DNA from: an uncultured virus (IMG/VR IMGVR_UViG_3300015608_001800)
Taxonomy: Duplodnaviria; Heunggongvirae; Uroviricota; Caudoviricetes
Reading direction: 5' to 3' (one strand)
Length of the DNA: 64,000 nucleotides
IMG/VR virus record: IMGVR_UViG_3300015608_001800
The translations under genes and the position numbers were made by a program. Position 1 is the stretch's first letter. Each line of letters starts with the position of its first letter. The notes under the pieces were generated by a model, which did no database searches, was not told the origin of the DNA, and worked only from the letters and a program-made list of their open reading frames with translations. Positions 1 to 64,000 of this stretch are shown here, piece after piece.

Positions 1-74
1 TAGACTTATCACTTTCATGATCGATAACCAAATCCATTTTTTGGTTATAGGTACGTTTCTTTTCAGAACCCCTA

Positions 75-710
75 TTACCAATCTGATTTTTTAACCATTT
101 CACGTTTTAAATCAGATATGATTTTAGTTATTATTTTTTTATCTTTTTCTAAAATTAATTCTAAATATTTAGGGTATAATTCTTTCAACTCCAATTCTAC
201 ATTTGCTTTAAAACTAGCATATTCTTCTGTTCGTTTACCTTTATATGGTAAAATATTTCCTTCAATATCAGAATATTCAACATATTCATCTTTAGGAGAA
301 TTAGAAATAAATGCAATACTCCTAATTATAAGCTTATTACTATCATTATAATTAATAAAGCCATATGTCTCACCATTTATGGTGCTAAATGTAGTTTTAA
401 ATGGTACTTGAATAGGTTTGTTTATTTTGTCTAAAGTTATGTCATATTTATATTTACCATTCTTACAACTAATACCAATAGTGATTGACTTACTATCTAT
501 CATACCTTTACCAATTACTTTACCAGTTTCAGCGTCTTTCATTTGAATAACATCATTAGCTGATTTAAACTCAGTAGCGAAAAAGCTAAGAGCATTACTA
601 TATAAATTAGCTTTAGTTAGAGTTGAGTCTGTTTGTATCACGTCTGAGATTGTTTGTCCAAAAATTCTCATTGATGTCATTAAAATTAGTGATAAAATCA
701 TTTTTTTCAT
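75..710 (-). CDS. Secreted/exported protein, DUF4468-like
   Basis: N-terminal signal peptide; FKSANDVIQMKDAETGKVIGKG resembles Bacteroidetes DUF4468 proteins; Bacteroidetes-type promoter upstream. Confidence 0.55.
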   Translation of the reverse strand: MKKMILSLILMTSMRIFGQTISDVIQTDSTLTKANLYSNALSFFATEFKSANDVIQMKDAETGKVIGKGMIDSKSITIGISCKNGKYKYDITLDKINKPIQVPFKTTFSTINGETYGFINYNDSNKLIIRSIAFISNSPKDEYVEYSDIEGNILPYKGKRTEEYASFKANVELELKELYPKYLELILEKDKKIITKIISDLKREMVKKSDW

Positions 711-733
711 ACTTATTTATTTTAAAGTTTACA

Positions 734-765
734 CAAAGGTACTAAATGTTTTTGAATTAAACAAA
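734..765 (-). promoter_or_regulatory. Bacteroidetes primary-sigma promoter
   Basis: Minus strand TTTG-N20-TACCTTTG matches the -33/-7 consensus TTTG/TAnnTTTG. Confidence 0.75.
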
Positions 766-766
766 T

Positions 767-847
767 TTATTTACGCTTTTTCTTAAAAAATTCGATAATT
801 GTGATTAATAACGTAATGATTTCAAGTGTGTTTTTTATTGTTTCCAT
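767..847 (-). CDS. 26-aa hydrophobic peptide METIKNTLEIITLLITIIEFFKKKRK
   Basis: Read manually; ATG..TAA, single hydrophobic helix plus basic tail. Confidence 0.4.
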   Translation of the reverse strand: METIKNTLEIITLLITIIEFFKKKRK

Positions 848-876
848 AATTTAAAAATAGAGTATTTTAATGTCTC

Positions 877-1026
877 TTAATATGAAATTATAGAAAATTG
901 AAAAGCTGACGGGTCACACTCTATTAGTTGTTCATTAACTTTTCTAATGTAAATATGACTACCTGGTTCAACTAAAAATTTAGCATTACGAGACTCCTTT
1001 AATATTTTACGGATTAATTTTTTCAC
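877..1026 (-). CDS. 49-aa protein with MKKLIRKILKE N-terminus
   Basis: Read manually; GTG start 4 nt after ATATTTAT motif (1031-1038). Confidence 0.45.
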   Translation of the reverse strand: MKKLIRKILKESRNAKFLVEPGSHIYIRKVNEQLIECDPSAFQFSIISY

Positions 1027-1050
1027 AATTATAAATATCCATAAAATAAA

Positions 1051-1073
1051 ATGGGGGACATTAAGTCCCCCAT
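1051..1073. terminator. Intrinsic terminator after TROVE gene
   Basis: ATGGGGGAC/GTCCCCCAT stem flanked by A/T runs. Confidence 0.75.
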
Positions 1074-1077
1074 ATTT

Positions 1078-2724
1078 TTAAGCTTGAGTTGCTTCTTCTA
1101 CCTTAGGTACTTCCACCTCTTTGGTTTCGATACTATCCCACGCGGAGATAATTTCGTTAGCGTAAAGGGCTTCCTTACCTGTCCATCCACCAAGAACAGC
1201 TCCTCTGTAGAGGTTTTCAGGTACAACAGAGTTGTTGTAGCCAGCTACTTGGACGGTGAAGACGTTAACCTTAGGGTTAACTTTTCTACGGTATTCTTGT
1301 ACCAACTTCAAAACGTCAATGTTACGGGTAGTACCGTGAACATACTCAGCATATTCCCTTGGGTTTACACCGTACAATCCACCGTGACCTGCTTGCATAT
1401 CACTGTAAATGAAGATTGTATCGTAGTGAGTCTTACTCTTGATAGCCTCGTTCAAGAAAATCCAAATACCGTTTTCAGTACCACCACCTTGAGCCTTACC
1501 TCTTTCACAAGTTTCCTTGAGTTGAGAGATAATACCGTCTCTTTTAGAAACAGGTTTTAAACTCAATCTATCACCGAATACACCAACATAACCTTCGTCA
1601 GAAGCTAATGCTGTGATGATGGAAGACAAGTTAGCGATTTCCGCTACGGCTGTCGTTCCGTATTCAGAGTTCATTTGACCCCAAGATGAACCAGAGTTGT
1701 CAGATAGACAAGCTACCTTACCCTTCAACTTAGGGAAGTTAGCCACAGAGATGTCAAGACACTCTTGTAAAGCGTCAAGAATCATTCCCTTGTGGTTAAT
1801 AGAAACCTTGTCGATTTCCTTGTATGCTGTGTAGTAACGGAATGGGAATTGCTTACCGTAAAGTACACCACCCTTAAGGTCTGTAAGAACCTTCTTAGCT
1901 GTTTCAACATCGTTGATTTCAGTGAAGATACCTCTCAAGTTTCTCAAAAGAGCCATGTGTGGAACCTTGATTGTGTCAAGAATTTCCTTCCATGTCTTAC
2001 CTTGAGACTTAAGGCTTTCCCATGTTTGTTCCGTTTCAGAAACAGCCACGTCACCCGTCTTCATCAACTCGTCAATAACTTCAGAGTGAGCGTGAGAGAT
2101 ACGAACCAAGTCAATTAATGACTTAGACTTGTACTTGTTGATTTGGTACCTGTTGAAGGTAGCCAACTTTTCAGCCCAAGCTCTCTTAACGATAGATGGT
2201 AAACCATTCTTAGAACCCTTCAAGAACATGTAGTAGTCGAATTGGTTCGTAATATCGTCAGGACGACCAACGATTTCCATACCAATCTTCTTCATCAAAC
2301 CTGGGTTTGCTTCGTTGAATTCAACCCTCTTTGGGTGTTGAGATGCTCTAACGAAAATAACCGCTGGGTTAAGTCTCATGAATAATTCATGACGTAATGT
2401 TCTAGCAAATTCAAGAGTAGCCTTGAAGTCGTAATCCAATGCTGCATCGATAGCCTTTGTGAAGACATCAGTTGTAGTTTCACTTGGATCAGTGTACACA
2501 CCAAGAACGTCATACTTACTCAAGTATGATAAGTTAGATGGTTTGTCGTGAGAACCTCTGTAATAAGATGGTTCACCGAAGATAGATGACGCTGCCACAA
2601 TACGTAATGTATCAAGTGGATTCAACGTGTAAGATGTTCCACCGTCAAAGTTTTGAACGGCCTTATCTTGGAAAGACTTGTGGTCTGCTGATGCTTTTGC
2701 TGAATGCTTACTGAATTTGCTCAT
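1078..2724 (-). CDS. Ro60/TROVE-domain RNA-binding protein with C-terminal vWA domain
   Basis: TROVE motifs (LIDLVRISH, MALLRNLR, QFPFRYYTAY) and vWA/MIDAS DNSGSS; likely start MSKFSKH at 2724 after GGAG. Confidence 0.9.
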   Translation of the reverse strand: MSKFSKHSAKASADHKSFQDKAVQNFDGGTSYTLNPLDTLRIVAASSIFGEPSYYRGSHDKPSNLSYLSKYDVLGVYTDPSETTTDVFTKAIDAALDYDFKATLEFARTLRHELFMRLNPAVIFVRASQHPKRVEFNEANPGLMKKIGMEIVGRPDDITNQFDYYMFLKGSKNGLPSIVKRAWAEKLATFNRYQINKYKSKSLIDLVRISHAHSEVIDELMKTGDVAVSETEQTWESLKSQGKTWKEILDTIKVPHMALLRNLRGIFTEINDVETAKKVLTDLKGGVLYGKQFPFRYYTAYKEIDKVSINHKGMILDALQECLDISVANFPKLKGKVACLSDNSGSSWGQMNSEYGTTAVAEIANLSSIITALASDEGYVGVFGDRLSLKPVSKRDGIISQLKETCERGKAQGGGTENGIWIFLNEAIKSKTHYDTIFIYSDMQAGHGGLYGVNPREYAEYVHGTTRNIDVLKLVQEYRRKVNPKVNVFTVQVAGYNNSVVPENLYRGAVLGGWTGKEALYANEIISAWDSIETKEVEVPKVEEATQA

Positions 2725-2754
2725 ATATTTCTCCTTTTTTTGTTTGTTATTAAA

Positions 2755-2790
2755 TAAAAAAGTCCCTACAATTTGACTCGTAGGGACTTT
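2755..2790 (-). terminator. Intrinsic terminator in TROVE leader
   Basis: AAAGTCCCTAC/GTAGGGACTTT stem followed by T-run on minus strand. Confidence 0.65.
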
Positions 2791-2870
2791 AGCCATAACA
2801 TCCTTAGTGGGGGGATTTATGGCCCAGGTCTCACTACCTCGACCTAAAAAATCAACGAGGTGTGGACAAT

Positions 2871-2955
2871 AAAGTACCTATTGAGTATTACCGATAAAAG
2901 TGTTTCGTTTTCAGGTATAATTGATGTAACTTCTATCACCGCTTCAAAGGTTTTT
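2871..2955 (-). ncRNA. Structured RNA A, Y-RNA candidate
   Basis: Ends pair (ACCUUUGA/UCAAUAGGU; GAUAGAAGU/ACUUUUAUC); shares UGAAGCGGU and UUACAUCAA-UUAUAC with RNA B; own promoter; adjacent to TROVE. Confidence 0.7.
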
Positions 2956-2957
2956 TA

Positions 2958-2986
2958 ATGGTATATTAAAAAATTAAATAAGTCAA
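2958..2986 (-). promoter_or_regulatory. Sigma70-like promoter for RNA A
   Basis: TTGACT-N17-TACCAT. Confidence 0.6.
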
Positions 2987-3115
2987 TACATATTATTTAA
3001 ATAATTTAACTATTTCAATCAACTTAAAATGGCACGGCTTATGATAATTTAAAAATGGGAATTTTTTATAATAATATTTTTAGTTTTTTATTAGTTAATG
3101 AAATATTTATAATAT

Positions 3116-3262
3116 ATGGGAAGAAAAAAGAAATATATCACGGAAGAGGATAAATATGAAGCTCAAAAAAAATGGGCAATGGAATATTATTGGCGAAATA
3201 AAGAAACAATAAAAAAGAAAAATCTAAAAAAATATCATGAAAAGAAAAACTGGAATATATAA
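3116..3262 (+). CDS. Small basic protein (MGRKKKYITEEDKYEAQKKWAMEYYWRNKE...) upstream of GIY-YIG
   Basis: Read manually; follows ATATTTAT and overlaps start of GIY-YIG gene. Confidence 0.5.
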   Translation: MGRKKKYITEEDKYEAQKKWAMEYYWRNKETIKKKNLKKYHEKKNWNI

Positions 3263-3863
3263 AATTAAAAACTTAATTAACAATAAAGTTTATATTGGTA
3301 GTTCTGTTGACATTGATAAAAGGTGGAAACTTCATAAAGATAGTTTAATACAAAACAAACACCACTCCATATTATTACAGAGAAGTTTTAATAAACATGG
3401 AAAAGATAACTTTATTTATGATATTATTGAGGAATGTGAAAAAGAAATATTAATCGAACGAGAACAATATTGGATTGATACATTAGATTCATATAATAAC
3501 GGTTATAATATATTACCAAAGGCTGGTAGTTGTTTAGGCAATAAAGTTTCTGACGAAACTAAAAGAAAAATGAGTATCATTAAACTAGGTAGTAATAATC
3601 CTAATTATGGTAAAAATCATAGTTATGAAACTAAAAGAAAAATGAAAAATAAATTAGAGGGTGAAAATAATCCAGCTACTAATTTAACTAATAATGTTAT
3701 AAATGATATAAGAGATTTATACTTAAAAGGAAAAAAGATATCAGATTTAATTGAAATTTTTAATGTTAAAGAATTAACATTAAGACGTATAGTTAATAAC
3801 AAAACATGGAAAGATGAAAAATATAATATCTTATTAACTAAACACAAAAATAAAATATTTTAA
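3237..3863 (+). CDS. GIY-YIG homing endonuclease with NUMOD3 repeats
   Basis: GIYKIKN...VYIGSS, EREQYWID, HS.ETK.KM motifs. Confidence 0.9.
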   Translation: MKRKTGIYKIKNLINNKVYIGSSVDIDKRWKLHKDSLIQNKHHSILLQRSFNKHGKDNFIYDIIEECEKEILIEREQYWIDTLDSYNNGYNILPKAGSCLGNKVSDETKRKMSIIKLGSNNPNYGKNHSYETKRKMKNKLEGENNPATNLTNNVINDIRDLYLKGKKISDLIEIFNVKELTLRRIVNNKTWKDEKYNILLTKHKNKIF

Positions 3864-3869
3864 AGATTA

Positions 3870-4138
3870 CTTAGATTACCTGAGAATGTCTCAGAATAAT
3901 GGTTGCTCTCTAACGGTAGCGAACCGTGTAATTTTAGAGATTACAATCTCGAAACTTTTTAGAGTAGTTACCAACTCGACAATTTTAGAGTTATATCAAA
4001 CTCCGTGGCCAATGTTTAAAGTGAAGTACCACGATAGTCACCTTTGTTAGACGTGCGCCTTTTGGGTTTTTGTCTAACGTTTCTGAATCATAGTTGTATA
4101 ATTTGATGTAATTAATCCAACCGCTTCAGGTATCTAAG
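3870..4138 (-). ncRNA. Structured RNA B (~270 nt), Y-RNA candidate with tRNA-like T-arm
   Basis: Terminal stem CUUAGAU-ACCUGA/UCAGGU-A-AUCUAAG; motifs shared with RNA A; internal ACGG-UUCGCUA-CCGU and three tandem GAG..CUC-UAAAA hairpins. Confidence 0.7.
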
Positions 4139-4165
4139 AATCAGTATTTTCAAGAACGTTTGTTA

Positions 4166-4194
4166 ATCTTAAGTATAAAAAGTCTTTCTGTCAA
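4166..4194 (-). promoter_or_regulatory. Sigma70-like promoter for RNA B
   Basis: TTGACA-N17-TAAGAT. Confidence 0.6.
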
Positions 4195-4227
4195 TACGCT
4201 TTTAAAACTTTTTTTTACTTTTTTTTG

Positions 4228-4256
4228 TAGTCCCGATAGGAATCGAACCTATATCG
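4228..4256 (-). pseudogene. 3' half of a split tRNA
   Basis: CGAT-ATAGG-TTCGATT-CCTAT-CGGGACT-A; acceptor strand pairs with 4741-4767. Confidence 0.75.
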
Positions 4257-4304
4257 GATAGATTTTTTAAATCTATCCATATATTTATCTAAAAACCACT
4301 AACA

Positions 4305-4706
4305 ATGAATACTAAAATTTGTCCTACTTGTCAAGAAGAAAAAGATATTAAAGATTTTTACCAAAAAAAAGACAGAAAAAAAGGCGCATCATCTTGTAAA
4401 ATATGTTTTAATAAATACTGTACTGAACGTTCAATACAGAAGAAAATAGATGCTATAATATATAAAGGTTCTAAATGTAATGATTGTGATATTTCATACC
4501 CAAAATACCCATACGTCATATTTGATTTCCACCACACCAACCCAACCAATAAAGATTTTGATTGGAGTAAAATGCGATTAATCTCTAAGGAAAGGATGTT
4601 ATCTGAATTAGATAAATGTGATTTACTTTGTTCTAATTGTCATAGAATAAGACATCATAAAGAATTAGTAGCCCCACAGGGAATCGAACCCCAATCGAAA
4701 GTTTAG
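4305..4706 (+). CDS. HNH endonuclease with Zn ribbons
   Basis: CxxC pairs, FDFHH...KCDLLCSNCHRIRH; stop lies antisense inside tRNA-Arg. Confidence 0.85.
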   Translation: MNTKICPTCQEEKDIKDFYQKKDRKKGASSCKICFNKYCTERSIQKKIDAIIYKGSKCNDCDISYPKYPYVIFDFHHTNPTNKDFDWSKMRLISKERMLSELDKCDLLCSNCHRIRHHKELVAPQGIEPQSKV

Positions 4707-4740
4707 AAAACTTTTGTTTTATCCGTTAAACTATAGGGCC
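4669..4740 (-). tRNA. tRNA-Arg(UCU)
   Basis: Full cloverleaf: GGCCCTA/TGGGGCT acceptor, AAAGT-TTTCTAA-ACTTT anticodon arm, GGTTCGATTCC T arm; no encoded CCA. Confidence 0.85.
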
Positions 4741-4767
4741 ATGCTCTATCCATTGAGCTACGGAACC
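4741..4767 (-). pseudogene. 5' half of a split tRNA
   Basis: GGTTCCG-TA-GCTC-AATGGATA-GAGC-AT (acceptor plus D arm), abutting the tRNA-Arg 5' end. Confidence 0.75.
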
Positions 4768-4778
4768 GATTGTTTTTA

Positions 4779-4807
4779 ATTATAGTAATAATTATCGTTT
4801 TAATCAA
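4779..4807 (-). promoter_or_regulatory. Sigma70-like promoter upstream of split tRNA/tRNA-Arg
   Basis: TTGATT-N17-TATAAT. Confidence 0.5.
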
Positions 4808-4808
4808 G

Positions 4809-4907
4809 TAGTCCTAGAGGGATTCGAACCTGTAAGAACTCTTTTTATTCTTCGCTCTAATTACTGTATTTCATTAGCCACGACTTTACCAATTCTGCCA
4901 CCTGACT
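4809..4907 (-). pseudogene. Chimeric/degenerate tRNA-like element
   Basis: AGTCAGGTGGCAGAATTGGTA...ACAGGTTCGAATCCCTCTAGGACTA; acceptor and T stems mismatched, no regular anticodon arm. Confidence 0.6.
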
Positions 4908-5547
4908 AAATACTTCTTCCTTTATACCAACCATCACAAATATAATCATTTATTTCTTCTTTTTTAATTTTTTTATTTTCTTTTCCATTTGTAATCCAAC
5001 AAGTACCATATGAAGGGTTTTTTTCACCTATATACATACCTTTTTTCACTTCACTCATCTTTTTTTTTGTTTCTTCACTGTGATTTTTACCTTCGAATGT
5101 GTTGTAATTTATTTTACCAAGTAAATGATTTTTTTTAAGATTATCTAATAATAATTTTTTTATTTTGTCACGATAATCACTATCTATTAACCATTTATTT
5201 TTTTGGTATTTTGAAGCACCAATTTTAAGATTTTTTCTATGTATATCATTTACAACACCCCCTTCACCACCTTTTTTAAGATTCATTGATAAAGAATCTT
5301 TTAACAACTCTTCATTAACTAATTCTTTCTCTCTTTCAATTAAAGATTTTCTATCAGAAAAAAATTCTAAAATTTCGAACTTAAAATTTTCTTTCCCATG
5401 TTTATTTAAAGAACGTCTTAATCTTTTCCCGCTACCCATGTAACCATCTTCAAGGTTATCCGTACTGTGCATCCCTATGTAATACTTATCATTTTTAAGA
5501 TTTGTGGTCTTATAAATGTAGTGATATTTTTTTTGTTTTCTGGCCAT
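4906..5547 (-). CDS. GIY-YIG (Seg-like) homing endonuclease
   Basis: YIYKTTN...YYIGMHST...GYMGSG, NUMOD3, C-terminal WITNG...GW.KGR. Confidence 0.9.
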   Translation of the reverse strand: MARKQKKYHYIYKTTNLKNDKYYIGMHSTDNLEDGYMGSGKRLRRSLNKHGKENFKFEILEFFSDRKSLIEREKELVNEELLKDSLSMNLKKGGEGGVVNDIHRKNLKIGASKYQKNKWLIDSDYRDKIKKLLLDNLKKNHLLGKINYNTFEGKNHSEETKKKMSEVKKGMYIGEKNPSYGTCWITNGKENKKIKKEEINDYICDGWYKGRSI

Positions 5548-5596
5548 AATTGTACTTTAACAATAAATATCATCAAAGTACAAAAACGACCCCAGG

Positions 5597-5668
5597 TACT
5601 CCCAACGGGAATCGAACCCGTGTTTTAACCTTGAAAGGGTTACGTCCTTACCCCTAGACGATGGGAGC
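5597..5668 (-). tRNA. tRNA-Glu(UUC)
   Basis: GCTCCCA/TGGGAGT acceptor, TAACC-CTTTCAA-GGTTA anticodon arm, canonical T arm. Confidence 0.92.
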
Positions 5669-5697
5669 AAAAAAAAATCCGACTTTTAGGTCGGATT
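5669..5697 (-). terminator. Attenuator terminator immediately upstream of tRNA-Glu
   Basis: AATCCGAC-CTAAAA-GTCGGATT then T-run ending at tRNA nucleotide 1. Confidence 0.8.
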
Positions 5698-5720
5698 CTT
5701 ATATTATCTTTCAGTAATTA

Positions 5721-5792
5721 TTAGACAATAGTTAGACATCCAACCTCTCGATTAGCTTCCTCTCTTCTCTCTATTCTAATTACTGTGTTCAT
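5721..5792 (-). CDS. Putative leader peptide MNTVIRIERREEANREVGCLTIV
   Basis: Read manually; AGA/GAG/GAA-rich run; lies between promoter motifs (5814-5833) and terminator. Confidence 0.7.
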   Translation of the reverse strand: MNTVIRIERREEANREVGCLTIV

Positions 5793-5813
5793 TGTGTTAA
5801 TTTTGTGTTTGTT

Positions 5814-5833
5814 ATAAATATGATACAAAGGTA
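5814..5833 (-). promoter_or_regulatory. Tandem TACCTTTG and ATATTTAT promoter motifs for tRNA leader
   Basis: TACCTTTG at 5826-5833, ATATTTAT at 5814-5821. Confidence 0.6.
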
Positions 5834-5851
5834 CTAAAATTTTATTACTTG

Positions 5852-7075
5852 TCAAGTTTTTTCTTCATTTTTTTCATCTAAAACTAAAGAAGCTACTCTT
5901 AAAGCCTTTCTTTTAAATCCTTCAGCCTTTTTATGGAACCTTTTTTCGAAGAATTTAAAGAAAACTCTTGGATCCTCTTTCGCTTTAGGTGGTACTACAT
6001 CCATAAATTTACCTTTATACATCCCACTCTTAGTTAATTCTTGGTTCAAAGCTTGTAATGTTAAATCCCAACCGTCAATAAGATGTTTCATACCTGCTTT
6101 AGGATCTCTCTCCATTTTGATTGGTACCATTCCTCTAGCCTTTCTTCCAATTTGTCTACCTAAATCTTCCAACATACCAAAAAGACCAACATCTTTGTAT
6201 TTAAAACTACTAATAAATTCGTCAGCATCAAAATCTTCTAACATTTTTATTTCTTTCCACACACCAGATTCCTTTAATGCTTTCATAAATTCTTCCTGTG
6301 TTGTTACCCCCTTCTTTTCCATTTCATAATAAAGCTGAGTAATTCTTGCATTTATTTCGAAAGATAAGTGTAGATAAAGTATATGAAGAAAATCATTCCA
6401 TTGTGGATATTTTTGGTCCTTCATCATTTTAGCTGCAGCATTTAAGAAAGTTTCACGTCCCATGAACGGGTCTTCAGTTTTCTTATATCTCATGTAAATT
6501 TCATAAGCATGAGTCATTTCATGAGCAATTACTGGTTTAAGTAAAGTTCTAAATTTATCAGTATCTAAGTTATCTAACCAAGAATGTGGTAAATAACATT
6601 TAAATGTGAATTCTTGTCCTGTGAATACAATATTAGACCCACCCAATTTAGCTAATTTAATGGTAGATGGAGCCCAACCATGACTAGCGTCAGCAATTTC
6701 TTTACCACCAAGTTCAGCTTTCCATAAACTATCGGGGAAAAATATTAAAGTCACCCCTATTGATGGTTGATACATCGGGAAACTTTTAAAATTAGGGTCA
6801 TTCAATAAATCTTTTAAATCTGAATATCCACCCAATTTAAGAGTCCAATTCATAACTTCTTTACCATCCATAGATGCTTTACCACGATAGGCCGTAGAAT
6901 GAACTTCTTTTTTAGACTCAGGATCAACATAATCTATTTCACTTTCCTCAATTTCTTCTTGGTTGGTGATTCCTTTTGCCATACCAGTTACAATATATGA
7001 GAATATATCCACCCATCTATCAATGGATTTCGGTACCCCCATAACTTCATTAATTAGGTCTTTCTTTTTCATCAA
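5852..7075 (-). CDS. Hypothetical protein with HExxH zincin-like motif
   Basis: IAHEMTHAY...EINA. Confidence 0.55.
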   Translation of the reverse strand: MMKKKDLINEVMGVPKSIDRWVDIFSYIVTGMAKGITNQEEIEESEIDYVDPESKKEVHSTAYRGKASMDGKEVMNWTLKLGGYSDLKDLLNDPNFKSFPMYQPSIGVTLIFFPDSLWKAELGGKEIADASHGWAPSTIKLAKLGGSNIVFTGQEFTFKCYLPHSWLDNLDTDKFRTLLKPVIAHEMTHAYEIYMRYKKTEDPFMGRETFLNAAAKMMKDQKYPQWNDFLHILYLHLSFEINARITQLYYEMEKKGVTTQEEFMKALKESGVWKEIKMLEDFDADEFISSFKYKDVGLFGMLEDLGRQIGRKARGMVPIKMERDPKAGMKHLIDGWDLTLQALNQELTKSGMYKGKFMDVVPPKAKEDPRVFFKFFEKRFHKKAEGFKRKALRVASLVLDEKNEEKT

Positions 7076-7084
7076 TTATAAATA

Positions 7085-8038
7085 TCAAGAAAAATTGATT
7101 GATGACCTTAAACCTTCTAATATTTCCTTTTCTTCATCATTTATTTCTTTAGGTATTTTAGGTGTTAATTTAACATATAAATCACCAACGATACCCGTTT
7201 CATCATCAGTCAACCCCAAACCTTTTAATCTAACAACTTTATTAGCTTCACAATTAGAAGGTACAGTTATCTTATATCGACCACCCAAAGTATCTATTTC
7301 AATATCTTTACCTAAAATCATATCGATAAAAGGTATTTCTTCCTTTTTATTGATGTTAAGTCCATCTAATTCAAATATTGGGTGTGGTAAGACATTAATT
7401 GTAAAGAAAACATCTCCTCTATTAGCTCCAGGAACATCATTACCAGCGTTTGTAACTATAAATTTAACACCACTTAATGTACCCTTAGGTATGTCTAAAT
7501 CTACCGATTCTGTTTGCACTGTAGTACCTCTACCATGACAAGTACCACAATTCTTTATCCTCATTTGTCCACTACCACCACAATTACTACACATTGTAAT
7601 TGTTTGAGCCCCGAATCTTGGGTTGAATGAAATAAAAACACCTTGTCCTTTACAAGCTTGACACGCAGTAGTCTCACCACCTTTTCCATTACAAGTCCCA
7701 CATAATCTATCAGCGTTGAAGATTATTTTCTTTTTAACCCCACTGAACACCTCTTCAACCGATATGTCTATAATTAAATTTGATGGTCTAGCTTTCATCC
7801 TAAAATTTTGATGACCAAACGGGTTTTGGAAAGGATTTCCTTGTGGTTGTTCTGGTTGGGGTTGTTTCTTACCCGATAATATCTCATAAGCTTCGTTAAT
7901 TTCTTTGATTTTAACTTCAGCCTCTGCGGACTTATTACGGTCAGGATGCCATTCTAAAGCCTTCTTTTTCCATGCTTTTTTAATTTCTTCTTGGGTAGCT
8001 CCAGGTTTAACCCCTAACAAATCGTAATATTTATTCAT
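7085..8038 (-). CDS. dnaJ: DnaJ chaperone
   Basis: J domain with HPD, four CxxCxGxG repeats, C-terminal domain. Confidence 0.93.
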
Positions 8039-8091
8039 TTTATTTTGTGTGGAATATATTTATATATACTATGTATCAATATTAATCAATT

Positions 8092-8715
8092 ATGACCAAA
8101 GAAGAAAGAAAAGAATATAATAAAAAATATAGAGAGAAAAATAAAGATTTAAAAAAACAATCTGATAGGGAGTATTATGAAAAAAATATTAATTCAATTA
8201 GGGAGTATCAGAAAAAATGGAGAGAGAATAATCAACAATACATTAAGGAGTATAAGAAAAAGTGGGGTAAAGAGAATTACTTAAAAAATAAAGAAAAAAG
8301 AAAAGAATATTATAAACTTTGGTATGAAAGAAATAAAGACAATAGTGAATATAAATCTAAAATTCAAAAAACCAATAAAAAATGTCGTTCTAAAAAACCA
8401 CATTTAACAGCATGGAGAAATGTGTTAAAAAATTCTTTAATAAGATTAAAAAATAATAAAATTGATACTACAGTTACTTTATTAAAATATTCCGCTCTTC
8501 AATTAAAACAAAGGGTTGAATGTCAATTTAAAGAAGGTATGTCATGGGAGAATTATGGTGAATGGCATATTGACCATAAAAAACCAATTTCTAGATTTAA
8601 CCCAAAAACACCAATACATATTGTAAATGCATTAAGTAATTTACAACCATTATGGGCTAAAGATAATTTAAGTAAGAAAAATAGTTTCAAAAGTGTATCA
8701 GATAATACTGACTGA
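8092..8715 (+). CDS. HNH homing endonuclease
   Basis: GMSWENYGEWHIDHKKP...NLQPLWAKDNLSK. Confidence 0.88.
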   Translation: MTKEERKEYNKKYREKNKDLKKQSDREYYEKNINSIREYQKKWRENNQQYIKEYKKKWGKENYLKNKEKRKEYYKLWYERNKDNSEYKSKIQKTNKKCRSKKPHLTAWRNVLKNSLIRLKNNKIDTTVTLLKYSALQLKQRVECQFKEGMSWENYGEWHIDHKKPISRFNPKTPIHIVNALSNLQPLWAKDNLSKKNSFKSVSDNTD

Positions 8716-9334
8716 AAATAGAAAAAAGGTCAAAGTTCTCCACGAATATAGTAGAGAATACGATGTTAATTATAGGTTTGAAAAACTAAAATCTCAAGAG
8801 GCATTCTTCCCTAAAACTAAAGTCTATAAGGATAAAAAACTTGTAGATGTTAATTACGAAATTCTTTTACTAAAAAAGAGAGAGGAGGGTGATCAAAATC
8901 GTATTGTTAAGAATGAATTAGGTAAATTCGTAGAGGAAACCATTAACGACCCTGATTGGGTTATTATGGATGTTGGTCCTTATCTCATTGAAGAGAATTT
9001 CAGTGTAAGTGGTGCTAACCGTAAATTAACAGCTAAAGAAATAATCGAATACATTGTAACATCTAAAGCTCAAAAGAAAAACCCAAAACAAATCTTAATG
9101 TTAAACAACAAGATAGTAATTGAGGGTTTAGAATTATATTTGGTGACTTGTAAAGATGTTGAAGAAACTATACGACTTTATAATAAAATAAGAGTGTATT
9201 GTTTTGATAAAGGTATTACTGACATTATATTCTTTGGTTCAATACCGAAAGAAAACCGTAAAACATGGTATAAAAAGATACATGAAAGAACTGGTATTGG
9301 TTATAACCGTCTTTATCGTTCTAATTCAAGGTAG
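8693..9334 (+). CDS. Hypothetical phage protein
   Basis: 213-aa ORF; GTG start overlapping HNH stop. Confidence 0.65.
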   Translation: MYQIILTENRKKVKVLHEYSREYDVNYRFEKLKSQEAFFPKTKVYKDKKLVDVNYEILLLKKREEGDQNRIVKNELGKFVEETINDPDWVIMDVGPYLIEENFSVSGANRKLTAKEIIEYIVTSKAQKKNPKQILMLNNKIVIEGLELYLVTCKDVEETIRLYNKIRVYCFDKGITDIIFFGSIPKENRKTWYKKIHERTGIGYNRLYRSNSR

Positions 9335-9515
9335 TTCCTTTAGCTATCACTCTTAAAATTACCTTATTAAACTGTTCTTTAGTTAGATTAGGTACACCAG
9401 TTTGAACCCAATTATCGGAAGCTATATTTGTTATCTCCCCCATAATTACATCAATATAGGGACTATTCTCTAATTTCTTTCTCATTAAACGTATGTAATC
9501 GATTAAATCGTCCAT
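9321..9515 (-). CDS. Hypothetical protein
   Basis: Coupled ORF in minus-strand operon. Confidence 0.55.
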   Translation of the reverse strand: MDDLIDYIRLMRKKLENSPYIDVIMGEITNIASDNWVQTGVPNLTKEQFNKVILRVIAKGTTLN

Positions 9516-9943
9516 TTGTCTAGGTTTGGTTTAATAAAACTAACATCAGTTTCTATTAAATAAACTTTATCACCATCTTCGATGATACCGTCTACATGGT
9601 TAAATATCTTCTCTAATATTCTAACTTTTTTACGAATTTCACGAACCTCTGAACGTTGACTCTTTGGTAGACTTAATAATAGTTTCCTAGATAAAATACT
9701 AAAAAAGACGACCCAATTTAAATGTAATGAATAATGATAAGCCCAAGGCTTATTAGAATCTTTTATTTTATCTTTAACCTCGTAAATGTTATTTAAAAGA
9801 ACCACTTCTTTATTGTAATCATAGAATTCTTCTACGTAATCCAATAAATCTTCTTTGGAGAGATGTTTTTCTCTTTTATATTCAGAAAATTTCTTATCTG
9901 AAAGTTCTATCACTCTATCTAATATTTCTTTGTCTAACTCCAT
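9503..9943 (-). CDS. Hypothetical protein
   Basis: 146-aa ORF in operon. Confidence 0.6.
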   Translation of the reverse strand: MELDKEILDRVIELSDKKFSEYKREKHLSKEDLLDYVEEFYDYNKEVVLLNNIYEVKDKIKDSNKPWAYHYSLHLNWVVFFSILSRKLLLSLPKSQRSEVREIRKKVRILEKIFNHVDGIIEDGDKVYLIETDVSFIKPNLDKWTI

Positions 9944-9967
9944 AGAAGAATATTAAGAAAAATAAAA

Positions 9968-10558
9968 TTAAGATTGAAGGATATTCTTTAGAAATGATTT
10001 ACGGTGCCACTTGGTAGTTCCGATTTCTTTTATCTTCTCTATGTGTTCAGCCGAACCATAACCTTTATTACCGTCCCATTTATAATCAGGATATGTTAAA
10101 TGAAGTTCTTTCATGAAATCATCCCTCATTACTTTAGCTACTATAGAAGCTGCAGCAATAGAATAATAGGTGTTATCACCCTTTATTACACAATCGTGTT
10201 TTATGTCTTTATAAGGAAGAAAATAGTTACCATCGACTAGAATGTGATTAAACTCACCATCTAGATTAGATAAACACTCATGCATACCCTTCATTGTTGC
10301 CTGAAGGATGTTTAAATCGTCTACTTCTTGTGGTGAGGTGAAAGTAACAGTCCATTTAATTGCCTTCTCCTTAATTAATTCAAAAGCTTCTTTTCTTTTT
10401 TTCTCGGACAGTTTTTTAGAATCTTTTACTATTGGTGATTCAAAGTCTTTAGGTAATATAACAGCGGCAGTAACAACAGGTCCAGCTAAACAACCACGAC
10501 CTACTTCATCTAATGCCGCAATCGGATTTTTCGATATTTCGATATCACTTTTTAACAT
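9968..10558 (-). CDS. rnhB: Ribonuclease HII
   Basis: DEVGRGCLAGPV, DSKKL, KGD..YYSIAAASIVAKV.RD, NKGYG; likely start MLKSD at 10558. Confidence 0.93.
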   Translation of the reverse strand: MLKSDIEISKNPIAALDEVGRGCLAGPVVTAAVILPKDFESPIVKDSKKLSEKKRKEAFELIKEKAIKWTVTFTSPQEVDDLNILQATMKGMHECLSNLDGEFNHILVDGNYFLPYKDIKHDCVIKGDNTYYSIAAASIVAKVMRDDFMKELHLTYPDYKWDGNKGYGSAEHIEKIKEIGTTKWHRKSFLKNILQS

Positions 10559-11240
10559 ATTCCCATTTATATCCATAAGCTGTTCTACCTTTACCATTAC
10601 AAACTCTAGTAATGGTTGATCTATCATATTTTAATTCATTTTCAATTTGGGAAAGTGATTCCCATTTTTTTACAAAATCACCATTTAAGGTTTTTTGTAT
10701 GACTTCTCTACGTTTTTTTTGAAGTAATCTAAATTTATCTTTAACTTCTTTTGTTGAATATTTTTCTTTTAAAGTTTTAGAAATTTTATCCCTAACCTCT
10801 TTATCTTTAGTTGGATGATTAGTTGAATTTCTTAGTGATAAATCAGGTCTTTTCTTCCCCTTCATAGGGTTGATAAAACCGTTTCTATAACTCTCTTTTT
10901 TAATTAAAGATAACTTATGTTTAATATACTCATTCATATTCGAAGCGTCACCACCATCAGTGGTATTGGTTAGATTAAAACCTAAGTCTTTAAAATATTT
11001 TATCCAAAATATTTCTCTATCCAATGCCTCAACTTCCGTATCTACCGATTCCAACTCTTCAATTATTGGTTTTATATTTTCCTTCAATAAAGATTTAATC
11101 CAATTAGATTTATGTGTAAATTCAACACCCCTATTAGATTTACTTATATGACCATTTAATCTAGTTTTTAAACTATTTTTAGTTATACCAACATACTTAA
11201 TAATGTTTTTATTATCTTTCAATACATATATTTTATACAT
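10545..11240 (-). CDS. GIY-YIG homing endonuclease with NUMOD1
   Basis: IYVLKD...YVGIT...RL..H, LTN.T.GGD, TAYGYKWEY. Confidence 0.88.
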   Translation of the reverse strand: MYKIYVLKDNKNIIKYVGITKNSLKTRLNGHISKSNRGVEFTHKSNWIKSLLKENIKPIIEELESVDTEVEALDREIFWIKYFKDLGFNLTNTTDGGDASNMNEYIKHKLSLIKKESYRNGFINPMKGKKRPDLSLRNSTNHPTKDKEVRDKISKTLKEKYSTKEVKDKFRLLQKKRREVIQKTLNGDFVKKWESLSQIENELKYDRSTITRVCNGKGRTAYGYKWEYVKK

Positions 11241-11279
11241 AATTAATTTTATATATAAATATAATTCACCACCCCAAAG

Positions 11280-11332
11280 TTCATCTAATTGATTTCGATA
11301 TTATCTTCATTTAGGTAAGGTTTTAAACTCAT
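11280..11332 (-). pseudogene. Relic original N-terminus of RNase HII (MSLKPYLNEDNIEI-LDE)
   Basis: ATGA-coupled to upstream gene; ends at catalytic DE with one frameshift. Confidence 0.65.
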
Positions 11333-11586
11333 TTTTTTAAAAATTTAAAGGTGATACCATACAACTCTAATTCAAACTCATCACTATATTGGTCTGTTAG
11401 AGGCATGTTTTTTTGTACTAATATTTCTTTCTGAATGGACTCGTGATTGTGTTTGTCCAATGTATAGGTAATAGAAGTTGGGATTGGGAAGTTGTTTTTC
11501 TTAACCTCTTCCATTTCTTTTAATGAGTATGCGAACTCAATAAACTCCTTTAGTTTTGTATTATTACGTAATATTATCTTACTCAT
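11329..11586 (-). CDS. Hypothetical protein
   Basis: Coupled ORF. Confidence 0.6.
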   Translation of the reverse strand: MSKIILRNNTKLKEFIEFAYSLKEMEEVKKNNFPIPTSITYTLDKHNHESIQKEILVQKNMPLTDQYSDEFELELYGITFKFLKK

Positions 11587-11771
11587 TTTGAAAACATTCT
11601 TTTAAATTTACCCCAAAATCCTAATTTCTTTTGTACTTTATTGGGTTCTTTTAGTATTTCTTCCCCCAAACCGTCGACAATTTCACGGATGAAGTTTTCT
11701 TTCTTGATTTCGGTCGCAACGGTGTCTTGTAACATTTTACGTTCTTCATCCTTAATTAAATTCCTACTCAT
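11583..11771 (-). CDS. Hypothetical protein
   Basis: Coupled ORF. Confidence 0.55.
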   Translation of the reverse strand: MSRNLIKDEERKMLQDTVATEIKKENFIREIVDGLGEEILKEPNKVQKKLGFWGKFKRMFSK

Positions 11772-12214
11772 TTCAATAATTTATTAAAACCTTTTTTTAA
11801 ACTCTCTCTCAAATTTAATAAAGGTTTAACCATATCTAAAGACTTTAAAAACCCAGGATGTAATGGTGAAGGTAAATTATCTACACTAAACCACCCATAT
11901 TTATCGTTTTCATCTGTTTTTAAATTAGGTACTTTAAATTCCCTATCAACAAATCCTACCATAACATAATGTGGATGTCCCATAGCGTGAGAAATTCCCA
12001 CTATCTTAATATCCTTAACCATGTCGGGATTGAGTCCTATTTCTTCCCCAATCTCTCTTTTAACTGTTTCAATTGGATCCTCACCATCTTCCATACCACC
12101 AGCTAAAGCTGACCAAGTACCTGACGGATAATTAACTCTATGTAACATTAAAATTTTATTAGTATCCCTTGCTACGATTAGTATACCTACTGACTGATAT
12201 TTTTTCTTTTCCAT
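11768..12214 (-). CDS. Nudix hydrolase
   Basis: Nudix box GGMEDGEDPIETVKREIGEEIG. Confidence 0.9.
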   Translation of the reverse strand: MEKKKYQSVGILIVARDTNKILMLHRVNYPSGTWSALAGGMEDGEDPIETVKREIGEEIGLNPDMVKDIKIVGISHAMGHPHYVMVGFVDREFKVPNLKTDENDKYGWFSVDNLPSPLHPGFLKSLDMVKPLLNLRESLKKGFNKLLK

Positions 12215-12261
12215 ACCTATATAAATATCAATAAAAACCCCCTAGCTGGGGGTCTTAAAAA

Positions 12262-12618
12262 TTATTTCTCCACATTAAAATGTCTTTCCATTGATTCTTG
12301 GAAGGAGTGTATTAACCAAACAGCCCCTGATGTTAAACATCCATCTAAAAAGGTGGCTATAAATTCTTTTGATATGTTAAACAACCCAAAGAAACTTACA
12401 TCATGGGTCACTACCTGATATTCAAGTGTTGGTGACCATACTAATGCTGAACCTAAGAAACCAACCCAAGTTGGTAAACAAATCATACAGGTAAATAACA
12501 TACCTAAAAAGTTAGGGTTAACTCTTTCACAGAAAGAACGAAAACCTTTGAATATTGAACCAAAAACTATGATGTTACTAACACCATAAGCAATGAGAAG
12601 AAATAATGCTAATTTCAT
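12262..12618 (-). CDS. Membrane protein (DUF1360-like, CxxC)
   Basis: Hydrophobic helices, LFTCMICLPTWVG. Confidence 0.55.
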   Translation of the reverse strand: MKLALFLLIAYGVSNIIVFGSIFKGFRSFCERVNPNFLGMLFTCMICLPTWVGFLGSALVWSPTLEYQVVTHDVSFFGLFNISKEFIATFLDGCLTSGAVWLIHSFQESMERHFNVEK

Positions 12619-12666
12619 AATGACAATTAAATTTAAAATATTTATATTTGTAACAATACTAATAAT

Positions 12667-13203
12667 ATGACAAAAAGAAAGATTTCCGTTTTTGATTTTG
12701 ATGGTACTCTTTTGGATACCCCAATCGGATCACCAGAAAATAAAGAAACATGGGCAAAAAAATACGGTAAACCATGGCCATATCTTGGTTGGTGGGGTAG
12801 GGATGAATCCTTAGATACAACTGTTTGGGATATGAAACCTATCGATGAGGTTTATAAAGCTTGGGTTAAAGAGTCAGAAAATCCTGAGACTGTAACTGTA
12901 TTACTAACAGGTCGTTTAATTAAACAAAGTCATTTGGTTAAAGGTATTACAGACTCAATTGGGTACCGTTTTGACCATTATTTGTTCAACACTAAGGGTG
13001 GAACATTACAAAATAAGATTAACCATCTAAACCATTTATTATCACAATATCCTGATGTTCGTGAAGTTGAATTATGGGATGATCGCATAGAGCATGCTGA
13101 TAGTTTTAAAAAATGGGGTGAGACGTTAAAAGAAAATAAACGTATAGATAAATTTTATCTTAACGAAATAAAATCTGATCAGTGGGAAAATTTTATTGAA
13201 TGA
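12667..13203 (+). CDS. HAD-family phosphatase (Swiss-Army-Knife RNA-repair-like)
   Basis: FDFDGTL, LLTGR, WDDR motifs. Confidence 0.75.
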   Translation: MTKRKISVFDFDGTLLDTPIGSPENKETWAKKYGKPWPYLGWWGRDESLDTTVWDMKPIDEVYKAWVKESENPETVTVLLTGRLIKQSHLVKGITDSIGYRFDHYLFNTKGGTLQNKINHLNHLLSQYPDVREVELWDDRIEHADSFKKWGETLKENKRIDKFYLNEIKSDQWENFIE

Positions 13204-13297
13204 GGTCTTTTTTAACCCATCTGTTTATATAACTACATAGTGGTCTGAGGTTTGTGTAGTGGTTTAATTTTAATACATCCTCTTCATTTTTGGCTGA
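13193..13297 (-). pseudogene. HNH endonuclease C-terminal relic
   Basis: Translates SAKNEEDVLKLNHYTNLRPLCSYINRWVKKD. Confidence 0.7.
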
Positions 13298-13316
13298 ACG
13301 TATGTTGGAATTGGGT

Positions 13317-13379
13317 CGAATAGATTCTTTCTATCTCAACAAGATTAAATCTGACCAATGGGATAAGTTTGTAGAATAA
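13317..13379 (+). pseudogene. Relic original C-terminus of HAD gene
   Basis: RIDSFYLNKIKSDQWDKFVE* versus current RIDKFYLNEIKSDQWENFIE*. Confidence 0.85.
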
Positions 13380-13380
13380 A

Positions 13381-13409
13381 AAAAACCCTCAATTACTGAG
13401 GGTTTTTTT
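13381..13409. terminator. Bidirectional intrinsic terminator
   Basis: AAAAACCCTCA/TGAGGGTTTTT between convergent genes. Confidence 0.8.
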
Positions 13410-13740
13410 CTGCTATGATATCTAATATCTTTTTATCTTTTAAAGTCTCGTAGAAACTCTTACTTTCGATAGATTTAATTTCAAAAGATTCTAAAACTTT
13501 TCTATCTGTTAAAACAGTGAACCAATTATCAATTTTGGCCATGGCTTGTTGTTCGTTTAACCCTGATACTTCTTTAATACCCGTCACTTCAACATCCACA
13601 TCAAATTCACTATGAAGATTTTCTTTGTAGTTTTCAGCAAGTTTAAAATCATATCTTACTGTATAAAAGGTTAAATCATTTAATGATTCTACCCTATTTT
13701 TGAGATTTACTGTCTCATTGAACTTTTTCGGTACTGACAT
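13393..13740 (-). CDS. Hypothetical protein
   Basis: ORF in operon. Confidence 0.6.
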   Translation of the reverse strand: MSVPKKFNETVNLKNRVESLNDLTFYTVRYDFKLAENYKENLHSEFDVDVEVTGIKEVSGLNEQQAMAKIDNWFTVLTDRKVLESFEIKSIESKSFYETLKDKKILDIIAEKNPQ

Positions 13741-14182
13741 TGTTACTGGGCTTTTCTCCTTCCTTAACCATCTGTGTTACAGGTGGTTGTGGTTTATTTT
13801 TTGGATTAAGTGTTACATCAAGGTCAGAACTAAATTTTAATCCTTTCAACTCTTCAAGTGACTTATCTTCAAACATTCTCTTCAATTCTTCAACTTTATG
13901 TCTAAGAAGAGCTTGTTTTTGTTCAATTTCGATGTTGGTATTAACAACATGTTCTAGTGTATCTATTAACACATCGATTGAATCTTCGGACCAAAACATG
14001 TGTCCAACGTATCCTTTAAAATCTTCTGATTCTTTACCAGACGATTTGTATTGGATACCCTCACCAATCATACCGTCAATTTTCCATGTATTCTTTAAAA
14101 TACATTCAACAATTGAGTATTGACCGGCTAATTTTACACCCCTTAAATAAGGTTGTAATTCATTAAAACGTTCTTGTATCAT
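13715..14182 (-). CDS. Hypothetical protein
   Basis: ORF in operon. Confidence 0.65.
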   Translation of the reverse strand: MIQERFNELQPYLRGVKLAGQYSIVECILKNTWKIDGMIGEGIQYKSSGKESEDFKGYVGHMFWSEDSIDVLIDTLEHVVNTNIEIEQKQALLRHKVEELKRMFEDKSLEELKGLKFSSDLDVTLNPKNKPQPPVTQMVKEGEKPSNNVSTEKVQ

Positions 14183-14183
14183 A

Positions 14184-14390
14184 TTAAAATTTATGTGATT
14201 CTAATTTTTGATTAGCCATTGTTAAAGGGGTGTATGGTTCTAATACTGTCGTTAAGGATACTTTTTTAGTTCCCTCACCTTCAACTTCTAGTAAATAATA
14301 CCCCTCTCCTTTACAACGACATTTTGGTCTAACCTCATTAATTACTGTGGCTACTTGACCTTCGTATAAAACTTTATCTCCTATTTTCAT
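14184..14390 (-). CDS. Small hypothetical protein
   Basis: Coupled ORF; ends QKLESHKF. Confidence 0.55.
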   Translation of the reverse strand: MKIGDKVLYEGQVATVINEVRPKCRCKGEGYYLLEVEGEGTKKVSLTTVLEPYTPLTMANQKLESHKF

Positions 14391-14593
14391 AGTTTAATCC
14401 CTGTAAAAATTGTACTTGATAGATAAGCCAATGATAGACCTAAAAGTACAAGCTCTGTTTTAGAGAGCTCATACTTATTAGGTAATTCATCGTTTCTTAA
14501 AATCATAAAGATTTTCCAACCGTGTCTTAATATATTGAATATAGACAGGAAAAAAATTACGAATAATCCTTTATTTAAGAGTGACTCAATCAT
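14387..14593 (-). CDS. Small two-helix membrane protein
   Basis: Two hydrophobic segments. Confidence 0.55.
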   Translation of the reverse strand: MIESLLNKGLFVIFFLSIFNILRHGWKIFMILRNDELPNKYELSKTELVLLGLSLAYLSSTIFTGIKL

Positions 14594-14595
14594 TA

Positions 14596-14784
14596 TTAAG
14601 CAGTCTTTTCTTTCTTAGCATCACTGATTTCAGTTCTGATATCCTTTGAAAGGTTTCTAATTTCTTGTAAAGCTTTTCTTGCACGAGTACCAGCAGCTTT
14701 ATTACCTTTTTCGCTGAACTTAATGTAATCAGCTTCAAATTCTGAAACTAATGCTTTTAATGTGTCTAAACTGTTTGTTTTCAT
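14596..14784 (-). CDS. Histone H1-like (Hc1-family) nucleoid protein
   Basis: KGNKAAGTRARKALQEI...R motif. Confidence 0.8.
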   Translation of the reverse strand: MKTNSLDTLKALVSEFEADYIKFSEKGNKAAGTRARKALQEIRNLSKDIRTEISDAKKEKTA

Positions 14785-14799
14785 TTTGTTTTATTTTGT

Positions 14800-15045
14800 T
14801 TATTTATTATCTCCCTCATTGGGGTTATTTTCTTGTTGTGGCATTACTTGACTAACTATACTTTCCCACATTTGAATAGTATGTAGAATATTGCTTAAAT
14901 CGGAAGTTGTTTTTTGAATTCTTTCGGTTAATTGTTCAACTGAGAGACTGTAATGAGAATTGATTAGTCTTTCTAATTCAATTTCGACCTCATTTTTTCT
15001 TGTAATTAACTTGTTTGATACTAAGTCTAAAACTCTCTTATCCAT
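14800..15045 (-). CDS. Hypothetical protein
   Basis: 81-aa ORF. Confidence 0.55.
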   Translation of the reverse strand: MDKRVLDLVSNKLITRKNEVEIELERLINSHYSLSVEQLTERIQKTTSDLSNILHTIQMWESIVSQVMPQQENNPNEGDNK

Positions 15046-15096
15046 AAAAACATTATTTGATTAAAAAACTAAGGGTTTAAGTGTAAAAACTAAAGA

Positions 15097-15567
15097 CTAA
15101 TTGAGTAGAGATTTATCAAAAAGCTTATATAAATCAATAAATGCCTCTAATTCTGACTGTGTTTTAGAGGTTGAGTACTTGAATATGTCCTCCCAAAACT
15201 CTAATAGTTTGTTAACATTACTATCTGACTTATCTGATTCACCGTAAAACGATTCTATAAAAAGAGTAAGAAAATAGTTATAGAGTTCAGTACTATCAAA
15301 ATAGATATGTTCTTTCTTGAAAGCTCTGATAGTTTGATTCCAACACCAATCAAAATGTTCTTTAATTGATTTAGCATCCATAACATCATCACCTAAATAA
15401 GTTGTTGTTACGGTCTCGAATAAAGAATGTGTGAAGTCTAGATAAAGACTGCTACGTTCTGGAATGATGTTATTAATTCTATACATCAATAATATATCGT
15501 CCTTTTCCATTGGTTTTGAGATATACTCTATAAAGTCTATTGTTTGTATTTTACCCTTCATGCCCAT
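15097..15567 (-). CDS. Hypothetical phage protein
   Basis: ORF; start placed at MGMKGK, downstream of amidase stop. Confidence 0.6.
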   Translation of the reverse strand: MGMKGKIQTIDFIEYISKPMEKDDILLMYRINNIIPERSSLYLDFTHSLFETVTTTYLGDDVMDAKSIKEHFDWCWNQTIRAFKKEHIYFDSTELYNYFLTLFIESFYGESDKSDSNVNKLLEFWEDIFKYSTSKTQSELEAFIDLYKLFDKSLLN

Positions 15568-15590
15568 AATATAAAACATTAATACATAAA

Positions 15591-16421
15591 TTAAAGGGAA
15601 ATTAACATTTCGATTAATTGAGGTTGTGGATGACAATCACTCTTATCTCCTCTGAAGTTAACATGAGTCCATAAACCAGGTTTACCTGTTAAAGCTGCCG
15701 AATTAAGACCAAAAAATACTTGGAATCCTTCCGTTTTGAATCTAGTCATTATATCGATAGCTGCTTGTGTTTTAGGACCTAAATCGCCATCTTCCGATAG
15801 AACTGCCCCATTACTTGAAACACCGTATTTATTTAACCATTTTTGTTTTTCTAGAACAGTACCGTTAGTTGGGAATTGGTTAGCATCTTTAAGTAAAGCG
15901 GGTAAACCTAATCTATAATCAATACCAAATTTAGTACCCATTTCTTTAATCCATTCCTTTGTTACGTTAATTTGTGCGTCAGTATATTTGTGGAATGATT
16001 TATAACTTTTCCATGGATTTGCTAATGTGAACACATCTGAGGTTGGTACTTTTGAGTTTACGTAGTTATAATAATTACCATCTTTACCCATTTTCACATA
16101 ACCGTAATTACAAATTTCGATTGCTACAGCTTGTTGATTTAAAGTTGTATTATTATACGTCTCACACCCTAAATGATGAATCCAATATTTTGGGTCTAAA
16201 GCCTCATATAATTTACCATCAAAAGAAGTATCACCATTAGTAATACTTTTACCACCTAACACATATTGTGTACCTACAGCACCTCTAGTATCATTATCCC
16301 AAGCAGTTATAGTCCAATCAGGTCTATGACCACCTGCAGTATGGTGAAGGATTATAGTCTTTTTTGTTGTTTCTACCTTCTTATATTCGTTATCAGGTAA
16401 ATGTTGTTTAATAATTTCCAT
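15591..16421 (-). CDS. N-acetylmuramoyl-L-alanine amidase (Amidase_2) with peptidoglycan-binding insert
   Basis: ILHHTAG, AIEICN, WTH.N.R.DKSDCHP, DGDLGPKT. Confidence 0.85.
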   Translation of the reverse strand: MEIIKQHLPDNEYKKVETTKKTIILHHTAGGHRPDWTITAWDNDTRGAVGTQYVLGGKSITNGDTSFDGKLYEALDPKYWIHHLGCETYNNTTLNQQAVAIEICNYGYVKMGKDGNYYNYVNSKVPTSDVFTLANPWKSYKSFHKYTDAQINVTKEWIKEMGTKFGIDYRLGLPALLKDANQFPTNGTVLEKQKWLNKYGVSSNGAVLSEDGDLGPKTQAAIDIMTRFKTEGFQVFFGLNSAALTGKPGLWTHVNFRGDKSDCHPQPQLIEMLISL

Positions 16422-16498
16422 TTAAATTAATTTAAAACTTATTATTTATTAATAAATATTAGTAAGCATTAAAAAACCCCTCTATTGAGGGGTTATTT

Positions 16499-17599
16499 TT
16501 AATCTTCGTCTTCTTCAGACTCTTCTTTCTTTTTTCCTCTTAAGAGTTTGAAATCTTCAGAGTCTAGTTTATTATTTTTGTTCTTGTCAAGTTTTTTCTG
16601 ACCACCCTTCAATCCTTCTTCAATTTCTTCTTCCTCTTCAGTCTCAACTTCTTCAACTTCTTCTTTCATAAGTTTTAACATTCTCTTGAAAGCGTCTTCA
16701 CCTGACTCAGTGATGTTTTTCTTTGTTGAGATAGAATCACTTGATTTGAAACCCCAAAGGTGTTTCATCTTTTGGATATCTTCACTTACCAATTGGTTGT
16801 TTTTGAAGTTAGTGATAACTGCTTCACCATCTTTAGAATCACCTTCCCAAATCAATCTATATGTGTTTTCACCATCTGTGATTGCGAAAGTTGTTTCATC
16901 AATTTTAACTCTTGATGGAACTTTATTAGCAAGTTTTAAAACTTGTTCTTCTGATACTAATTTTCCGTTTGCTTTGAAGATGTTCTTTGCGTCTACACCT
17001 TTATATTCATTTTCAGCCATTGGTTGAGGAGATTTTTGTGACTTTACAGGTCTTGTGTTATTAGCTTCTTTTTTATATTTTAAATCATTTGTCTTTTTAG
17101 CATTTTTCATCATTTTTTCTGCTGTAGGATCATCTGATTTAATTCTTTCTTTATATTTTTTAGTTACTGATTCTGGACCATTTTGAGATGCTAAATCAGC
17201 TGTAACTTCCATTCCACTAATACCTACATCATATCCAGTAGTTTCGATTCTTTCATCTTCATTACTACCGTTTGTTGGTACTTTAGGTGCGTCAAATTTT
17301 TCTTTATCGTTAGGTGTTTGGTAATCCTTAATCTTTTTAGCAACTTCTTTGTAGTATGCTTTAGCATCAATACCGTCTTGTTTATTTGCTTTATTAACTT
17401 CCTTCATACCGTTAGTAACAGGGTTTTTAAAGCTTCCACCTTCAGATGTTTTCAATTGACCCATAGGACCAAATTGGTCTTTTTCAGCACCAGAAAGATC
17501 ACTTTTCTTCTTTGTTCCAAAAGCCACTTCCATGTCTTCGAAATTTTCGAACAATCTTTCTAAGTTTTCTTTTAATATTTTCTTTAAATCTTTTGACAT
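16499..17599 (-). CDS. Putative head-associated protein with acidic/EF-hand-like tail
   Basis: KILKE start; KKLDKNKNNKLDSEDFKLLR C-terminus; ATATTTAT upstream. Confidence 0.55.
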   Translation of the reverse strand: MSKDLKKILKENLERLFENFEDMEVAFGTKKKSDLSGAEKDQFGPMGQLKTSEGGSFKNPVTNGMKEVNKANKQDGIDAKAYYKEVAKKIKDYQTPNDKEKFDAPKVPTNGSNEDERIETTGYDVGISGMEVTADLASQNGPESVTKKYKERIKSDDPTAEKMMKNAKKTNDLKYKKEANNTRPVKSQKSPQPMAENEYKGVDAKNIFKANGKLVSEEQVLKLANKVPSRVKIDETTFAITDGENTYRLIWEGDSKDGEAVITNFKNNQLVSEDIQKMKHLWGFKSSDSISTKKNITESGEDAFKRMLKLMKEEVEEVETEEEEEIEEGLKGGQKKLDKNKNNKLDSEDFKLLRGKKKEESEEDED

Positions 17600-17635
17600 C
17601 TTTAATGTTTTATAATAAATATCTACTAGTTGATA

Positions 17636-19246
17636 TTAAGCATTTCTTTTTAATAATTTATAGATTTCAATGAAGGGTTTACCTGTCTCTTTTGAAACCT
17701 CATGAATGTTTTTGATAGTCTCATCATCTAACCCCTCAACATAGGTACCTGGTCCACTCACTGAATCTGATATCTTTAAAGGGTTATCTATTGCACCTTG
17801 GTTACAGTAAGGAAACTTAGTGCATTTCTTAGCTATTTTAACATACTTCCCTTTAGGGTTGTATTTAACTTTGTTCATTTCATTAATAGGTTCAGTTTCG
17901 TTAATTGGGTTTAAAATACCTTCATTAGCATCTTTCTGAACTATAACTCCACCTGTCCAAACAGGTTTCTTAGCTGTTCTCCACTCTCCTTTTTTAGCTG
18001 CAAAAGCTGGACCAACAGGAGGACCATTAGATCCCCATACAGAACCAAATGTTGTTGTTTCATCTATTTCTTCCTCTTCAATCGGTGGGGGTGTGTAATT
18101 ATCTTTTACACTATCTAAATTTTTATCGTTAACGATTTGATGTTCGTTCAATCTATTGTTAACAATTCTAAATAAATCTTCTTTCTTTAATGTTTTTTTA
18201 GTACCAGGAACTTTAACACCTGTTTTTTTACTTTTAGTCTCATCACTTTTTGGCCCATGGAATGGTCCCCAAAATTTATCACCAGCGGTAACTTTACTAT
18301 CCTTGGATAAGGGATCGACAATTTTCCCACCTTTCCAAAATGATACGTCATCAAAATACCAACCATCATGGTCTAAGTCAGCAAATTCAATACCTGAAAC
18401 ACCATTAGTTCTATCGGTGTTAAATGTTGTAGTGTGTTCTTCGATAGGACCTGGTTTAGCAACACCTTTATTTTTAGTTAAAGGACCACTTCCCCATGCA
18501 TTACCTGTGTAAGCACCAACAGAAGCACCACCTGCTGCGGCTGTAGTTTCTGTTTTAATTTTTCTTTTTTTCTCGTCTTTTTTGAGACCTTTTTCGGATG
18601 CTAAAACACCATATCTCTTATTTGAATAGTAATCAGAAAATTCTGATATATGGTCCATAGCAATTTCTTTAGCTTTATCTATGTCGTTACCAACATGTTC
18701 TTTCTCAATCTTAACACCAATCTTAATTTCTTTCTTAATGTCTTCAATTGATACTTTATGTTTTTTAGCTAAATCTTTAATTGATAATTTATCAGCTTTA
18801 CCACCTTTTATTTCATTAGATTCTACCTTAATGTCTTTGATTTTAGCTGATTTAAAATTTTTAGTTACTTGGTCTGTCTTAACACCACTAGATTTCATCG
18901 AACTCGATGTTGATGAAGAAATCTTTGTAGTTTTAGGCATTGATTTACTAATATTAGAAGGTGTTTGTTTAATAGCTGTTTTAACGGCTGAAGAATTTTC
19001 ACCTTCGAACATTTTGTTAGTCTCATCGTAAAGATCAGTTTTAACGTCAGGCATTAATTGGTAGTGGTCGATTCCAGGTATTACACCTAAAGTTCTACCA
19101 TCATCCCACTTAACGTGAATAATACCCATCCCATCAACAAGACGAATGGTACCTTCTGTACCTGGGGTAATAGGATTAGGATCGTCTGTCATCGAGACCA
19201 TCCTAATTCTCATTCCCTCTTTAGCGTTTGGATCTTTTTGATTCAT
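17636..19246 (-). CDS. Multidomain protein (DUF4314-like N-terminus, DUF5661-like middle)
   Basis: PGTEGTI..VDGMG.IHVKWDDG; GVKIEKEH...AKEIAMDHI.E...YY. Confidence 0.6.
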   Translation of the reverse strand: MNQKDPNAKEGMRIRMVSMTDDPNPITPGTEGTIRLVDGMGIIHVKWDDGRTLGVIPGIDHYQLMPDVKTDLYDETNKMFEGENSSAVKTAIKQTPSNISKSMPKTTKISSSTSSSMKSSGVKTDQVTKNFKSAKIKDIKVESNEIKGGKADKLSIKDLAKKHKVSIEDIKKEIKIGVKIEKEHVGNDIDKAKEIAMDHISEFSDYYSNKRYGVLASEKGLKKDEKKRKIKTETTAAAGGASVGAYTGNAWGSGPLTKNKGVAKPGPIEEHTTTFNTDRTNGVSGIEFADLDHDGWYFDDVSFWKGGKIVDPLSKDSKVTAGDKFWGPFHGPKSDETKSKKTGVKVPGTKKTLKKEDLFRIVNNRLNEHQIVNDKNLDSVKDNYTPPPIEEEEIDETTTFGSVWGSNGPPVGPAFAAKKGEWRTAKKPVWTGGVIVQKDANEGILNPINETEPINEMNKVKYNPKGKYVKIAKKCTKFPYCNQGAIDNPLKISDSVSGPGTYVEGLDDETIKNIHEVSKETGKPFIEIYKLLKRNA

Positions 19247-19533
19247 TAGATACTTTCTAAATTGTTACTCCAGAAATTTTTTCTCATCCAAAGTACTTTA
19301 TAAAGTTTAAGTATAACTTCTTTAGTAATTGATGCAACCTCTCTTTGTGTGGGTTTATCTTTCTTAAGGTGTTTAAGCACAAGTTCTTGAACCTTCTTTT
19401 CAAGTTGGTCACTGTTAAGGTGTCTCTTGATTAAAGTATCAAATTCGTCACGTGCTATTTTTTTAATTTTAGCCTCGTCAGATTTGTTTAACTCTTCCTT
19501 AAGAATATGTTTTATATTAACCCTATTACTCAT
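19246..19533 (-). CDS. Hypothetical protein
   Basis: Coupled ORF, KHILKEE motif. Confidence 0.6.
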   Translation of the reverse strand: MSNRVNIKHILKEELNKSDEAKIKKIARDEFDTLIKRHLNSDQLEKKVQELVLKHLKKDKPTQREVASITKEVILKLYKVLWMRKNFWSNNLESI

Positions 19534-19537
19534 TAGA

Positions 19538-19717
19538 TTATTTCAATTTTCTAAATCTGTCTTGATTGTTTCTGTTTCTGTTTTCAGTAATTCTTCTGTT
19601 AGAATTAACTTTTTTAGACTCATCAATTCTTTTTTGTTCAGCTTTAACCTTGTTAACGATGTTTTCTAAAAGGGTGATGAATTCTTCTTCTGTGTACCTT
19701 AATACTCTTTTGGCCAT
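19538..19717 (-). CDS. 59-aa protein MAKRVLRYTEEEFITLLENIV...
   Basis: Read manually (below track cut-off); fills operon gap. Confidence 0.6.
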   Translation of the reverse strand: MAKRVLRYTEEEFITLLENIVNKVKAEQKRIDESKKVNSNRRITENRNRNNQDRFRKLK

Positions 19718-19750
19718 TTTGAGTTGTTTTTGTTTGTTTGTTATTTGTGA

Positions 19751-20068
19751 TTATAATCTATATTTAGAAAGGTAGTACCTCTTTCTAGCTTTTCTACTTA
19801 AAATCTTAGACATCATATCCTCTGATTGGGGTATTTCTACTTGAGATTTTAATTCTTTATTTAATGTTTGGAGGTAATCTAATAATTCAGCTGTTAATTG
19901 TCTTATATACCCAACTCTCCCTAAATTATCTCCTAGTTCTAAGTCTATATCATCAATTCTTGAGGATAAGTCTTCAACATCAATCTCTACATCATCTTCC
20001 ATTTCTTCCATTAATCGGTTTAATCCATTTTTAAATGTAAATTCTGTTACGATTAAGTTATCACTCAT
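19751..20068 (-). CDS. Hypothetical protein
   Basis: ORF after ATATTTAT. Confidence 0.6.
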   Translation of the reverse strand: MSDNLIVTEFTFKNGLNRLMEEMEDDVEIDVEDLSSRIDDIDLELGDNLGRVGYIRQLTAELLDYLQTLNKELKSQVEIPQSEDMMSKILSRKARKRYYLSKYRL

Positions 20069-20150
20069 AATTAATGCAGTTTTTTAATAAATATCATTAA
20101 AGCATAGAAAAACCACCCCAGTGGAGTGGTTTCCTTTTATTTTCTATGTA

Positions 20151-20465
20151 TTATTTAATTACGATTTTACGACCAATCATTTCACTAATCACCATACCAA
20201 CTAAATCATTAATTTCATCGAATTCACTAATTAGTTTATCTTCTACCTTAACTTGTGGTACATAATCTTTACCACCATTTTCTTTTAACCATTCCCACAT
20301 CTCATCGTTACCTTCCATCTCCACATTCTCATATACAATACCAACATGGTCTAATTTAGTTTTTAATTCTTTACAGGCTGGACAATGTTCCATTGTGTAA
20401 AGTGTAATATCTTTATGGTTGTTATTACCGATATCTTCTAATAATTTTTGTACTTGTTGATTCAT
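20151..20465 (-). CDS. Glutaredoxin-like protein
   Basis: LYT..HCPACK...YVPQV. Confidence 0.8.
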   Translation of the reverse strand: MNQQVQKLLEDIGNNNHKDITLYTMEHCPACKELKTKLDHVGIVYENVEMEGNDEMWEWLKENGGKDYVPQVKVEDKLISEFDEINDLVGMVISEMIGRKIVIK

Positions 20466-20467
20466 AT

Positions 20468-21262
20468 TTATTTTCTCTTTTTGAATGATTGAAACTTATA
20501 GTAGTAATTGACGCCTACTTCTTTGTTAGTATTTGTATTAACAATTATATTATGTTTATCAAATAAGTTAAGTCCAAAACCAACACTAATAGCGTCAGGT
20601 CCAGTTGCTGTTAATGATTTGTAATAACCACCACCAACCAAAAACTGCATCTTTCTTGGTGTTGTAGGTGAATATTGTTCAGCAGGTAAACTATTAATTG
20701 ACATAGAATCTACTACTAACCAATCTGGTCCAATTAACCTAGATTTCCATAAACCTCTTTTTTCTTCTGTTAAAACAATTTGTAGTGGTAATTTACCGAA
20801 AGTCCACTCACCTTTATAGTAAGCAGTTCTTCTATCTACATTACCGTTCCAATTAATAAACGGATTACCGTCGTTAGGGTATTTTAACGCTAAATCAATT
20901 TTATTGGTGTCATTCGGATTGATTCTACCCATACCTTCACTAACTTGTCCTTGTAAAGTGATTACAGCGTTAGTTAAACTAAGAAGTCTTTCATTTTGTT
21001 TTTTTATAACCTTATAAAGTTCTTCATTAGTTTCTTTAAGTTCTTTTTTTAAATCTTTCTCCGTGTTATAGTAATCAACCAATTTGGCATATCTACCATC
21101 AGCCTCCTTCTTTAAAGAATCACCTTCTATAATAGATTTTTTAAGTTCATCGGCAGCTTCTTCAAATTTATTGTTGTTACGACCGATTCTCCAAGCAAGA
21201 AATAAGACGACTATTATAAGTCCCCCAATCATTGCTAAATAAAATTTATCTCTTTTTTCCAT
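20468..21262 (-). CDS. Membrane-anchored coiled-coil protein
   Basis: N-terminal TM helix, coiled coil, beta-rich C-terminus. Confidence 0.6.
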   Translation of the reverse strand: MEKRDKFYLAMIGGLIIVVLFLAWRIGRNNNKFEEAADELKKSIIEGDSLKKEADGRYAKLVDYYNTEKDLKKELKETNEELYKVIKKQNERLLSLTNAVITLQGQVSEGMGRINPNDTNKIDLALKYPNDGNPFINWNGNVDRRTAYYKGEWTFGKLPLQIVLTEEKRGLWKSRLIGPDWLVVDSMSINSLPAEQYSPTTPRKMQFLVGGGYYKSLTATGPDAISVGFGLNLFDKHNIIVNTNTNKEVGVNYYYKFQSFKKRK

Positions 21263-21269
21263 TTTCTAA

Positions 21270-21863
21270 TTAAAATTTAAATGGTTCAGTACCAGCTCCT
21301 TCAGAAGAACCACTTTGAGGTCCCTCAGGTGCTGCAGTACCAAGACCTTCACCATCTGAAGTTGGTGTACCTGTTAACCTAGAACTCCATTCGTCTGACC
21401 ATACGTCATAATAACCTCTAAGTTTTTTGAATATTTCAATAACTTCATTTGTTAGTTGTAACATATCTTCAGAATCGATAGAAATATAACAACCATTGTT
21501 TTCGTTCAATGAATAAACCCATTTAACCCTCTCACGAACAAGTTCTCCAGACCATTCAACATTTTGACGATAAACTTTTATTTTATCGAATTTTACTAAT
21601 TTGGACACTGTGTCTTTGAATTTATTCTCCTCTTCTCTTTGTTCATCGGGTGTTACTTCTTGAGATTCTTGTTCAGTCTCCTCTACTTCCATTTCCACCT
21701 CTTCCTCTTCGAAAAGACGTAACTTCACCTTAGGACTTTTTTGTTCCTGTAATAATTTTTTAATATCATCAGACTGTAAAGAACCAATTTGTTGGTTATT
21801 TTCTTGTAATTTTCTAATCTTACCTAGAAGGTCTCTAACATCATCTTTTTGTTGTTTTTTCAT
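21270..21863 (-). CDS. Hypothetical acidic protein
   Basis: ORF in operon. Confidence 0.6.
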   Translation of the reverse strand: MKKQQKDDVRDLLGKIRKLQENNQQIGSLQSDDIKKLLQEQKSPKVKLRLFEEEEVEMEVEETEQESQEVTPDEQREEENKFKDTVSKLVKFDKIKVYRQNVEWSGELVRERVKWVYSLNENNGCYISIDSEDMLQLTNEVIEIFKKLRGYYDVWSDEWSSRLTGTPTSDGEGLGTAAPEGPQSGSSEGAGTEPFKF

Positions 21864-21864
21864 T

Positions 21865-22461
21865 TTATAGGTTTTTTAATACTTCCATGTTAAATGCTGG
21901 ACTCACGTCCGTTGATTCTTGGTGATAATTACTTCTAAATGTCACTCCTTTATAAAGATCCACACTTTCGTCATACACATTATGTCCAATAAAATTTTTA
22001 GATATTTTATAATCATCACAAAGTTTATTCACCAAATTCTTTAATGATTCCATTTGTGGTTCTGTGTACTTATCCCAATATGTGTAATTACGCCAACGTT
22101 TCATAACAACCTCATTAGGTTGTTTCTTATAATTATGCCCCAACCAATCAACATATCTATCTATCATACTATCTTTTCGATACCATCCGACATTTTCTAA
22201 AGTAATAGATATTGAAGCTTTGTCTTGTTGGTGTCCTACGAAATCTGAAAAATATTTTGGATCATAGTGTTGAAATACCTTACCCTCTTTATCTATCGTA
22301 AAAGTGGAAGTTTTTTTATTCTTCCCATTTAAACGATAAATCCAACTACCATAATGTAACATACCTGTACGGTATGAATGACCTATGATAATTTGTGTTT
22401 TATCATAAATCTCACTATAATAGTTAGTGTCAGGTAATTTATATGTTTCAGTGTCAATCAT
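21865..22461 (-). CDS. Amidase_2-like protein (divergent)
   Basis: IIIGHS, ISITLEN.G, YTEPQ..SL..L, TDVSPAF. Confidence 0.7.
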   Translation of the reverse strand: MIDTETYKLPDTNYYSEIYDKTQIIIGHSYRTGMLHYGSWIYRLNGKNKKTSTFTIDKEGKVFQHYDPKYFSDFVGHQQDKASISITLENVGWYRKDSMIDRYVDWLGHNYKKQPNEVVMKRWRNYTYWDKYTEPQMESLKNLVNKLCDDYKISKNFIGHNVYDESVDLYKGVTFRSNYHQESTDVSPAFNMEVLKNL

Positions 22462-22468
22462 ATCCTTC

Positions 22469-23269
22469 TTATCCCCATCTGTCTCGCCCTTCTACTTTTT
22501 TTTTAAAATTTTCTCTTAAAGTTTCCTCAATATTCATCGATTGAGCTTCAGTTTTTGGTTGATTTTCCGTTGGAAAAATAGATTCAATGGTTACATTGTT
22601 AGATTCATCCTTAATTTCCTCAATGATTGGTTCTTCAATTTTTACTTCTTCTGATTTAACATCCTCAACAGGTCGTTCAATAACATATACATCCTCACTT
22701 GGAGTTGGTGGATCTAAATTCGTAATCGTAGCAGGGCCTTCAGGGATTACTGTTGGTTCTGTGGGTACTATAGGGTTAGTTGGTGTGACAGTTTTTGGTT
22801 CGTCGTCCATACCACCGTATTTAATGAAGAAATGTAATGAAGCTAAAGATATTAAAGGCAATAATCCACCAGATAATAAAGCTAACCAACGTCTTTGGGC
22901 TATCATATCACTAGTATCAGAACCTAAAGCATCAAAAACGGGTTGTGTTAATTCAACCCAATCTTTAAATTCCTGACTATTAACGTTTATGTCTTTATAG
23001 GAGAAAAATATATTACCAATAAATTGAATTAAGGTAACTATGGCAAATACAAACCACACACCACCTTTAATTCTAACTGATGCGGCAGCAATTGAACTCA
23101 TTGCAGCAATCTCAATAGCTATCGATAGATATATCGCCCAACTAACAGGATTTGATAAATCATACCAACTCACAACGTGAGAAATTGATATAATCATTAC
23201 CAAAATAATAGGAACAAGGAACATTCCGCGAATGATTTCCTTCTTGTTGCTTTTAATCCAATTTAACAT
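22469..23269 (-). CDS. Multi-pass membrane protein with acidic/Pro-rich tail
   Basis: Four hydrophobic helices. Confidence 0.65.
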   Translation of the reverse strand: MLNWIKSNKKEIIRGMFLVPIILVMIISISHVVSWYDLSNPVSWAIYLSIAIEIAAMSSIAAASVRIKGGVWFVFAIVTLIQFIGNIFFSYKDINVNSQEFKDWVELTQPVFDALGSDTSDMIAQRRWLALLSGGLLPLISLASLHFFIKYGGMDDEPKTVTPTNPIVPTEPTVIPEGPATITNLDPPTPSEDVYVIERPVEDVKSEEVKIEEPIIEEIKDESNNVTIESIFPTENQPKTEAQSMNIEETLRENFKKKVEGRDRWG

Positions 23270-23583
23270 TATTTTCCTTCTAATACTTGAATTTCCTTAT
23301 CAATTTCAGATTGACGATTCACGTCTAGAATCTTTCTGTCTGTTGATTGGATCATTCTTTTTTCAGCTTTCAAACCTTCAATAGTTAACATTTTTTTCAA
23401 CTCTTCTTTTGTAATGATACGTGACCTTACTGTTGAGTCTTCAGCTGTTATTTGAGTAGAAAGTTCTTCTTTAACTTTCTCTATCTTACCATTTGTCGTA
23501 CATGTCTTAAAGAACATAATCAAAACTAATGGTAACATGATTCTTGTGGACCAAGTGTCTAAAAAATTTACAATGTTTTTCAT
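23269..23583 (-). CDS. Membrane-anchored/lipoprotein-like protein
   Basis: Hydrophobic stretch then FKTC; start placed at MKNIV. Confidence 0.55.
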   Translation of the reverse strand: MKNIVNFLDTWSTRIMLPLVLIMFFKTCTTNGKIEKVKEELSTQITAEDSTVRSRIITKEELKKMLTIEGLKAEKRMIQSTDRKILDVNRQSEIDKEIQVLEGK

Positions 23584-23663
23584 CTTTTTGAATTTATTTA
23601 TAAATATCACATTATTAGTTATCGTAATAATAAGACTATTTGTAGGAATTTAAATATTTATTA

Positions 23664-24068
23664 ATGATGGAAATTAAAAGAATTATACTTGAACAATTAG
23701 TTAATGAAGCTAGAATAGCCCAAATTTCTACTGATATTAAATTTTTTCTAAATATAAACGACACTGCACACTCCCAAGAACAAAAGACTAGACACCAACC
23801 AAAGGGGGTTATAATAACAGATGCACAAATTATATCTATTTTAGAAAAGGCTAAACCTAGAATAGCTGCATACATAATTGGTGGTAGAATTTTCGAAAAA
23901 ATACCTTTTATTGTTACAGAAGTTTCTGGTGATAAAATAAGTTTGGCTATAGTAGGTAAAGCTTCAACACCCTACAGGTGGGATTTAACAGTTAAAACAG
24001 TTTGGAGTGAACAGGCCGAAGGTAAACCTTTTAAAGTTGGTCGAGAACAATTAGTAATTAACGTATAA
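23664..24068 (+). CDS. Hypothetical protein
   Basis: ORF after ATATTTAT, followed by terminator. Confidence 0.6.
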   Translation: MMEIKRIILEQLVNEARIAQISTDIKFFLNINDTAHSQEQKTRHQPKGVIITDAQIISILEKAKPRIAAYIIGGRIFEKIPFIVTEVSGDKISLAIVGKASTPYRWDLTVKTVWSEQAEGKPFKVGREQLVINV

Positions 24069-24073
24069 ATGAC

Positions 24074-24098
24074 AAACCCCTCACTCGAGGGGTTTTTT
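24074..24098. terminator. Intrinsic terminator
   Basis: AAACCCCTC/GAGGGGTTT plus T-run. Confidence 0.8.
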
Positions 24099-24263
24099 CA
24101 TAATATCTTATAGAAATCATTGAGGTTTGTCAGACCTTGAACATTCGTTTGTTCATGCCGCCGAGTTGTATGGGTAATCTCGGTTCAACCCATTTCCTTA
24201 TTTGATGGTACAAATATATAGATAAATATTTATTCCACCAAATAAATTAGTATCTTTTTAGTT

Positions 24264-25118
24264 ATGGATTTATCAATTTTAATAGCAACAGTACCACCTA
24301 GAAAAAAATATCTTAATAGATTATTAACAAAGATACAAAAACAAATTGTGGATAACAACTTACAAGGTAGAGTTGAGGTTATTGTTTACGAGGATGATTT
24401 TGAAGCATCTTTAGGTCAAAAAAAGAATAAACTATATAAGTCAGCAAAGGGAAAGTATACTGTTTCTATTGATGATGATGACGATATTAGTGATGACTAC
24501 TGTAAAACCATTTGTGATGTTATTAAAGAATATGATGTCGACCAAATATGTATTGGCCATCGTTATTTCCATAATAACAGTTCGAGGTGGATACCTATCT
24601 ACATTTCTAAAAAGTATAAATACTATTCATTAGTGTTTAAAAACCTTTTTTACTTATACATCACCAAATACCATTTAGATAAGAATTGTGATTGGGAATT
24701 ATGTTTCAAGAAAATTCCAATATTAAGAGCTAAAGAAAAGGGTTTAAAAATGTTCTTTATTGTTCTTTTTTTACATCTATTTAAAAACAAAGTATCTTCT
24801 AATATTAGACACACTTGTCACACAACTCCAATAAAAAGGGAGATTACACAATCAGTTGATTTCACAAGTAGACCGAGAGAACAAGATATTGAATGGGCAA
24901 CAGAAATATATAAACAAGGTTTAATAAAGACCGAACATATTGTAGATAAAGACCTATATTTTTATTATTACGACCATGAAATGTCAATAAATAGAGGTAA
25001 GTGGGGTAGATTAGAAAAAAATGAAAAAAGAAAAAAATTAACAGAAGTTACAAACACAATCAAAGATATTGATTGGGAACTTCAACCCATAGATAAAATC
25101 GAAATAAAATGGATTTAA
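24264..25118 (+). CDS. Glycosyltransferase family 2
   Basis: LSILIATV, AKGKY..SIDDDD. Confidence 0.8.
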   Translation: MDLSILIATVPPRKKYLNRLLTKIQKQIVDNNLQGRVEVIVYEDDFEASLGQKKNKLYKSAKGKYTVSIDDDDDISDDYCKTICDVIKEYDVDQICIGHRYFHNNSSRWIPIYISKKYKYYSLVFKNLFYLYITKYHLDKNCDWELCFKKIPILRAKEKGLKMFFIVLFLHLFKNKVSSNIRHTCHTTPIKREITQSVDFTSRPREQDIEWATEIYKQGLIKTEHIVDKDLYFYYYDHEMSINRGKWGRLEKNEKRKKLTEVTNTIKDIDWELQPIDKIEIKWI

Positions 25119-25483
25119 CGCTTATAAAATTAAAAGACATTAAATTTAGTCCATTCGATAAACCTAAAAATAGTATACCTTACGATAGTAAAAAATATGA
25201 TTGGGTTAGGTTGAGTAATAGTATTAAATTAAACGGTTTCAAACCAGAAAAATATGGTTATATGACTATAAGTAAAAACAATTACTGTTTAAATGGTCAC
25301 CATAGATATGCCGTATTAAAAGAATTATATGGTGAAAACTACGAGTTGTTCGTCGAGAGAAAGAGGTTGAATTATATACCCCAAATCACGTTAGATTTAG
25401 GTCGTTTTTTAATTTTAATACCTTTCATACTTATTTCAAAATTATTAGGTTATGATAAGACAAATAGTAAAAATATTTACTGA
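25109..25483 (+). CDS. ParB/Srx-like domain protein
   Basis: LSNSIKLNG...CLNGHHRY. Confidence 0.6.
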   Translation: MDLTLIKLKDIKFSPFDKPKNSIPYDSKKYDWVRLSNSIKLNGFKPEKYGYMTISKNNYCLNGHHRYAVLKELYGENYELFVERKRLNYIPQITLDLGRFLILIPFILISKLLGYDKTNSKNIY

Positions 25484-26036
25484 AGAAGAATCTAAGTTAA
25501 TTGTTAATGACTTTGAGAAGAACAAAGATCATATAAAATTATCTAGGGATCACGGTGTTGAAAGAATTAGTTCTTATGAGATTGATGTTCAACATTTTTC
25601 AGAAGACATTAAAGAATTAATCTATTCTAAAATAGAAAGTAAATTAAAGCCAATAACTAAAGGTAAATTGGGGATGGTTTTTGGTGTTCGTTATTCTTTG
25701 GATACCAAAAGTTATATGTCAGCACACCATGATTGTAATTCTTACAGTTGTGTTATTAAATTAAATGATGATTATACTGGTGGTGGGACTTATTTCCCTT
25801 TAACAGGGGAAGTTTTATCCCCTGAAAATGTGGGTGAAGGTTTATTGTTTAAAGCTGATACAATAGATTCCTATCATGAGGCATATCCCATAACAGAAGG
25901 TGTTAGATATGTTTTGGTTGTTAGAACAGAGAAAAAGAATATTCTACACTTGTTATTAAAGGCCTATTTCTTCCATTTTGTGGATAAATGGATTCAAAAA
26001 AGAAAAGATAGATATTACAAAAAACCCCTCATATAG
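25452..26036 (+). CDS. 2OG-Fe(II) dioxygenase (prolyl/lysyl-hydroxylase-like)
   Basis: HHD..YS.VI.LNDDYTGGGTYF...HEAYPITEGVRY. Confidence 0.85.
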   Translation: MIRQIVKIFTEEESKLIVNDFEKNKDHIKLSRDHGVERISSYEIDVQHFSEDIKELIYSKIESKLKPITKGKLGMVFGVRYSLDTKSYMSAHHDCNSYSCVIKLNDDYTGGGTYFPLTGEVLSPENVGEGLLFKADTIDSYHEAYPITEGVRYVLVVRTEKKNILHLLLKAYFFHFVDKWIQKRKDRYYKKPLI

Positions 26037-26047
26037 AGGGGTTTTTA

Positions 26048-26872
26048 TTATTTGTAGATGAACTCAAATAAGTCCTTACTTTTATTTCTCAACTTACGTA
26101 GAGCCTTTTCCTTGATTTGACGGATACGTTCCTTTGTCAAATCGTAGTCCTCACCGATTTCTTCGAGAGTTAATGGAGTCCCATTCAAGCCGAAGTAAAG
26201 TTCGATGATTTGTCTTTCTCTTGGAGAAAGAACAGACAATGTGTTCTCTAATTGAGTTTTTAACATGTCTTTAGGTTTTTCAAAAGACTCGTCTGGTCTC
26301 TCGAAAGAGTCGTCAGCGATGATATCCATCATTTCATCACCATCTTCATTAATGGTTTCATTCAATGAAGTACAAGATGGTTGGATAAGTAATGTCAAAT
26401 CCATATCAACATCAGTAGGTTTTCTACCATGTTCTTGTTCGAAAGCTGAAATCTCTCTCTTTAACTTAGCAATGTTGTTTGTAACATTAACTGGAAGACG
26501 TACAGTTCTAGCGTTATCATTCAAAGATTGGATGATAGATTGTTTAACCCACCAAACAGCGTAAGAGATAAATCTGAAACCACGTTCAGGGTCAAATTTT
26601 TGTGCAGCTTTAATCAAACCGAAGTTACCTTCGTTAATTAAATCAGCCAACGGTAAACCTTGATTCTGATATTCCTTTGCTATAGAAATAACGAATCTTA
26701 GGTTAGCAGTAACTAACTTTTCGGTAGCGGCTTTGTCACCCTCACGAACTTTCTTTGCTAATTCAACTTCTTGTTCAGGAGTTAACATATCAATTTTTCT
26801 AACATCTTTAAGATATCTTGAAATGCTTTCCTCTGACGTATTGATGAATCTTTTTATGTTTACTGTACTCAT
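26048..26872 (-). CDS. RNA polymerase sigma-70 factor, RpoD/SigA family (short Bacteroidetes type)
   Basis: ANLRFVISIAK, DLINEGN.GL, FISYAVWW, TLEEIG...LTKERIRQI. Confidence 0.92.
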   Translation of the reverse strand: MSTVNIKRFINTSEESISRYLKDVRKIDMLTPEQEVELAKKVREGDKAATEKLVTANLRFVISIAKEYQNQGLPLADLINEGNFGLIKAAQKFDPERGFRFISYAVWWVKQSIIQSLNDNARTVRLPVNVTNNIAKLKREISAFEQEHGRKPTDVDMDLTLLIQPSCTSLNETINEDGDEMMDIIADDSFERPDESFEKPKDMLKTQLENTLSVLSPRERQIIELYFGLNGTPLTLEEIGEDYDLTKERIRQIKEKALRKLRNKSKDLFEFIYK

Positions 26873-26882
26873 ATTATAACTT

Positions 26883-27260
26883 TTATTTTTTATTTCCGAA
26901 AATTAAACTACTATTTTTTGTAACCTTTGTTTTTGATACTTCCTGAACCTTACTTATACGTTCTTTCTTTGGTTTAGGTTTCTCATTTTTAATCTTTTCT
27001 TCTATTTCTCTCTTTTTAATTAAATAGAAGTCACCATTCATTTTGTAAGGTAAATCTCTAACATTTGCCCAAAGAGATAAAATATAGTTACTTTTATTGG
27101 GTCTATCAACGCCCCCCTCTAATTTATTTATCTGTTCAACAAGTTGGTTAGCCATTTCCCTAATACCGGGTGTTATTAGAGCTTCAGGTACTTCAGTTTC
27201 GTACCATTCAACCCTCTTACCTTTTCTTAAAATCTTTTCATATTCACTATAACTTAACAT
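26883..27260 (-). CDS. Hypothetical protein
   Basis: Coupled ORF. Confidence 0.6.
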   Translation of the reverse strand: MLSYSEYEKILRKGKRVEWYETEVPEALITPGIREMANQLVEQINKLEGGVDRPNKSNYILSLWANVRDLPYKMNGDFYLIKKREIEEKIKNEKPKPKKERISKVQEVSKTKVTKNSSLIFGNKK

Positions 27261-27892
27261 TAATAACTATAATTTTTTGTCGGCTTACGGAACTTCATTT
27301 GTGAATCCGTATTATTCTTTTCGGACAAACCATTCTTTAATTTGGCTGACCTTTTTTTAAGTACCCACCCTTCATACATATCTGTTTGGGTAATTTTATC
27401 CCATAATGATTCAAAATTTTGGGTAAAAGTGTTAACAATGTAAACGTTATCATTAATTTTATTTATAAATCCATCATATTCAGTAGACGGAAATAACTCA
27501 TTCAAAAGTTGTATACGTTGATTGAATGTCATTCCTATTGTTTGAACCCCGTCATATACCAACACATCAAAGATAACTAATTTATGGTTAAAAACCTCAC
27601 CTTTTGAATTATTTTTTGATTTATTCATGTATTCACCATTAAGCACAAACCATCCTTTCCCCTTATGTAAGGAAAGAAATTCAGATTCTTTCATTTTAAC
27701 GTTTGTGATTGGTGAATTATGACGGTTATAAAGATGAACCTCTTCACCGTTTGTGAAAATTACAATGTTGGATCCATTAAGTTTTGGTTGTCCTACCCAC
27801 TCACCATTATCATACTTACTCAACTCAGAAGAAGGTAAGTTAATCTCAGGTCTTGGGGGAAATATGTACCGATACTTGTTATAAGGAATCAT
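27260..27892 (-). CDS. ATP-dependent ligase-like nucleotidyltransferase (adenylation domain only)
   Basis: QPKLNG, LNGE, IFDVL, EGWVLK, QMKFRK. Confidence 0.7.
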   Translation of the reverse strand: MIPYNKYRYIFPPRPEINLPSSELSKYDNGEWVGQPKLNGSNIVIFTNGEEVHLYNRHNSPITNVKMKESEFLSLHKGKGWFVLNGEYMNKSKNNSKGEVFNHKLVIFDVLVYDGVQTIGMTFNQRIQLLNELFPSTEYDGFINKINDNVYIVNTFTQNFESLWDKITQTDMYEGWVLKKRSAKLKNGLSEKNNTDSQMKFRKPTKNYSY

Positions 27893-27913
27893 CGGTACAA
27901 AGATAGTAATTAT

Positions 27914-28426
27914 TTATTTCTCGGCATGGAATTTTGAGAATTTTTCTCTCTTTTTGAAGAATTCTTCTTTCTTCAACATTTGTTCCTCACTATATCTAGC
28001 CTCTTCAGGTACCAAATAGTTCCATTGTTCTAAAGGTTTTAAAGACCTTAAAGATTTCATTAAGTCTTCAGAATAGGGTTTAATAATACCGTTAACACCC
28101 CAAATTTTACCTGTTCTAATGTTTCTAACTCTAGGTACCGCAGTTTCCCATTGACCTTTATTATCCCAAAATTCTACTATCTTACCAACCCAAAGTGGAT
28201 GTGGTTCATTAGAACGACAAATTACTTTATCACCTATTTTATATAAATGACCACCAATTTCGTATTCAGTCTTAGTTTTGTGTTTCTTTTTTGGTGTTTG
28301 TGTTTTCTTTTTGTCTAACACTATTTTAGCGAAAGACTCTCTATCTTTATCCGTTATCCTCGGATCTGGTTTCTTCTCAGCCCTTTTAAATGGGTTGATA
28401 CTTTGTAAAAATGTTTTAAAACTCAT
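27914..28426 (-). CDS. Hypothetical protein
   Basis: ORF in operon. Confidence 0.6.
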   Translation of the reverse strand: MSFKTFLQSINPFKRAEKKPDPRITDKDRESFAKIVLDKKKTQTPKKKHKTKTEYEIGGHLYKIGDKVICRSNEPHPLWVGKIVEFWDNKGQWETAVPRVRNIRTGKIWGVNGIIKPYSEDLMKSLRSLKPLEQWNYLVPEEARYSEEQMLKKEEFFKKREKFSKFHAEK

Positions 28427-28590
28427 TTTTTTCTAATTAATTCATATATTATGTGAAGTGGCCATAATGTTACTATCATTAATGAACCAATCACGTTTTC
28501 TGATTGAATCTTCCTCTTATTTGAGAAGTAGTTCAACCAAATAATCCCTAAAAGGACATATAACGTCCATATTCCAAATAATTTTATCAT
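28423..28590 (-). CDS. 55-aa two-helix membrane protein
   Basis: Read manually; ATGA-coupled on both sides. Confidence 0.55.
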   Translation of the reverse strand: MIKLFGIWTLYVLLGIIWLNYFSNKRKIQSENVIGSLMIVTLWPLHIIYELIRKK

Positions 28591-29066
28591 ATATCTTTAA
28601 TAATTTTATCTAAAATATCCTTATTATAAAGGTTATAAACGGGTATCTTTAAATCTTCAGCCATTCTTAAGGCTTGTCCCGTACCTCCTGTGGCTTTACC
28701 ATCTTTAGTCCAACAAACAATAAAATCTGTGGGTGATTTCAAATCTAAACCTAACACTTGGTGACAGTTTCTAGCCATTAATTTTTTGGCTCCATAAGAT
28801 AATCTACCCCAATTAGGGTGATATTTTTGAGCCATTTCAAAAGCTTCGGGTGTTGGATTGAAAAGTAGAGAAGTATTACCATTAAAACCCCTCCAAGGGA
28901 GATAAATTTCCTTCTTTTCAGCATGTTCTTCAAAGAAAGAGTCTGCTCCTGGTGCTCCACCTGACCTTAAAGTATAACCCTTTTTGTTTAAGTGTTCTAC
29001 TATACTTTTAATATCATTTTTTAATTCAGTGGGTGTTTCTCTAGAACCAATGCCGGTATAAATCAT
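28587..29066 (-). CDS. DprA/SMF-like (SLOG) Rossmann-fold protein
   Basis: YTGIGSRETP, LRSGGAPGAD.FE, GGTGQA. Confidence 0.8.
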   Translation of the reverse strand: MIYTGIGSRETPTELKNDIKSIVEHLNKKGYTLRSGGAPGADSFFEEHAEKKEIYLPWRGFNGNTSLLFNPTPEAFEMAQKYHPNWGRLSYGAKKLMARNCHQVLGLDLKSPTDFIVCWTKDGKATGGTGQALRMAEDLKIPVYNLYNKDILDKIIKDI

Positions 29067-29560
29067 TAACCTTTATTAAGAATTTCTATTTCTTTTTCTG
29101 TTAAACACTTTCTATCGTAATTGTTACGAGAAAGTTTATCTAAAATGTCGTTAACAGAATCATATTCTTCAACAGTTGGTTCGGGTTTTCTTCTGTTAAC
29201 CCTTGTGAAGGTATTACCATTTGTTTCGTCGTAAACGGTATTAGGATCGTTAATCATTTGTTTTTGAATGTCCATCATAGAATCCAACTCTTTTTTAACC
29301 TCAGGGAAAATACCTGTGTAGTATTTTGAAGGTAAGTTTACACCGTAAGATTCAGAATTTGTGATGTCAAAAACCATCATAGCTGGTCTATGAACCAATT
29401 TTTCATGTATTTCGGATGTTGAATAAGGACTATAGAAAGTACAAATAAACATACCCTTACCGTCAACAAAATTAACACCACTCTCACTGTCTGCAATGTG
29501 ATTTAAGTCTTGGTCTATACCCATTGCTGTTCCAAGTATCACTAAAAGAAATCTATTCAT
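29066..29560 (-). CDS. Hypothetical protein
   Basis: ORF after promoter motifs. Confidence 0.6.
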   Translation of the reverse strand: MNRFLLVILGTAMGIDQDLNHIADSESGVNFVDGKGMFICTFYSPYSTSEIHEKLVHRPAMMVFDITNSESYGVNLPSKYYTGIFPEVKKELDSMMDIQKQMINDPNTVYDETNGNTFTRVNRRKPEPTVEEYDSVNDILDKLSRNNYDRKCLTEKEIEILNKG

Positions 29561-29597
29561 AGTTTTTATTTATAAATATCTACAACAAATATAATCA

Positions 29598-31961
29598 TTA
29601 TCTTGAAAGAGTCAAAGAAGAAATGTTATTAACCTTCTCAATTGTCACTACATTAGTTGACCAATCCTTAACAAGTGGGTTATGTGTGATTAAAAAGATA
29701 TTATCAAACATTTCAGAACACTTTTGGAAGAAGTTACCCACCAATTCTAAATTCTCATTTGCTACTTTACCTAAAACTTCATCAAAAACGATAATATTTG
29801 GTTTAGGTAAGGAACTTATTCTAGATAAAACAACTCTTAAAGCTAAAGAACCTAGAGTTTTCTCCAATCCACTACCCTCAGTTAACAAATAGTTAATTTT
29901 CTGTCCATTCTCATCTTCTTTCTCTAACAAGAAATCAACTTCTTGTTTAGAATTAATATCGACTGTTAATCTAAAATTAGCCGAATCAGATAAAAGTCTA
30001 TCTAATTCCGAATTAAGTAAAGGCATTACATTTTTCATAATTAATTTAGTAATACCATTCTTACCAACCATTCTTGTATAGATTTCAAAAATAATCTTAA
30101 CTTCTTCCTCTATCTTAATTGTTTTAATTAACTCCTTATTCTTGCTAATTGTGTCTTCAGACCTTTCGATATCGAATTTATTACGTTGGATTCTAGCGTT
30201 TAGTTCGTCTTTCTCCCTATTAAGTCTATCTAACTTGGCGTTATAACCTAATATCTTAGAATCTAAATCTTTATTCTTCTCGATATTACCAACATTATCC
30301 TCATACTTCTTCTTAAGGTCTTTTTTCTCCTTAAGTTGTAGTCTCATATTTTCAATTTCAAGTTCAATCTTGTCAATCATGATAGATTTTCTATCATATT
30401 CATCAACCTTTTCTTTGATTTTATCTAATTTTTCAATTTCAGATTTGGCTTCCTCAATTTCAATATCTAATTCTTTAAGACCTTTATCCCACTCCTCCAA
30501 AGCTGCCTTATTTTTAGCGATTTCATCAGAATGATCAACATCTTTTAATGGTTGTTTACATAAAGAACAAAACTCACCTTCCTCTAAATTTTTAATTAAC
30601 GACTCAACAGCCTCTTTTTTGATACTTCTATGACTTCTAGCAATGTTTAAATCACTTAATTGTTGTTTCCACTCCTTATGTGTTTGAGCATCGTATTCAA
30701 TCTCAGTTAATTTATCAAATTCCTCTTTAAGGGTATCGTATTTTTCCTTAGATTTCTTACCTTTTTCAGTTATAGCCTCAATTTCTCTATCAATATCTTC
30801 AGGTCTTAATCTAATAACTTCAGTATCGATTATAATTTTTTGAGACAAAAATGTTTCTTTAATACTGTTTGCCTCATTTATCTCAACTTTTAAATCTTCT
30901 AACTTACCTTCACAGAAAGAAATATCAGAATTTAAATCATTAATCTTAACAACTAAAGTTTCAATTTCTTTGGTTAAATCACCAGAGTTATATTGGTCTG
31001 ATTTAAGGTTTTTAGCCCAAGCTGATTTAATTTCCTTAACAATCTCTTCTTTTTGTTCAATAACCTCTAACCCAATAAACTTGGAAAGTAGTCTTCCTTT
31101 TTGTGTTGGTAGTGTGTGGATTAATTCTTCTAAATTATCGGATGTGGCAATAATAGTTAATAAGAAATCATCAACATCACCTATAGATTTCTTAATAAAA
31201 TCATCAGTTTCTCTACGTTGTTCACCCTCAAGATTTTGAATCGAACCATCAGCCATTACCTTTTGGAAATTCAAATCTGTTTTAACATTATAACCTTCTT
31301 CACTTTTCTTTTTAGTTCTAGTTAAAATTCTTTCAATGATATAATCACCACCATCGATGTTAATTTTACCTTTAACTCTAACAGTATTTACATCCCTAAA
31401 TTTGTTAAATACTTGTGCAGCAACCTTTGTTCTTGTTGTTTCATTAAAGAATAAGAACAGTAATAAATCAACCGATAAAGCAGTCTTACCACCTTGATTG
31501 GCTGGGTTGGAAGAAATAGTTGTAATACCTCTTAAACCATCAAAAGAAAGTTTATTTCCATCACCGTAGGATAAGAAATTATCCCATTCAAGTTCTTTAA
31601 TATACCAATTACGGTAACGGTATTCGATATCACGAACTTGTTTTAACTTATCATTAACTTTATCGTCAAGACGAAGTAACCTATCCCAATCCACCTCAAT
31701 TTTATTACCATCTAACCATTCTTTGAACAATCTACGTTGGTAATTTGTGTCCATTACATTGTCAGCAATAGACATTTCAACCTGTCCATGTTCTGTATCG
31801 ACCTTTTTAGGTTTAAAAATTACTTGGACTTTTTCTACAGAGTATTTCTGTGCAATATACTGTTCAATTCTTTTAACCCTATCTTTAGTATAGTTTTCAG
31901 GTGCATCTTCCCATATTATACGGCAATTAGCTTTTGGTGGGATTTTTATTTTTTGTGACAT
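29598..31961 (-). CDS. sbcC: SbcC/Rad50 (gp46-like) ATPase
   Basis: NFLSYG, NQGGKT, coiled coil with CSLC hook, SGLEK, FDEV, LITH. Confidence 0.9.
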   Translation of the reverse strand: MSQKIKIPPKANCRIIWEDAPENYTKDRVKRIEQYIAQKYSVEKVQVIFKPKKVDTEHGQVEMSIADNVMDTNYQRRLFKEWLDGNKIEVDWDRLLRLDDKVNDKLKQVRDIEYRYRNWYIKELEWDNFLSYGDGNKLSFDGLRGITTISSNPANQGGKTALSVDLLLFLFFNETTRTKVAAQVFNKFRDVNTVRVKGKINIDGGDYIIERILTRTKKKSEEGYNVKTDLNFQKVMADGSIQNLEGEQRRETDDFIKKSIGDVDDFLLTIIATSDNLEELIHTLPTQKGRLLSKFIGLEVIEQKEEIVKEIKSAWAKNLKSDQYNSGDLTKEIETLVVKINDLNSDISFCEGKLEDLKVEINEANSIKETFLSQKIIIDTEVIRLRPEDIDREIEAITEKGKKSKEKYDTLKEEFDKLTEIEYDAQTHKEWKQQLSDLNIARSHRSIKKEAVESLIKNLEEGEFCSLCKQPLKDVDHSDEIAKNKAALEEWDKGLKELDIEIEEAKSEIEKLDKIKEKVDEYDRKSIMIDKIELEIENMRLQLKEKKDLKKKYEDNVGNIEKNKDLDSKILGYNAKLDRLNREKDELNARIQRNKFDIERSEDTISKNKELIKTIKIEEEVKIIFEIYTRMVGKNGITKLIMKNVMPLLNSELDRLLSDSANFRLTVDINSKQEVDFLLEKEDENGQKINYLLTEGSGLEKTLGSLALRVVLSRISSLPKPNIIVFDEVLGKVANENLELVGNFFQKCSEMFDNIFLITHNPLVKDWSTNVVTIEKVNNISSLTLSR

Positions 31962-31971
31962 ATTTATAAAT

Positions 31972-32721
31972 ATGGAATATAAAATTTGTACTTACTGTAA
32001 TATAGAAAAAGGTAGTAATTTATTTGATAGAAGTAAAAGGTCTATCGATGGATATGGTAAAATATGTAAAGAATGTCGAAAAATTATAAAAGAAAAATCA
32101 AAAAATAATAAAAATAAAACTATTGATATAGTTAAGAAAAAATGTAAAAAATGTAACACAATAAAAAATATTTGTGAGTTTGGTGTTAAAAACACTATGA
32201 GTGATGGTTATAGAAATGAGTGTAATGAATGTAGAAAAAAAGAAGAAAAAAAAAGGTACACTAATATTTCTAAAGATAAAGTTTTGATGACTAAACGTAA
32301 AGAGGCTTCAAAATTATATATGAGAAAAAGAAGAAATATATTATCTAACGATTTAGAATATAAAGAAGAAAGAAAAGTAAAAGATAAAATTTATTACGAT
32401 AAAATAAAAAGTAATCCTGAATATAAACTTAAAAAATCTTGGCGAGAAATTTTAAGAAGATATTTCAAAAGAAATGGTTTAATTAAGAAAAATAAAACAT
32501 ATAATGAATTAGGTTACACACCTAAACAACTTAAAGATAGGATTGAGTGTCAATTTAAAGAAGGTATGTCATGGGATAACTACGGTCAATGGCATATAGA
32601 TCATAAAAAACCTTTATCCCTATTCCACCCTAATACCTCACCAAAAATTGTTAATTCATTATGTAATTTACAACCTTTATGGAAGATAGATAACCTAAGA
32701 AAGGGTAAAAAGTTGCTTTAG
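31972..32721 (+). CDS. HNH homing endonuclease with Zn ribbons
   Basis: CxxC repeats; GMSWDNYGQWHIDHKKP...NLQPLW..DN. Confidence 0.88.
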   Translation: MEYKICTYCNIEKGSNLFDRSKRSIDGYGKICKECRKIIKEKSKNNKNKTIDIVKKKCKKCNTIKNICEFGVKNTMSDGYRNECNECRKKEEKKRYTNISKDKVLMTKRKEASKLYMRKRRNILSNDLEYKEERKVKDKIYYDKIKSNPEYKLKKSWREILRRYFKRNGLIKKNKTYNELGYTPKQLKDRIECQFKEGMSWDNYGQWHIDHKKPLSLFHPNTSPKIVNSLCNLQPLWKIDNLRKGKKLL

Positions 32722-32758
32722 GTGGTATTGTTACTTTTTGTTTTTCTTTAGTTGCCAT
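32714..32758 (-). pseudogene. Relic original N-terminus of SbcC
   Basis: MATKEKQKVTIPPKA versus current MSQKIKIPPKA; TAATG-coupled to upstream gene. Confidence 0.8.
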
Positions 32759-33276
32759 TACTCTCCGTATAAATCTTTATCTTTCTTTTCTTGTGGAACC
32801 CATTTAATCACATCCTTAGGTTTATCACCAAAGGGGTTTGATGTGTCTATTCTAGGTTTATTACGATTCTTTTCAATCTCTAATAAATCCTCTAATCTTT
32901 GTATTTTTTGGTACAACTTACCAAGTTCACTTCCTGAAGTTTTTTCTTTCTCTAATTTAAGTTCTCTCTCTAGTGTTTCTAGTTTTACTAATAATTCTTT
33001 AACTTGTGAATCGTCAGTAATAACTTTTTCAACAATCTTTTCGACAGGAACTTCTACCACTTTTTCTACAATTTTCTCAACAGGAACCTCAATCACCTTC
33101 TCAACAATCTTTTCAATTTCCTTTTCAATCACTTGAGGCATGATTGGTGATGTACCATATTTTTCGACATTAAAACCTTGTTTAACCATATTAATTATAA
33201 ATTGGTCTACGTTGGTTATACTGTTCATTCTACAATAATCCCATATTTCATTTTGTATATCCTTTGGTAATTCCAT
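32758..33276 (-). CDS. Hypothetical protein with VEKIVEKV(I/V)EVP repeats
   Basis: Tandem peptide repeats. Confidence 0.65.
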   Translation of the reverse strand: MELPKDIQNEIWDYCRMNSITNVDQFIINMVKQGFNVEKYGTSPIMPQVIEKEIEKIVEKVIEVPVEKIVEKVVEVPVEKIVEKVITDDSQVKELLVKLETLERELKLEKEKTSGSELGKLYQKIQRLEDLLEIEKNRNKPRIDTSNPFGDKPKDVIKWVPQEKKDKDLYGE

Positions 33277-33443
33277 TACACTAACCTTTCTGATTCTGTT
33301 TCTATATCCTCAATTGATTTTATTTTAAAAGTGTAAAAACCGTAGTCACTTTCAATCTTTTTCAATTCATGTTTTCTTGTTGGGATATCCCAAATAACGT
33401 AACCATGATTGTGAGGGTCTTCACCGAAGTCTTGTTGAATCAT
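33276..33443 (-). pseudogene. Relic/duplicate C-terminus of SbcD
   Basis: MIQQDFGEDPHNHGYVIWD...DYGFYTFKIKSIEDIE, paralogous to 33588-33815. Confidence 0.85.
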
Positions 33444-33461
33444 TAATCTTCTAACATTAAG

Positions 33462-33602
33462 ATGTCCTGTCGCAAAGTAAAAATTAATGATGAATTTAAA
33501 AATAAATTGGCTTTAGATAACGGTTTTAATATAAAAAGATTTTGGGGTTCTGAGATAAAAGATGCTGGATTTGAGGATGTTTTAATTTTACATGTTAAAT
33601 AA
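33462..33602 (+). pseudogene. Vsr/DUF559-like endonuclease C-terminal relic
   Basis: NDEFKNKLALDNGFNIKRFWGSEI. Confidence 0.6.
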
Positions 33603-33815
33603 AATTTCACTATCATTTTCAATATCTTCGATAGATTTTATTTTAAAAGTATAAAAACCATAATCTGATGGTAAATCTATTTGTTTATGGGTTAAAGTTT
33701 CAATATCCCATAACACATAACCGTGACCTGTGACTGATTCCCCAAAATCTTGGGCTATCATACTACCTGGCATTACAATTGGTGTTTTACGACAAATTTT
33801 AATTTTTTTACTCAT
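33588..33815 (-). CDS. sbcD: SbcD/Mre11 C-terminal fragment
   Basis: PIVMPGSMIAQDFGE...HGYVLWD, the segment following GDIH in SbcD. Confidence 0.75.
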   Translation of the reverse strand: MSKKIKICRKTPIVMPGSMIAQDFGESVTGHGYVLWDIETLTHKQIDLPSDYGFYTFKIKSIEDIENDSEILFNM

Positions 33816-33842
33816 TTTATATTTTATTTAATAATAACATAA

Positions 33843-34076
33843 TTAATTAATGAATTCAAACTCTTCTTCTCTTAACCTTAATTGTCTTCCTTCATCAGTT
33901 TCTACCCATTTAAAACCAGAACCAGAATCAAAATAATAATAAGCTAAAACACCTTTCAAATTATCATAATCGGTTATAATTTTAATACGTTTTTTCATTT
34001 TATATTGTGGTCTGTAATTCACTGAAACAACTTCCCAACCATTAGGTGTTATATCCCCTTCTTTATAATCTTTCAT
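33843..34076 (-). CDS. Hypothetical protein
   Basis: ORF between SbcD halves; start uncertain (34076 or 34145). Confidence 0.5.
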   Translation of the reverse strand: MKDYKEGDITPNGWEVVSVNYRPQYKMKKRIKIITDYDNLKGVLAYYYFDSGSGFKWVETDEGRQLRLREEEFEFIN

Positions 34077-34096
34077 ATTAACTATTCTTAATTTAT

Positions 34097-34654
34097 TTAA
34101 TAAATTGATAATCCATGTGGTTTTTCTAGTTCTTTTTCTTCCCATTCATTGTCTTCATTCACAATCCAACGTTTAATTGGAATTCCGTTCTCATATAAAA
34201 TTTTACCAGAAATACGAGTATTAAATGGATTATGCATCATAACTTCTCCGTTAAGGTCAGTAGGAATTTCTTTTGTACCAGTTTTTCTATTATGTCTAAA
34301 AGCTTCACCAGTAAATGGATTATATAAAACCATTTCATCTGGCAAATTAAATGGGTCACGAAGCTTCCCATTATCCCACATATAGTGTAATCTTAAATCT
34401 TCTGGTAAATCATTAAATGATAGACTATTGAAATCTACAGAGTTTTCATTAACTCTAACAACTCCTTGTTTAACTTCAACATTAATATCGCTACCGTAAA
34501 CTCTAATTGGTATCGTATCTACCCATTCTAGAATTTTCTTACTTTGTTCTTCATCGAAACCTAAGTCTTTAATTTCTTTTTTAAGGTCTCTAATTTTTGG
34601 TTCTTGTTTATTTAAGGGGTTTAAAAACTCTTTCATATTTTCTTTCTTTTTCAT
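34097..34654 (-). CDS. Hypothetical protein
   Basis: ORF after TATCTTTG (34659-34666). Confidence 0.6.
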   Translation of the reverse strand: MKKKENMKEFLNPLNKQEPKIRDLKKEIKDLGFDEEQSKKILEWVDTIPIRVYGSDINVEVKQGVVRVNENSVDFNSLSFNDLPEDLRLHYMWDNGKLRDPFNLPDEMVLYNPFTGEAFRHNRKTGTKEIPTDLNGEVMMHNPFNTRISGKILYENGIPIKRWIVNEDNEWEEKELEKPHGLSIY

Positions 34655-34734
34655 AATGCAAAGATACATAAAAAAAGCCGAACAGTCAAGTTCAGCTTTA
34701 TTATATAAATATCACCAAACAAGACAAAATAAGA

Positions 34735-35412
34735 TTAATCACAAAGAACCCAACCGTTATGTAAATAATGACTTAACATAGATTCATCAATTTCTCTTTC
34801 TTGTGTTAAATAAGTACAACTATATTTGTGGATATCGCCACACATAACCAAATCACAACCTTCAAATATGGATATATCTTTACCATCTTCAAACTCAAAT
34901 CCAACAGCTGTTTTAAGACCAATCAAAGGATCATGATACAAACCAATATAAGATACTTCTTCACCGTATAATTCTCTTGCCTCTTCTATATTAGGTCTCT
35001 CAGAACCTTCCATATGTCCGTATACACACCAAACCACATTTTCATCTTTATATGTTCCTGTGTGTTTTAAAAACATTATATTAGGATTATCCATAGTAGA
35101 AATGATGGGTGTTAAAGCATCCATTCTATCCAAATTGTTAGCCAAGAAATCGTGATTACCCAACGTAATAATAGTCTTTGCTATCTTAGAACATTTGTTT
35201 AAAAAAGTAGTAACCATATAGATAAGTTCGGGTGTCATTTGATTCTTAGAATGACAAACGTCTCCACATATAACTATTCTATCAGGTTTCAATTCCTCAC
35301 ATTCTTTGTAAAACTTCTCAAACTGTTCTGTATATTCTTCATGTCTTTTAAAAAGACGTAAGTGTATATCAGCAAGATGAGCCACAACTTTGATTTTTTT
35401 ATTTTCAGACAT
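34735..35412 (-). CDS. sbcD: SbcD/Mre11 metallophosphoesterase, N-terminal fragment
   Basis: HLADIH, GDVCH, GNHD, YH, GDIHK motifs. Confidence 0.88.
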   Translation of the reverse strand: MSENKKIKVVAHLADIHLRLFKRHEEYTEQFEKFYKECEELKPDRIVICGDVCHSKNQMTPELIYMVTTFLNKCSKIAKTIITLGNHDFLANNLDRMDALTPIISTMDNPNIMFLKHTGTYKDENVVWCVYGHMEGSERPNIEEARELYGEEVSYIGLYHDPLIGLKTAVGFEFEDGKDISIFEGCDLVMCGDIHKYSCTYLTQEREIDESMLSHYLHNGWVLCD

Positions 35413-35451
35413 ATTTATATGTATAATAACTAATGTAAAACTTTTTATTTT

Positions 35452-36282
35452 ATGAAATGGTCAAAAGACAAAATCGATATTATTAAAGATAACTATCCTA
35501 AATTTGGTAGTAAATACTGTTCTGAATTATTAGGTGTGAGTATTAGTTCCATCCAAAATATGGCCTATAAATTAAACTTATCTATTAACAAAAATGTTAA
35601 ATCTAATATTTTAAGTAAATCTAAAAATTCTACAAATATAGATTTTGATAATTTCATTCAATTAAATAAGCCAGAAATTGTTTATTTTTTGGGTCTATTT
35701 TGGGCTGATGGGTATATGTTTCAATCAAAAAATGGTTATAACAGTAACATAGGTATAGGATTAGTTAAAGAAGATATGGAAGAGTTAGAAATTCATCTAG
35801 ATAAAATAGGTGTGTGGAATAAAAGAATTAGTGATAAGAAAAATGTTTCATCATGGCGTCAAACAAAATCTTTATTAACCAACAATAAAAGAATATATAA
35901 CTTCTTAACGGAAATGGATTTTAAAGAAAAATCTTATAAGTCAGCCGATAAAATATTAAATATAATACCTAAAGAACTAAGACATTATTTTTTTAGAGGG
36001 TTAATAGATGGTGATGGTTGTTTTTATATTAGTAAAAATAAAAAACAAAAACAATTTACGATATCTAGTTCTATTGGGCAGGATTGGGAATATGTAATAA
36101 AATTATTTAATAATTTAAATATCTTAAAATATAGTATTAATAAAAATACTGGATCAAACATTAGAGTTGTGAATAAAATTGATATTATAAAATTAGGTGA
36201 TTATATCTATCAAAATTATGAAAAAGATAAAATAGGACTATCAAGAAAATATGAAAAATATCTAATGATTAAAAATGGTTAA
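35452..36282 (+). CDS. LAGLIDADG homing endonuclease
   Basis: YFLGLFWADG and FFRGLIDGDG. Confidence 0.9.
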   Translation: MKWSKDKIDIIKDNYPKFGSKYCSELLGVSISSIQNMAYKLNLSINKNVKSNILSKSKNSTNIDFDNFIQLNKPEIVYFLGLFWADGYMFQSKNGYNSNIGIGLVKEDMEELEIHLDKIGVWNKRISDKKNVSSWRQTKSLLTNNKRIYNFLTEMDFKEKSYKSADKILNIIPKELRHYFFRGLIDGDGCFYISKNKKQKQFTISSSIGQDWEYVIKLFNNLNILKYSINKNTGSNIRVVNKIDIIKLGDYIYQNYEKDKIGLSRKYEKYLMIKNG

Positions 36283-36283
36283 A

Positions 36284-36307
36284 AATATGTACTACTTTAT
36301 TAATCAT
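36284..36307 (-). pseudogene. Relic original N-terminus of SbcD (MINKVVHI)
   Basis: ATGA-coupled to upstream gene; compare current KIKVVAHLADIH. Confidence 0.55.
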
Positions 36308-36612
36308 ATAAAACTAAGTTTAGTTATTTTTTCTATCGGTCTAAAGTCTTTGGATTTGAAAACATCTGGGAATTGTCTTCTAATTTCCATTCTAACTAAT
36401 TCTCTAAGTGCTTCAACGTGATGGTCATAAGTTAACCCATAAGCTTGTAAATCATCAGTTAATTCTGGTGTTAATTTTATGTTTGTTTTTCTAACACCGT
36501 ATCTGTCTTGGAACATAACGAATTTCATCGGTACAAAAGTAAAAGCATCGTACACAGTTGGTGATGTGGAAAACCCATATTGGGCGAACTCATTTAAAAA
36601 CCATTCTTCCAT
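36304..36612 (-). CDS. Small protein resembling an internal segment of gp23-type major capsid protein
   Basis: KLTPELTDDLQAY...EAL..LV..EI resembles gp23 W(T/S)PELAQDL.A....DAEAEL...EI. Confidence 0.5.
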   Translation of the reverse strand: MEEWFLNEFAQYGFSTSPTVYDAFTFVPMKFVMFQDRYGVRKTNIKLTPELTDDLQAYGLTYDHHVEALRELVRMEIRRQFPDVFKSKDFRPIEKITKLSFI

Positions 36613-36613
36613 A

Positions 36614-37054
36614 TTATAATTTATGTTTTTTCATAAATTTTATCGGTTCAATAGGACCGTTAACTGGATCAACATAGTTATCATTCCTAAATCTAGGTCC
36701 AACCATTTCACTATATACACTAAGTAATTCGGCATGGTTGAACCCACCGATGTTATCACCATTCCACCAAGTTTTAAATTCATCTAAAACTCTTAGGGGA
36801 TTAACACCACCGTGAAAAATGTAACTATTGTCTTGCCAATTATTTTCACTCTCAACACATATCCTACGTAATAGTGGGAATATTAGTACTTCTATTTGAC
36901 CATAATCACGTTGATAATTTGGTTGGTCCTGAATAGTAAGTAGATGTCTAGCTAAAATCTCAAGTTTTAAAGCCATACGTGTTTTATGAAAATCACTTAG
37001 TTTATCTAAAAGACCAGTTACCTCCCAATTACCCACTAATAAATTTAAATCCAT
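36614..37054 (-). CDS. Small protein resembling the N-terminal segment of gp23-type major capsid protein
   Basis: W..TGLL..L...K..MA..LE and FPLLRRI. Confidence 0.55.
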   Translation of the reverse strand: MDLNLLVGNWEVTGLLDKLSDFHKTRMALKLEILARHLLTIQDQPNYQRDYGQIEVLIFPLLRRICVESENNWQDNSYIFHGGVNPLRVLDEFKTWWNGDNIGGFNHAELLSVYSEMVGPRFRNDNYVDPVNGPIEPIKFMKKHKL

Positions 37055-38001
37055 TATACTTTTTGTTTAATATTATCTAACCTCTTATGAGCCCATCTTT
37101 CCTTCCAATGGTTGACCAAAGTGTCAACACTTAAATCATATGGTTTAAGTTCTTTATCGACACCCTTTAAGAACTCGGATGTATTCTCACCTCTATCACA
37201 CCAATAAATCCCTCTACGATTACCGTGAGTTGTTAAGGTTCTAGCGTCGATTCCTAAATAATCACTTGCTTTCCTAATGATATTAATTCTTGAATTTTTA
37301 CCACTAGTAAATTGACCACCAGGTATTTCACCCTCCTCCTCTTCCACAACCAACCTCATCTGTTGATAAAGTCCTTCATCAATCTGAACAGTTCCCTGTC
37401 CTTGGGTTAAACCAAGATATTTGAAATGTTTAAGTCGGTTATATTGTACCCCTCTACCGTATAAAGAAGTTACTGTTAAACCAGCCAATTCATCATTATA
37501 TTTTCCCTTCCAATGGTTAGCTACAACATCAGAAGCGGCCAATAATGTTAATAATTTACCCCCACACATATTATAACCAAAATGTCTTGTTGGTACGCAA
37601 ACTGAAATGTTTGCGATATTACGATTCCTTAAAACCCTATCATTTTTATCCCAACCAATATGTCTATCTCTAGGTCCTAGAGCTAAAAAATCAGCAGCTA
37701 TATCCAAAATACCTAAATTCTTTTCATCGTAAGCATTCTTAACTAAGAAATAATTGTTACGACCTGGACTTCGTCTAAACGGAAAAGAAGATACGTGTTC
37801 TTCAATACTTTTCCATTCTCTCCATAATTTACTTGTAGAATCAACAGGTATTAAAATCGGTTGAATGTTGTTTGGGTCTTCAACCACACTCTCACCAATC
37901 CATATAGGATCATACTTTTTAACCTGTCTATCTTTCTGTTCTTCTTGACTTAAAAACTTAAAGTTTAACAAGTCGTGTTTAAGTTGTTCTCTATTTACCA
38001 T
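37054..38001 (-). CDS. DUF4338/DruA-like protein
   Basis: PGR...FLV, LGPRDRHIGW, FGYNMCGGKLL.LLA.S, TSLYG...QYNRL. Confidence 0.7.
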   Translation of the reverse strand: MVNREQLKHDLLNFKFLSQEEQKDRQVKKYDPIWIGESVVEDPNNIQPILIPVDSTSKLWREWKSIEEHVSSFPFRRSPGRNNYFLVKNAYDEKNLGILDIAADFLALGPRDRHIGWDKNDRVLRNRNIANISVCVPTRHFGYNMCGGKLLTLLAASDVVANHWKGKYNDELAGLTVTSLYGRGVQYNRLKHFKYLGLTQGQGTVQIDEGLYQQMRLVVEEEEGEIPGGQFTSGKNSRINIIRKASDYLGIDARTLTTHGNRRGIYWCDRGENTSEFLKGVDKELKPYDLSVDTLVNHWKERWAHKRLDNIKQKV

Positions 38002-38647
38002 TTAAAAAATTATGTGGTTTTAAAAATTTAGTTAACCAATTTTCTTTCAATCCTCTTATTGGGAATCCGTGGCCCGTCATAAAGTCCACCCAACTATCTA
38101 AAACTTCTCGTCTAATATAAGCATCAAAACCGTATTGTTCTTGAATTCTACTCTCTGTCCAAGGATTATGAAAATGAATTGTATGGTTATTATCTCGACA
38201 CCATTCAATTAACCTTAGAGTCACATCCGTATTACCGTTTGGTGTTGTACAATAATAAGCATTTAGAGGTAACCCATAGTAAGATGGGTATCTGTAAGCT
38301 GTTGAATCAAAGAAATCAGAAGGAAAATAGCCAAACTCATCTAAAAACCAAAAATCGGGATCCATTTGACCTCTATTTAATTTAAGTGAATGACGTAAAC
38401 TAATTCTAGACATGTAGACGTTATCTACCATTCTATAAATTAGTTCATCAGGCCACTCTAAACCGTATTCTAAAGAACAATTTAAGGCAAGTTTTTCCCT
38501 AATCATTCTTTGAATATTTTTTGTACAACCAGTGTGAAGTCCAACAACAGCTATCTTGTGCTCGGTATTGTTACGTAAATAATCTACCGCGGCATTGACA
38601 AGTCTTGTTGTTTTACCTGATTGTCGTGGAGAAATTTCTACATACAT
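37991..38647 (-). CDS. Terminase large-subunit ATPase-like domain (no nuclease domain)
   Basis: PRQSGKTT, RG...WFLDEFGYFP, TTPNG. Confidence 0.65.
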   Translation of the reverse strand: MYVEISPRQSGKTTRLVNAAVDYLRNNTEHKIAVVGLHTGCTKNIQRMIREKLALNCSLEYGLEWPDELIYRMVDNVYMSRISLRHSLKLNRGQMDPDFWFLDEFGYFPSDFFDSTAYRYPSYYGLPLNAYYCTTPNGNTDVTLRLIEWCRDNNHTIHFHNPWTESRIQEQYGFDAYIRREVLDSWVDFMTGHGFPIRGLKENWLTKFLKPHNFLNGK

Positions 38648-38686
38648 GAAATTACTTTGTTACTGCATCACTTATTATCTTCGCTT

Positions 38687-39103
38687 TTAAGTTGAAATAA
38701 CAACTTTGTTACGAGCTAAAATTCCTCCAAAATCCTCTTCGGTAACGTGTTCCCCCATTTTTCTTAAGTTAGAATTAGCTTTGTCCCAAGCTTGATAAAG
38801 GTCCATTGGGAAATCTTTTGATTCTTTAATCATATCCTCAAGAGCCTTTTCTCTTAATTCTTGAATTTCTTTCAATGCATCAGCAAGACTTTTATTCTTT
38901 TTAAACAACTCATTTTTGTAAGCTCTAAGTTTATCATTCTCTTCGATTCTGTTCATTAATTTCAAAGAGTGAGTTAAGAAATCTTGATTAGCTTTTTCAA
39001 CATTTTTTACCACTTGTTTTTGTGTTTCTACAACCACTTCGGTTGTTTGGTCCATTAAGTCTGCTACAGCTCTTAATAGATTTGATACTTTTTTGTTATC
39101 CAT
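38687..39103 (-). CDS. Hypothetical coiled-coil protein
   Basis: ORF in operon. Confidence 0.6.
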   Translation of the reverse strand: MDNKKVSNLLRAVADLMDQTTEVVVETQKQVVKNVEKANQDFLTHSLKLMNRIEENDKLRAYKNELFKKNKSLADALKEIQELREKALEDMIKESKDFPMDLYQAWDKANSNLRKMGEHVTEEDFGGILARNKVVIST

Positions 39104-39389
39104 TTTTTATGAATTTATGTTTTGTTATTCTTTTTTTAATATTAAACTCAGGGTATAAAATTTCCTGAATTTCAGGCCTTTGTACCCATCTTGGCCAAAA
39201 ATCTTCATCTGTTAGTGTGACATCATACCTCAAATTAATAGTCCCACAAGTTTCACATATATGGTTTTTACAATCATGTTTAAACATCTTTATTCTGAAA
39301 ATTTTGTAGTAAATAAATTCTACAACCTTTCCGAGGTATCCAACGTTTTCACCACATTTTTGACAACAATATGAAGGATGCTTTCTCAT
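39096..39389 (-). CDS. Small Zn-finger protein
   Basis: CQKCG, HDC, CETCG. Confidence 0.55.
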   Translation of the reverse strand: MRKHPSYCCQKCGENVGYLGKVVEFIYYKIFRIKMFKHDCKNHICETCGTINLRYDVTLTDEDFWPRWVQRPEIQEILYPEFNIKKRITKHKFIKNG

Positions 39390-39505
39390 TATCTTACCAT
39401 ATCAACATTACCAGACTCAATTCTCTCTAACGTGTAGATTTCTAAGTCGTTTCTTAATCTACCTTCATTCTTTAATGTCTCATAACGATTTTGAGCCTTA
39501 TTCTT
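39389..39505 (-). pseudogene. Relic original C-terminus of the 40260-41408 gene
   Basis: KNKAQNRYETLKNEGRLRNDLEIYTLERIESGNVDMVR* versus KNKANQRFLTLKRENRLKTELEIYTLDTINNKNIDMIR*. Confidence 0.88.
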
Positions 39506-39550
39506 TATTAACATATTTATAATAAATAAACATAATTTTAATTATAGTAA

Positions 39551-40267
39551 ATGAGAAAAGGTAATACGACTTCTTTTATAGAAAAATCTAAAAAAATACA
39601 CGGTAATAAATATGATTACTCTAAAGTTAACTACTTAAGTTATTACGAAAAAGTAGATATTATTTGCTATAAACACGGGTTGTTTAAACAAAGAGTCTGT
39701 GATCACATCAAAGGCCAAAATTGTCCTGAATGTAGTAAATTAGAAATGATTAATAAATTATCACATAATAATGAAATTTTTATAAATAAAGCTAAAAAAA
39801 TACATGGTGATAACTATGATTACACATTGGTTGATTATAAAAATGCTTATACACATGTACTAATAAAATGTAAATTACATGGTGAATTCAAACAAAAACC
39901 CTCAAACCATTTAAACAACAAACAGGGTTGCCCATATTGTAACACACCTAAAATGGAAAAATTTGTCGAGTATTTTTTAAAAACAAATAATATACCTTAT
40001 ATACAACAAAAAACATTCAATGGTTGTAAATATAAAAGAAAATTAAAATTCGATTTTTACTTACCAAATCACAATACTTGTATTGAATGTGACGGTGAAC
40101 AGCATTATAGAATTAGAGATTTTAATGGTGGTTTAGAAGGTTTTAAGTATACACAAATACGTGATGATATTAAAAATAATTATTGTTTAACACATGATAT
40201 TAAATTAATTAGAATTAAATACAATGAAAATATAGTGGATAGACTAAAACCTATTTTAACTACCTAA
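39551..40267 (+). CDS. Vsr/DUF559-like PD-(D/E)xK homing endonuclease with Zn-ribbon repeats
   Basis: HG.KYDYS.V.Y repeats, FDFYLP...IECDGEQHY...D..KN.YC...LIRI.Y. Confidence 0.85.
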   Translation: MRKGNTTSFIEKSKKIHGNKYDYSKVNYLSYYEKVDIICYKHGLFKQRVCDHIKGQNCPECSKLEMINKLSHNNEIFINKAKKIHGDNYDYTLVDYKNAYTHVLIKCKLHGEFKQKPSNHLNNKQGCPYCNTPKMEKFVEYFLKTNNIPYIQQKTFNGCKYKRKLKFDFYLPNHNTCIECDGEQHYRIRDFNGGLEGFKYTQIRDDIKNNYCLTHDIKLIRIKYNENIVDRLKPILTT

Positions 40268-41408
40268 TCATATCTATATTTTTATTATTTATCGTATCTA
40301 AGGTATAAATTTCTAATTCAGTCTTTAACCTATTTTCACGTTTTAATGTTAAAAATCTTTGATTTGCCTTATTCTTCCACCAATCAATCATATGAGTTAA
40401 ATGGTATCTATCCCAATTATCTCTCTTAACTAAAGGAACTTTACCATCACTAGCAATATATTGTGGTACGTTATCATAACCGTAGTTACAATAATAGTAT
40501 CTCTTTTTAGTTTTAGCCTTCATATGGGTCTTAGTGAATTCACTAAATTCTTTAAACTTCAAAGGGTTTTGTACCTTTAAATGGTTTTTAAGGATAGAAA
40601 CCATTTTATTGAATTCTCTCATTTTAGGACCAGAAGGACCTGGGTCTACCATAGAGCCACCCCATTCAGGTTTACCATAATGTGGTCTTAAGGCATCTCT
40701 AACAGCCATAAAAACATCATCATTAGGGAATAAGAATAAATCAGATTCAGTCATACTACCATATCTCATAAACGGTTTAAGACCGTCATATTGACTCACA
40801 CCTTTAATATCACCATAAAGTGAGGTTGTCTCCATAAAGACAGTATCAATACGGTCACCGTATTTATCTTTTAACATTTGACGTGCCTCATGTGAACAAC
40901 ATATTAAAGCTAACAATTTACCACCCAAGTAGTTATACCCAAATGGTTGAACGGGAACGATAATCGCTCCATTAATCATGTATTTATTAACTTCGTTTGC
41001 TGTAATTTTTAAACCTTGGAATAGGTCGTTACGGGGTTTAATTGATAAAACGGGTGAAGCTAGACGAATAAAACCAACATATTTGTTAGTTGTTGTTTCT
41101 TTAACCCCAATCATAATTTGTCTACCAATTTGGGATTCTAAGGGTAGGGATGTAATAATTTGTGTTGCTGGATTGAATAATTTACCCTCAATAATTTCAA
41201 TCTCAAACTTCATATCCTTTGGTTCAACACCATAGTCATCGAACATTAGTTTAGTGTATTTATCGTGGTCAACACCCACTACTTTTTCTTTCTTTCTTTC
41301 AAGGAAATAATCCTGAATTGTGTCTAATCCTTCATAAAAACCCATCAACCTATTTGTTAAATCAAGGGTTTCTTCGGGTGTTAATTTTGTATCGAAAACT
41401 TCTGCCAT
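40260..41408 (-). CDS. DUF4338/DruA-like protein (second paralogue)
   Basis: IVPVQPFGYNYLGGKLLALICCSH, ETTSLYG, SQYDGLKP; start MAEVF. Confidence 0.7.
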   Translation of the reverse strand: MAEVFDTKLTPEETLDLTNRLMGFYEGLDTIQDYFLERKKEKVVGVDHDKYTKLMFDDYGVEPKDMKFEIEIIEGKLFNPATQIITSLPLESQIGRQIMIGVKETTTNKYVGFIRLASPVLSIKPRNDLFQGLKITANEVNKYMINGAIIVPVQPFGYNYLGGKLLALICCSHEARQMLKDKYGDRIDTVFMETTSLYGDIKGVSQYDGLKPFMRYGSMTESDLFLFPNDDVFMAVRDALRPHYGKPEWGGSMVDPGPSGPKMREFNKMVSILKNHLKVQNPLKFKEFSEFTKTHMKAKTKKRYYYCNYGYDNVPQYIASDGKVPLVKRDNWDRYHLTHMIDWWKNKANQRFLTLKRENRLKTELEIYTLDTINNKNIDMIR

Positions 41409-41409
41409 T

Positions 41410-41440
41410 TTTGCCAATTTAAATATTATTATTATCTTTG
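41410..41440 (+). promoter_or_regulatory. Bacteroidetes primary-sigma promoter
   Basis: TTTG-N19-TATCTTTG. Confidence 0.7.
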
Positions 41441-41470
41441 TAATGTTAATCAAAAAAGGTCAATCAGTAA

Positions 41471-42028
41471 ATGGGACAATCAAGAAATAAAACAGGTGTG
41501 GACTTCGAAAAGATGATTTGTGAAACCAAGGGTTGGTCCCACACTCCGGCATCACCTAAAATTATATGGACGGGTGTTGGTCGTACCAATTTCGATAAGA
41601 TTGCCTCTGTTGGATTTGATGCTAGTAAATTTTTACCCACTTCTGAATCTACTTTTGAAAAGTTTGACACTATTACCCCTAATGGTGAGAAGGTTGAACT
41701 TAAGAAATATAAAACCTCTAAAGCTAAAAAATGGACTGCTTATTCAGAGCCCATTTTTAAAGTAGCTTCAAAAAATATGGTTGAACATGTTACCTTACTT
41801 TTCGGTAAAGGTAATTTATCTTTAGCTCAAACAAATTACAATAAATTTGTTTCAGATATGTTCAACTACGTTGGTCAGGATATCTTAGACAATATCACCC
41901 GTTCTAATATTGGTATTCAATTAGAAGATGGTTTCGTACCACAATCTAACTTGGAATACCGTTGGAGAATTAAAAAGGGTTGGAAGGGTTTTAACCGTCT
42001 TTCTATTGAATTCCGTATCAAAGATTAA
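41471..42028 (+). CDS. Putative PD-(D/E)xK nuclease
   Basis: G..FE, FD......VELK. Confidence 0.5.
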   Translation: MGQSRNKTGVDFEKMICETKGWSHTPASPKIIWTGVGRTNFDKIASVGFDASKFLPTSESTFEKFDTITPNGEKVELKKYKTSKAKKWTAYSEPIFKVASKNMVEHVTLLFGKGNLSLAQTNYNKFVSDMFNYVGQDILDNITRSNIGIQLEDGFVPQSNLEYRWRIKKGWKGFNRLSIEFRIKD

Positions 42029-42336
42029 TTAATTAATGAATTAATTCTCTGTGTGTAAGCCTGTGCTTGTTGTAATCCAACCATTTTATCTACAACAACA
42101 CCGTTTTTATAAAATACTACTGTAGGTACACCTCTAATACCATCTTTAATAGCTAAATCTGAGTGGACATCAATATTAACTTCACCAGCATTAATGTTTG
42201 GGAAATCGTTTAATACACCATCAAGAATTGGTGATAGGACGCGACATGGACCGCACCACGTTCCAAAGTATTTAATAACACTAAGTTTATCTGAATTTAT
42301 CATTTCTTGATACTCGATTTCATTTATGTTTTTCAT
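42025..42336 (-). CDS. trxA: Thioredoxin
   Basis: WCGPC, IRGVPT. Confidence 0.92.
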   Translation of the reverse strand: MKNINEIEYQEMINSDKLSVIKYFGTWCGPCRVLSPILDGVLNDFPNINAGEVNIDVHSDLAIKDGIRGVPTVVFYKNGVVVDKMVGLQQAQAYTQRINSLIN

Positions 42337-42339
42337 ATT

Positions 42340-42689
42340 CTATTTTATATCTATTTTTTATTTTAAATTTACTCATTTTTAATTTTTCGATAGCTTCAGA
42401 CCAACAATCATATTTTTTATTATCTATGATTATGGTTTTAGAAAAAGGGTTATTACCACATTTCGCTGAACCATTTTTTTTCTAACCTCACCTAGTTCTT
42501 TTTGTTTCCTAGTTCTTTCAACTCTTTCTTTACAATTGTAAAAGAACGCTATCAGAATAATAAAAAATTAAAATTTTATCGTCCAGGTATTGTGTGACTG
42601 TTAACATAACTTACCGTAGAATAGTCATACTTATCACCATGTATATCTTTTGATTTTAATATAAAAGAATCTGTTGTAAGTTTTTTCAT
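42340..42689 (-). pseudogene. Decayed homing endonuclease
   Basis: MKKLTTDSFILKSKDIHGDKYDYSTVSY...* (42576-42689) homologous to N-terminus of 39551 gene; downstream NUMOD-like scraps. Confidence 0.7.
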
Positions 42690-42702
42690 ATATGCATAAA
42701 TA

Positions 42703-43455
42703 TCACTTACCATTATTAAGTTCATACCAATGGTCAAGAACTTTCTTAGCTTCAAGTCCCATGTATGGAATTGGTATTAATTGAAATTTATTGGTGTCAG
42801 GATTGAGATAAAATACTCCAAGTCTACCCACCTTTTTCTTGGTTTCTAATTGGTAGAGGTAAGCGTATATCGATAACTGTAAAGCATAAATATTATACTG
42901 ACAGTCAGAAAGATGAGAAACTGGGGCATTTAACCAATGATTATATTCTGATATAAATCTAAACTTTTTGTTAGTTTTCCAATCCCAAACGTTAAAATAG
43001 TCACCACAATCTTCAATTATATCGGCAGTACCAGCTAATTTATGTTTTTCAGAAAAGAGTATGGTTTCAGGATATATAGTTCCCACGGTCATGGGATCAA
43101 TCTCTTGGAACTTGGATATTAGTTCTCTCTCATAGTCGTCTTTAGGGAAATAAATTTTATTGGCTAAAAGATATCTTTCCATTATTTCATGGATTTCAGT
43201 ACCATATTCGTTAGCCTCATCATTAATACGTTTCCATTCAGCCAATATCTCAGCTTGAGACATGTTCTGATATTGTTCCTTCTTTTTGGAAGGGTCTTGC
43301 ATAGAAATAGCTAGGGCAATCTCTTCTGAGTTAAACTCAGGTTCCAACATACCCAATACGGTGGTTACCGATTTAAATTTTTCCTTTGTGAACTTATGAA
43401 TATAAACGTGTTCAATAGGTTCTAGGAAAACTACACTATCTCTCTTTTTTGCCAT
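42703..43455 (-). CDS. PD-(D/E)xK (Cas4/RecB-like) exonuclease
   Basis: SVTT, GT.IH, AGTADI, DWKT, YALQLSIY. Confidence 0.85.
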   Translation of the reverse strand: MAKKRDSVVFLEPIEHVYIHKFTKEKFKSVTTVLGMLEPEFNSEEIALAISMQDPSKKKEQYQNMSQAEILAEWKRINDEANEYGTEIHEIMERYLLANKIYFPKDDYERELISKFQEIDPMTVGTIYPETILFSEKHKLAGTADIIEDCGDYFNVWDWKTNKKFRFISEYNHWLNAPVSHLSDCQYNIYALQLSIYAYLYQLETKKKVGRLGVFYLNPDTNKFQLIPIPYMGLEAKKVLDHWYELNNGK

Positions 43456-43736
43456 TATCTACTAATTGATTTTAACATACGGGACATTCTTTCCATATGT
43501 CTTCTTCTTTCTTCCTCTTCTAATAATTCTTTTTGTTTCCTAAGTTCTTCTTCTTCATTGAATTTGAATACTTTGAAATCGGTGAAAGATGCACGTGCGG
43601 ACAACAACTTCTTCATTTCATTTATTTCTCGTGTCAAAGTATTAACAACATCTTTTAATTCATTAATTTCTTCTTCCAACCTATCTTTTTCATGATAATA
43701 AGGTGGATTTGTGTAGTGATAACTAGCCATTCCCAT
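43455..43736 (-). CDS. Hypothetical protein
   Basis: Coupled ORF. Confidence 0.55.
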   Translation of the reverse strand: MGMASYHYTNPPYYHEKDRLEEEINELKDVVNTLTREINEMKKLLSARASFTDFKVFKFNEEEELRKQKELLEEEERRRHMERMSRMLKSISR

Positions 43737-43938
43737 ATAAATTTGTTTCTTTTATTAATCTATCCAATATTTTAGGTTCTTCTGTTTCTTTAATAATATC
43801 ACAAACTTTAGATGAAAAATCATCTTCAGTTATAAGAGCATCGGGTTTTTTAATTAACTTAATTAAAGATTCTAAACCATCTTCTCTAACTACATCTCTT
43901 ATTATTTTTTCATTAATATATCTTTTATTGAATCCCAT
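43723..43938 (-). CDS. Hypothetical protein (MGFNKRYI)
   Basis: Coupled ORF. Confidence 0.6.
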   Translation of the reverse strand: MGFNKRYINEKIIRDVVREDGLESLIKLIKKPDALITEDDFSSKVCDIIKETEEPKILDRLIKETNLYGNG

Positions 43939-43993
43939 TATATCGAACTTTCTTTTTCATAATTTTAGATATTTATAATAAAATAGTAAAATT

Positions 43994-44188
43994 ATGTCAA
44001 AAAAGAAAGCTGATATGTCACAAGATGAGATATTAAAAAAAAGTCTTAGTGATAAAAAATATCGTGAAACTAATAGAGAAAAAATAAATACTAAAATGAA
44101 AATGTGGTATAAAATTAATAAAGAAAAAATAAAAGAAAAACCCCTTTGTAGTTACACCAATAGATATGTTAAAAAGAATAAGTTTTAA
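43994..44188 (+). pseudogene. Internally deleted HNH endonuclease
   Basis: Basic N-terminus fused directly to terminal PLCSYTNRYVKK, cf. relic at 13193-13297. Confidence 0.65.
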
Positions 44189-45159
44189 ATAGAACTTTCT
44201 TTTAATTTAAAACTAGATTTTAATACATCTACAACACCTTCACGTCCGAAATCCTCGTTAACTTTTGAAATGTCATATCCGTCTTTCATCTTTATTATTT
44301 TTACTTTACCGTATAATCTACCAACATTTAATTGTGTATAGATTTGTTTAGCCCTAGTCCACGCATCGTCATCTAATAACACAACAACCCAACTATTGGC
44401 GTTCTTCATAATTAAATCATATAACTTTGGATGTAAATCCTTACCTAACATTGGGATTGAATTATAAACAACAATGTGGTCAAAAGGACCTTCAACTATA
44501 TAAACAGTCGAGTCCCAATTAATAAGTTGTTCGTTGAAAATAACTTGTTCTCTAGGTAAGTCAGGGTTTTTATATTTTGGTTTCTTTCGTGATAACCACG
44601 TTCTACCTGTGAAGTAGTTTAATTTACCCTCTTTATCGTATGAAGGTACTATAATTCTATAACCGTACTCACCAGAAGTGGTAAACCCCATTTTAAACTT
44701 ATAGATAATATCGGGTGTTAAATTTCTCTCTTTGGTAAGGTAATTCCAAGCCTCTTTATATTGAATACTGTTGGGGTTGGAATCTTTAAAGGATTGATAC
44801 TCTTCAGGTAATTGTATCTCCCTAACTTCTTGAATTACTTTCTTCCCTGTTTTAATTTCTTCTAAAACAATACCTAATTGTTTCAGTTTTTTACGATGTT
44901 CTTTTCTACCAAACTTTGTGATTAATTTACCGATAGAACCGTGGGTTTGGTGAGTACCGCCACAAGCCCAACAATGGTAAACACCTTTATTTAGGTTAAC
45001 CTCAAAGTTACCTTTACCATCACCCTCTGGTGTGTCATTTTCAACCGAACAAACGGGACAATCAAACGCAAATTGAGACTTTGTACGGTTCTCCTTTCTT
45101 GGATTCCCTAAAATTTCAATTATAATATCTAAGAGTAAATTAGATTCAATTTGTCCCAT
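44185..45159 (-). CDS. dnaG: DNA primase (Zn finger + TOPRIM)
   Basis: CPVC...HCWAC, KYKNP, VEGPFD, LDDDA. Confidence 0.88.
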   Translation of the reverse strand: MGQIESNLLLDIIIEILGNPRKENRTKSQFAFDCPVCSVENDTPEGDGKGNFEVNLNKGVYHCWACGGTHQTHGSIGKLITKFGRKEHRKKLKQLGIVLEEIKTGKKVIQEVREIQLPEEYQSFKDSNPNSIQYKEAWNYLTKERNLTPDIIYKFKMGFTTSGEYGYRIIVPSYDKEGKLNYFTGRTWLSRKKPKYKNPDLPREQVIFNEQLINWDSTVYIVEGPFDHIVVYNSIPMLGKDLHPKLYDLIMKNANSWVVVLLDDDAWTRAKQIYTQLNVGRLYGKVKIIKMKDGYDISKVNEDFGREGVVDVLKSSFKLKESSI

Positions 45160-45218
45160 AGAGAAAATATAAGAAAAAGATATTAGTTAGTAAATTACTT
45201 GGTTATTCAATATATTTA

Positions 45219-45959
45219 TTGTATATGGAATACAAGAAAATAATTAAGAATATGTTGATGGAGGATAACGATTTTTATAGTTATTACCAAGAAGGGTATA
45301 ATACTTATACTTATAGTCCTTATACTAAACTTCGTTCTAAACATCTAACCAATCCCAAGTATATGGAGATTGCTGAAAAAAATGTTACAAGTGGTAAGAA
45401 TTTAGTGATTCACCCTGATGATAGAACTACAGATTTTCTTGACCCTTCTTACGCTGACCTTGACGCAAGAGTTATGACAACTCAAAAAGAAATGTTTAAT
45501 CTTAGAGAAAACATGAGACAATATGATAGAATTATCATGATGGGTCACGGTTCACCAATGGGTTTAATGATGCCTAAAATTACTTTAAATGGTGTTGATT
45601 TAATCGACGGTGAATTACACAAATATAGTCTACACAGTCTTAACAGTAGTTTTGTTGACATTCTAAAAACAAAACCTATTGTCGCTGTTTGGTGTAATGC
45701 TGACCAATTTGTTCTTAAACATGATTTACATGGTTTCTATACAGGAATGGTAATCTCTGAAATGTGTGAGGCTAACTACTGTAATGTTCACAAATGTAAC
45801 ACGAAGGATTTGGAAGAATCGAATAGATTATTTACTGAGGCTTTAAGAGCGGCAATAAAAATTCAATCACCAGAAGCGGTTAAAGTATTTAAAGAAATTT
45901 ACAATAATCCTAAGAATGAAATTATGAATTATAATAGACAAAGAATCTATTATAGATAA
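45219..45959 (+). CDS. Hypothetical protein
   Basis: ORF after ATATTTAT; GHG...WC motif pair. Confidence 0.6.
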   Translation: MYMEYKKIIKNMLMEDNDFYSYYQEGYNTYTYSPYTKLRSKHLTNPKYMEIAEKNVTSGKNLVIHPDDRTTDFLDPSYADLDARVMTTQKEMFNLRENMRQYDRIIMMGHGSPMGLMMPKITLNGVDLIDGELHKYSLHSLNSSFVDILKTKPIVAVWCNADQFVLKHDLHGFYTGMVISEMCEANYCNVHKCNTKDLEESNRLFTEALRAAIKIQSPEAVKVFKEIYNNPKNEIMNYNRQRIYYR

Positions 45960-45987
45960 AAAAAAAGGGACTTAAGTCCCTTTTTTT
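45958..45987. terminator. Bidirectional intrinsic terminator
   Basis: A-run GGGACT/AGTCCC T-run between convergent genes. Confidence 0.75.
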
Positions 45988-46627
45988 ATTTCCAATAACC
46001 TTCTTTTCTCATAAACCCTAGAACAGCTGTATAAGCGTCGGTCATATCAAAATTTTCCTTTTTAAGAAGATTGTGTTTGTTATATTCCCAAACAATTTGT
46101 GGTTCACGGTCTGCAACTAAATCCCAAATGATTTGTTTCTTATCAACATCCCAAGGGTGTCCACCAAATAAAACAGGTTTCTTCTTACTTAATTCTTTTT
46201 CGTTGTAAGGTACACCTTTTTTATCGTGAGTTCTGATTGCCATTAATTGTGGGAAAGCATAAGCACGAGAATCATATGAAGATATGAATTCTGGTGTTAC
46301 ACCTAAAACCTCACTAACGATTTTTGAAATCATCCCGTTGAATTTAAGAAGTGTTCCAACGGTATAAACATTATTACTATTGAGTAGTGGTTCTTCAATT
46401 ACAACTTTCTCAATATCGAGTTCGATGTATCTTGTTAAAAGCTTCTCAAATGCATCAACTTTCTTAAAAAGTTCTTCCAATTTGTTCTCAGGTAATGGTT
46501 TAATTTTTGGTGTAATATGTGTTAATTCCAATAATTTACCATCTTCTTCAAACAGTGCCATACCAATCGTTTTGGTACTCACATCAAGTCCCATAATACG
46601 GCTTTTTATTTTTTCTTCTTTTTCCAT
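45986..46627 (-). CDS. RuvC-like Holliday junction resolvase
   Basis: GLDVSTKTIG, VIEEP, DMTDA. Confidence 0.75.
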   Translation of the reverse strand: MEKEEKIKSRIMGLDVSTKTIGMALFEEDGKLLELTHITPKIKPLPENKLEELFKKVDAFEKLLTRYIELDIEKVVIEEPLLNSNNVYTVGTLLKFNGMISKIVSEVLGVTPEFISSYDSRAYAFPQLMAIRTHDKKGVPYNEKELSKKKPVLFGGHPWDVDKKQIIWDLVADREPQIVWEYNKHNLLKKENFDMTDAYTAVLGFMRKEGYWK

Positions 46628-47400
46628 ACGTAACCTCTCAAAGGTGTATTATTTTTAATTGCTTTATTTAGTGTATTATAAGAAACATCTAAAAATTCTG
46701 TAGCTTTTTTAATTGACTCCCACTCCTTTATTAAAACACTGTTTTGATATTGGAGTACCTTTTTTTGTAAAGATTTTGATCTTTTTTCAATAGATTCTTT
46801 AGAAAAAACTTGTAGTTTCCTTTTTTCTCTAATTTTTTTCTTAGATTCATCACTATGTTTTTTGCCGGTTATCCAAGTTTTTTGGCCTTTATGTGATTTA
46901 CTCAGTTTTAATTTATATTCATCACTAAAAGTCTTACCTTTATTGGGTGATGTTCTACCTTTTAATGATTTAGATAAATTTTTTCTATGTTTTTCCGTTC
47001 TCTTTTTATCATTATTTAACCACGGTATTGGTTTACCTTTCTTTGATTCTGACATTTTTCTCTTACTTTCTTCTCTATGTTTACTACCTTTAGTGGAAGG
47101 GGGTTGGTCACCACCATTTGTACAGTTGGTTAAATTACATCCAATAAATTTAAAATAAGAAATATAATAGGATTCCCAAAATTGCCATTCTTTTTCTAAA
47201 ACTTCATCAATAATAATTAGTTCTGGTCTAACATTATTTTCTTTTAACTTTCTTATCCACCTATCTTTATATGAATCATATAGATTTCTATCGGCAATAT
47301 GTCTACGTAATCTCGATTTTGGGTTTAAACTTTTACCTATATACCGTACTTGGCTAGTGATTGGATCAATTAAGCCGTAGATATAAACATTTCTTTCCAT
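46606..47400 (-). CDS. GIY-YIG homing endonuclease with NUMOD3 repeats
   Basis: YIYGLIDP...RYIGKS..P..RL..H, LTN.T.GG. Confidence 0.9.
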   Translation of the reverse strand: MERNVYIYGLIDPITSQVRYIGKSLNPKSRLRRHIADRNLYDSYKDRWIRKLKENNVRPELIIIDEVLEKEWQFWESYYISYFKFIGCNLTNCTNGGDQPPSTKGSKHREESKRKMSESKKGKPIPWLNNDKKRTEKHRKNLSKSLKGRTSPNKGKTFSDEYKLKLSKSHKGQKTWITGKKHSDESKKKIREKRKLQVFSKESIEKRSKSLQKKVLQYQNSVLIKEWESIKKATEFLDVSYNTLNKAIKNNTPLRGYVWKKKKK

Positions 47401-47429
47401 AATGATAAATATCTATCATTACGTGAAAA

Positions 47430-47465
47430 TTATTTGGTAGACACATCTAAGCCTAAAATTCTCAT
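47430..47465 (-). pseudogene. Relic original N-terminus of RuvC-like gene
   Basis: MRILGLDVSTK* versus current RIMGLDVSTK. Confidence 0.88.
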
Positions 47466-47489
47466 TTAAAAACATTAATTTAATTATTA

Positions 47490-48692
47490 TTATATAGTAA
47501 AACCAAGGTCTATTCTACCTCTAAGGTCTAAACCATTTTCATTAATTCCACTATCAAGTGGTAACATAAACTCTAAAGGTTGTACATTACCCATCACTAA
47601 AGCCTCATCAAGTTGTGCTATCGCAACAACACTACCATCCGAAGCGTGAAGACAAATTTTATCAACAGCTAAATCACAACCATCGTTTTGTCCGATATAT
47701 GATGGGTTAGAAGTTGCATTAGGTTCATCTGAAGGAATTGTAAGATTGATTTTAAGTTGTGTACTATAATCAATATCACTTGTTACTACAAATGTAGTTC
47801 CTGAATTAGTTGGTGTTGCTCCAGTATAGAAACTACCACTGAATGCTGTTAAATCTAAAGCGTTCACAATTTCTGGGGAGAAAAGAACACCTACTCCTTT
47901 ATCAATAAAATATAGACCAGCAACTCTATCATAACCGTATGAATTATTCCATCTTGTTGGGTTTGTTTGGCCAGCTCTAAAACCAGCTAATTGTCCATTG
48001 AATCTACCATATCTATTTGTCTCACCGTAACCAGTAGACCAAGAAACACTAGTCCCTGTAGAACCAGTGAATGTGTAATAAATACTATCACTAAATAACG
48101 GTACTACTTTGGATTGGAAGTATGGGTAATCTGTATCTGCCGGATTTGGGTTTGATCCCTCAACATAGGAGTAACCGATACCATAGGTTTCGAATATTCT
48201 ACTCGGTTCACTTGTAACCATATCAATCTTAGCACCAGAACATAAACTACTTGTATCTTTGCCTAAACAACCTTCAGTGTAAAAGAAACTACTGTAAAGT
48301 GTAGTTGCTGTCAAACCTGAAGTCATACCTGTATAAGCTGAATTTAATGGGATATTAATCGCTAAATTATAACCATTTGTTTCAACTCTATATTGTTCTT
48401 GATTAATACTAAAAACGTAAGCCCCGTAAGTACCAAAAGCACTTACTAAATCGGCTAAACTAGTGTCTAAAACCCCACCATAAGCGTATGGTTGGTTCAA
48501 CATATTCAAACTAGATTGGTCGTACATTCCCATTAATGACATCCATAAATGGTTAGTTGATTCAGTTTTATAAGTAGGACTAGTTACTGGATCTAAGTAA
48601 TACCATTTCCATTCAGTTGGGTGGATAGCAACGGTATATAAATCTGAAATATCTTTTACTGTTGCAATACTTGTTTTATCTATTTTATACAT
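47490..48692 (-). CDS. Putative virion structural protein
   Basis: T/S/G-rich; C-terminus resembles that of 50290-52383. Confidence 0.6.
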   Translation of the reverse strand: MYKIDKTSIATVKDISDLYTVAIHPTEWKWYYLDPVTSPTYKTESTNHLWMSLMGMYDQSSLNMLNQPYAYGGVLDTSLADLVSAFGTYGAYVFSINQEQYRVETNGYNLAINIPLNSAYTGMTSGLTATTLYSSFFYTEGCLGKDTSSLCSGAKIDMVTSEPSRIFETYGIGYSYVEGSNPNPADTDYPYFQSKVVPLFSDSIYYTFTGSTGTSVSWSTGYGETNRYGRFNGQLAGFRAGQTNPTRWNNSYGYDRVAGLYFIDKGVGVLFSPEIVNALDLTAFSGSFYTGATPTNSGTTFVVTSDIDYSTQLKINLTIPSDEPNATSNPSYIGQNDGCDLAVDKICLHASDGSVVAIAQLDEALVMGNVQPLEFMLPLDSGINENGLDLRGRIDLGFTI

Positions 48693-48693
48693 T

Positions 48694-48921
48694 TTATAAT
48701 GTTGTTAATTTCGCATTATTTTCATCACCCACCGCAAATAAATTATTCATTTCAGCTCCAGGTATTTGGACATTTACTATTGGTGCCCCTTTATTTGTTT
48801 TTGAAATAAAAACTCTACTTTGTGATGAAAGTAAAAAGTTCTTGTCAGTTATTGTTCCTGAATATTCATTATCAGGGTATCTGTAAGTTAATAAGTAACT
48901 TGGTATGATTGATTTTGCCAT
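48694..48921 (-). CDS. Hypothetical protein in structural operon
   Basis: Coupled ORF. Confidence 0.55.
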   Translation of the reverse strand: MAKSIIPSYLLTYRYPDNEYSGTITDKNFLLSSQSRVFISKTNKGAPIVNVQIPGAEMNNLFAVGDENNAKLTTL

Positions 48922-50057
48922 TACACTAATTCTATAATTTCACCTTCTGATGATGGTACTAAAGAATCCGTAGGATCTAAAATAAAATTAATCACCAGTT
49001 TATTACCATAAATTTCGTTTAAATTATTTATAGTTCTATTTGCTAACGTCATATCAAAATTTAAAGGTACTTGATATTTTCCATCAACTAACTGACCGTT
49101 AGATTTGAAATAAAGATATAATCTATCCGTTAAACCTTTTAATGCTGATTGACCGTTAGTATTGAAGAAATTCATAAAATACCCTATTTGGTCGTTAGAT
49201 TTGGTGTTGTATAATTTATTACTTCTTAAGTCATAAATCGTACCACCAATACTCATTGCCGGGTAAATCCAATCATAATAATCAGTTTTAGATTCAACCT
49301 CTTCAAAATTAGTTACAAAACCAAAATTAGTGTTATAACCCCAATAATCAGGTTGTAAACTAATTCTTAAATTAGTACCATCGATTTGTTTACCACCAAC
49401 TAAAGCTGATGTTGCACCAAGTCTAAGGGGTGACCAAAATCTAGTTGATCCAAAACCTTCATAAAGATATTTTTCACCACCCTTATCAACCCTCATAAAT
49501 AATGGATTTATAGAACGATACCTATTGATGTCTTCTTTTGATGAGAAAACATAACTAATTTTAAAATCTGTAGTATTATTAATATCGTCAAAAGTACCTG
49601 TTGTAAAATTCTTTTCTCTAACAGTAAGACTTATATAGTCGAATATATCCATCGTTACTTTTTCTATCATATCAAAAGAATAACCGTTAGTAAGAGCTTG
49701 ATTAAGGTAATTAATCCATCTCATAACGTGGAAGTTTACTGTTAAATTAGGATCCTTAAATTCATCAGCACAATCTTCTTTATTAAAGAAAACAATCCCG
49801 TTTTGAATTAAATCTTGAATTTCTTGTGTGGTAGGATTTGTCATCATACCTTGATAACCAGCTTTTGAACAATATGACGCTGTTTTAGGTGTTAAGGCAT
49901 CTAACCCAGCTATCGATGGGATAATTGTTTGGTCAGCAGTTACAGCATAGTTTCTTCCAGAATCTCCTAAAGAAAAATACTGAATAGTGTCTAACCAACC
50001 TTTCTTACCTAAAAGTTCAGCTCCATATTTTGTTGTATACAGTGTAATATTAGCCAT
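48921..50057 (-). CDS. Putative virion protein
   Basis: N-terminal T.YG..LL...YFSLGDS shared with neighbours. Confidence 0.6.
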   Translation of the reverse strand: MANITLYTTKYGAELLGKKGWLDTIQYFSLGDSGRNYAVTADQTIIPSIAGLDALTPKTASYCSKAGYQGMMTNPTTQEIQDLIQNGIVFFNKEDCADEFKDPNLTVNFHVMRWINYLNQALTNGYSFDMIEKVTMDIFDYISLTVREKNFTTGTFDDINNTTDFKISYVFSSKEDINRYRSINPLFMRVDKGGEKYLYEGFGSTRFWSPLRLGATSALVGGKQIDGTNLRISLQPDYWGYNTNFGFVTNFEEVESKTDYYDWIYPAMSIGGTIYDLRSNKLYNTKSNDQIGYFMNFFNTNGQSALKGLTDRLYLYFKSNGQLVDGKYQVPLNFDMTLANRTINNLNEIYGNKLVINFILDPTDSLVPSSEGEIIELV

Positions 50058-50287
50058 TATTTAGTTGTTATTTCATATCTATTATTTATTAAATCTACTT
50101 TTGATTTTTCAGAACCATTTATATCTGGCATGAAATCAGGTGGAACATCTAAACTATAAATAAAGTTATCATTCCATAGACTATAATAAAATATTTCATT
50201 TACTAAACCCTTTGTCATTAATAATTTCTTACCTTCTTTAGTGAGGACAAAATTAAGTGAGTTTGGGTTGCCATTTATAAAAGCCAT
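50057..50287 (-). CDS. Small putative virion protein
   Basis: LTKEGKKLL...YYSL N-terminal module only. Confidence 0.55.
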   Translation of the reverse strand: MAFINGNPNSLNFVLTKEGKKLLMTKGLVNEIFYYSLWNDNFIYSLDVPPDFMPDINGSEKSKVDLINNRYEITTK

Positions 50288-50289
50288 AG

Positions 50290-52383
50290 TTATAAATCAA
50301 AAGCTATTTCAATTAATATGGTAGCGTTTGTTATTTTCTCAATAGGTAGATTTGTTTTACCAACCGCAACTAAAGGTCTATTACCTAATTGTGTTGGTGA
50401 ACCGTATACATGAATTTCATCGATGTGAACTTTTTGTCCAGATGAGGCCCATGTTGGGTTTGTCGACCAATTGAACATTGTTGGTGGAATTGCAAATACG
50501 AATTTTGTTCTATATTTGTTTGTAACACCAATTGCTTCAACGTTACCATATAAAAATCTTTCATCACCAAATTGTAGATAATCTGATTCAGCTATCTGTG
50601 GTATCTTAATGAAATTACTTAAATCATAAGTTGTACCTGATAGATAGTCAGTGTTAGTTATCTCAAATTCAGACACCGCTAAATTATTTGGATCTATTCT
50701 TGTACCAAGTGTATGTCCAACAATGTCAGAAGTATAGTCCATCAATTTCCATTGAGTTGGATCTGGGTAAGTACCTAAAGGTTGTTTTTGAGCTAAGATA
50801 TAGAATTTATCTGCGTACCAACCAGTACCACCACTAACTTTCATGTATGGGAATTCGTTTGGTAACGTAACCTTAATTGTTTTACTATCAATTGGGTTAC
50901 AGTCACAATCTTCTGTTGTTACACAAACAATGTTTTGACAATGTAAACCACTTGTATACCCTGAAGTACTTTCTAACATGTATGTTATATATACAACTTC
51001 AGTTCCATCAACAATACCATCAATTAAACTTCCTAATTGTGTATTAGCCGTTGGAAGAGTCCAATTTCTATTTGATTTATATGAAAGTGCCGCTACAAGT
51101 TCTTGGTTATCTAAGCTAAACATATGAAGTTCAGGATAAATTCGACCAACTTTATTACTATATTTGTCTACTAAGTCATAGTAATAAACATTTTTCTCCA
51201 TTGAATTTGGTTGTGGAGCTGGATAAATTGTGTTACCAGATAATGTAACATATTGCATACTACCTGAACCACTAAATACTTGTCCTATTGTTGTTGCACT
51301 ATATTCTTTGTGCCACATTAAAGTAGGTAAGATTAATTTAGGTGAATCAGGAACGGTAGTGTCAATATAGAATTTCTGACCATATTTTTGTTCACTTTGG
51401 TTATCACAAGTTTCTTTGTTCGTATAATGAATAAGACTAACAGAAGGTACTATATTACAAGCCGTATTAGCTGTATATAGATAACCTATCTCAGATGTAT
51501 AACCAAAATATTCTTTTGTACCTATATAAGTTTCTGAACCATAGTCGTCGAAAGTTTCATGTGTTGAAGGGTTAACTCCTGGAATTGGGTATGACCAAAC
51601 ATTGTTCATGTTCCATACACAACCACCACTAAAGAACCCACCATCACTAAATAAAGTATCCTTCGTAGTTCCTGTTCCTAATGGATAGAAAATTACTTGT
51701 GCTTCATTTGCTCCAACATAAGATGGGAAACTAGCGAAATTTCTATCTATAGTAATTTGTAAATCGTTAGATGCTAAAGTAGTACCACTTACAATATCTT
51801 GTACTTGGAACCATAGATAAGGTACTGGAACTGTTAAATCTACAACATTAGGTGCCTGTATTAATGACAATTCATCATTACTCATCTTAACCATTAATAG
51901 GTCACCGATTTTAGGTTCATAAGTATTTGAACCATAAGTACCTGATTGTCTAATAGGGATAGAAGTACCACCTGTTAAACCAGCTAAAGGAATAACAGCA
52001 TCAGGTTGTAATACATGACAAACAGTATCAGTATAGGCTGTGTACTCAATAGTTGCACCTGAACCATATTCAAAGAAACCAAGTCTTGGTGATTGAATTA
52101 AGGTCTGTAAAATTACAGGGGGTTGACTAGGCATACTAACATAAGTGTTAGTTGCATTTGCAGTAGGTAATATTGGTGTTTTAATATCAGGATTTTCAGC
52201 CTTAGCTCTTATAATATTTTCCAATGTAATATCATATGTCGGACCTAAGGTGGTGTAATCAATATTTGAATCGCCTAACCTAAATGTGTCAAAGTTAAGT
52301 AGACCTAAAGAAAGTAGTAATCTACCCTCATTTGTAAGTCTAGCACTTATTACTGTATTGCTGTTTTTATCTATATAACTCAC
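50290..52383 (-). CDS. Putative tail/baseplate structural protein
   Basis: ARLTNEGR.LL...F.LGDS.IDY N-terminus; VAVGK..PIEK C-terminus. Confidence 0.6.
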   Translation of the reverse strand: MSYIDKNSNTVISARLTNEGRLLLSLGLLNFDTFRLGDSNIDYTTLGPTYDITLENIIRAKAENPDIKTPILPTANATNTYVSMPSQPPVILQTLIQSPRLGFFEYGSGATIEYTAYTDTVCHVLQPDAVIPLAGLTGGTSIPIRQSGTYGSNTYEPKIGDLLMVKMSNDELSLIQAPNVVDLTVPVPYLWFQVQDIVSGTTLASNDLQITIDRNFASFPSYVGANEAQVIFYPLGTGTTKDTLFSDGGFFSGGCVWNMNNVWSYPIPGVNPSTHETFDDYGSETYIGTKEYFGYTSEIGYLYTANTACNIVPSVSLIHYTNKETCDNQSEQKYGQKFYIDTTVPDSPKLILPTLMWHKEYSATTIGQVFSGSGSMQYVTLSGNTIYPAPQPNSMEKNVYYYDLVDKYSNKVGRIYPELHMFSLDNQELVAALSYKSNRNWTLPTANTQLGSLIDGIVDGTEVVYITYMLESTSGYTSGLHCQNIVCVTTEDCDCNPIDSKTIKVTLPNEFPYMKVSGGTGWYADKFYILAQKQPLGTYPDPTQWKLMDYTSDIVGHTLGTRIDPNNLAVSEFEITNTDYLSGTTYDLSNFIKIPQIAESDYLQFGDERFLYGNVEAIGVTNKYRTKFVFAIPPTMFNWSTNPTWASSGQKVHIDEIHVYGSPTQLGNRPLVAVGKTNLPIEKITNATILIEIAFDL

Positions 52384-52427
52384 TTTCTACTTTTTTTTTA
52401 TAAATATCGTTATATTATCTTTTTATA

Positions 52428-55427
52428 TTATTTTTCAAAGAAGAAGTCCTTCTTTAATTTAGTTAATGCCGTTTTACCAGGGATGATACCAAAATAGTAA
52501 TATGGTATATTTGACCTAGTATTTGGGTTGTTTCTGTTGTTTCTGTCATTATATCTATCCCAACCATCATTGTCAGCCTCATTGAGGTCTGGACTTGTTG
52601 GTGTGATAGGTGAAACACCTCTAGTCCAATTATCATTAGGTTTACCAACACAATTTGATGGGTTACCTCCACAAGGACTAAATCTACTAGCCACATCCTT
52701 ATCAACCACAAACCCACCGTAATTATTAGGATCGTTAACTAAATCACCGTAAGGGTTGGAAACTCCAGGTGGGTTAAACTCATCTTGTGTTGGTGGTGTG
52801 TCTGATAATTGAATGTCTGTGTAAATTTTAGAGACTTCTTTCATAAAGAAATAAGGATTGTCTTGTAACTCAAACTCGTGACATCCTCCTGGTCCCCAAA
52901 ATAATTCTCTGAAACTACAAGGTGGGTTAGTTTGTGTTTTTGCTAAATAAAGTAGAACTTCTCTTGGATCTTCATATGAACTTTCCTTTAAGAAATTCAC
53001 CCAATAATTAGTATCCCAACCATCTTCAAAGAAAGTACCCGTAAAGAATGTTGCTGATTGTGTATACTCACTTAATGCCTGACTAGCTTGAATTGAGGTT
53101 TCAATTTGTTCTAAAGTCTCTTGACACATTTCAATCCTACCTAATGATACAATTTTAGTCGATAACAATGCGTTACAATATATAATATCACCTATATCGG
53201 TAGCACCAGTTTCTTTTGATGTTGTTGCACTATTGTGCCAAACTTCATGATAGTTACCAACACCAACATAAGGATGACCCTTTGTTGTATTAGGGCCTCT
53301 TAATAAACATCTTGCACATTGGTCACCACCATCGGTATCAATACAACATTTATTACTCTTATAGTTATCACCTCTTAAATGGTCGGCTCCTGGTCCACAG
53401 AATTTCTCTTTTCCATTTCTATTTTTCTTATACTTAAATTGGAATAAGTATGCTGTTCCAAATACCCAAGCATCGTTAAACACTCTTCTAATAACATTTC
53501 TATTTTCAGCTGCGTTTAATTTAACACAACATTTCCAATCTAAAAGAGCTTGTAAACATGGGTTATTTCCTAAATTAGTGCCAGTAACGTCTAAATTTAC
53601 ACAAGTATTACAACCTGAACATGGGTTACCCCCTTGACAACTACATCCTAAAGTACTTCCACCACAACTTGCTGGATTACAACTTGCCCAAGTACCACCA
53701 CTTGGTGGAATGTCGTATCCTTCACCGTTTGGTGCATTCTCACAAGGTAATTGGAACTGTGGTATTAACCCTCCTAACCAAGCAAATGGACATATTTGAT
53801 AACAGAAATCAACTAAAGTGAAATCAATGGTAAAACCTAAACTTATTTTAACTATGGTAGGTCCGTCCCAACTCCACTGAAACCTTATTTTAACACAGAA
53901 TTTTATACATAGACTTACTAATATTATTAGAAGTTTCAGTATAAAAGATATAATGTCTATAATAAAAGCAATAATGTAGTATATAATATCAAACTTCCAT
54001 ATTGCATTCGTGAAAGGGAATAAGTTAGTTTCAGCACTAACATCGGTATTTTTAATACCAATATGACTAAACCTATTAGCACCTTTTTTATATTTTTTAA
54101 TATAATGAGCAATGGTATAGAGTTGTTTCCACTCAAATAAATGGAAATCTAGTTCAGGATTTCTATATGCATTAATATCATCTGTAAATCTTTGGTCTTC
54201 AGTTCCACCAGGTGTACCGCCATTAACAGCCCCTAATGTACCACCAAAATCTCTACCCAAACTTGGGAAGAATATGTGTGCAGTTCTAAATTTAGGGTTC
54301 TCATTAGGTTCAACAAAGTTCATCTTAAACCTGTATAAACCTTTAGTCGCTATACCCACAGAAGGGTCAGTTGAAGGAACTAAATTACCAAACTCATCGG
54401 TAATTACATGACCAAGATTCATTGGTACCGCATAAGCAAACGTACCATTCTCATCAATTAAATCACCACCATTAACTGTAAAATTTTCTAATTCAGTAGG
54501 TACTACCTTATCGTTATTAACCCACTCTAATAAGTCATAATCTGAGGCCCTTATCATTTCGATACGACCAACACCAGTTCTTAACTCATCCTCTTCACCC
54601 ATATCATTTCTTGGGTTACATCCTTTATTTAAGTTCATCTTACCTGAGTCAGTAAAGATAGAACCAAAGAATAAAGCGTTAGGTTTAATCTCTAAACCAG
54701 TATCGAAATCGGCTCTTGTAATACCAATTTCACAAGTTTCTGAATCACCCCAAAACGGTATTACTTCAACACCCCTATTACCTGTTTTAATTTGAGGTAA
54801 TGAGTCTAGATTTGTTGAGGATTTAAATTCAACTCTCGATTGGAAGAGTTTTTCAGGGTAACCTTCTTCGATTAAATCGTAAGGTCTAACACTTGCTGCT
54901 CCAATATCACTCATATCTAAATCCATATGAATCGTATATTGTCCAACAGGGACTCCAAATATCATGAAATCTCCCGCATTGTTGGTTTTAGTTGTGTATT
55001 TGTAATATTTTTCAAAGACTTCCAACACTATATCGTTATCTAAAACCTCCTCTTTAGTTGGGAATGTACCAACTGGAGTGTTTAGTTGACATGTTGATTT
55101 AGAAAGTAAAAGATTATATCTAATACCATCCTTATTTTTTTGAAAAGGTGTCTTAAATGGGTAAAGGTCCTTGATTAATTCATTTTTTTGGTCTTCATTT
55201 GTAATAGGAATAAAGATTGATACCTTTGCATTAGGCAAACCAAATCCTTTGTTTGCAATTACACGACCAACAACAACACCGTAATTGGCACAAAATGGTT
55301 GGTACAAGTCTTCCTGACTAATTTTGAGACTTAATATCTCAAGAAAGTCAAAGTCTTGATCTAATTTGAACCTAATATTTTTACTACTACCAGGTGTAGT
55401 TCTTATTCGTATTGATTGATTAGACAT
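52428..55427 (-). CDS. Large putative virion protein with hydrophobic segment and Cys-rich region
   Basis: 999 aa, prealbumin-like N-terminal signature, long hydrophobic helix. Confidence 0.6.
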   Translation of the reverse strand: MSNQSIRIRTTPGSSKNIRFKLDQDFDFLEILSLKISQEDLYQPFCANYGVVVGRVIANKGFGLPNAKVSIFIPITNEDQKNELIKDLYPFKTPFQKNKDGIRYNLLLSKSTCQLNTPVGTFPTKEEVLDNDIVLEVFEKYYKYTTKTNNAGDFMIFGVPVGQYTIHMDLDMSDIGAASVRPYDLIEEGYPEKLFQSRVEFKSSTNLDSLPQIKTGNRGVEVIPFWGDSETCEIGITRADFDTGLEIKPNALFFGSIFTDSGKMNLNKGCNPRNDMGEEDELRTGVGRIEMIRASDYDLLEWVNNDKVVPTELENFTVNGGDLIDENGTFAYAVPMNLGHVITDEFGNLVPSTDPSVGIATKGLYRFKMNFVEPNENPKFRTAHIFFPSLGRDFGGTLGAVNGGTPGGTEDQRFTDDINAYRNPELDFHLFEWKQLYTIAHYIKKYKKGANRFSHIGIKNTDVSAETNLFPFTNAIWKFDIIYYIIAFIIDIISFILKLLIILVSLCIKFCVKIRFQWSWDGPTIVKISLGFTIDFTLVDFCYQICPFAWLGGLIPQFQLPCENAPNGEGYDIPPSGGTWASCNPASCGGSTLGCSCQGGNPCSGCNTCVNLDVTGTNLGNNPCLQALLDWKCCVKLNAAENRNVIRRVFNDAWVFGTAYLFQFKYKKNRNGKEKFCGPGADHLRGDNYKSNKCCIDTDGGDQCARCLLRGPNTTKGHPYVGVGNYHEVWHNSATTSKETGATDIGDIIYCNALLSTKIVSLGRIEMCQETLEQIETSIQASQALSEYTQSATFFTGTFFEDGWDTNYWVNFLKESSYEDPREVLLYLAKTQTNPPCSFRELFWGPGGCHEFELQDNPYFFMKEVSKIYTDIQLSDTPPTQDEFNPPGVSNPYGDLVNDPNNYGGFVVDKDVASRFSPCGGNPSNCVGKPNDNWTRGVSPITPTSPDLNEADNDGWDRYNDRNNRNNPNTRSNIPYYYFGIIPGKTALTKLKKDFFFEK

Positions 55428-57058
55428 TAAGTACTATATAATAACTTAGGGTTATTGGTATTAAAGTAACCATATGCGAAAGAACATGTTGAAACACTGT
55501 TATCCATTTTTGCATAATAATTGACTTTAAATTCAACTTCAATTTTATATTTAACGTTGACTGACAAATTTGTAAATGAAGAAGAATAATTTACTTGGTC
55601 TCTCAAGTACGGGACATTGGAATTTTGGTATAGTAGTAGATTACTATCTTTATCATACAATTTCACATTAAAATAACCTACGACATTAGATGGTAATTGT
55701 TCATTAATTGACCAATTAACTGTGAAATCTCTACTATCTATTGTACCATAATCATAATCACCGTTATCTGGTTTAGAGTAGGCTAATAAACCAACAATAT
55801 CCCCAGCTCTAAGTGTTACAAAATCAGGATTAAAGTTGATTCTACCATCAAAAGTTGATAAGAAAAACTCTCTATCTTCCGTTAAAGCAACACCATTTAC
55901 ATATACTTTAATACTATATTCACTATTGATAGCTCTAGTAGTAAACATCTGTTGTGTTGGTGTAAGACATGATAAGGTACACACATTAATTGTATTATCA
56001 CCTGGTGTTCTATAATGATCAGTACCATCAAAAGTGAAACCATCAATAAGGATTGTATCCATGAAATACCTCTCAAAACTCATAGGCCATGAATTAGGTT
56101 GTGCATTAATATATGTTGCAACAACCGTATCACTAGGTCTAATTACATTACCACCCTCAATAGGTCCAAAAACCTCAACAACTTTAGGCGTTCCCCATCC
56201 GTTATCTATTATTTGGAAATCTCCTTCGGTTGGGCCGTTAAAACTTTGTTTTAACGTGATACCATTTACAGTCAATAACACTTCATTATTTAGTGGATAA
56301 CCACCTAAAATCCAATAATTTAAATTACCGTTAATAGCTTGAAAACTCATTTGAGATGATACACCATTAAATAACAATCTTTCAGATACCAAAACATAAT
56401 TAGGTAAAACCTTTCCTTCAGGTAATGGTAAAATTGGTTCTGGTGGATCGACTACAGTTATAAAATATCTATCTTCACTTTGTACTGTATTAAGTTGTAC
56501 AGAACTATTCCAAGTGTTAAAACCGTAACCCACATTACAATCTTTAGATACGAATGTGTAATAAAATCTCATTAGATAATCACCCCATGTATTTGGTAAT
56601 ACCGAACCTTGAGTGAAATTATGTGTGATAGTACTACTTGTTATAGCACTAAATGGTGTACAATAATTTAATCTTTCACCGACTAATCTTGTTGCTGCAC
56701 CACTAGTTATAAATCTAGAACCATCAAATAATTTATAACATAAATTACCTGTATATCCAGTGTAATCAGTACCACCCGTAATTATAACACTTATATCAAA
56801 GGTTGGTGTATAGTCGAAATTATAAACAGCAGTATCACCTGTAGTACATCCAGTTAACGTAGAAGTTAATCCTGAAACTAATTCTACAGCACCTGAAACT
56901 ATAAATTCAGGACTTCTAAAAACTTCAGAGCAAAATTCAACACTAGGGTTAATGTTATAAACATTACTTAAACCTAAGTCACTTAGGAGAACGTTTTCTT
57001 TAATCAACGTTAAAGAAACTACCTTTTCTTCTTCTTTTTTATTACACAAAAATCCCAT
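55427..57058 (-). CDS. Putative virion protein
   Basis: V.VNGV.L repeats, beta-rich. Confidence 0.6.
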   Translation of the reverse strand: MGFLCNKKEEEKVVSLTLIKENVLLSDLGLSNVYNINPSVEFCSEVFRSPEFIVSGAVELVSGLTSTLTGCTTGDTAVYNFDYTPTFDISVIITGGTDYTGYTGNLCYKLFDGSRFITSGAATRLVGERLNYCTPFSAITSSTITHNFTQGSVLPNTWGDYLMRFYYTFVSKDCNVGYGFNTWNSSVQLNTVQSEDRYFITVVDPPEPILPLPEGKVLPNYVLVSERLLFNGVSSQMSFQAINGNLNYWILGGYPLNNEVLLTVNGITLKQSFNGPTEGDFQIIDNGWGTPKVVEVFGPIEGGNVIRPSDTVVATYINAQPNSWPMSFERYFMDTILIDGFTFDGTDHYRTPGDNTINVCTLSCLTPTQQMFTTRAINSEYSIKVYVNGVALTEDREFFLSTFDGRINFNPDFVTLRAGDIVGLLAYSKPDNGDYDYGTIDSRDFTVNWSINEQLPSNVVGYFNVKLYDKDSNLLLYQNSNVPYLRDQVNYSSSFTNLSVNVKYKIEVEFKVNYYAKMDNSVSTCSFAYGYFNTNNPKLLYST

Positions 57059-59769
57059 TATGTTACTATTTCTGTTGTTACGTCACTAAATCTAAACCTA
57101 GATGATGTAAGGTCAACACTTAACTGATCTGTTGTTGGTATCAATACTGTTTCTCTCACCAATCCAAGTTCTTTTATTGGCATTATATAAGGTGTCTCTG
57201 TTGGTATACTTCCTGTCGGTTCCGAACTAGATGTTGTTGTTGATGTGGATGTTGTTGGTACTGGCATCGCACTACTTCCAACACTTCTCGGTGTGGATGG
57301 TAGTAAACCTGGTTGTACAGGTTCTATTGAAATCTCAGCTTCTGTTAATTCAAAATCATAATCACAGACATCTATAACAGTACAAGGTTCATTACACCAT
57401 CTTTCACCTGCCACCCAAATTGTTGTTGCTGGAATAAATTGTTCCATAAATGGAATCCAGAAACTTTGGAAGGTCTTTTTATAATTCTCTAAATCATAAA
57501 GATTTAAATAGGTTACAGTTATTTCCGTCGTAGCTGATGTAGTACCAGTTATGTTATAACAAACAGTTGTGTTAGCCGACAATGTATATCCACTAGGACA
57601 TGCTAATGTTGTACCACTAATAGGGCAATCAGCACACATATCAAATGTAAGTCCTAATTCTTTAGAGTTTAATACTAAATTACTGTGTCTTTCTAAAACA
57701 CTAGATTGTTCCCAATAATCAGTATATCTCCAAGGTATATCAGCATCTAAACTAGGTGCGAAGGTTCTATTAATATTACCCTCACCATTTAACATACCAA
57801 AATCACCATCTCCTCTTTCTATGTTATCATATTCTGATATACCAACCAAAGGAGTACCTGGGTTGTATACCCAAGATTTTTTATTATCTATTACTCTTGT
57901 AATTTCAAAACCTGGACATTGTACATCATTGTAAATGATTGAAGATTCGTCCTTAGGACAATCAACTCTAATATCATCAATGAAGATGTCATAATTACAA
58001 CAACAATTTAATCCTTGGTAAATTTCTAAATAGATTCCAAAATTTAATGTTAAACCAGAAGTTGGTAGTGTTGCTTTAATTTGTACCCATTTATCAAAAT
58101 AATCAGTACTAGAGTTATATTCTTTTACTTGAACTAATGATGCATTTAATAAAGGATCTGTTGTGGTAATCCTAGCTAAAATAGGGTTAAAAATACTATA
58201 ACAACAAGTAGTTGTGGCACTTTGACCAATACCTATTGGCCCAACAGGTTCAATAGGGGTTCCAGAATCAACAACCCTTATACTTCTTTGTACGAATTCA
58301 GTCCCAAGACCGACTTCTATACCACCACCTGTGGTTCCAGTTGTTACAATCACACCTGTATTAGGGGTTAGTGTAATATCACAAACCTCACCATCAATAA
58401 CTATTATATCATCATCTGGTGGATCAGGGATTGGTTGACAAGGGTTTGATGGTTTACCAAAATACACCCACATAGAAAGTTCTAAACTATTAGAACATGC
58501 AGGTATAGTCATATTTTCATTATTCAATGAAAATTGAACTGGTAGACAATCTTCTTTAGGAACTGCATAACACCAAGGACTTTGCCATTCCCAAGGTAAG
58601 TTGTAATCTTTTATTAACCTATTACAACAAGCTTCACCAATGTATTCATCTTTATCTTTATATCCAACAATTTGTATTGGATTGTTATAGAAATCGGTTG
58701 TACTAATTACCTGTACTTGTGTTATATCAATTTCACATTGATCAACAACAGGTTGACACATACATTGACTAGATGATGTATCCCAATAACCACCAATACT
58801 GTCACAAATACCTTTTGTAACTACAATAGGGTTGTTAGTGATAGTACCAAAATTAACATAAAAACCACCAGTAACACTTAAAGCGTTAGTAATTAAAAGT
58901 CTTGCCTCAGTTAAATCTGAAACACCATTACCGTTGTTATCGTTTGAATTAAATAAGTTAGCTAATACAAAATTAAATTGTGTGTTGGTTAAACCTAAGC
59001 CACCACCAACAGATGTTGCGTTTGAAACAAGATAGTTATATCCTTCAGTTGTTGAATAAAAATCTAAAAACTGTTGTAAAGTGTTTATACATTTAGGTTC
59101 ATAGTCTTCTTCAACTACTTGATTACAAAAACAAACACCATTTTCCCAAACACCAGGACAACAATCAACATCTAATAAATTACCTGTAGATATTTGTACA
59201 TAAAATGTTTGTCCACTATTAGTTACAACGTCTACTAGGTGTTGCCACAAAACTGGATTTGATGTTTGTAAACTTTGACCTCCGTGATTTACGATGTAAG
59301 TATCATTCCACCAATCAAAATTATTACAATCAACACATACAATATCAGCAGGACATTCTATTATTGGTCTGTAATAACAATTTCTACCATCCCAATAGTA
59401 TTCATGTCCTTCAGCGACAGGACCTATTGCTGTTATGTTACAACAATCAACCGATGTTACACCAAGAACTTGACCATCAATAGCAATCTGATAAGGTCCT
59501 TCACATACAACTGGTAAATCAAGAGGACTATATACTGTATCAAAATTTGCCGGACTAGCAGTTAATTCATATATACAACAATTTTTACAATCCGAATTAG
59601 CGGAAGAATTATAGTTCACAGCAAGAGGATCGAGACAACCAACTACAATTTGACCATATTCACAACAACCGTTACAAGGTTCTGTTGCAGTAGGGTCATA
59701 GTTGGATGCTAATGGGTCCATACAACCTATTTTTTGAAAGATACTACTTGCGTATACTATTTGTGCCAT
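57058..59769 (-). CDS. Large Cys-rich putative virion protein
   Basis: Two GC.DPLA.NY repeats and several CC...W...C units. Confidence 0.6.
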   Translation of the reverse strand: MAQIVYASSIFQKIGCMDPLASNYDPTATEPCNGCCEYGQIVVGCLDPLAVNYNSSANSDCKNCCIYELTASPANFDTVYSPLDLPVVCEGPYQIAIDGQVLGVTSVDCCNITAIGPVAEGHEYYWDGRNCYYRPIIECPADIVCVDCNNFDWWNDTYIVNHGGQSLQTSNPVLWQHLVDVVTNSGQTFYVQISTGNLLDVDCCPGVWENGVCFCNQVVEEDYEPKCINTLQQFLDFYSTTEGYNYLVSNATSVGGGLGLTNTQFNFVLANLFNSNDNNGNGVSDLTEARLLITNALSVTGGFYVNFGTITNNPIVVTKGICDSIGGYWDTSSSQCMCQPVVDQCEIDITQVQVISTTDFYNNPIQIVGYKDKDEYIGEACCNRLIKDYNLPWEWQSPWCYAVPKEDCLPVQFSLNNENMTIPACSNSLELSMWVYFGKPSNPCQPIPDPPDDDIIVIDGEVCDITLTPNTGVIVTTGTTGGGIEVGLGTEFVQRSIRVVDSGTPIEPVGPIGIGQSATTTCCYSIFNPILARITTTDPLLNASLVQVKEYNSSTDYFDKWVQIKATLPTSGLTLNFGIYLEIYQGLNCCCNYDIFIDDIRVDCPKDESSIIYNDVQCPGFEITRVIDNKKSWVYNPGTPLVGISEYDNIERGDGDFGMLNGEGNINRTFAPSLDADIPWRYTDYWEQSSVLERHSNLVLNSKELGLTFDMCADCPISGTTLACPSGYTLSANTTVCYNITGTTSATTEITVTYLNLYDLENYKKTFQSFWIPFMEQFIPATTIWVAGERWCNEPCTVIDVCDYDFELTEAEISIEPVQPGLLPSTPRSVGSSAMPVPTTSTSTTTSSSEPTGSIPTETPYIMPIKELGLVRETVLIPTTDQLSVDLTSSRFRFSDVTTEIVT

Positions 59770-59813
59770 TACCTATAATTATTTTTTAATCTGTTTTTTT
59801 ATATAATAATATT

Positions 59814-62800
59814 TTAAAATCCACTACAATATAATCCTATCTGCCCTTTTAATGTTGGGGTTGGCCAAGGTGAAACAGGGGTTGGTAATGTCCAAGACAA
59901 TGAACCAAAATTAAGATTATAAACATTATTATTATATTCAAATGTTCTTTCCCATCTTCCATTAGGTGAATTAAATGTTGAATTAGGACTTACATAACTT
60001 GTCAAATTAGGATCCATAAACATAGGTGATGTTAAAGGAGTTTGTCCGATTGGTACATACACTGTTATATAAACCCCGTCTGATGCGTAACTAATACTTC
60101 CTATCAGATTTATAATCCAAGCACCTCTAGTTTGAGTTCCACTCGCACTGCCTGTAGTACCACAACTAGTATCACCAAACTTTAATGTGAATTCTTGTGA
60201 AGTAGGTTCTTGTTGTACATCTACTAAACATTTTTGTGATGTTACATCAAATGAAACCCCACCCACTTCAGTGTTATAGTTATTACAACAAGTTTGTGAT
60301 AATGATAATCCACCGTATAATACCTCACCATTGATAATACTATAATTTGTATTTTGAACTGCGGTTGTACTACTTTCTATTGGATAATAATACGTTGGTG
60401 GACATTGGTAACACTTTTTAACTCCAGGGTTATATGGTTCACCTACATCATTTAATAATTGTGGTAAACCGTACCAACCACCTTTTTCACTACAACAATA
60501 TTCTGTTAAATTACTATCGTTTAAGTTAGTAATAGTGTATGGATAAACACTAGATGTATTAACTACTGCCGGACAAACATAACACTTGTTATTATTCCAA
60601 GTAAAACCGTAGTCAGTACAACATTGTTGTGATAAATCAGCCCCACTTAAACCTTCTTTAACTATAGAATTACAAGGTAATGTAGTACAATCTTCTACAA
60701 ACATTATCTCAGTAGGACAATTAGTACAATATTGTTTTAATCCAAATTGGTTGACGTAGGAGGTAGCGTGATAATCCTGCATTGTACCAACACTAGCTAT
60801 ATTAACAGTACCATCCGTCCAAATACCACCTAATGATGTACAACAATCAGATGAAGTTATACTACCATCACTATTAACCCAAATATGGTTTCCATTTAAT
60901 ATTGTAGCCCCATCACAAGGATTAGGTAAAGGTTTAACACAATACCCACTACCGTTGATTGTTGTATAAACACCACCTTTCATTTTACAACAAACATTGT
61001 TAGTTATTGGTTTGTCATCACCATCTAATATAAAACATCCATATTTATCAAAAAATCTACTATAAACTTTAACAATGAATGAAGTTGCCTCATCAAGAGA
61101 TGGTTGTGTTGCACCCAAACTAATAGCTATGTTAATTATTTGAGTGTCAGTTAAAGTATTTAAATATTCATCAACACTACATACCACTTGTATTGAATTA
61201 TCAGGTGGACACCAATAACAAGCATATGTTATTGCTTCAGCTGGTGGTTCTATCCCTATAGTTGCCATCTCAATAATCGTATAGTTTTGTCTTCCTGTAA
61301 ATTCCTGAGCTACCGCATCCTGTTGTGGTATACCACCACCATTAATTCTAATACAGTTCGCATCTAAACAATTTTTACCATCCCATACAACATCAAATCC
61401 TAATGTTTGTCTGTTACAACAACTTTGTGATACTGATACTGTTGCCTTCTCATTTGACATATCTAAGACCACACAAGGTCCAAAAGGACTATCAGGTGAG
61501 GTAATTGCTAATTGATCTGGTTTAGGACAGACGACAGATGAATTGGATGTTGCCATAGGTAACCAATAATTTTGACAACATTTTTGGTCGGTTAGTGGTT
61601 TATTTGGAGTTTCTTTATCACCCCTAATATATACTATACCGTCCTCACCATAGATTAAGTTATAAGAACAAGGTTCACATATCGATTTAAGACCAGTTGT
61701 GAAATTAATTTTCATTGAATACGTATCACCACTTGGTACGCCGTATTTTGGTGCGTTGTTACCACCAATAGCAGTAAGACCAGCTGAATTAACTACAGCG
61801 TTAACTACAGAACCGTTAGTGTTTAAGGTGTTTGCATATCCTGTACCATAATAAGGAACAGGTAATCCGTTTTGATCGAAGATAAAACTACCTTCATTGT
61901 AATTGTTGAAGTGATTTTCATTAACTCTTACTGTTGTTGAACCAGTTGCTAATGAACCGAAATCACTTACAAAACATTCAAATTGTGAAAAATATGATTT
62001 ACCATAATCATATGGACCGATATGTGGGTTATTACCAACAGTAGATTCATTTCCACCATTATACCAAAAACCGCCCATTTGAAAGTAATTGTCATTAGTT
62101 TCTGGTAAAACCCTTGGAAAACCATCTATATCGATGGGATAGTTAGATAATCTAACATCATCAACATTTAACCCAGCTAATTCAAATATGGTTATTAATT
62201 GGTCATATACTTTATCGATATCTAATCTATTAGACGCTATATAAACGTACTCATCAAGTGATACCATACATTGTGGTATGTTAAACAACTTGAAGAAAAA
62301 TTCTATAACTTTTCTAGTTCCTTTAGATTTAAACAACCACCAAGCATTAATGACTAATCTTCTCCATAGTTCGATATCTAGTTCTTTAGATGATAAACTT
62401 CTTGAGTACCCACTAAAAGGTGTTTCAAAAGAAGGTTGTATTTGTTCTAATAGGTTAAAATTATCAGTACCAGTTGTTAGTAAAACATCAAAACCTAAAT
62501 TTTGTGCTATTATCTTAATTAATTCATCAGAGGTGTTATCTAATTTATTATATGTTACAACATTAGCGAATGATATACCATCAATATATTTCTTAACCTC
62601 ATCAAATTCTCTACCATAAATTCTTAATAATTTATTAGCCTTTCTACCTGTAACTTCACTACCACCACCGTCTGTATCGTATTCATGGATTGACTCAGCA
62701 ACAAACTTTCTAGCCACCAAATCGGTTCTGTATTGGTCGAAAAGATTTGCCATATTAAGCATCTCTTCAACATATAAACCATAATCACGAGTATTAATAT

Positions 62801-63707
62801 CTAGGTTATACCCATCAGAAATTGGCCATGTTAATCTTTTTTGATTAAAAACTATAAAACCATCTGCTTCTTTTGGTACACTAAAAGAAGAGGTATATAT
62901 TGGAACCGTTAACCTATTTAATAGGATAGATTCAAAATCACTTAAGTTTGTAAAGAATAACTCTACTTCAGTATTGTTAGGTTTAAAATGATAAATTAAT
63001 TGTCCAAACGTTGAAGCACTTAAAGACGGGAATGGATTACCTTCCGTTTGTACCCTCAAATAAGGAAATGATGTTGTGTCACCAGTATAACCTACAACAT
63101 TGAATTCACCGTAGTTATTATATATAACATATTTGTTATAATCTCTAGATATGTTAAAGATGTCACTAGGTAATAGATTACTAAAATCTTGGTTATCCGC
63201 TGTTATTAACTCAAAAGGGTTTTGGACGACAGATTTTGGTATTAAAAACGTTGATATATCAGTTCCATTATCATAACTGAAAGATAGAACCGTATTGACC
63301 GCCGTATTAGTAATTTGTGGGTTTAAATATAAAGAACCCTTCCATTTTTGGATTATTTGTTCAATGGTAACTCTAGCAAACTCGTGGAAACTACCGAAAT
63401 AAACATATCTATTAATTTTATTTATATCAAAATTAAGTTTAATGAATATATCATTAGACATTAAAATTTCAGACTGACTTTCAGTTAAATTTAAATTATC
63501 TAAAGAATAATAGTCTGACCATTGACCCCCTAAAGTAAAATTCTTATTAATTTTAGAGTCAAAATTGGTTGTGATTTGGAAGTTACCGAACGTGAAAAGA
63601 GATACCCCGTCGGTAAATTGAAAACCAACTAGATTAGGGGAAAAGTCACCCTCTCTCCTTTTATATGCATCCGTTAATGAACGAGGTATTACTTTAACTG
63701 TTCCCAT
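59814..63707 (-). CDS. Large putative baseplate/tail protein with Cys-rich repeats
   Basis: LFKSKGTRK.IEF baseplate-wedge-like motif; repeated CC...GG.W...C. Confidence 0.6.
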   Translation of the reverse strand: MGTVKVIPRSLTDAYKRREGDFSPNLVGFQFTDGVSLFTFGNFQITTNFDSKINKNFTLGGQWSDYYSLDNLNLTESQSEILMSNDIFIKLNFDINKINRYVYFGSFHEFARVTIEQIIQKWKGSLYLNPQITNTAVNTVLSFSYDNGTDISTFLIPKSVVQNPFELITADNQDFSNLLPSDIFNISRDYNKYVIYNNYGEFNVVGYTGDTTSFPYLRVQTEGNPFPSLSASTFGQLIYHFKPNNTEVELFFTNLSDFESILLNRLTVPIYTSSFSVPKEADGFIVFNQKRLTWPISDGYNLDINTRDYGLYVEEMLNMANLFDQYRTDLVARKFVAESIHEYDTDGGGSEVTGRKANKLLRIYGREFDEVKKYIDGISFANVVTYNKLDNTSDELIKIIAQNLGFDVLLTTGTDNFNLLEQIQPSFETPFSGYSRSLSSKELDIELWRRLVINAWWLFKSKGTRKVIEFFFKLFNIPQCMVSLDEYVYIASNRLDIDKVYDQLITIFELAGLNVDDVRLSNYPIDIDGFPRVLPETNDNYFQMGGFWYNGGNESTVGNNPHIGPYDYGKSYFSQFECFVSDFGSLATGSTTVRVNENHFNNYNEGSFIFDQNGLPVPYYGTGYANTLNTNGSVVNAVVNSAGLTAIGGNNAPKYGVPSGDTYSMKINFTTGLKSICEPCSYNLIYGEDGIVYIRGDKETPNKPLTDQKCCQNYWLPMATSNSSVVCPKPDQLAITSPDSPFGPCVVLDMSNEKATVSVSQSCCNRQTLGFDVVWDGKNCLDANCIRINGGGIPQQDAVAQEFTGRQNYTIIEMATIGIEPPAEAITYACYWCPPDNSIQVVCSVDEYLNTLTDTQIINIAISLGATQPSLDEATSFIVKVYSRFFDKYGCFILDGDDKPITNNVCCKMKGGVYTTINGSGYCVKPLPNPCDGATILNGNHIWVNSDGSITSSDCCTSLGGIWTDGTVNIASVGTMQDYHATSYVNQFGLKQYCTNCPTEIMFVEDCTTLPCNSIVKEGLSGADLSQQCCTDYGFTWNNNKCYVCPAVVNTSSVYPYTITNLNDSNLTEYCCSEKGGWYGLPQLLNDVGEPYNPGVKKCYQCPPTYYYPIESSTTAVQNTNYSIINGEVLYGGLSLSQTCCNNYNTEVGGVSFDVTSQKCLVDVQQEPTSQEFTLKFGDTSCGTTGSASGTQTRGAWIINLIGSISYASDGVYITVYVPIGQTPLTSPMFMDPNLTSYVSPNSTFNSPNGRWERTFEYNNNVYNLNFGSLSWTLPTPVSPWPTPTLKGQIGLYCSGF

Positions 63708-64000
63708 TATAAACTTGGAATATTCGTGATTGTGTTAAAATCTTTACTGAAATCAATGTTATTAACCAATTGACGTACTTCGTGTAGTGGTTCACCACTG
63801 AATTGGTCTTGAACTTCGTATAAGTTATATTGTTTATAAATACGATTTTGGAAGTCGTAGATGGTGTATTTACCATCAACAATAGATTTAATTTGATTAC
63901 CGTAAATACCGTAAGCTAATGTTTCAATATCGTACTCAACCATGTCAATTTCTAAACAAACAGGATTGAAAAAGGTGTTAGTGATAGATATCGCTTGTCC
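63707..64000 (-). CDS. 3' end of a structural-region gene starting beyond the window
   Basis: Frame open to window edge; TAATG-coupled to next gene. Confidence 0.6.
   Translation of the reverse strand, partial: GQAISITNTFFNPVCLEIDMVEYDIETLAYGIYGNQIKSIVDGKYTIYDFQNRIYKQYNLYEVQDQFSGEPLHEVRQLVNNIDFSKDFNTITNIPSL

Follow-up and report, generated by a model that had tools for sequence, protein, structure and literature searches.

A short leader on the minus strand of the window (the whole 64,000-nucleotide stretch of viral DNA that was analysed) precedes a tRNA-Glu and a tRNA-Arg gene, and we consider it probable, at roughly 0.78, that it is a ribosome-mediated leader-peptide transcription attenuator feeding back on tRNA-Glu/tRNA-Arg supply. 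The phage would then probably make Glu and Arg tRNAs when ribosomes run short of them. Computation gives the anatomy of the unit, its conservation, the covariation of its alternative pairing, its reading frame, and the agreement of leader codons with array tRNAs in four leader classes. An attenuator had been proposed in a preliminary description of this DNA, and that proposal gains support from an antiterminator that is conserved and covarying and from leader codons that match their own arrays.

Organization of the leader unit

The upstream 407-aa gene ends at position 5852 on the minus strand, and the TTGACA of the leader promoter begins at 5855. The promoter (5826-5855) consists of a -33 element TTG(ACA) at 5855-5850, a 19-nt spacer and a -7 box, TACCTTTG, at 5833-5826. 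The preliminary description had rightly assigned a promoter to the unit, but its span of 5814-5833 takes in the -7 box only; the conserved promoter comprises TTG(AC) at 5855-5851 together with TACCTTTG at 5833-5826. An A-rich stretch of 29 nt lies between the predicted transcription start (near 5821) and the leader ATG. The leader ORF (5721-5792, minus strand) has 23 codons plus TAA, MNTVIRIERREEANREVGCLTIV, with its ATG at 5792 and its stop codon at 5723-5721, exactly as had been described. Its putative regulatory codons 6-12 (5757-5777) read AGA ATA GAG AGA AGA GAG GAA, six of seven consecutive codons being AGA, GAG or GAA, which are the codons decoded by tRNA-Arg(UCU) and tRNA-Glu(UUC). With the GCT AAT CGA GAG that follows up to codon 16, Arg or Glu occupies 8 of the 11 positions, the count given earlier. 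In the phage's codon usage AGA makes up 67% of Arg codons and GAA 76% of Glu codons, and the array thus serves the phage's main codons.

In the minimum free energy structure, a leader hairpin spans 5712-5785 of the minus strand, its apical part pairing CUAAUC (5754-5749) with GGUUGG (5745-5740). The 132-nt leader as a whole folds at -34.6 kcal/mol, compared with -18.5 +/- 2.9 kcal/mol for shuffled sequences (z -5.5; none of 200 as good). Within the hairpin lies segment 3 (5738-5746), which would be locked away there as long as no ribosome is present; it would form the 5' strand of the antiterminator and is complementary to 5696-5688. A predicted intrinsic terminator follows at 5669-5700, with its 5' arm at 5700-5690, its loop at 5689-5684, its 3' arm at 5683-5673 and a U-run to 5669; the hairpin proper (5700-5673) has 11 pairs, 4 of them G-C, and a loop of 6, and is followed by U9. 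The strong terminator of the preliminary description was thereby recovered, as was the observation that its U-run, ending at 5669, directly abuts nucleotide 1 (5668) of tRNA-Glu(UUC).

This tRNA-Glu(UUC) gene, the first putatively regulated gene, occupies 5595-5668 on the minus strand (ARAGORN; Rfam tRNA, 64.9 bits). The tRNA-Arg(UCU) gene, second in the array and likewise reported before, was found further downstream at 4668-4740 on the same strand (ARAGORN; Rfam, 61.7 bits), behind a 5' fragment of a tRNA (4766-4741, minus strand) that we read from the sequence as debris. An ORF for a GIY-YIG homing endonuclease (4906-5547, minus strand; Pfam GIY-YIG and NUMOD3) sits inside the array; it is missing from the corresponding place in L033, where the array is uninterrupted.

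Promoter type and host signals

The -7 box is of the flavobacterial sigma-A type, for which a consensus of TAnnTTTG at -12 to -5 has been described (PMC9723704). The motif TTGAC-N-TAnnTTTG is kept in all 11 relatives examined and also occurs in more distant leaders. Throughout the window, TTG-N17-21-TAnnTTTG was encountered 18 times compared with 8.8 +/- 2.9 times in shuffled sequences, and several occurrences lie just upstream of genes. A sigma-70 promoter scan of the window gave no enrichment (18 sites versus 21 +/- 4.6 expected). Its best match, at 5800-5773, falls inside the leader and was set aside; another match of the same scan, at 4807-4779, lies ahead of tRNA-Arg. None of the 32 window genes inspected carries a Shine-Dalgarno sequence, and Bacteroidetes mRNAs lacking it have been described (PMC6847099); the missing Shine-Dalgarno sequence before the leader is therefore no argument against its translation. 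We infer that the host belongs to the Bacteroidota.

Relatives of the leader and their placement before tRNA genes

Searches with the 407-aa neighbour and with its aligned homologues yielded 28 viral and 50 metagenome loci, and an nhmmer profile of the unit (E <= 1e-7) matched 33 of 80 fetched loci as well as the window. The matches represent 23 distinct leader sequences or loci, 21 of which have downstream sequence. Past the terminator, the next gene is tRNA-Glu in 18 of these 21 variants, while in two (the L002 and L011 types) an ORF for an HNH endonuclease comes first and tRNA-Glu afterwards, and in one (L057) a truncated tRNA-Glu-like sequence is found. In L005 and L009 a 2-kb gene separates the unit from the 407-aa gene and the unit still stands beside tRNA-Glu; the idea that the unit is merely the 3' end of the 407-aa gene was rejected on this ground, as the unit moves with tRNA-Glu past the intervening gene. 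With the exception of one tRNA-Asn (L007/L008), the downstream arrays contain only Glu(UUC/CUC) and Arg(UCU/CCU) tRNAs in up to six copies, which are often several and divergent (Glu x4 and Arg x2 in L066; Glu x3 and Arg x3 in L032). Leader relatives were not found in the phage GenBank collection, where matches to other phages were confined to the tRNA-Glu part.

In clades A, L032, D, E and F, the distance from the U-run to the tRNA is 0-19 nt, which leaves no room for a promoter, so that in most clades the array can be transcribed only through the terminator. Clade C (L005, L007, L009, L034) and L015 have a good TTTG-N20-TAnnTTTG promoter between terminator and tRNA-Glu; at those loci an attenuator would be bypassed, and the case for it is weakened accordingly. 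These second promoters would also suit a stand-alone small gene heading the cluster, whose product would be an sRNA acting in trans or a micropeptide of 23 aa, with the tRNAs being supplied by leaky read-through or by other promoters. Such a gene would account for the unit's own promoter and strong predicted terminator as well as for the invariance of the 3' arm of the leader hairpin in clade A even beyond the stop codon, and terminated attenuator RNAs and leader peptides that can act in trans have been reported from Sinorhizobium (PMC7968998, PMC7298713). We consider it very unlikely: it leaves unexplained why the codon run matches the array in all 12 leader-array pairs scored in four leader classes, and why a leader segment covaries with the terminator 5' arm (both described below), and most clades offer no space for a promoter between terminator and tRNA. 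A function in trans could exist in addition to attenuation.

Four metatranscriptome runs contain 4-5% of the sampled words, seen in Logan contigs only and possibly through DNA carry-over. The contigs (long ones of a relative that is ~92% identical, and one of 161 nt) cover tRNA-Glu, the terminator and a portion of the leader, and contigs of this kind cannot reveal transcripts, ends, strand or level.

Coding signature of the leader ORF

An open frame of 20-29 codons starting from a conserved ATG is present in all 18 variants analysed, so that the ORF proposed earlier is conserved, and the in-frame Arg/Glu run is likewise kept. The other two frames contain 55 and 28 stops in total, with 1-5 stops in every variant (n=18). 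The three frames were compared because a purine tract gives Arg/Glu-like residues in any frame. Among the codons of 14 distinct purine tracts, Arg/Glu versus Lys/Gly codons number 79:4 in the ORF frame, whereas the other frames give 58:18 and 41:39. The explanation of the Arg/Glu richness as a mere by-product of the purine tract was rejected by this frame test and by the leader classes that have no purine tract.

Changes in the 5' arm of the L041 hairpin are Val/Ile swaps with no compensation in the 3' arm, a pattern that fits coding constraint. Every base in the 3' half of the leader hairpin is the same across clade A, even beyond the stop codon, which indicates a constraint at the RNA level that the leader peptide alone would not explain. 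Finer codon covariation within the Glu/Arg class, namely AGG with Arg(CCU) and GAG with Glu(CUC), was not seen; AGG is unused in leaders before Arg(CCU) arrays and present in L060 and L058, whose arrays lack Arg(CCU).

Alternative pairing between leader and terminator

The complementarity between AGGUUGGAU (segment 3, 5746-5738) and AUCCGACCU (5696-5688) in the terminator 5' arm, already pointed out in the preliminary description, is exact; an antiterminator formed in this way and the terminator would exclude each other. Among all leader segments, 5746-5738 is the best partner of this arm, pairing at -9.7 kcal/mol versus -4.8 +/- 1.3 kcal/mol in shuffled sequences (0.3% of 300 shuffles as good), and 11 of 12 variants have this segment as the arm's best partner in the leader. 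The antiterminator is weaker in some of them, with shuffle fractions of 0.26 in L007, 0.13 in L015 and 0.09 in L034. In an alignment of 18 sequences, 77% of the antiterminator cells are paired versus at most 46% when the strands are slid against each other. Cells with double changes number 12, compared with 6.0 +/- 2.2 after shuffling (1 of 500 shuffles as high), and the covariation score of 0.230 was reached in 16 of 500. The terminator, which served as a positive control, has 93% of its cells paired and shows compensatory changes, its covariation score being reached in none of 500 shuffles. Individual variants illustrate this: leader and terminator both read GUUCGGAU in L066 and both read AAUCGGAU in L080, while L041 and L036 have a different terminator that is still compatible with GGUUGGGU.

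Folding with and without a ribosome mask, as suggested in the preliminary description, gave a divided answer. The ribosome was assumed to cover the region from -15 to +14 nt around the A-site codon. In equilibrium folds of the full-length RNA, the terminator persists under every mask. As these folds never lose the terminator, we assume that any switch must be kinetic or co-transcriptional; switching is kinetic in the known attenuators. The full-length test was replaced by folds of nascent transcripts in which the RNA ends at the loop, before the terminator 3' arm, and these do switch. In the nascent folds without a ribosome, the terminator 5' arm is unpaired in 13 of 18 variants, and in the window none of its 11 nucleotides is paired upstream. 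With the A site placed anywhere from codon 1 to the run, segment 3 captures the arm in 17 of 18 variants; of the 17 variants that could be parsed, 14 free it no more than one codon away from the last Arg/Glu codon. In L080, as in classes I and III, no ribosome is needed for the antiterminator to form, which makes the logic non-uniform across leaders.

These folds bear on the possibility that the attenuator reports general translation status, that is, the presence of any ribosome behind the polymerase and not the supply of particular tRNAs. The nascent RNA is equally antiterminated with a ribosome at any place between codon 1 and the run, classes I and III dispense with the ribosome altogether, and uORFs responding to ribosome stalling in general have been described from bacteria (PMC12121999). 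A sensor of this kind would, however, have no need of a codon run matched to its array, and both the codon-level matches reported in the next section and the avoidance of in-frame Lys/Gly codons argue for specificity, so that we hold this explanation to be very unlikely.

Leader codons match the downstream tRNA arrays

Whether leader codons change with the identity of the downstream tRNAs in related phages had been named as a check in the preliminary description, and the answer is positive. Eight further leader-array pairs were identified in related jumbo-phage contigs, two in L013 (refetched as L081) and six in G003, G005 and G006. L013 is a distant relative with two arrays, each behind a like promoter, a short ORF and a terminator. 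The eight further leaders share the promoter and mostly AAC ATA at codons 6-7, while the run differs from leader to leader and matches its own array codon-wise. Because AAC ATA at codons 6-7 is common to most leaders, most leaders are, by this mark, one family with exchangeable runs. G003 has four units, identical in promoter sequence, each with a codon run of its own.

Several of these pairs involve many different tRNAs. The example leader run NISINHSNRISS precedes His, Asn, Ile, Ser and Arg tRNAs. The second leader of L013, MKNWQNISINHSNRISS..., stands before His, Asn, Ile(GAU), Ser(GCU) and Arg(ACG) tRNAs, and its core ATT AAC CAT AGT AAC CGA ATT AGT consists of eight consecutive codons each decoded by one of the five tRNAs in the array. 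The first leader of L013, MKNLTNILPFMPTVEFQLKI..., stands before Gln, Phe, Met, Thr, Val, Leu, Glu, Leu, Pro, Ile(UAU) and Lys tRNAs, and all 11 of these are represented within codons 2-20. Similarly, NNIHISNRNQWYQPCFINN in the leader G005-1 comes before Ile, Asn, Tyr, Trp, Phe, Pro, Gln, Ser, Ile, Arg and Cys tRNAs.

The match between codons and arrays was scored under strict wobble rules against phage codon usage, with simulated P values for the best 12-codon window. All 12 leader-array pairs lie above expectation, with P values of 0.019, 0.007 and 0.005 in three pairs and <=2e-4 in the other nine, the lowest being <5e-5. The leader-by-array match matrix is block-diagonal over the four leader classes, and the matches extend to the codon level, with CGA for Arg(ACG), AGT for Ser(GCU) and ATA for Ile(UAU). 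In nascent-transcript folds of the further pairs, six of eight flip at the end of the run or as many as five codons earlier, with an ambiguous outcome for G003-4 and G005-1. Arrays without such a leader also occur in related phages, namely at L045 (tRNA-Glu), L053 (tRNA-Arg), the Leu/Glu/Arg block of L086 and the arrays of G004. A search with a 69-aa neighbour protein for further arrays of the L013 type returned L013 itself only.

The different classes also help to judge whether the leader could act without ribosomes, its GA-rich tract or hairpins setting termination by binding tRNA directly, as T-boxes do, or by binding a protein. The many GAA, GAG and AGA triplets of the purine tract could pair with anticodons, and the two similar hairpins are possible protein sites. 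At E <= 1, Rfam searches gave no match of the leader to a T-box, to an amino-acid leader (Trp_leader, His_leader, Thr_leader, Leu_leader) or to Y RNA, nor any other convincing match; weak sub-threshold matches to AgrB (33 bits against a cut-off of 40), STnc240 and SpF36 were judged to be chance. Evidence for decoding comes from the kept ATG, from the uninterrupted frame and from the triplet phase of the tract, and the other classes have the same architecture without a purine tract and with up to 11 codon types, which a specifier loop would be unable to read. A ribosome-independent riboregulator is thus highly improbable.

Proposed mechanism

Under the attenuator reading, transcription would start from the promoter at 5855-5826 and a ribosome would load on the 23-codon leader while RNA polymerase proceeds. 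With fast decoding by tRNA-Glu(UUC) and tRNA-Arg(UCU), the ribosome would clear codons 6-12, and once it is past the run, segment 3 (5746-5738) would be either covered or refolded into the leader hairpin. With segment 3 unavailable, the terminator 5' arm would be free, the terminator would form and transcription would stop at the U-run before tRNA-Glu. A ribosome stalled in the run would instead keep the leader hairpin open and segment 3 exposed; exposed segment 3 would then pair with 5696-5688, no terminator would form and the polymerase would enter the tRNA genes. The tRNAs produced would relieve the stall, which would amount to negative feedback on the decoding capacity for the array's own codons. 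Translation of the ORF, activity and bypass of the terminator, coupling of transcription to translation in the host, and the cause of any tRNA depletion are all inferred.

Candidate triggers are a host that supplies few of these tRNAs, host shut-off and cleavage by a defence nuclease. The host anticodon nucleases that the preliminary description put forward as an example are speculation, and plain autoregulation of tRNA supply explains the data equally well.

Relation to known regulatory systems

Amino-acid leaders are well known from E. coli and Salmonella, including trpL, hisL, leuL and pheL as well as the multivalent thrL and ilv leaders; in such attenuators the place reached by the ribosome selects between the alternative structures. 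The phage unit resembles the attenuators of such amino-acid operons in its promoter-proximal short ORF, its run of regulatory codons, its terminator and its alternative pairing, features that are known here from sequence; in the other leader classes, whose runs cover several amino acids, the likeness is to the multivalent thr and ilv leaders. A general description of leader-peptide transcription attenuators is available (PMC1183508). In contrast to amino-acid attenuators, the putatively regulated genes are tRNAs and not biosynthetic enzymes, so that the sensed molecule would itself be the product and the loop would be direct autoregulation. The phage unit further differs in its phage setting, in its Bacteroidota-type signals lacking a Shine-Dalgarno sequence, in the lack of any sequence or Rfam relationship to these attenuators, and in the reuse of one scaffold with exchangeable runs in a single genome (four units in G003).

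The pheST attenuator with its pheM leader and the T-box riboswitches control aminoacyl-tRNA synthetase genes and read tRNA charging. They are similar to the phage unit in that genes of the translation apparatus are gated by premature termination according to the state of a specific tRNA, whereas they control synthetases and not tRNA genes, and T-boxes bind tRNA without a ribosome. Exchanges between T-boxes and leader peptides have been discussed (PMC2965389). The nearest functional analogue that we found, by analogy in behaviour, is the trn operon of Anabaena PCC 7120, an accessory tRNA array reported to be off until translational stress (PMC10272220). The trn operon relies on the ribbon-helix-helix repressor TrcR at its promoter, in place of which the phage unit has a codon-matched leader ORF and a terminator.

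Bacterial tRNA genes are usually described as governed by growth-rate and stringent control at their promoters. The preliminary description had claimed that no such case was known for phage tRNA genes, and we found none either: leader-peptide control of tRNA genes did not turn up in the open full-text literature that was searched. If the attenuator reading is true, a leader written in the codons of the downstream tRNAs would provide direct, codon-specific feedback on tRNA supply, a classical mechanism would have been reused for a new class of genes, and the way in which large phages dose their tRNA arrays would be accounted for. Such a unit would be a natural sensor of the decoding capacity for single codons. 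The sequence rule, according to which leader codons equal array anticodons, can be searched genome-wide, and the question of why phages carry particular tRNAs, for codon supply or for replacing those destroyed by defences, becomes directly testable.

The idea that phage tRNAs replace host tRNAs cleaved by defence nucleases is a known one, and we know of no attenuator involved with phage tRNAs of this replacement type. It is possible, though we regard it as doubtful, that the leaders form a programmable sensor family in which a scaffold is reused with exchangeable runs and each array is switched on by its own slow codons. In this scheme the Glu/Arg unit would be an inducible counter-defence that is set off when anticodon nucleases or collateral RNases of the Cas13 type cleave host tRNA-Glu and tRNA-Arg, and that responds by supplying replacement tRNAs. 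Target-activated Cas13a has been reported to cleave tRNA-Glu(UUC), among others, in E. coli (PMC11042736), and the arrays described here encode tRNAs with U-rich anticodons. As a hint to the trigger, the Cas13a cleavage is only a lead.

Genomic context

The window is phage-like in content, with homing endonucleases, a sigma-70-family protein, amidases, a primase, a ligase, and TROVE/Ro and RNA-repair-type domains. Regarding the counter-defence reading, we observe that tRNA-Glu and tRNA-Arg copies are many and divergent, and that RNA-repair-type genes are among the neighbours. A 12-nt repeat of the leader, ACAGTAATTAGA, at 4867-4856 was dismissed as not significant, two matches being obtained in 21 of 100 shuffles. 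G001, a 72-kb fragment, is the closest record and carries the same two tRNAs.

Homing endonucleases and the tRNA array

Open reading frames of the homing-endonuclease type, including GIY-YIG, NUMOD3 and LAGLIDADG types, are densely present in the window, where they occupy 3237-3863 (+), 4305-4706 (+), 4906-5547 (-), 10545-11240 (-), 35452-36282 (+) and 46606-47400 (-); the ORF at 4305-4706 carries an HNH-like motif and has no Pfam match. The minus strand also contains a 5' fragment of a tRNA comprising the acceptor and D arms (4741-4766), which directly adjoins tRNA-Arg. Behind the GIY-YIG gene comes a tRNA-like element whose anticodon region is expanded (about 4810-4905). Comparable expanded elements occur in the related locus L083 (2641-2740 and 3186-3260), where they were matched as tRNAs by Rfam only. 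Judged against the intact array of the relative L033, the tRNA array of the window looks to have been rearranged by homing endonucleases. In two further relatives, L002 and L011, an HNH ORF has been inserted precisely into the interval from the leader terminator to tRNA-Glu, with the insertion junction inside the terminator loop.

The same interval holds a second promoter (TTTG-N20-TAnnTTTG) in L005, L007, L009, L034 and L015, which begins within the U-run tail of the terminator. As it is restricted to these five relatives, the leader family occurs both with and without such a bypass promoter.

Unusual tRNA-like elements

In L081, the refetched contig of L013, ARAGORN predicted a suppressor tRNA with the anticodon UUA (4158-4235), which could be a sign that TAA is reassigned in the L013 phage. 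A GGAGAG...CTCTCC element, conserved in L081 (about 8630-8718) and L083 (about 5322-5413), lies between the terminator of a class II leader, one of four homologous leader groups, and tRNA-His. It resembles a tRNA that has a long arm and an anticodon loop of the UGA type, and was called by neither ARAGORN nor Rfam; if it were a tRNA-Ser(UGA), the TCG codons in these class II leaders would be explained as well.

Ro-like and RNA-repair-type genes

Downstream of the tRNA cluster of the window, a gene at 1078-2796 (-) encodes a TROVE/Ro60-like protein (Pfam TROVE, E 2.9e-10). An odd ARAGORN prediction, "tRNA-Phe(AAA)" at 4227-4297 (-), lacked Rfam confirmation, and the Ro protein might have this element as its tRNA-like or Y-RNA-like partner. 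Besides, Pfam matches to the HAD domain of "Swiss Army Knife" RNA repair proteins, an ATP-dependent ligase or RNA-ligase-like protein, NUDIX, a sigma-70-family factor and two DruA-like proteins are among those obtained for six ORFs (12667-13203 (+), 27260-27892 (-), 11768-12214 (-), 26048-26872 (-), 37054-38001 (-) and 40260-41453 (-)), and this RNA-repair flavour would fit a phage contending with RNA damage.

Follow-up and report, generated by a model that had tools for sequence, protein, structure and literature searches.

The DNA analysed here (the window) is a stretch of 64,000 nucleotides from a large, uncultured wastewater phage, in which endonuclease genes lie inside the ends of working genes, accompanied by a spare gene end of foreign origin, and the native end is left as a dead stub (relic). 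Nine relic sites were found, five at N-termini and four at C-termini, with the cassettes placed 3-57 codons from the ancestral start or stop of the target gene. No intron was found in the window, where Rfam at the gathering threshold returned two tRNAs only. The sites were compared with a cassette-free relative, G002, which is 95-98% identical to the window and colinear with it over 16407-60089, with further relatives, and with de Bruijn contigs of independent runs on wastewater and sludge. For RNase HII, HAD and 8071-8079, the more distant relatives G004-G006 resolved the sites.

Positions 8071-8079 (+ strand), listed as a possible relic by the sequence-only reading on which this analysis builds, are the three codons with which the gene at 8693-9334 originally began, as seen from G004, G005 and G006, and not a relic of DnaJ. 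In these three genomes, about 30 bp separate DnaJ from the 8693 homolog, without an intervening endonuclease gene. The window has a 614-bp insertion here, missing in all three and flanked by an 8-bp repeat: the last 8 bp of the relic recur on the far side at 8694-8701, and a G004 stretch of 8 bp fits either junction. A free-standing His-Me/HNH-type endonuclease gene at 8092-8715 (+ strand; PHROG 1035 'endonuclease VII', E 1.3e-11; Pfam HNH, E 0.0055, under the cut-off), not found in G004, G005 or G006, overlaps with its 3' end the new GTG start of 8693-9334.

The RNase HII gene (9968-10555, - strand; PF01351, E 6.8e-40) has a cassette-supplied N-terminus, the start of which (ATG at 10555) is overlapped by the final codons of a GIY-YIG endonuclease gene (10545-11240, - strand; PF01541, E 3.6e-8) that was not found in G005 or G006. 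The native start (15 codons plus stop) persists at 11285-11332 (- strand) in ATGA overlap with the gene at 11329-11586, ending immediately ahead of the GLDEAGRG motif, and it agrees in 10 of 14 amino acids with the true RNase HII N-terminus of G006, which occupies the same ATGA-coupled position. G004 has this cassette too, with the replacement start, only the last 33 codons of the GIY-YIG gene (82% amino acid identity) and its own decayed relic, and thereby shows the life cycle of the cassette at a more advanced stage. At the HAD gene (12667-13203), a replacement C-terminus of 27 codons (13122-13203, + strand) is followed by a spacer (13204-13289) and by the native C-terminus at about 13290-13379 (+ strand), which shares 70-85% amino acid identity with the HAD C-termini of G004, G005 and G006. 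In those genomes the HAD gene is directly followed by the 13393 homolog, and the G004 DNA match ends at 13121 and restarts at 13308. The endonuclease gene is no longer present, and a probable remnant of its tail lies at 13205-13246 (- strand), an assignment of moderate confidence from 10 of 13-14 amino acids shared with the tail of the ORF at 43994-44188.

The SbcC and SbcD genes carry three relics. In SbcC (29598-31961), identity to G002 ends at the junction with a replacement N-terminus (31916-31961, - strand), next to which a divergent, free-standing His-Me/HNH-type endonuclease gene (31972-32721, + strand; PHROG 1035, E 3.1e-19) is found that was not detected at this site in G002 to G006. 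The native SbcC start at 32714-32758 (- strand) keeps its TAATG overlap with the gene at 32758-33276 and is identical to the G002 start in 44 of 45 nucleotides. The native SbcD C-terminus (55-57 codons; 33276-33447, - strand), in TAATG overlap with the same gene, matches G002 in 164 of 172 nucleotides and 54 of 55 amino acids. It is followed by a cassette spacer (33448-33587) with no endonuclease gene left, where the ORF at 33462-33599 had no Pfam match and no homolog among the loci compared; profile and homolog searches thus gave no support for a nuclease remnant. The C-terminal piece in use (33588-33815, - strand) includes the foreign replacement (33588-33765, 66% nucleotide identity to G002), and a contig of run X18 links 33444 directly to 33769. 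SbcD is further split, after GDIHKY, by an insertion at 33816-34734 (- strand; ORFs 34097-34669 and 33843-34145); the gene is unbroken in G003, G005, G006 and L006; the window, G002 and G004 have it split, by inserts that differ. Its N-terminal piece (34735-35412) has a replacement N-terminus (35374-35412, - strand), with G002 identity stopping at 35373, followed by a LAGLIDADG endonuclease gene (35452-36282, + strand; PF14528, 33 bits against a cut-off of 22.5) that is present in runs X7 and X14 and missing in G002 and X18. The native SbcD start (36287-36307, - strand), in ATGA overlap with the gene at 36304-36612, is identical to G002 in 21 of 21 nucleotides; 11 nt of ancestral sequence are gone at this junction, and the same 11 nt are kept in the X18 contig.

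At the DruA-like gene (40260-41408), the native C-terminus (38 codons; 39389-39505, - strand), in TAATG overlap with the gene at 39096-39389, is identical to G002/L002 over 117 of 117 nucleotides and 38 of 38 amino acids, and there it forms the end of the intact gene. Relic-type ends occur in 5 of 8 loci at 84-100% amino acid identity. The replacement C-terminus (40260-40365, - strand) shares 64% of nucleotides and 22 of 38 amino acids with the relic, its nearest match being the distant relative L008 (25 of 38 amino acids). Between them, a zinc-finger and Vsr-like endonuclease gene (39551-40267, + strand; PHROG 559, E 1.4e-59; PHROG 9084 'homing endonuclease') converges on the DruA-like gene and overlaps its end; the whole unit is 871 bp with 11-bp flanking repeats, missing in G002, X14 and X18. 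The native end of the primase gene (5 codons and a stop; 43938-43955, - strand), in TAATG overlap with the gene at 43723-43938, is identical to G002 in 18 of 18 nucleotides; the final 3 codons of the primase gene in use (44185-45159) are respelled, and an X18 contig links 43944 to 44192 with 12 common nucleotides. The 64-aa ORF between them (43994-44188, + strand, convergent with primase), not found in G002 and with no family match in Pfam/PHROG searches, might be an internally deleted endonuclease remnant, as its weak similarity to the N-terminus encoded by 8092-8715 hints. Finally, in the RuvC-like gene (45986-46627), G002 identity stops at 46585, at a replacement N-terminus (46586-46627, - strand) overlapped by the end of a GIY-YIG/NUMOD3 endonuclease gene (46606-47400, - strand; NUMOD3, E 1.3e-17; GIY-YIG, 19.5 bits, under the cut-off of 22.6), missing in G002, X14 and X18. 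The native start of the RuvC-like gene (11 codons and a stop; 47430-47465, - strand), identified by G002 alignment, equals the G002 start except for one change, which creates the stop, and there is a 6-bp junction repeat.

All nine claimed relics were confirmed as real, at or close to their listed coordinates, by a chance test together with the relatives. Relative to the first listing, the HAD relic was extended to about 13290-13379 and the SbcD-C relic to 33276-33447. In the chance test, each relic region was scored against the terminus of its own gene and, as controls, against 156-160 termini from the other genes of the window. Five of the nine beat every control, with own scores (control maximum in brackets) of 94 (38) for the HAD C-terminus, 39 (32) for the SbcC N-terminus, 154 (45) for the SbcD C-terminus, 118 (39) for the DruA C-terminus and 45 (29) for the RuvC N-terminus. 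The remaining four (RNase HII and SbcD N-termini, primase C-terminus and the DnaJ-side 8071 site) did not, owing to their length of just 3-15 codons, and were established through relatives instead. When 174 termini were scanned without bias across the entire window, the three long relics came out among the top matches; the only others of that level were pairs of endonuclease paralogs.

At all six sites that G002 covers, the relic is G002's own gene end, with 95-100% identity, and the allele is empty: as the alignment proposed earlier had predicted, the relic joins the gene body in cassette-free relatives and the neighbouring gene follows directly. None of the window endonucleases was found at cassette sites in G002 to G006. 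Cassettes account exactly for five of the breaks in the match to G002 (31957-32713, 35374-36285, 39506-40296, 43957-44184 and 46586-47432), each with a short G002 stretch matching twice, and the SbcD-C cassette appears as an overlapping double match; the breaks at 34080-34697, 42313-42745 and 57543-57556 contain no cassette with a relic. The relics are thus the original ends, as had been proposed. The cassette-borne ends are foreign, with 57-66% nucleotide identity to G002 or ancestral ends (where measurable, at like lengths), and the current N-termini are outliers in SbcC (6/6 relatives with the relic type), SbcD (6/6) and RuvC (4/4). Identity of the current gene to G002 ends 0-15 bp from the relic start. 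The junctions have either microhomology, as repeats of 11, about 12, 6 and 8 bp, or small losses of 13-15, 11 and 6 bp. At three sites, the breakpoints adjoin motifs that we take to be catalytic: GLDVS (RuvC), GLDEAGRG (RNase HII) and ADIH (SbcD).

The pattern is less universal than first described. Relics accompany 9 of 13 endonuclease-related sites and 6 of 8 intact endonuclease ORFs, which falls short of nearly every endonuclease, and the term genome-wide was an overstatement, as 64 kb were seen and a 96%-complete relative of the phage measures 318 kb. The four sites without a relic are two GIY-YIG genes in the tRNA cluster (3237-3863 and 4906-5547), the SbcD-splitting insertion and the trx side, where two decayed endonuclease fragments (42337-42702, - strand) lie between the PD-(D/E)XK gene at 42703-43455 and trx; here the gene ends on either side are unlike those of G002, and no relic was found. 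In G006, this site has an intact Vsr-like gene and a similar C-terminus of the 42703 gene. Most relics (6/9) remain coupled by overlap to their neighbouring gene; the coupling is missing at RuvC and HAD, and is not applicable at 8071. As for the four nuclease families, GIY-YIG and LAGLIDADG stand, being the only ones to pass Pfam thresholds, whereas the HNH and Vsr/DUF559 labels have sub-threshold Pfam matches: the former rests on the PHROG 'endonuclease VII' match, the latter on DUF559 (E 0.036) and PHROG 'homing endonuclease'. Besides HAD, the SbcD-C site has also lost its endonuclease gene.

A close donor was not found for any cassette. The Vsr-like search returned 102 loci, all at or below 53% amino acid identity; the GIY-YIG and HNH queries gave relatives of at most 41%, besides the window's own record; the LAGLIDADG query found no relatives and the replacement DruA C-terminus no match. 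In a crude flank-repeat test of 71 Vsr-like loci of other phages, no clear long terminus duplication was found, and the test thus does not establish the pattern as a general one in this family. Four of the 71 exceeded the control maximum, three tied at a score of 87; the two examined (L051, and L092 from the tied three) are low-complexity or non-coding repeats.

We consider it likely that the unit is a homing endonuclease gene, or its remnant, joined to a foreign gene end. That the window is a chimera of co-occurring strains, or that local duplication and divergence produced the second ends, is extremely improbable. The window is a metagenomic assembly, and filled and empty forms both exist in nature; however, contigs of independent studies cross the filled junctions, so that, at the level of contigs, the refuting outcome named in advance was not seen. 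In X7, from a different study, one 25-kb contig crosses every cassette from 31000 to 45985 and a second crosses the GIY-YIG gene at RuvC; X12 has error-free short contigs over the SbcC/HNH junctions, and a second IMG/VR record has filled junctions at 100% identity (L001, L100). Other runs are empty or mixed (a 10.4-kb X18 contig is empty at each covered site; X14 has the LAGLIDADG cassette and lacks the Vsr-like and GIY-YIG ones). An assembly chimera therefore does not explain the cassettes, which vary independently in nature as a presence/absence polymorphism. Duplication, in turn, cannot give one copy 100% identical to a relative and the other 35-45% different between flanks that are 97% identical.

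Ordinary modular recombination at gene boundaries of related phages, with the endonuclease genes as passengers of irrelevant activity, would fit the two relic sites without an endonuclease gene, and the nucleases are only presumed to be active. Yet six of the nine breaks between the window and G002 in 16407-60089 are cassettes, four of these six contain a family-supported endonuclease (HNH-type, LAGLIDADG, Vsr-like, GIY-YIG), a seventh break (42313-42745) holds the decayed fragments without a relic, and elsewhere the 95-98% identity runs on without block exchanges, which makes this explanation very unlikely. More weight, though still little, goes to endonucleases that home and cut elsewhere, for instance in a neighbouring gene as T4 Seg/Mob enzymes do, with the relics being incidental debris of imprecise repair, or of recombination with diverged phages in the same cell, and no part of an immunity unit. 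The gene ends on the two sides of the trx insertion were exchanged with no relic remaining, a Vsr-like gene in G006 replaced the DruA start and left none, and T4-type enzymes are described, in the portion of the review available, as cutting away from their own genes (PMC2988022). A distant cut with variable resection would, however, scatter the breakpoints, and therefore the coincidence of identity end and relic start within 15 bp at the seven sites with base-level data speaks against it, as do the physical overlap of replacement end and endonuclease gene at six sites and the three breakpoints adjoining conserved, presumably catalytic motifs.

The homing mechanism we favour has precedents in the WHO elements of yeasts and in mobile ORFs (mORFs) of fungal mitochondria; for phages, our literature searches found no report of gene-end replacement by endonuclease cassettes. 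As far as the available text of the cited sources goes, its logic was demonstrated experimentally for WHO elements, which occur in the yeasts Torulaspora and Lachancea (Coughlan et al. 2020, PMC7282813), and where, as here, an endonuclease gene travels without splicing with a resistant replacement gene end, the displaced old end stays as a fragment serving as homology arm, and the hybrid gene has a discordant end phylogeny. WHO elements differ in comprising one intein-like/zinc-finger family in a eukaryotic nuclear genome, in targeting only the 3' end of FBA1, and in forming tandem clusters; the phage has several unrelated nuclease families at nine gene ends, N-terminal (5) and C-terminal (4), with presumed cleavage and no tandem relic clusters seen in the window. 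In mORFs of Glomus atp6, atp9, cox2 and nad3 (Beaudet et al. 2013, PMC3630166) and Allomyces atp6 (Paquin 1994, as cited in PMC3630166), a LAGLIDADG or GIY-YIG ORF likewise separates an inserted foreign C-terminus, about 60-65% identical, from the native one matching a close relative. These lie in organelle genomes, affect C-termini only and are often in phase with the host gene. In the phage, each nuclease gene forms an ORF of its own, in many cases on the other strand, and replacement extends to N-termini. T4-type homing (SegF, SegG, MobE) shares free-standing GIY-YIG/HNH genes, presence/absence among relatives, co-conversion of flanking markers and one-sided illegitimate repair at microhomology, but places its genes between genes; the available text of that review describes no displaced gene-end relic, and the word stem 'duplicat' does not occur in it (PMC2988022). 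Genes in pieces, such as Aeh1 nrdA/mobE and T4 gene 60/mobA (PMC2988022, same portion), resemble one site only, the SbcD insertion varying among relatives (33816-34734); the nine relic sites leave the gene in one piece.

From this anatomy, we infer nuclease activity, cleavage sites, a homing step and functional hybrid genes. The proposed mobile unit is a free-standing endonuclease gene, or its remains, joined to a differently spelled foreign copy of the adjoining gene's terminus, in frame, with its own start or stop codon and often overlapping the endonuclease gene, so that the host gene stays whole as a hybrid. The native terminus is cut off and stranded next to the neighbouring gene in the old overlap coupling. 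Each cassette was probably first captured from a distant phage, through one-sided break repair mediated by microhomology; short junction repeats and small losses are the signature of illegitimate one-sided break repair in T4, according to the part of the review available (PMC2988022). Because the ancestral sequence is interrupted and the replacement departs from it in about 35-45% of its nucleotides, the carrier would have lost the presumed recognition site, which relatives free of the cassette would retain. During mixed infection, the empty allele would then be cut by the nuclease close to the relic's beginning, and repair off the carrier would copy the cassette in, with the gene body serving as one homology arm and the relic together with the neighbouring gene as the second.

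Each region claimed as a relic, that is, the stranded native end of a gene, was translated and scored for similarity to its own gene's terminus, with 156-160 termini from other genes as controls. The own-terminus score exceeded every control at five of the nine relics (HAD_C, SbcC_N, SbcD_C, DruA_C and RuvC_N), and the remaining four are too short to exceed all controls. When 174 gene termini were scanned blindly against the whole window, the three long relics ranked among the top matches, and the only others at that level were endonuclease paralogs matching each other. At nine sites (the start of gene 8693-9334, RNase HII, HAD, SbcC, SbcD-C, SbcD-N, DruA-like, primase and RuvC-like), an endonuclease gene or its presumed remnant has a full-length hybrid gene on one side and a piece of the end of this gene on the other; the piece resembles the close relatives, from which the end in use has diverged, with discordant phylogeny. 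Given these scores and the gene-end identity to homologs in related genomes (G002 or G004-G006, see below), the relics proposed by the sequence-only reading are confirmed, and the structural interpretation of a cassette as a nuclease gene plus a replacement gene end is supported.

One relative, the 73-kb record G002, is colinear with window positions 16407-60089 at 95-98% identity. Five breaks in this alignment coincide exactly with cassettes (31957-32713, 35374-36285, 39506-40296, 43957-44184 and 46586-47432), the SbcD-C cassette is visible as an overlapping double match, and three other breaks (34080-34697, 42313-42745 and 57543-57556) correspond to no relic-bearing cassette. For each cassette, a short stretch of G002 matches both the relic and, separately, the end in use. 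The relics match the G002 gene ends at 117/117 nt (DruA), 18/18 (primase), 21/21 (SbcD-N), 44/45 (SbcC) and 164/172 (SbcD-C), and the RuvC relic equals the G002 end apart from one change, which creates a stop. The ends in use of SbcC, DruA and SbcD-C have 57-66% identity to G002, that of primase differs at just 2 of 18 nt, and the SbcD-N and RuvC replacements are of unequal length and align poorly. As anticipated from the sequence, the relic is joined to the gene body in cassette-free relatives: the G002 DruA-like gene terminates in the relic sequence (38/38 aa), followed immediately by the homolog of 39096-39389, and in G006 the relic-type start of RNase HII is likewise continuous with its gene.

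The sites outside G002 (RNase HII, HAD and 8071-8079) were resolved with G004, G005 and G006, whose DNA is ~70-76% identical to the window. In G006, the RNase HII start overlaps the upstream gene and has 10 of 14 residues in common with the window relic, followed directly by GLDEAGRG. G004 shares the window's RNase HII cassette, with the GIY-YIG gene cut down to its last 33 codons, and has its own decayed relic beside this remnant. The HAD gene lies directly 5' of the homolog of gene 13393 in all three genomes, and their HAD C-termini are 70-85% identical to the window relic. G004 DNA matches the window to 13121 and again from 13308, so the HAD cassette measures 186 bp, consisting of 27 replacement codons and a spacer, and the latter resembles the tail of ORF 43994-44188 over 13-14 residues. 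Positions 8071-8079, listed by the sequence-only reading as a possible case, proved to be the original three-codon start of the + strand gene 8693-9334, and the 614-bp insertion bearing the endonuclease gene 8092 is flanked by an 8-bp repeat.

Recognised homing-endonuclease catalytic domains are found in the free-standing endonuclease genes. Three genes (10545-11240, 3237-3863 and 4906-5547) match the GIY-YIG family PF01541 and one (35452-36282) matches LAGLIDADG_3, all above the Pfam cut-off; gene 46606-47400 has a strong NUMOD3 match, with GIY-YIG under the cut-off. The two HNH-type genes (8092 and 31972) match PHROG 1035 ("endonuclease VII"), with Pfam HNH under the cut-off, and the Vsr-like gene 39551 matches PHROG 559 and PHROG 9084 ("homing endonuclease") as well as Pfam zinc-finger domains, its DUF559 match (E 0.036) also being under the cut-off. 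Of the four nuclease families originally named, GIY-YIG and LAGLIDADG are thus supported by Pfam, and HNH and DUF559 have PHROG support only. The statement that nearly every endonuclease or endonuclease relic is accompanied by a gene-end relic holds for nine of 13 sites and fails at four. Comparison of the Vsr-like protein with PDB sequences gave chance-level matches only, IMG/VR scans with four endonuclease proteins returned no close donor, and a protein search with the replacement DruA C-terminus gave no match. ORF 33462-33599, which we had presumed to be a Vsr-like tail, was dropped, having neither a Pfam match nor a homolog among the examined loci. To see whether the pattern is general, we took the 71 of the 80 Vsr-like loci that have at least 300 bp of sequence on both sides; four of the 71 scored above the control maximum in this test, which is blind to relics shorter than ~25 aa. 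The inspected loci L051 and L092 (the latter one of three tied at score 87) consisted of low-complexity or non-coding repeats, as did L027 and L081, which lie under the control maximum.

The relatives also indicate the direction of change. Starts of the relic type are found in 6/6 relatives for SbcC, 6/6 for SbcD and 4/4 for RuvC, and five of eight DruA homologs are 84-100% identical to the relic, the nearest sequence to the DruA end in use being the distant locus L008 (25/38 aa). By these comparisons, the relic type is ancestral. Since, in addition, G002 to G006 yielded none of the window's endonuclease genes at these sites, the lineage of the window has acquired the cassettes recently, and their replacement ends are natural homologs that come from distant phages. 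G005, at 317,983 bp and rated 96% complete, places the window in a jumbo phage lineage. A blastn search of INPHARED with 36300-42400 hit unrelated phages only, in scattered matches confined to the Vsr-like gene. The window sequence, which is phage-like (31% G+C, nearly all genes on the - strand) and identical to the 72,336-bp virus record G001, is present in wastewater, activated-sludge and bioreactor metagenomes from nine studies.

A strain-chimeric assembly, an objection foreseen by the sequence-only reading, is not borne out by the independent contigs. We compared 31000-48500 with contigs from four metagenome runs, all of them free of any flag as a possible source. The contigs are de Bruijn assemblies rather than long reads, and X14 and X18 enter the comparison only in the parts that they cover. 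In X7, a single 25-kb contig crosses every cassette up to 45985 and another crosses the RuvC cassette, and in X12 short error-free contigs span both HNH/SbcC junctions. In a second IMG/VR record (L001, L100), the junctions at RuvC and primase and on the trx side are 100% identical to those of the window. The 10.4-kb contig of X18 has the empty form at each covered site, including exactly the 11 nt absent from the window at the LAGLIDADG site, and X14 carries the LAGLIDADG cassette and skips the Vsr-like and GIY-YIG ones. The filled junctions are thus no assembly artefact, and the same loci are polymorphic in nature: empty in G002 and X18, mixed in X14 and filled in X7 and X12. The endonuclease genes do not fit the intron- or intein-borne kind: Rfam detected no ribozyme fold or intron at the gathering threshold in the 64 kb (only two tRNAs were found), and the genes are separate ORFs, four of the six intact ones at relic sites lying on the opposite strand.

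The relic starts within 15 bp of the point at which the current gene leaves the G002 match; short repeats lie on either side of the cassette at four sites (11 bp at the Vsr-like gene, ~12 bp at primase, 6 bp at RuvC and 8 bp at 8092), and ancestral bases were lost at three (13-15 bp at SbcC, 11 bp at SbcD-N and 6 bp at SbcD-C). Convergent or co-directional endonuclease genes adjoin or overlap the replacement end, not the relic (DruA, primase, HAD, RNase HII and RuvC), with the new start codons of RNase HII and RuvC falling within the last codons of the respective GIY-YIG genes, and divergent ones (SbcC, SbcD-N) start 10-39 bp from the new gene start. Three breakpoints adjoin catalytic motifs, in line with the preference of homing endonucleases for conserved sequence, and the arrangement suggests that gene ends are used because a short carried copy can bridge only motifs close to a terminus.

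Nuclease action is inferred, and the most likely model is the following. The mobile unit would be a nuclease gene together with a replacement end, whose resistance is suggested by the divergence of the junction sequence. The empty allele would retain the target; after a cut close to the relic boundary, repair templated by the carrier would copy the cassette, so that the hybrid gene survives and the native end is left stranded. The first capture from a distant phage probably occurred through one-sided, microhomology-mediated repair, a route that would account for the short repeats and small losses and has been described in T4 (PMC2988022).

Among the four sites without a relic are two GIY-YIG/NUMOD3 genes, 3237-3863 (+) and 4906-5547 (-), within a tRNA cluster (3237-5668) holding Arg-TCT, Glu-TTC and a doubtful "Phe-AAA" called by ARAGORN only. 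Next to the second gene lies an orphan tRNA-like 3' half (4808-4834), possibly the equivalent, for a tRNA, of these gene-end relics. The trx-side site (42337-42702) is a single intergenic site with the decayed remains of two endonuclease genes: one is a Vsr-like N-terminus, and the other a C-terminus resembling, by eye only, a GIY-YIG-type DNA-binding tail. Both flanking gene ends are unlike G002; G006 has an intact Vsr-like gene there and a matching end of gene 42703. The two fragments, the exchange of both neighbouring ends and the missing relic suggest successive invasions.

The fourth site without a relic is in SbcD, which an insertion (33816-34734) splits after GDIHKY into the pieces 34735-35412 and 33588-33815; SbcD is contiguous in G003, G005, G006 and the related locus L006, and split by a different insert in each of the window, G002 and G004, marking a variable hot spot within the nuclease motif region. 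The G002 insert encodes a TnsA-like nuclease ORF (PF08722, 30.2 bits, cut-off 26.5) and a 77-aa ORF, and the two ORFs of the window insert have no Pfam or PHROG match. A split-intein interpretation, raised by a 27-aa tail starting with Cys, was rejected by eye, since no fusion joins the upstream ORF to the C-terminal piece and the residues at the boundary are unsuitable. The break at 57543-57556 was rejected as a cassette, as the extra 432 bp of G002 (37073-37506) form an in-frame domain in the large structural gene 57058-59769, resembling tail-fibre-type variation without a link to endonucleases. Two ORFs without a family match, 45219-45959 and 41471-42028, are on the + strand amid - strand genes; the former is present in G002 and G004, went undetected between the RuvC and primase genes of G003 and G005, and is perhaps a further variable insert. 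Between it and the RuvC-like gene lies a 28-bp palindrome (45960-45987) that matches G002 in both orientations and at which contigs of X7, X14 and X18 terminate or start. A 50-bp stretch (38683-38734) between genes 37991-38647 and 38687-39103, skipped by the X14 and X18 contigs, is a small indel polymorphism with no attached endonuclease gene. The DruA-like (Druantia, PF14236) paralogs 37054-38001 and 40260-41408 are kept in all relatives examined, and a scan with the DruA-like protein returned ten related loci. Finally, the TROVE/Ro-like protein (1078-2796), the HAD_SAK_1 domain protein (12667-13203) and the ATP-dependent ligase-like protein (27260-27892) look like an RNA-repair set.

Gene-end replacement is known from eukaryotes. 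The WHO elements of yeast act in this way on the 3' end of FBA1, with allele-specific cleavage shown by experiment (PMC7282813), and fungal mitochondrial mORFs carry an inserted C-terminus, the native one remaining downstream (PMC3630166). WHO proteins are related to HO and combine an intein-like (Hint/LAGLIDADG) part with a zinc finger. The window shares the mode of action with WHO elements but not the membership, since its nucleases are of the GIY-YIG, His-Me/HNH-type and Vsr-like kinds, with one free LAGLIDADG, and its Pfam results contain no Hint or intein domain. Full-text searches of the literature outside subscription journals, together with passages of PMC10448857, PMC2988022 and PMC12724721, gave no phage case of such end replacement. 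What is notable here is the scale, the use of both gene ends, the several nuclease families and the clean filled and empty alleles in nature.

We regard the broadest form of the proposal as evenly balanced between true and false: terminus-replacement cassettes would join introns and inteins as a third general way for unrelated homing-endonuclease families to enter conserved phage coding sequence, at either gene end, wherever a conserved motif lies near enough to the terminus. They would be homing now, at each site independently, in a wastewater jumbo-phage population, continually rewriting the ends of replication and repair genes, with the relic boundary as the cut site. The finding extends to phages a homing mode of yeast nuclei and fungal mitochondria, one tied neither to a single nuclease family nor to a single gene end. 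As filled and empty alleles differ by the cassette only, the empty allele reveals the ancestral target of each of about seven nucleases, which makes specificity and immunity directly testable. In phage annotation, the finding also explains one way in which mosaic gene ends, short orphan ORFs and mis-called starts arise, and it shows that selfish nucleases can be a principal cause of the differences between phage genomes with 97% identity elsewhere.
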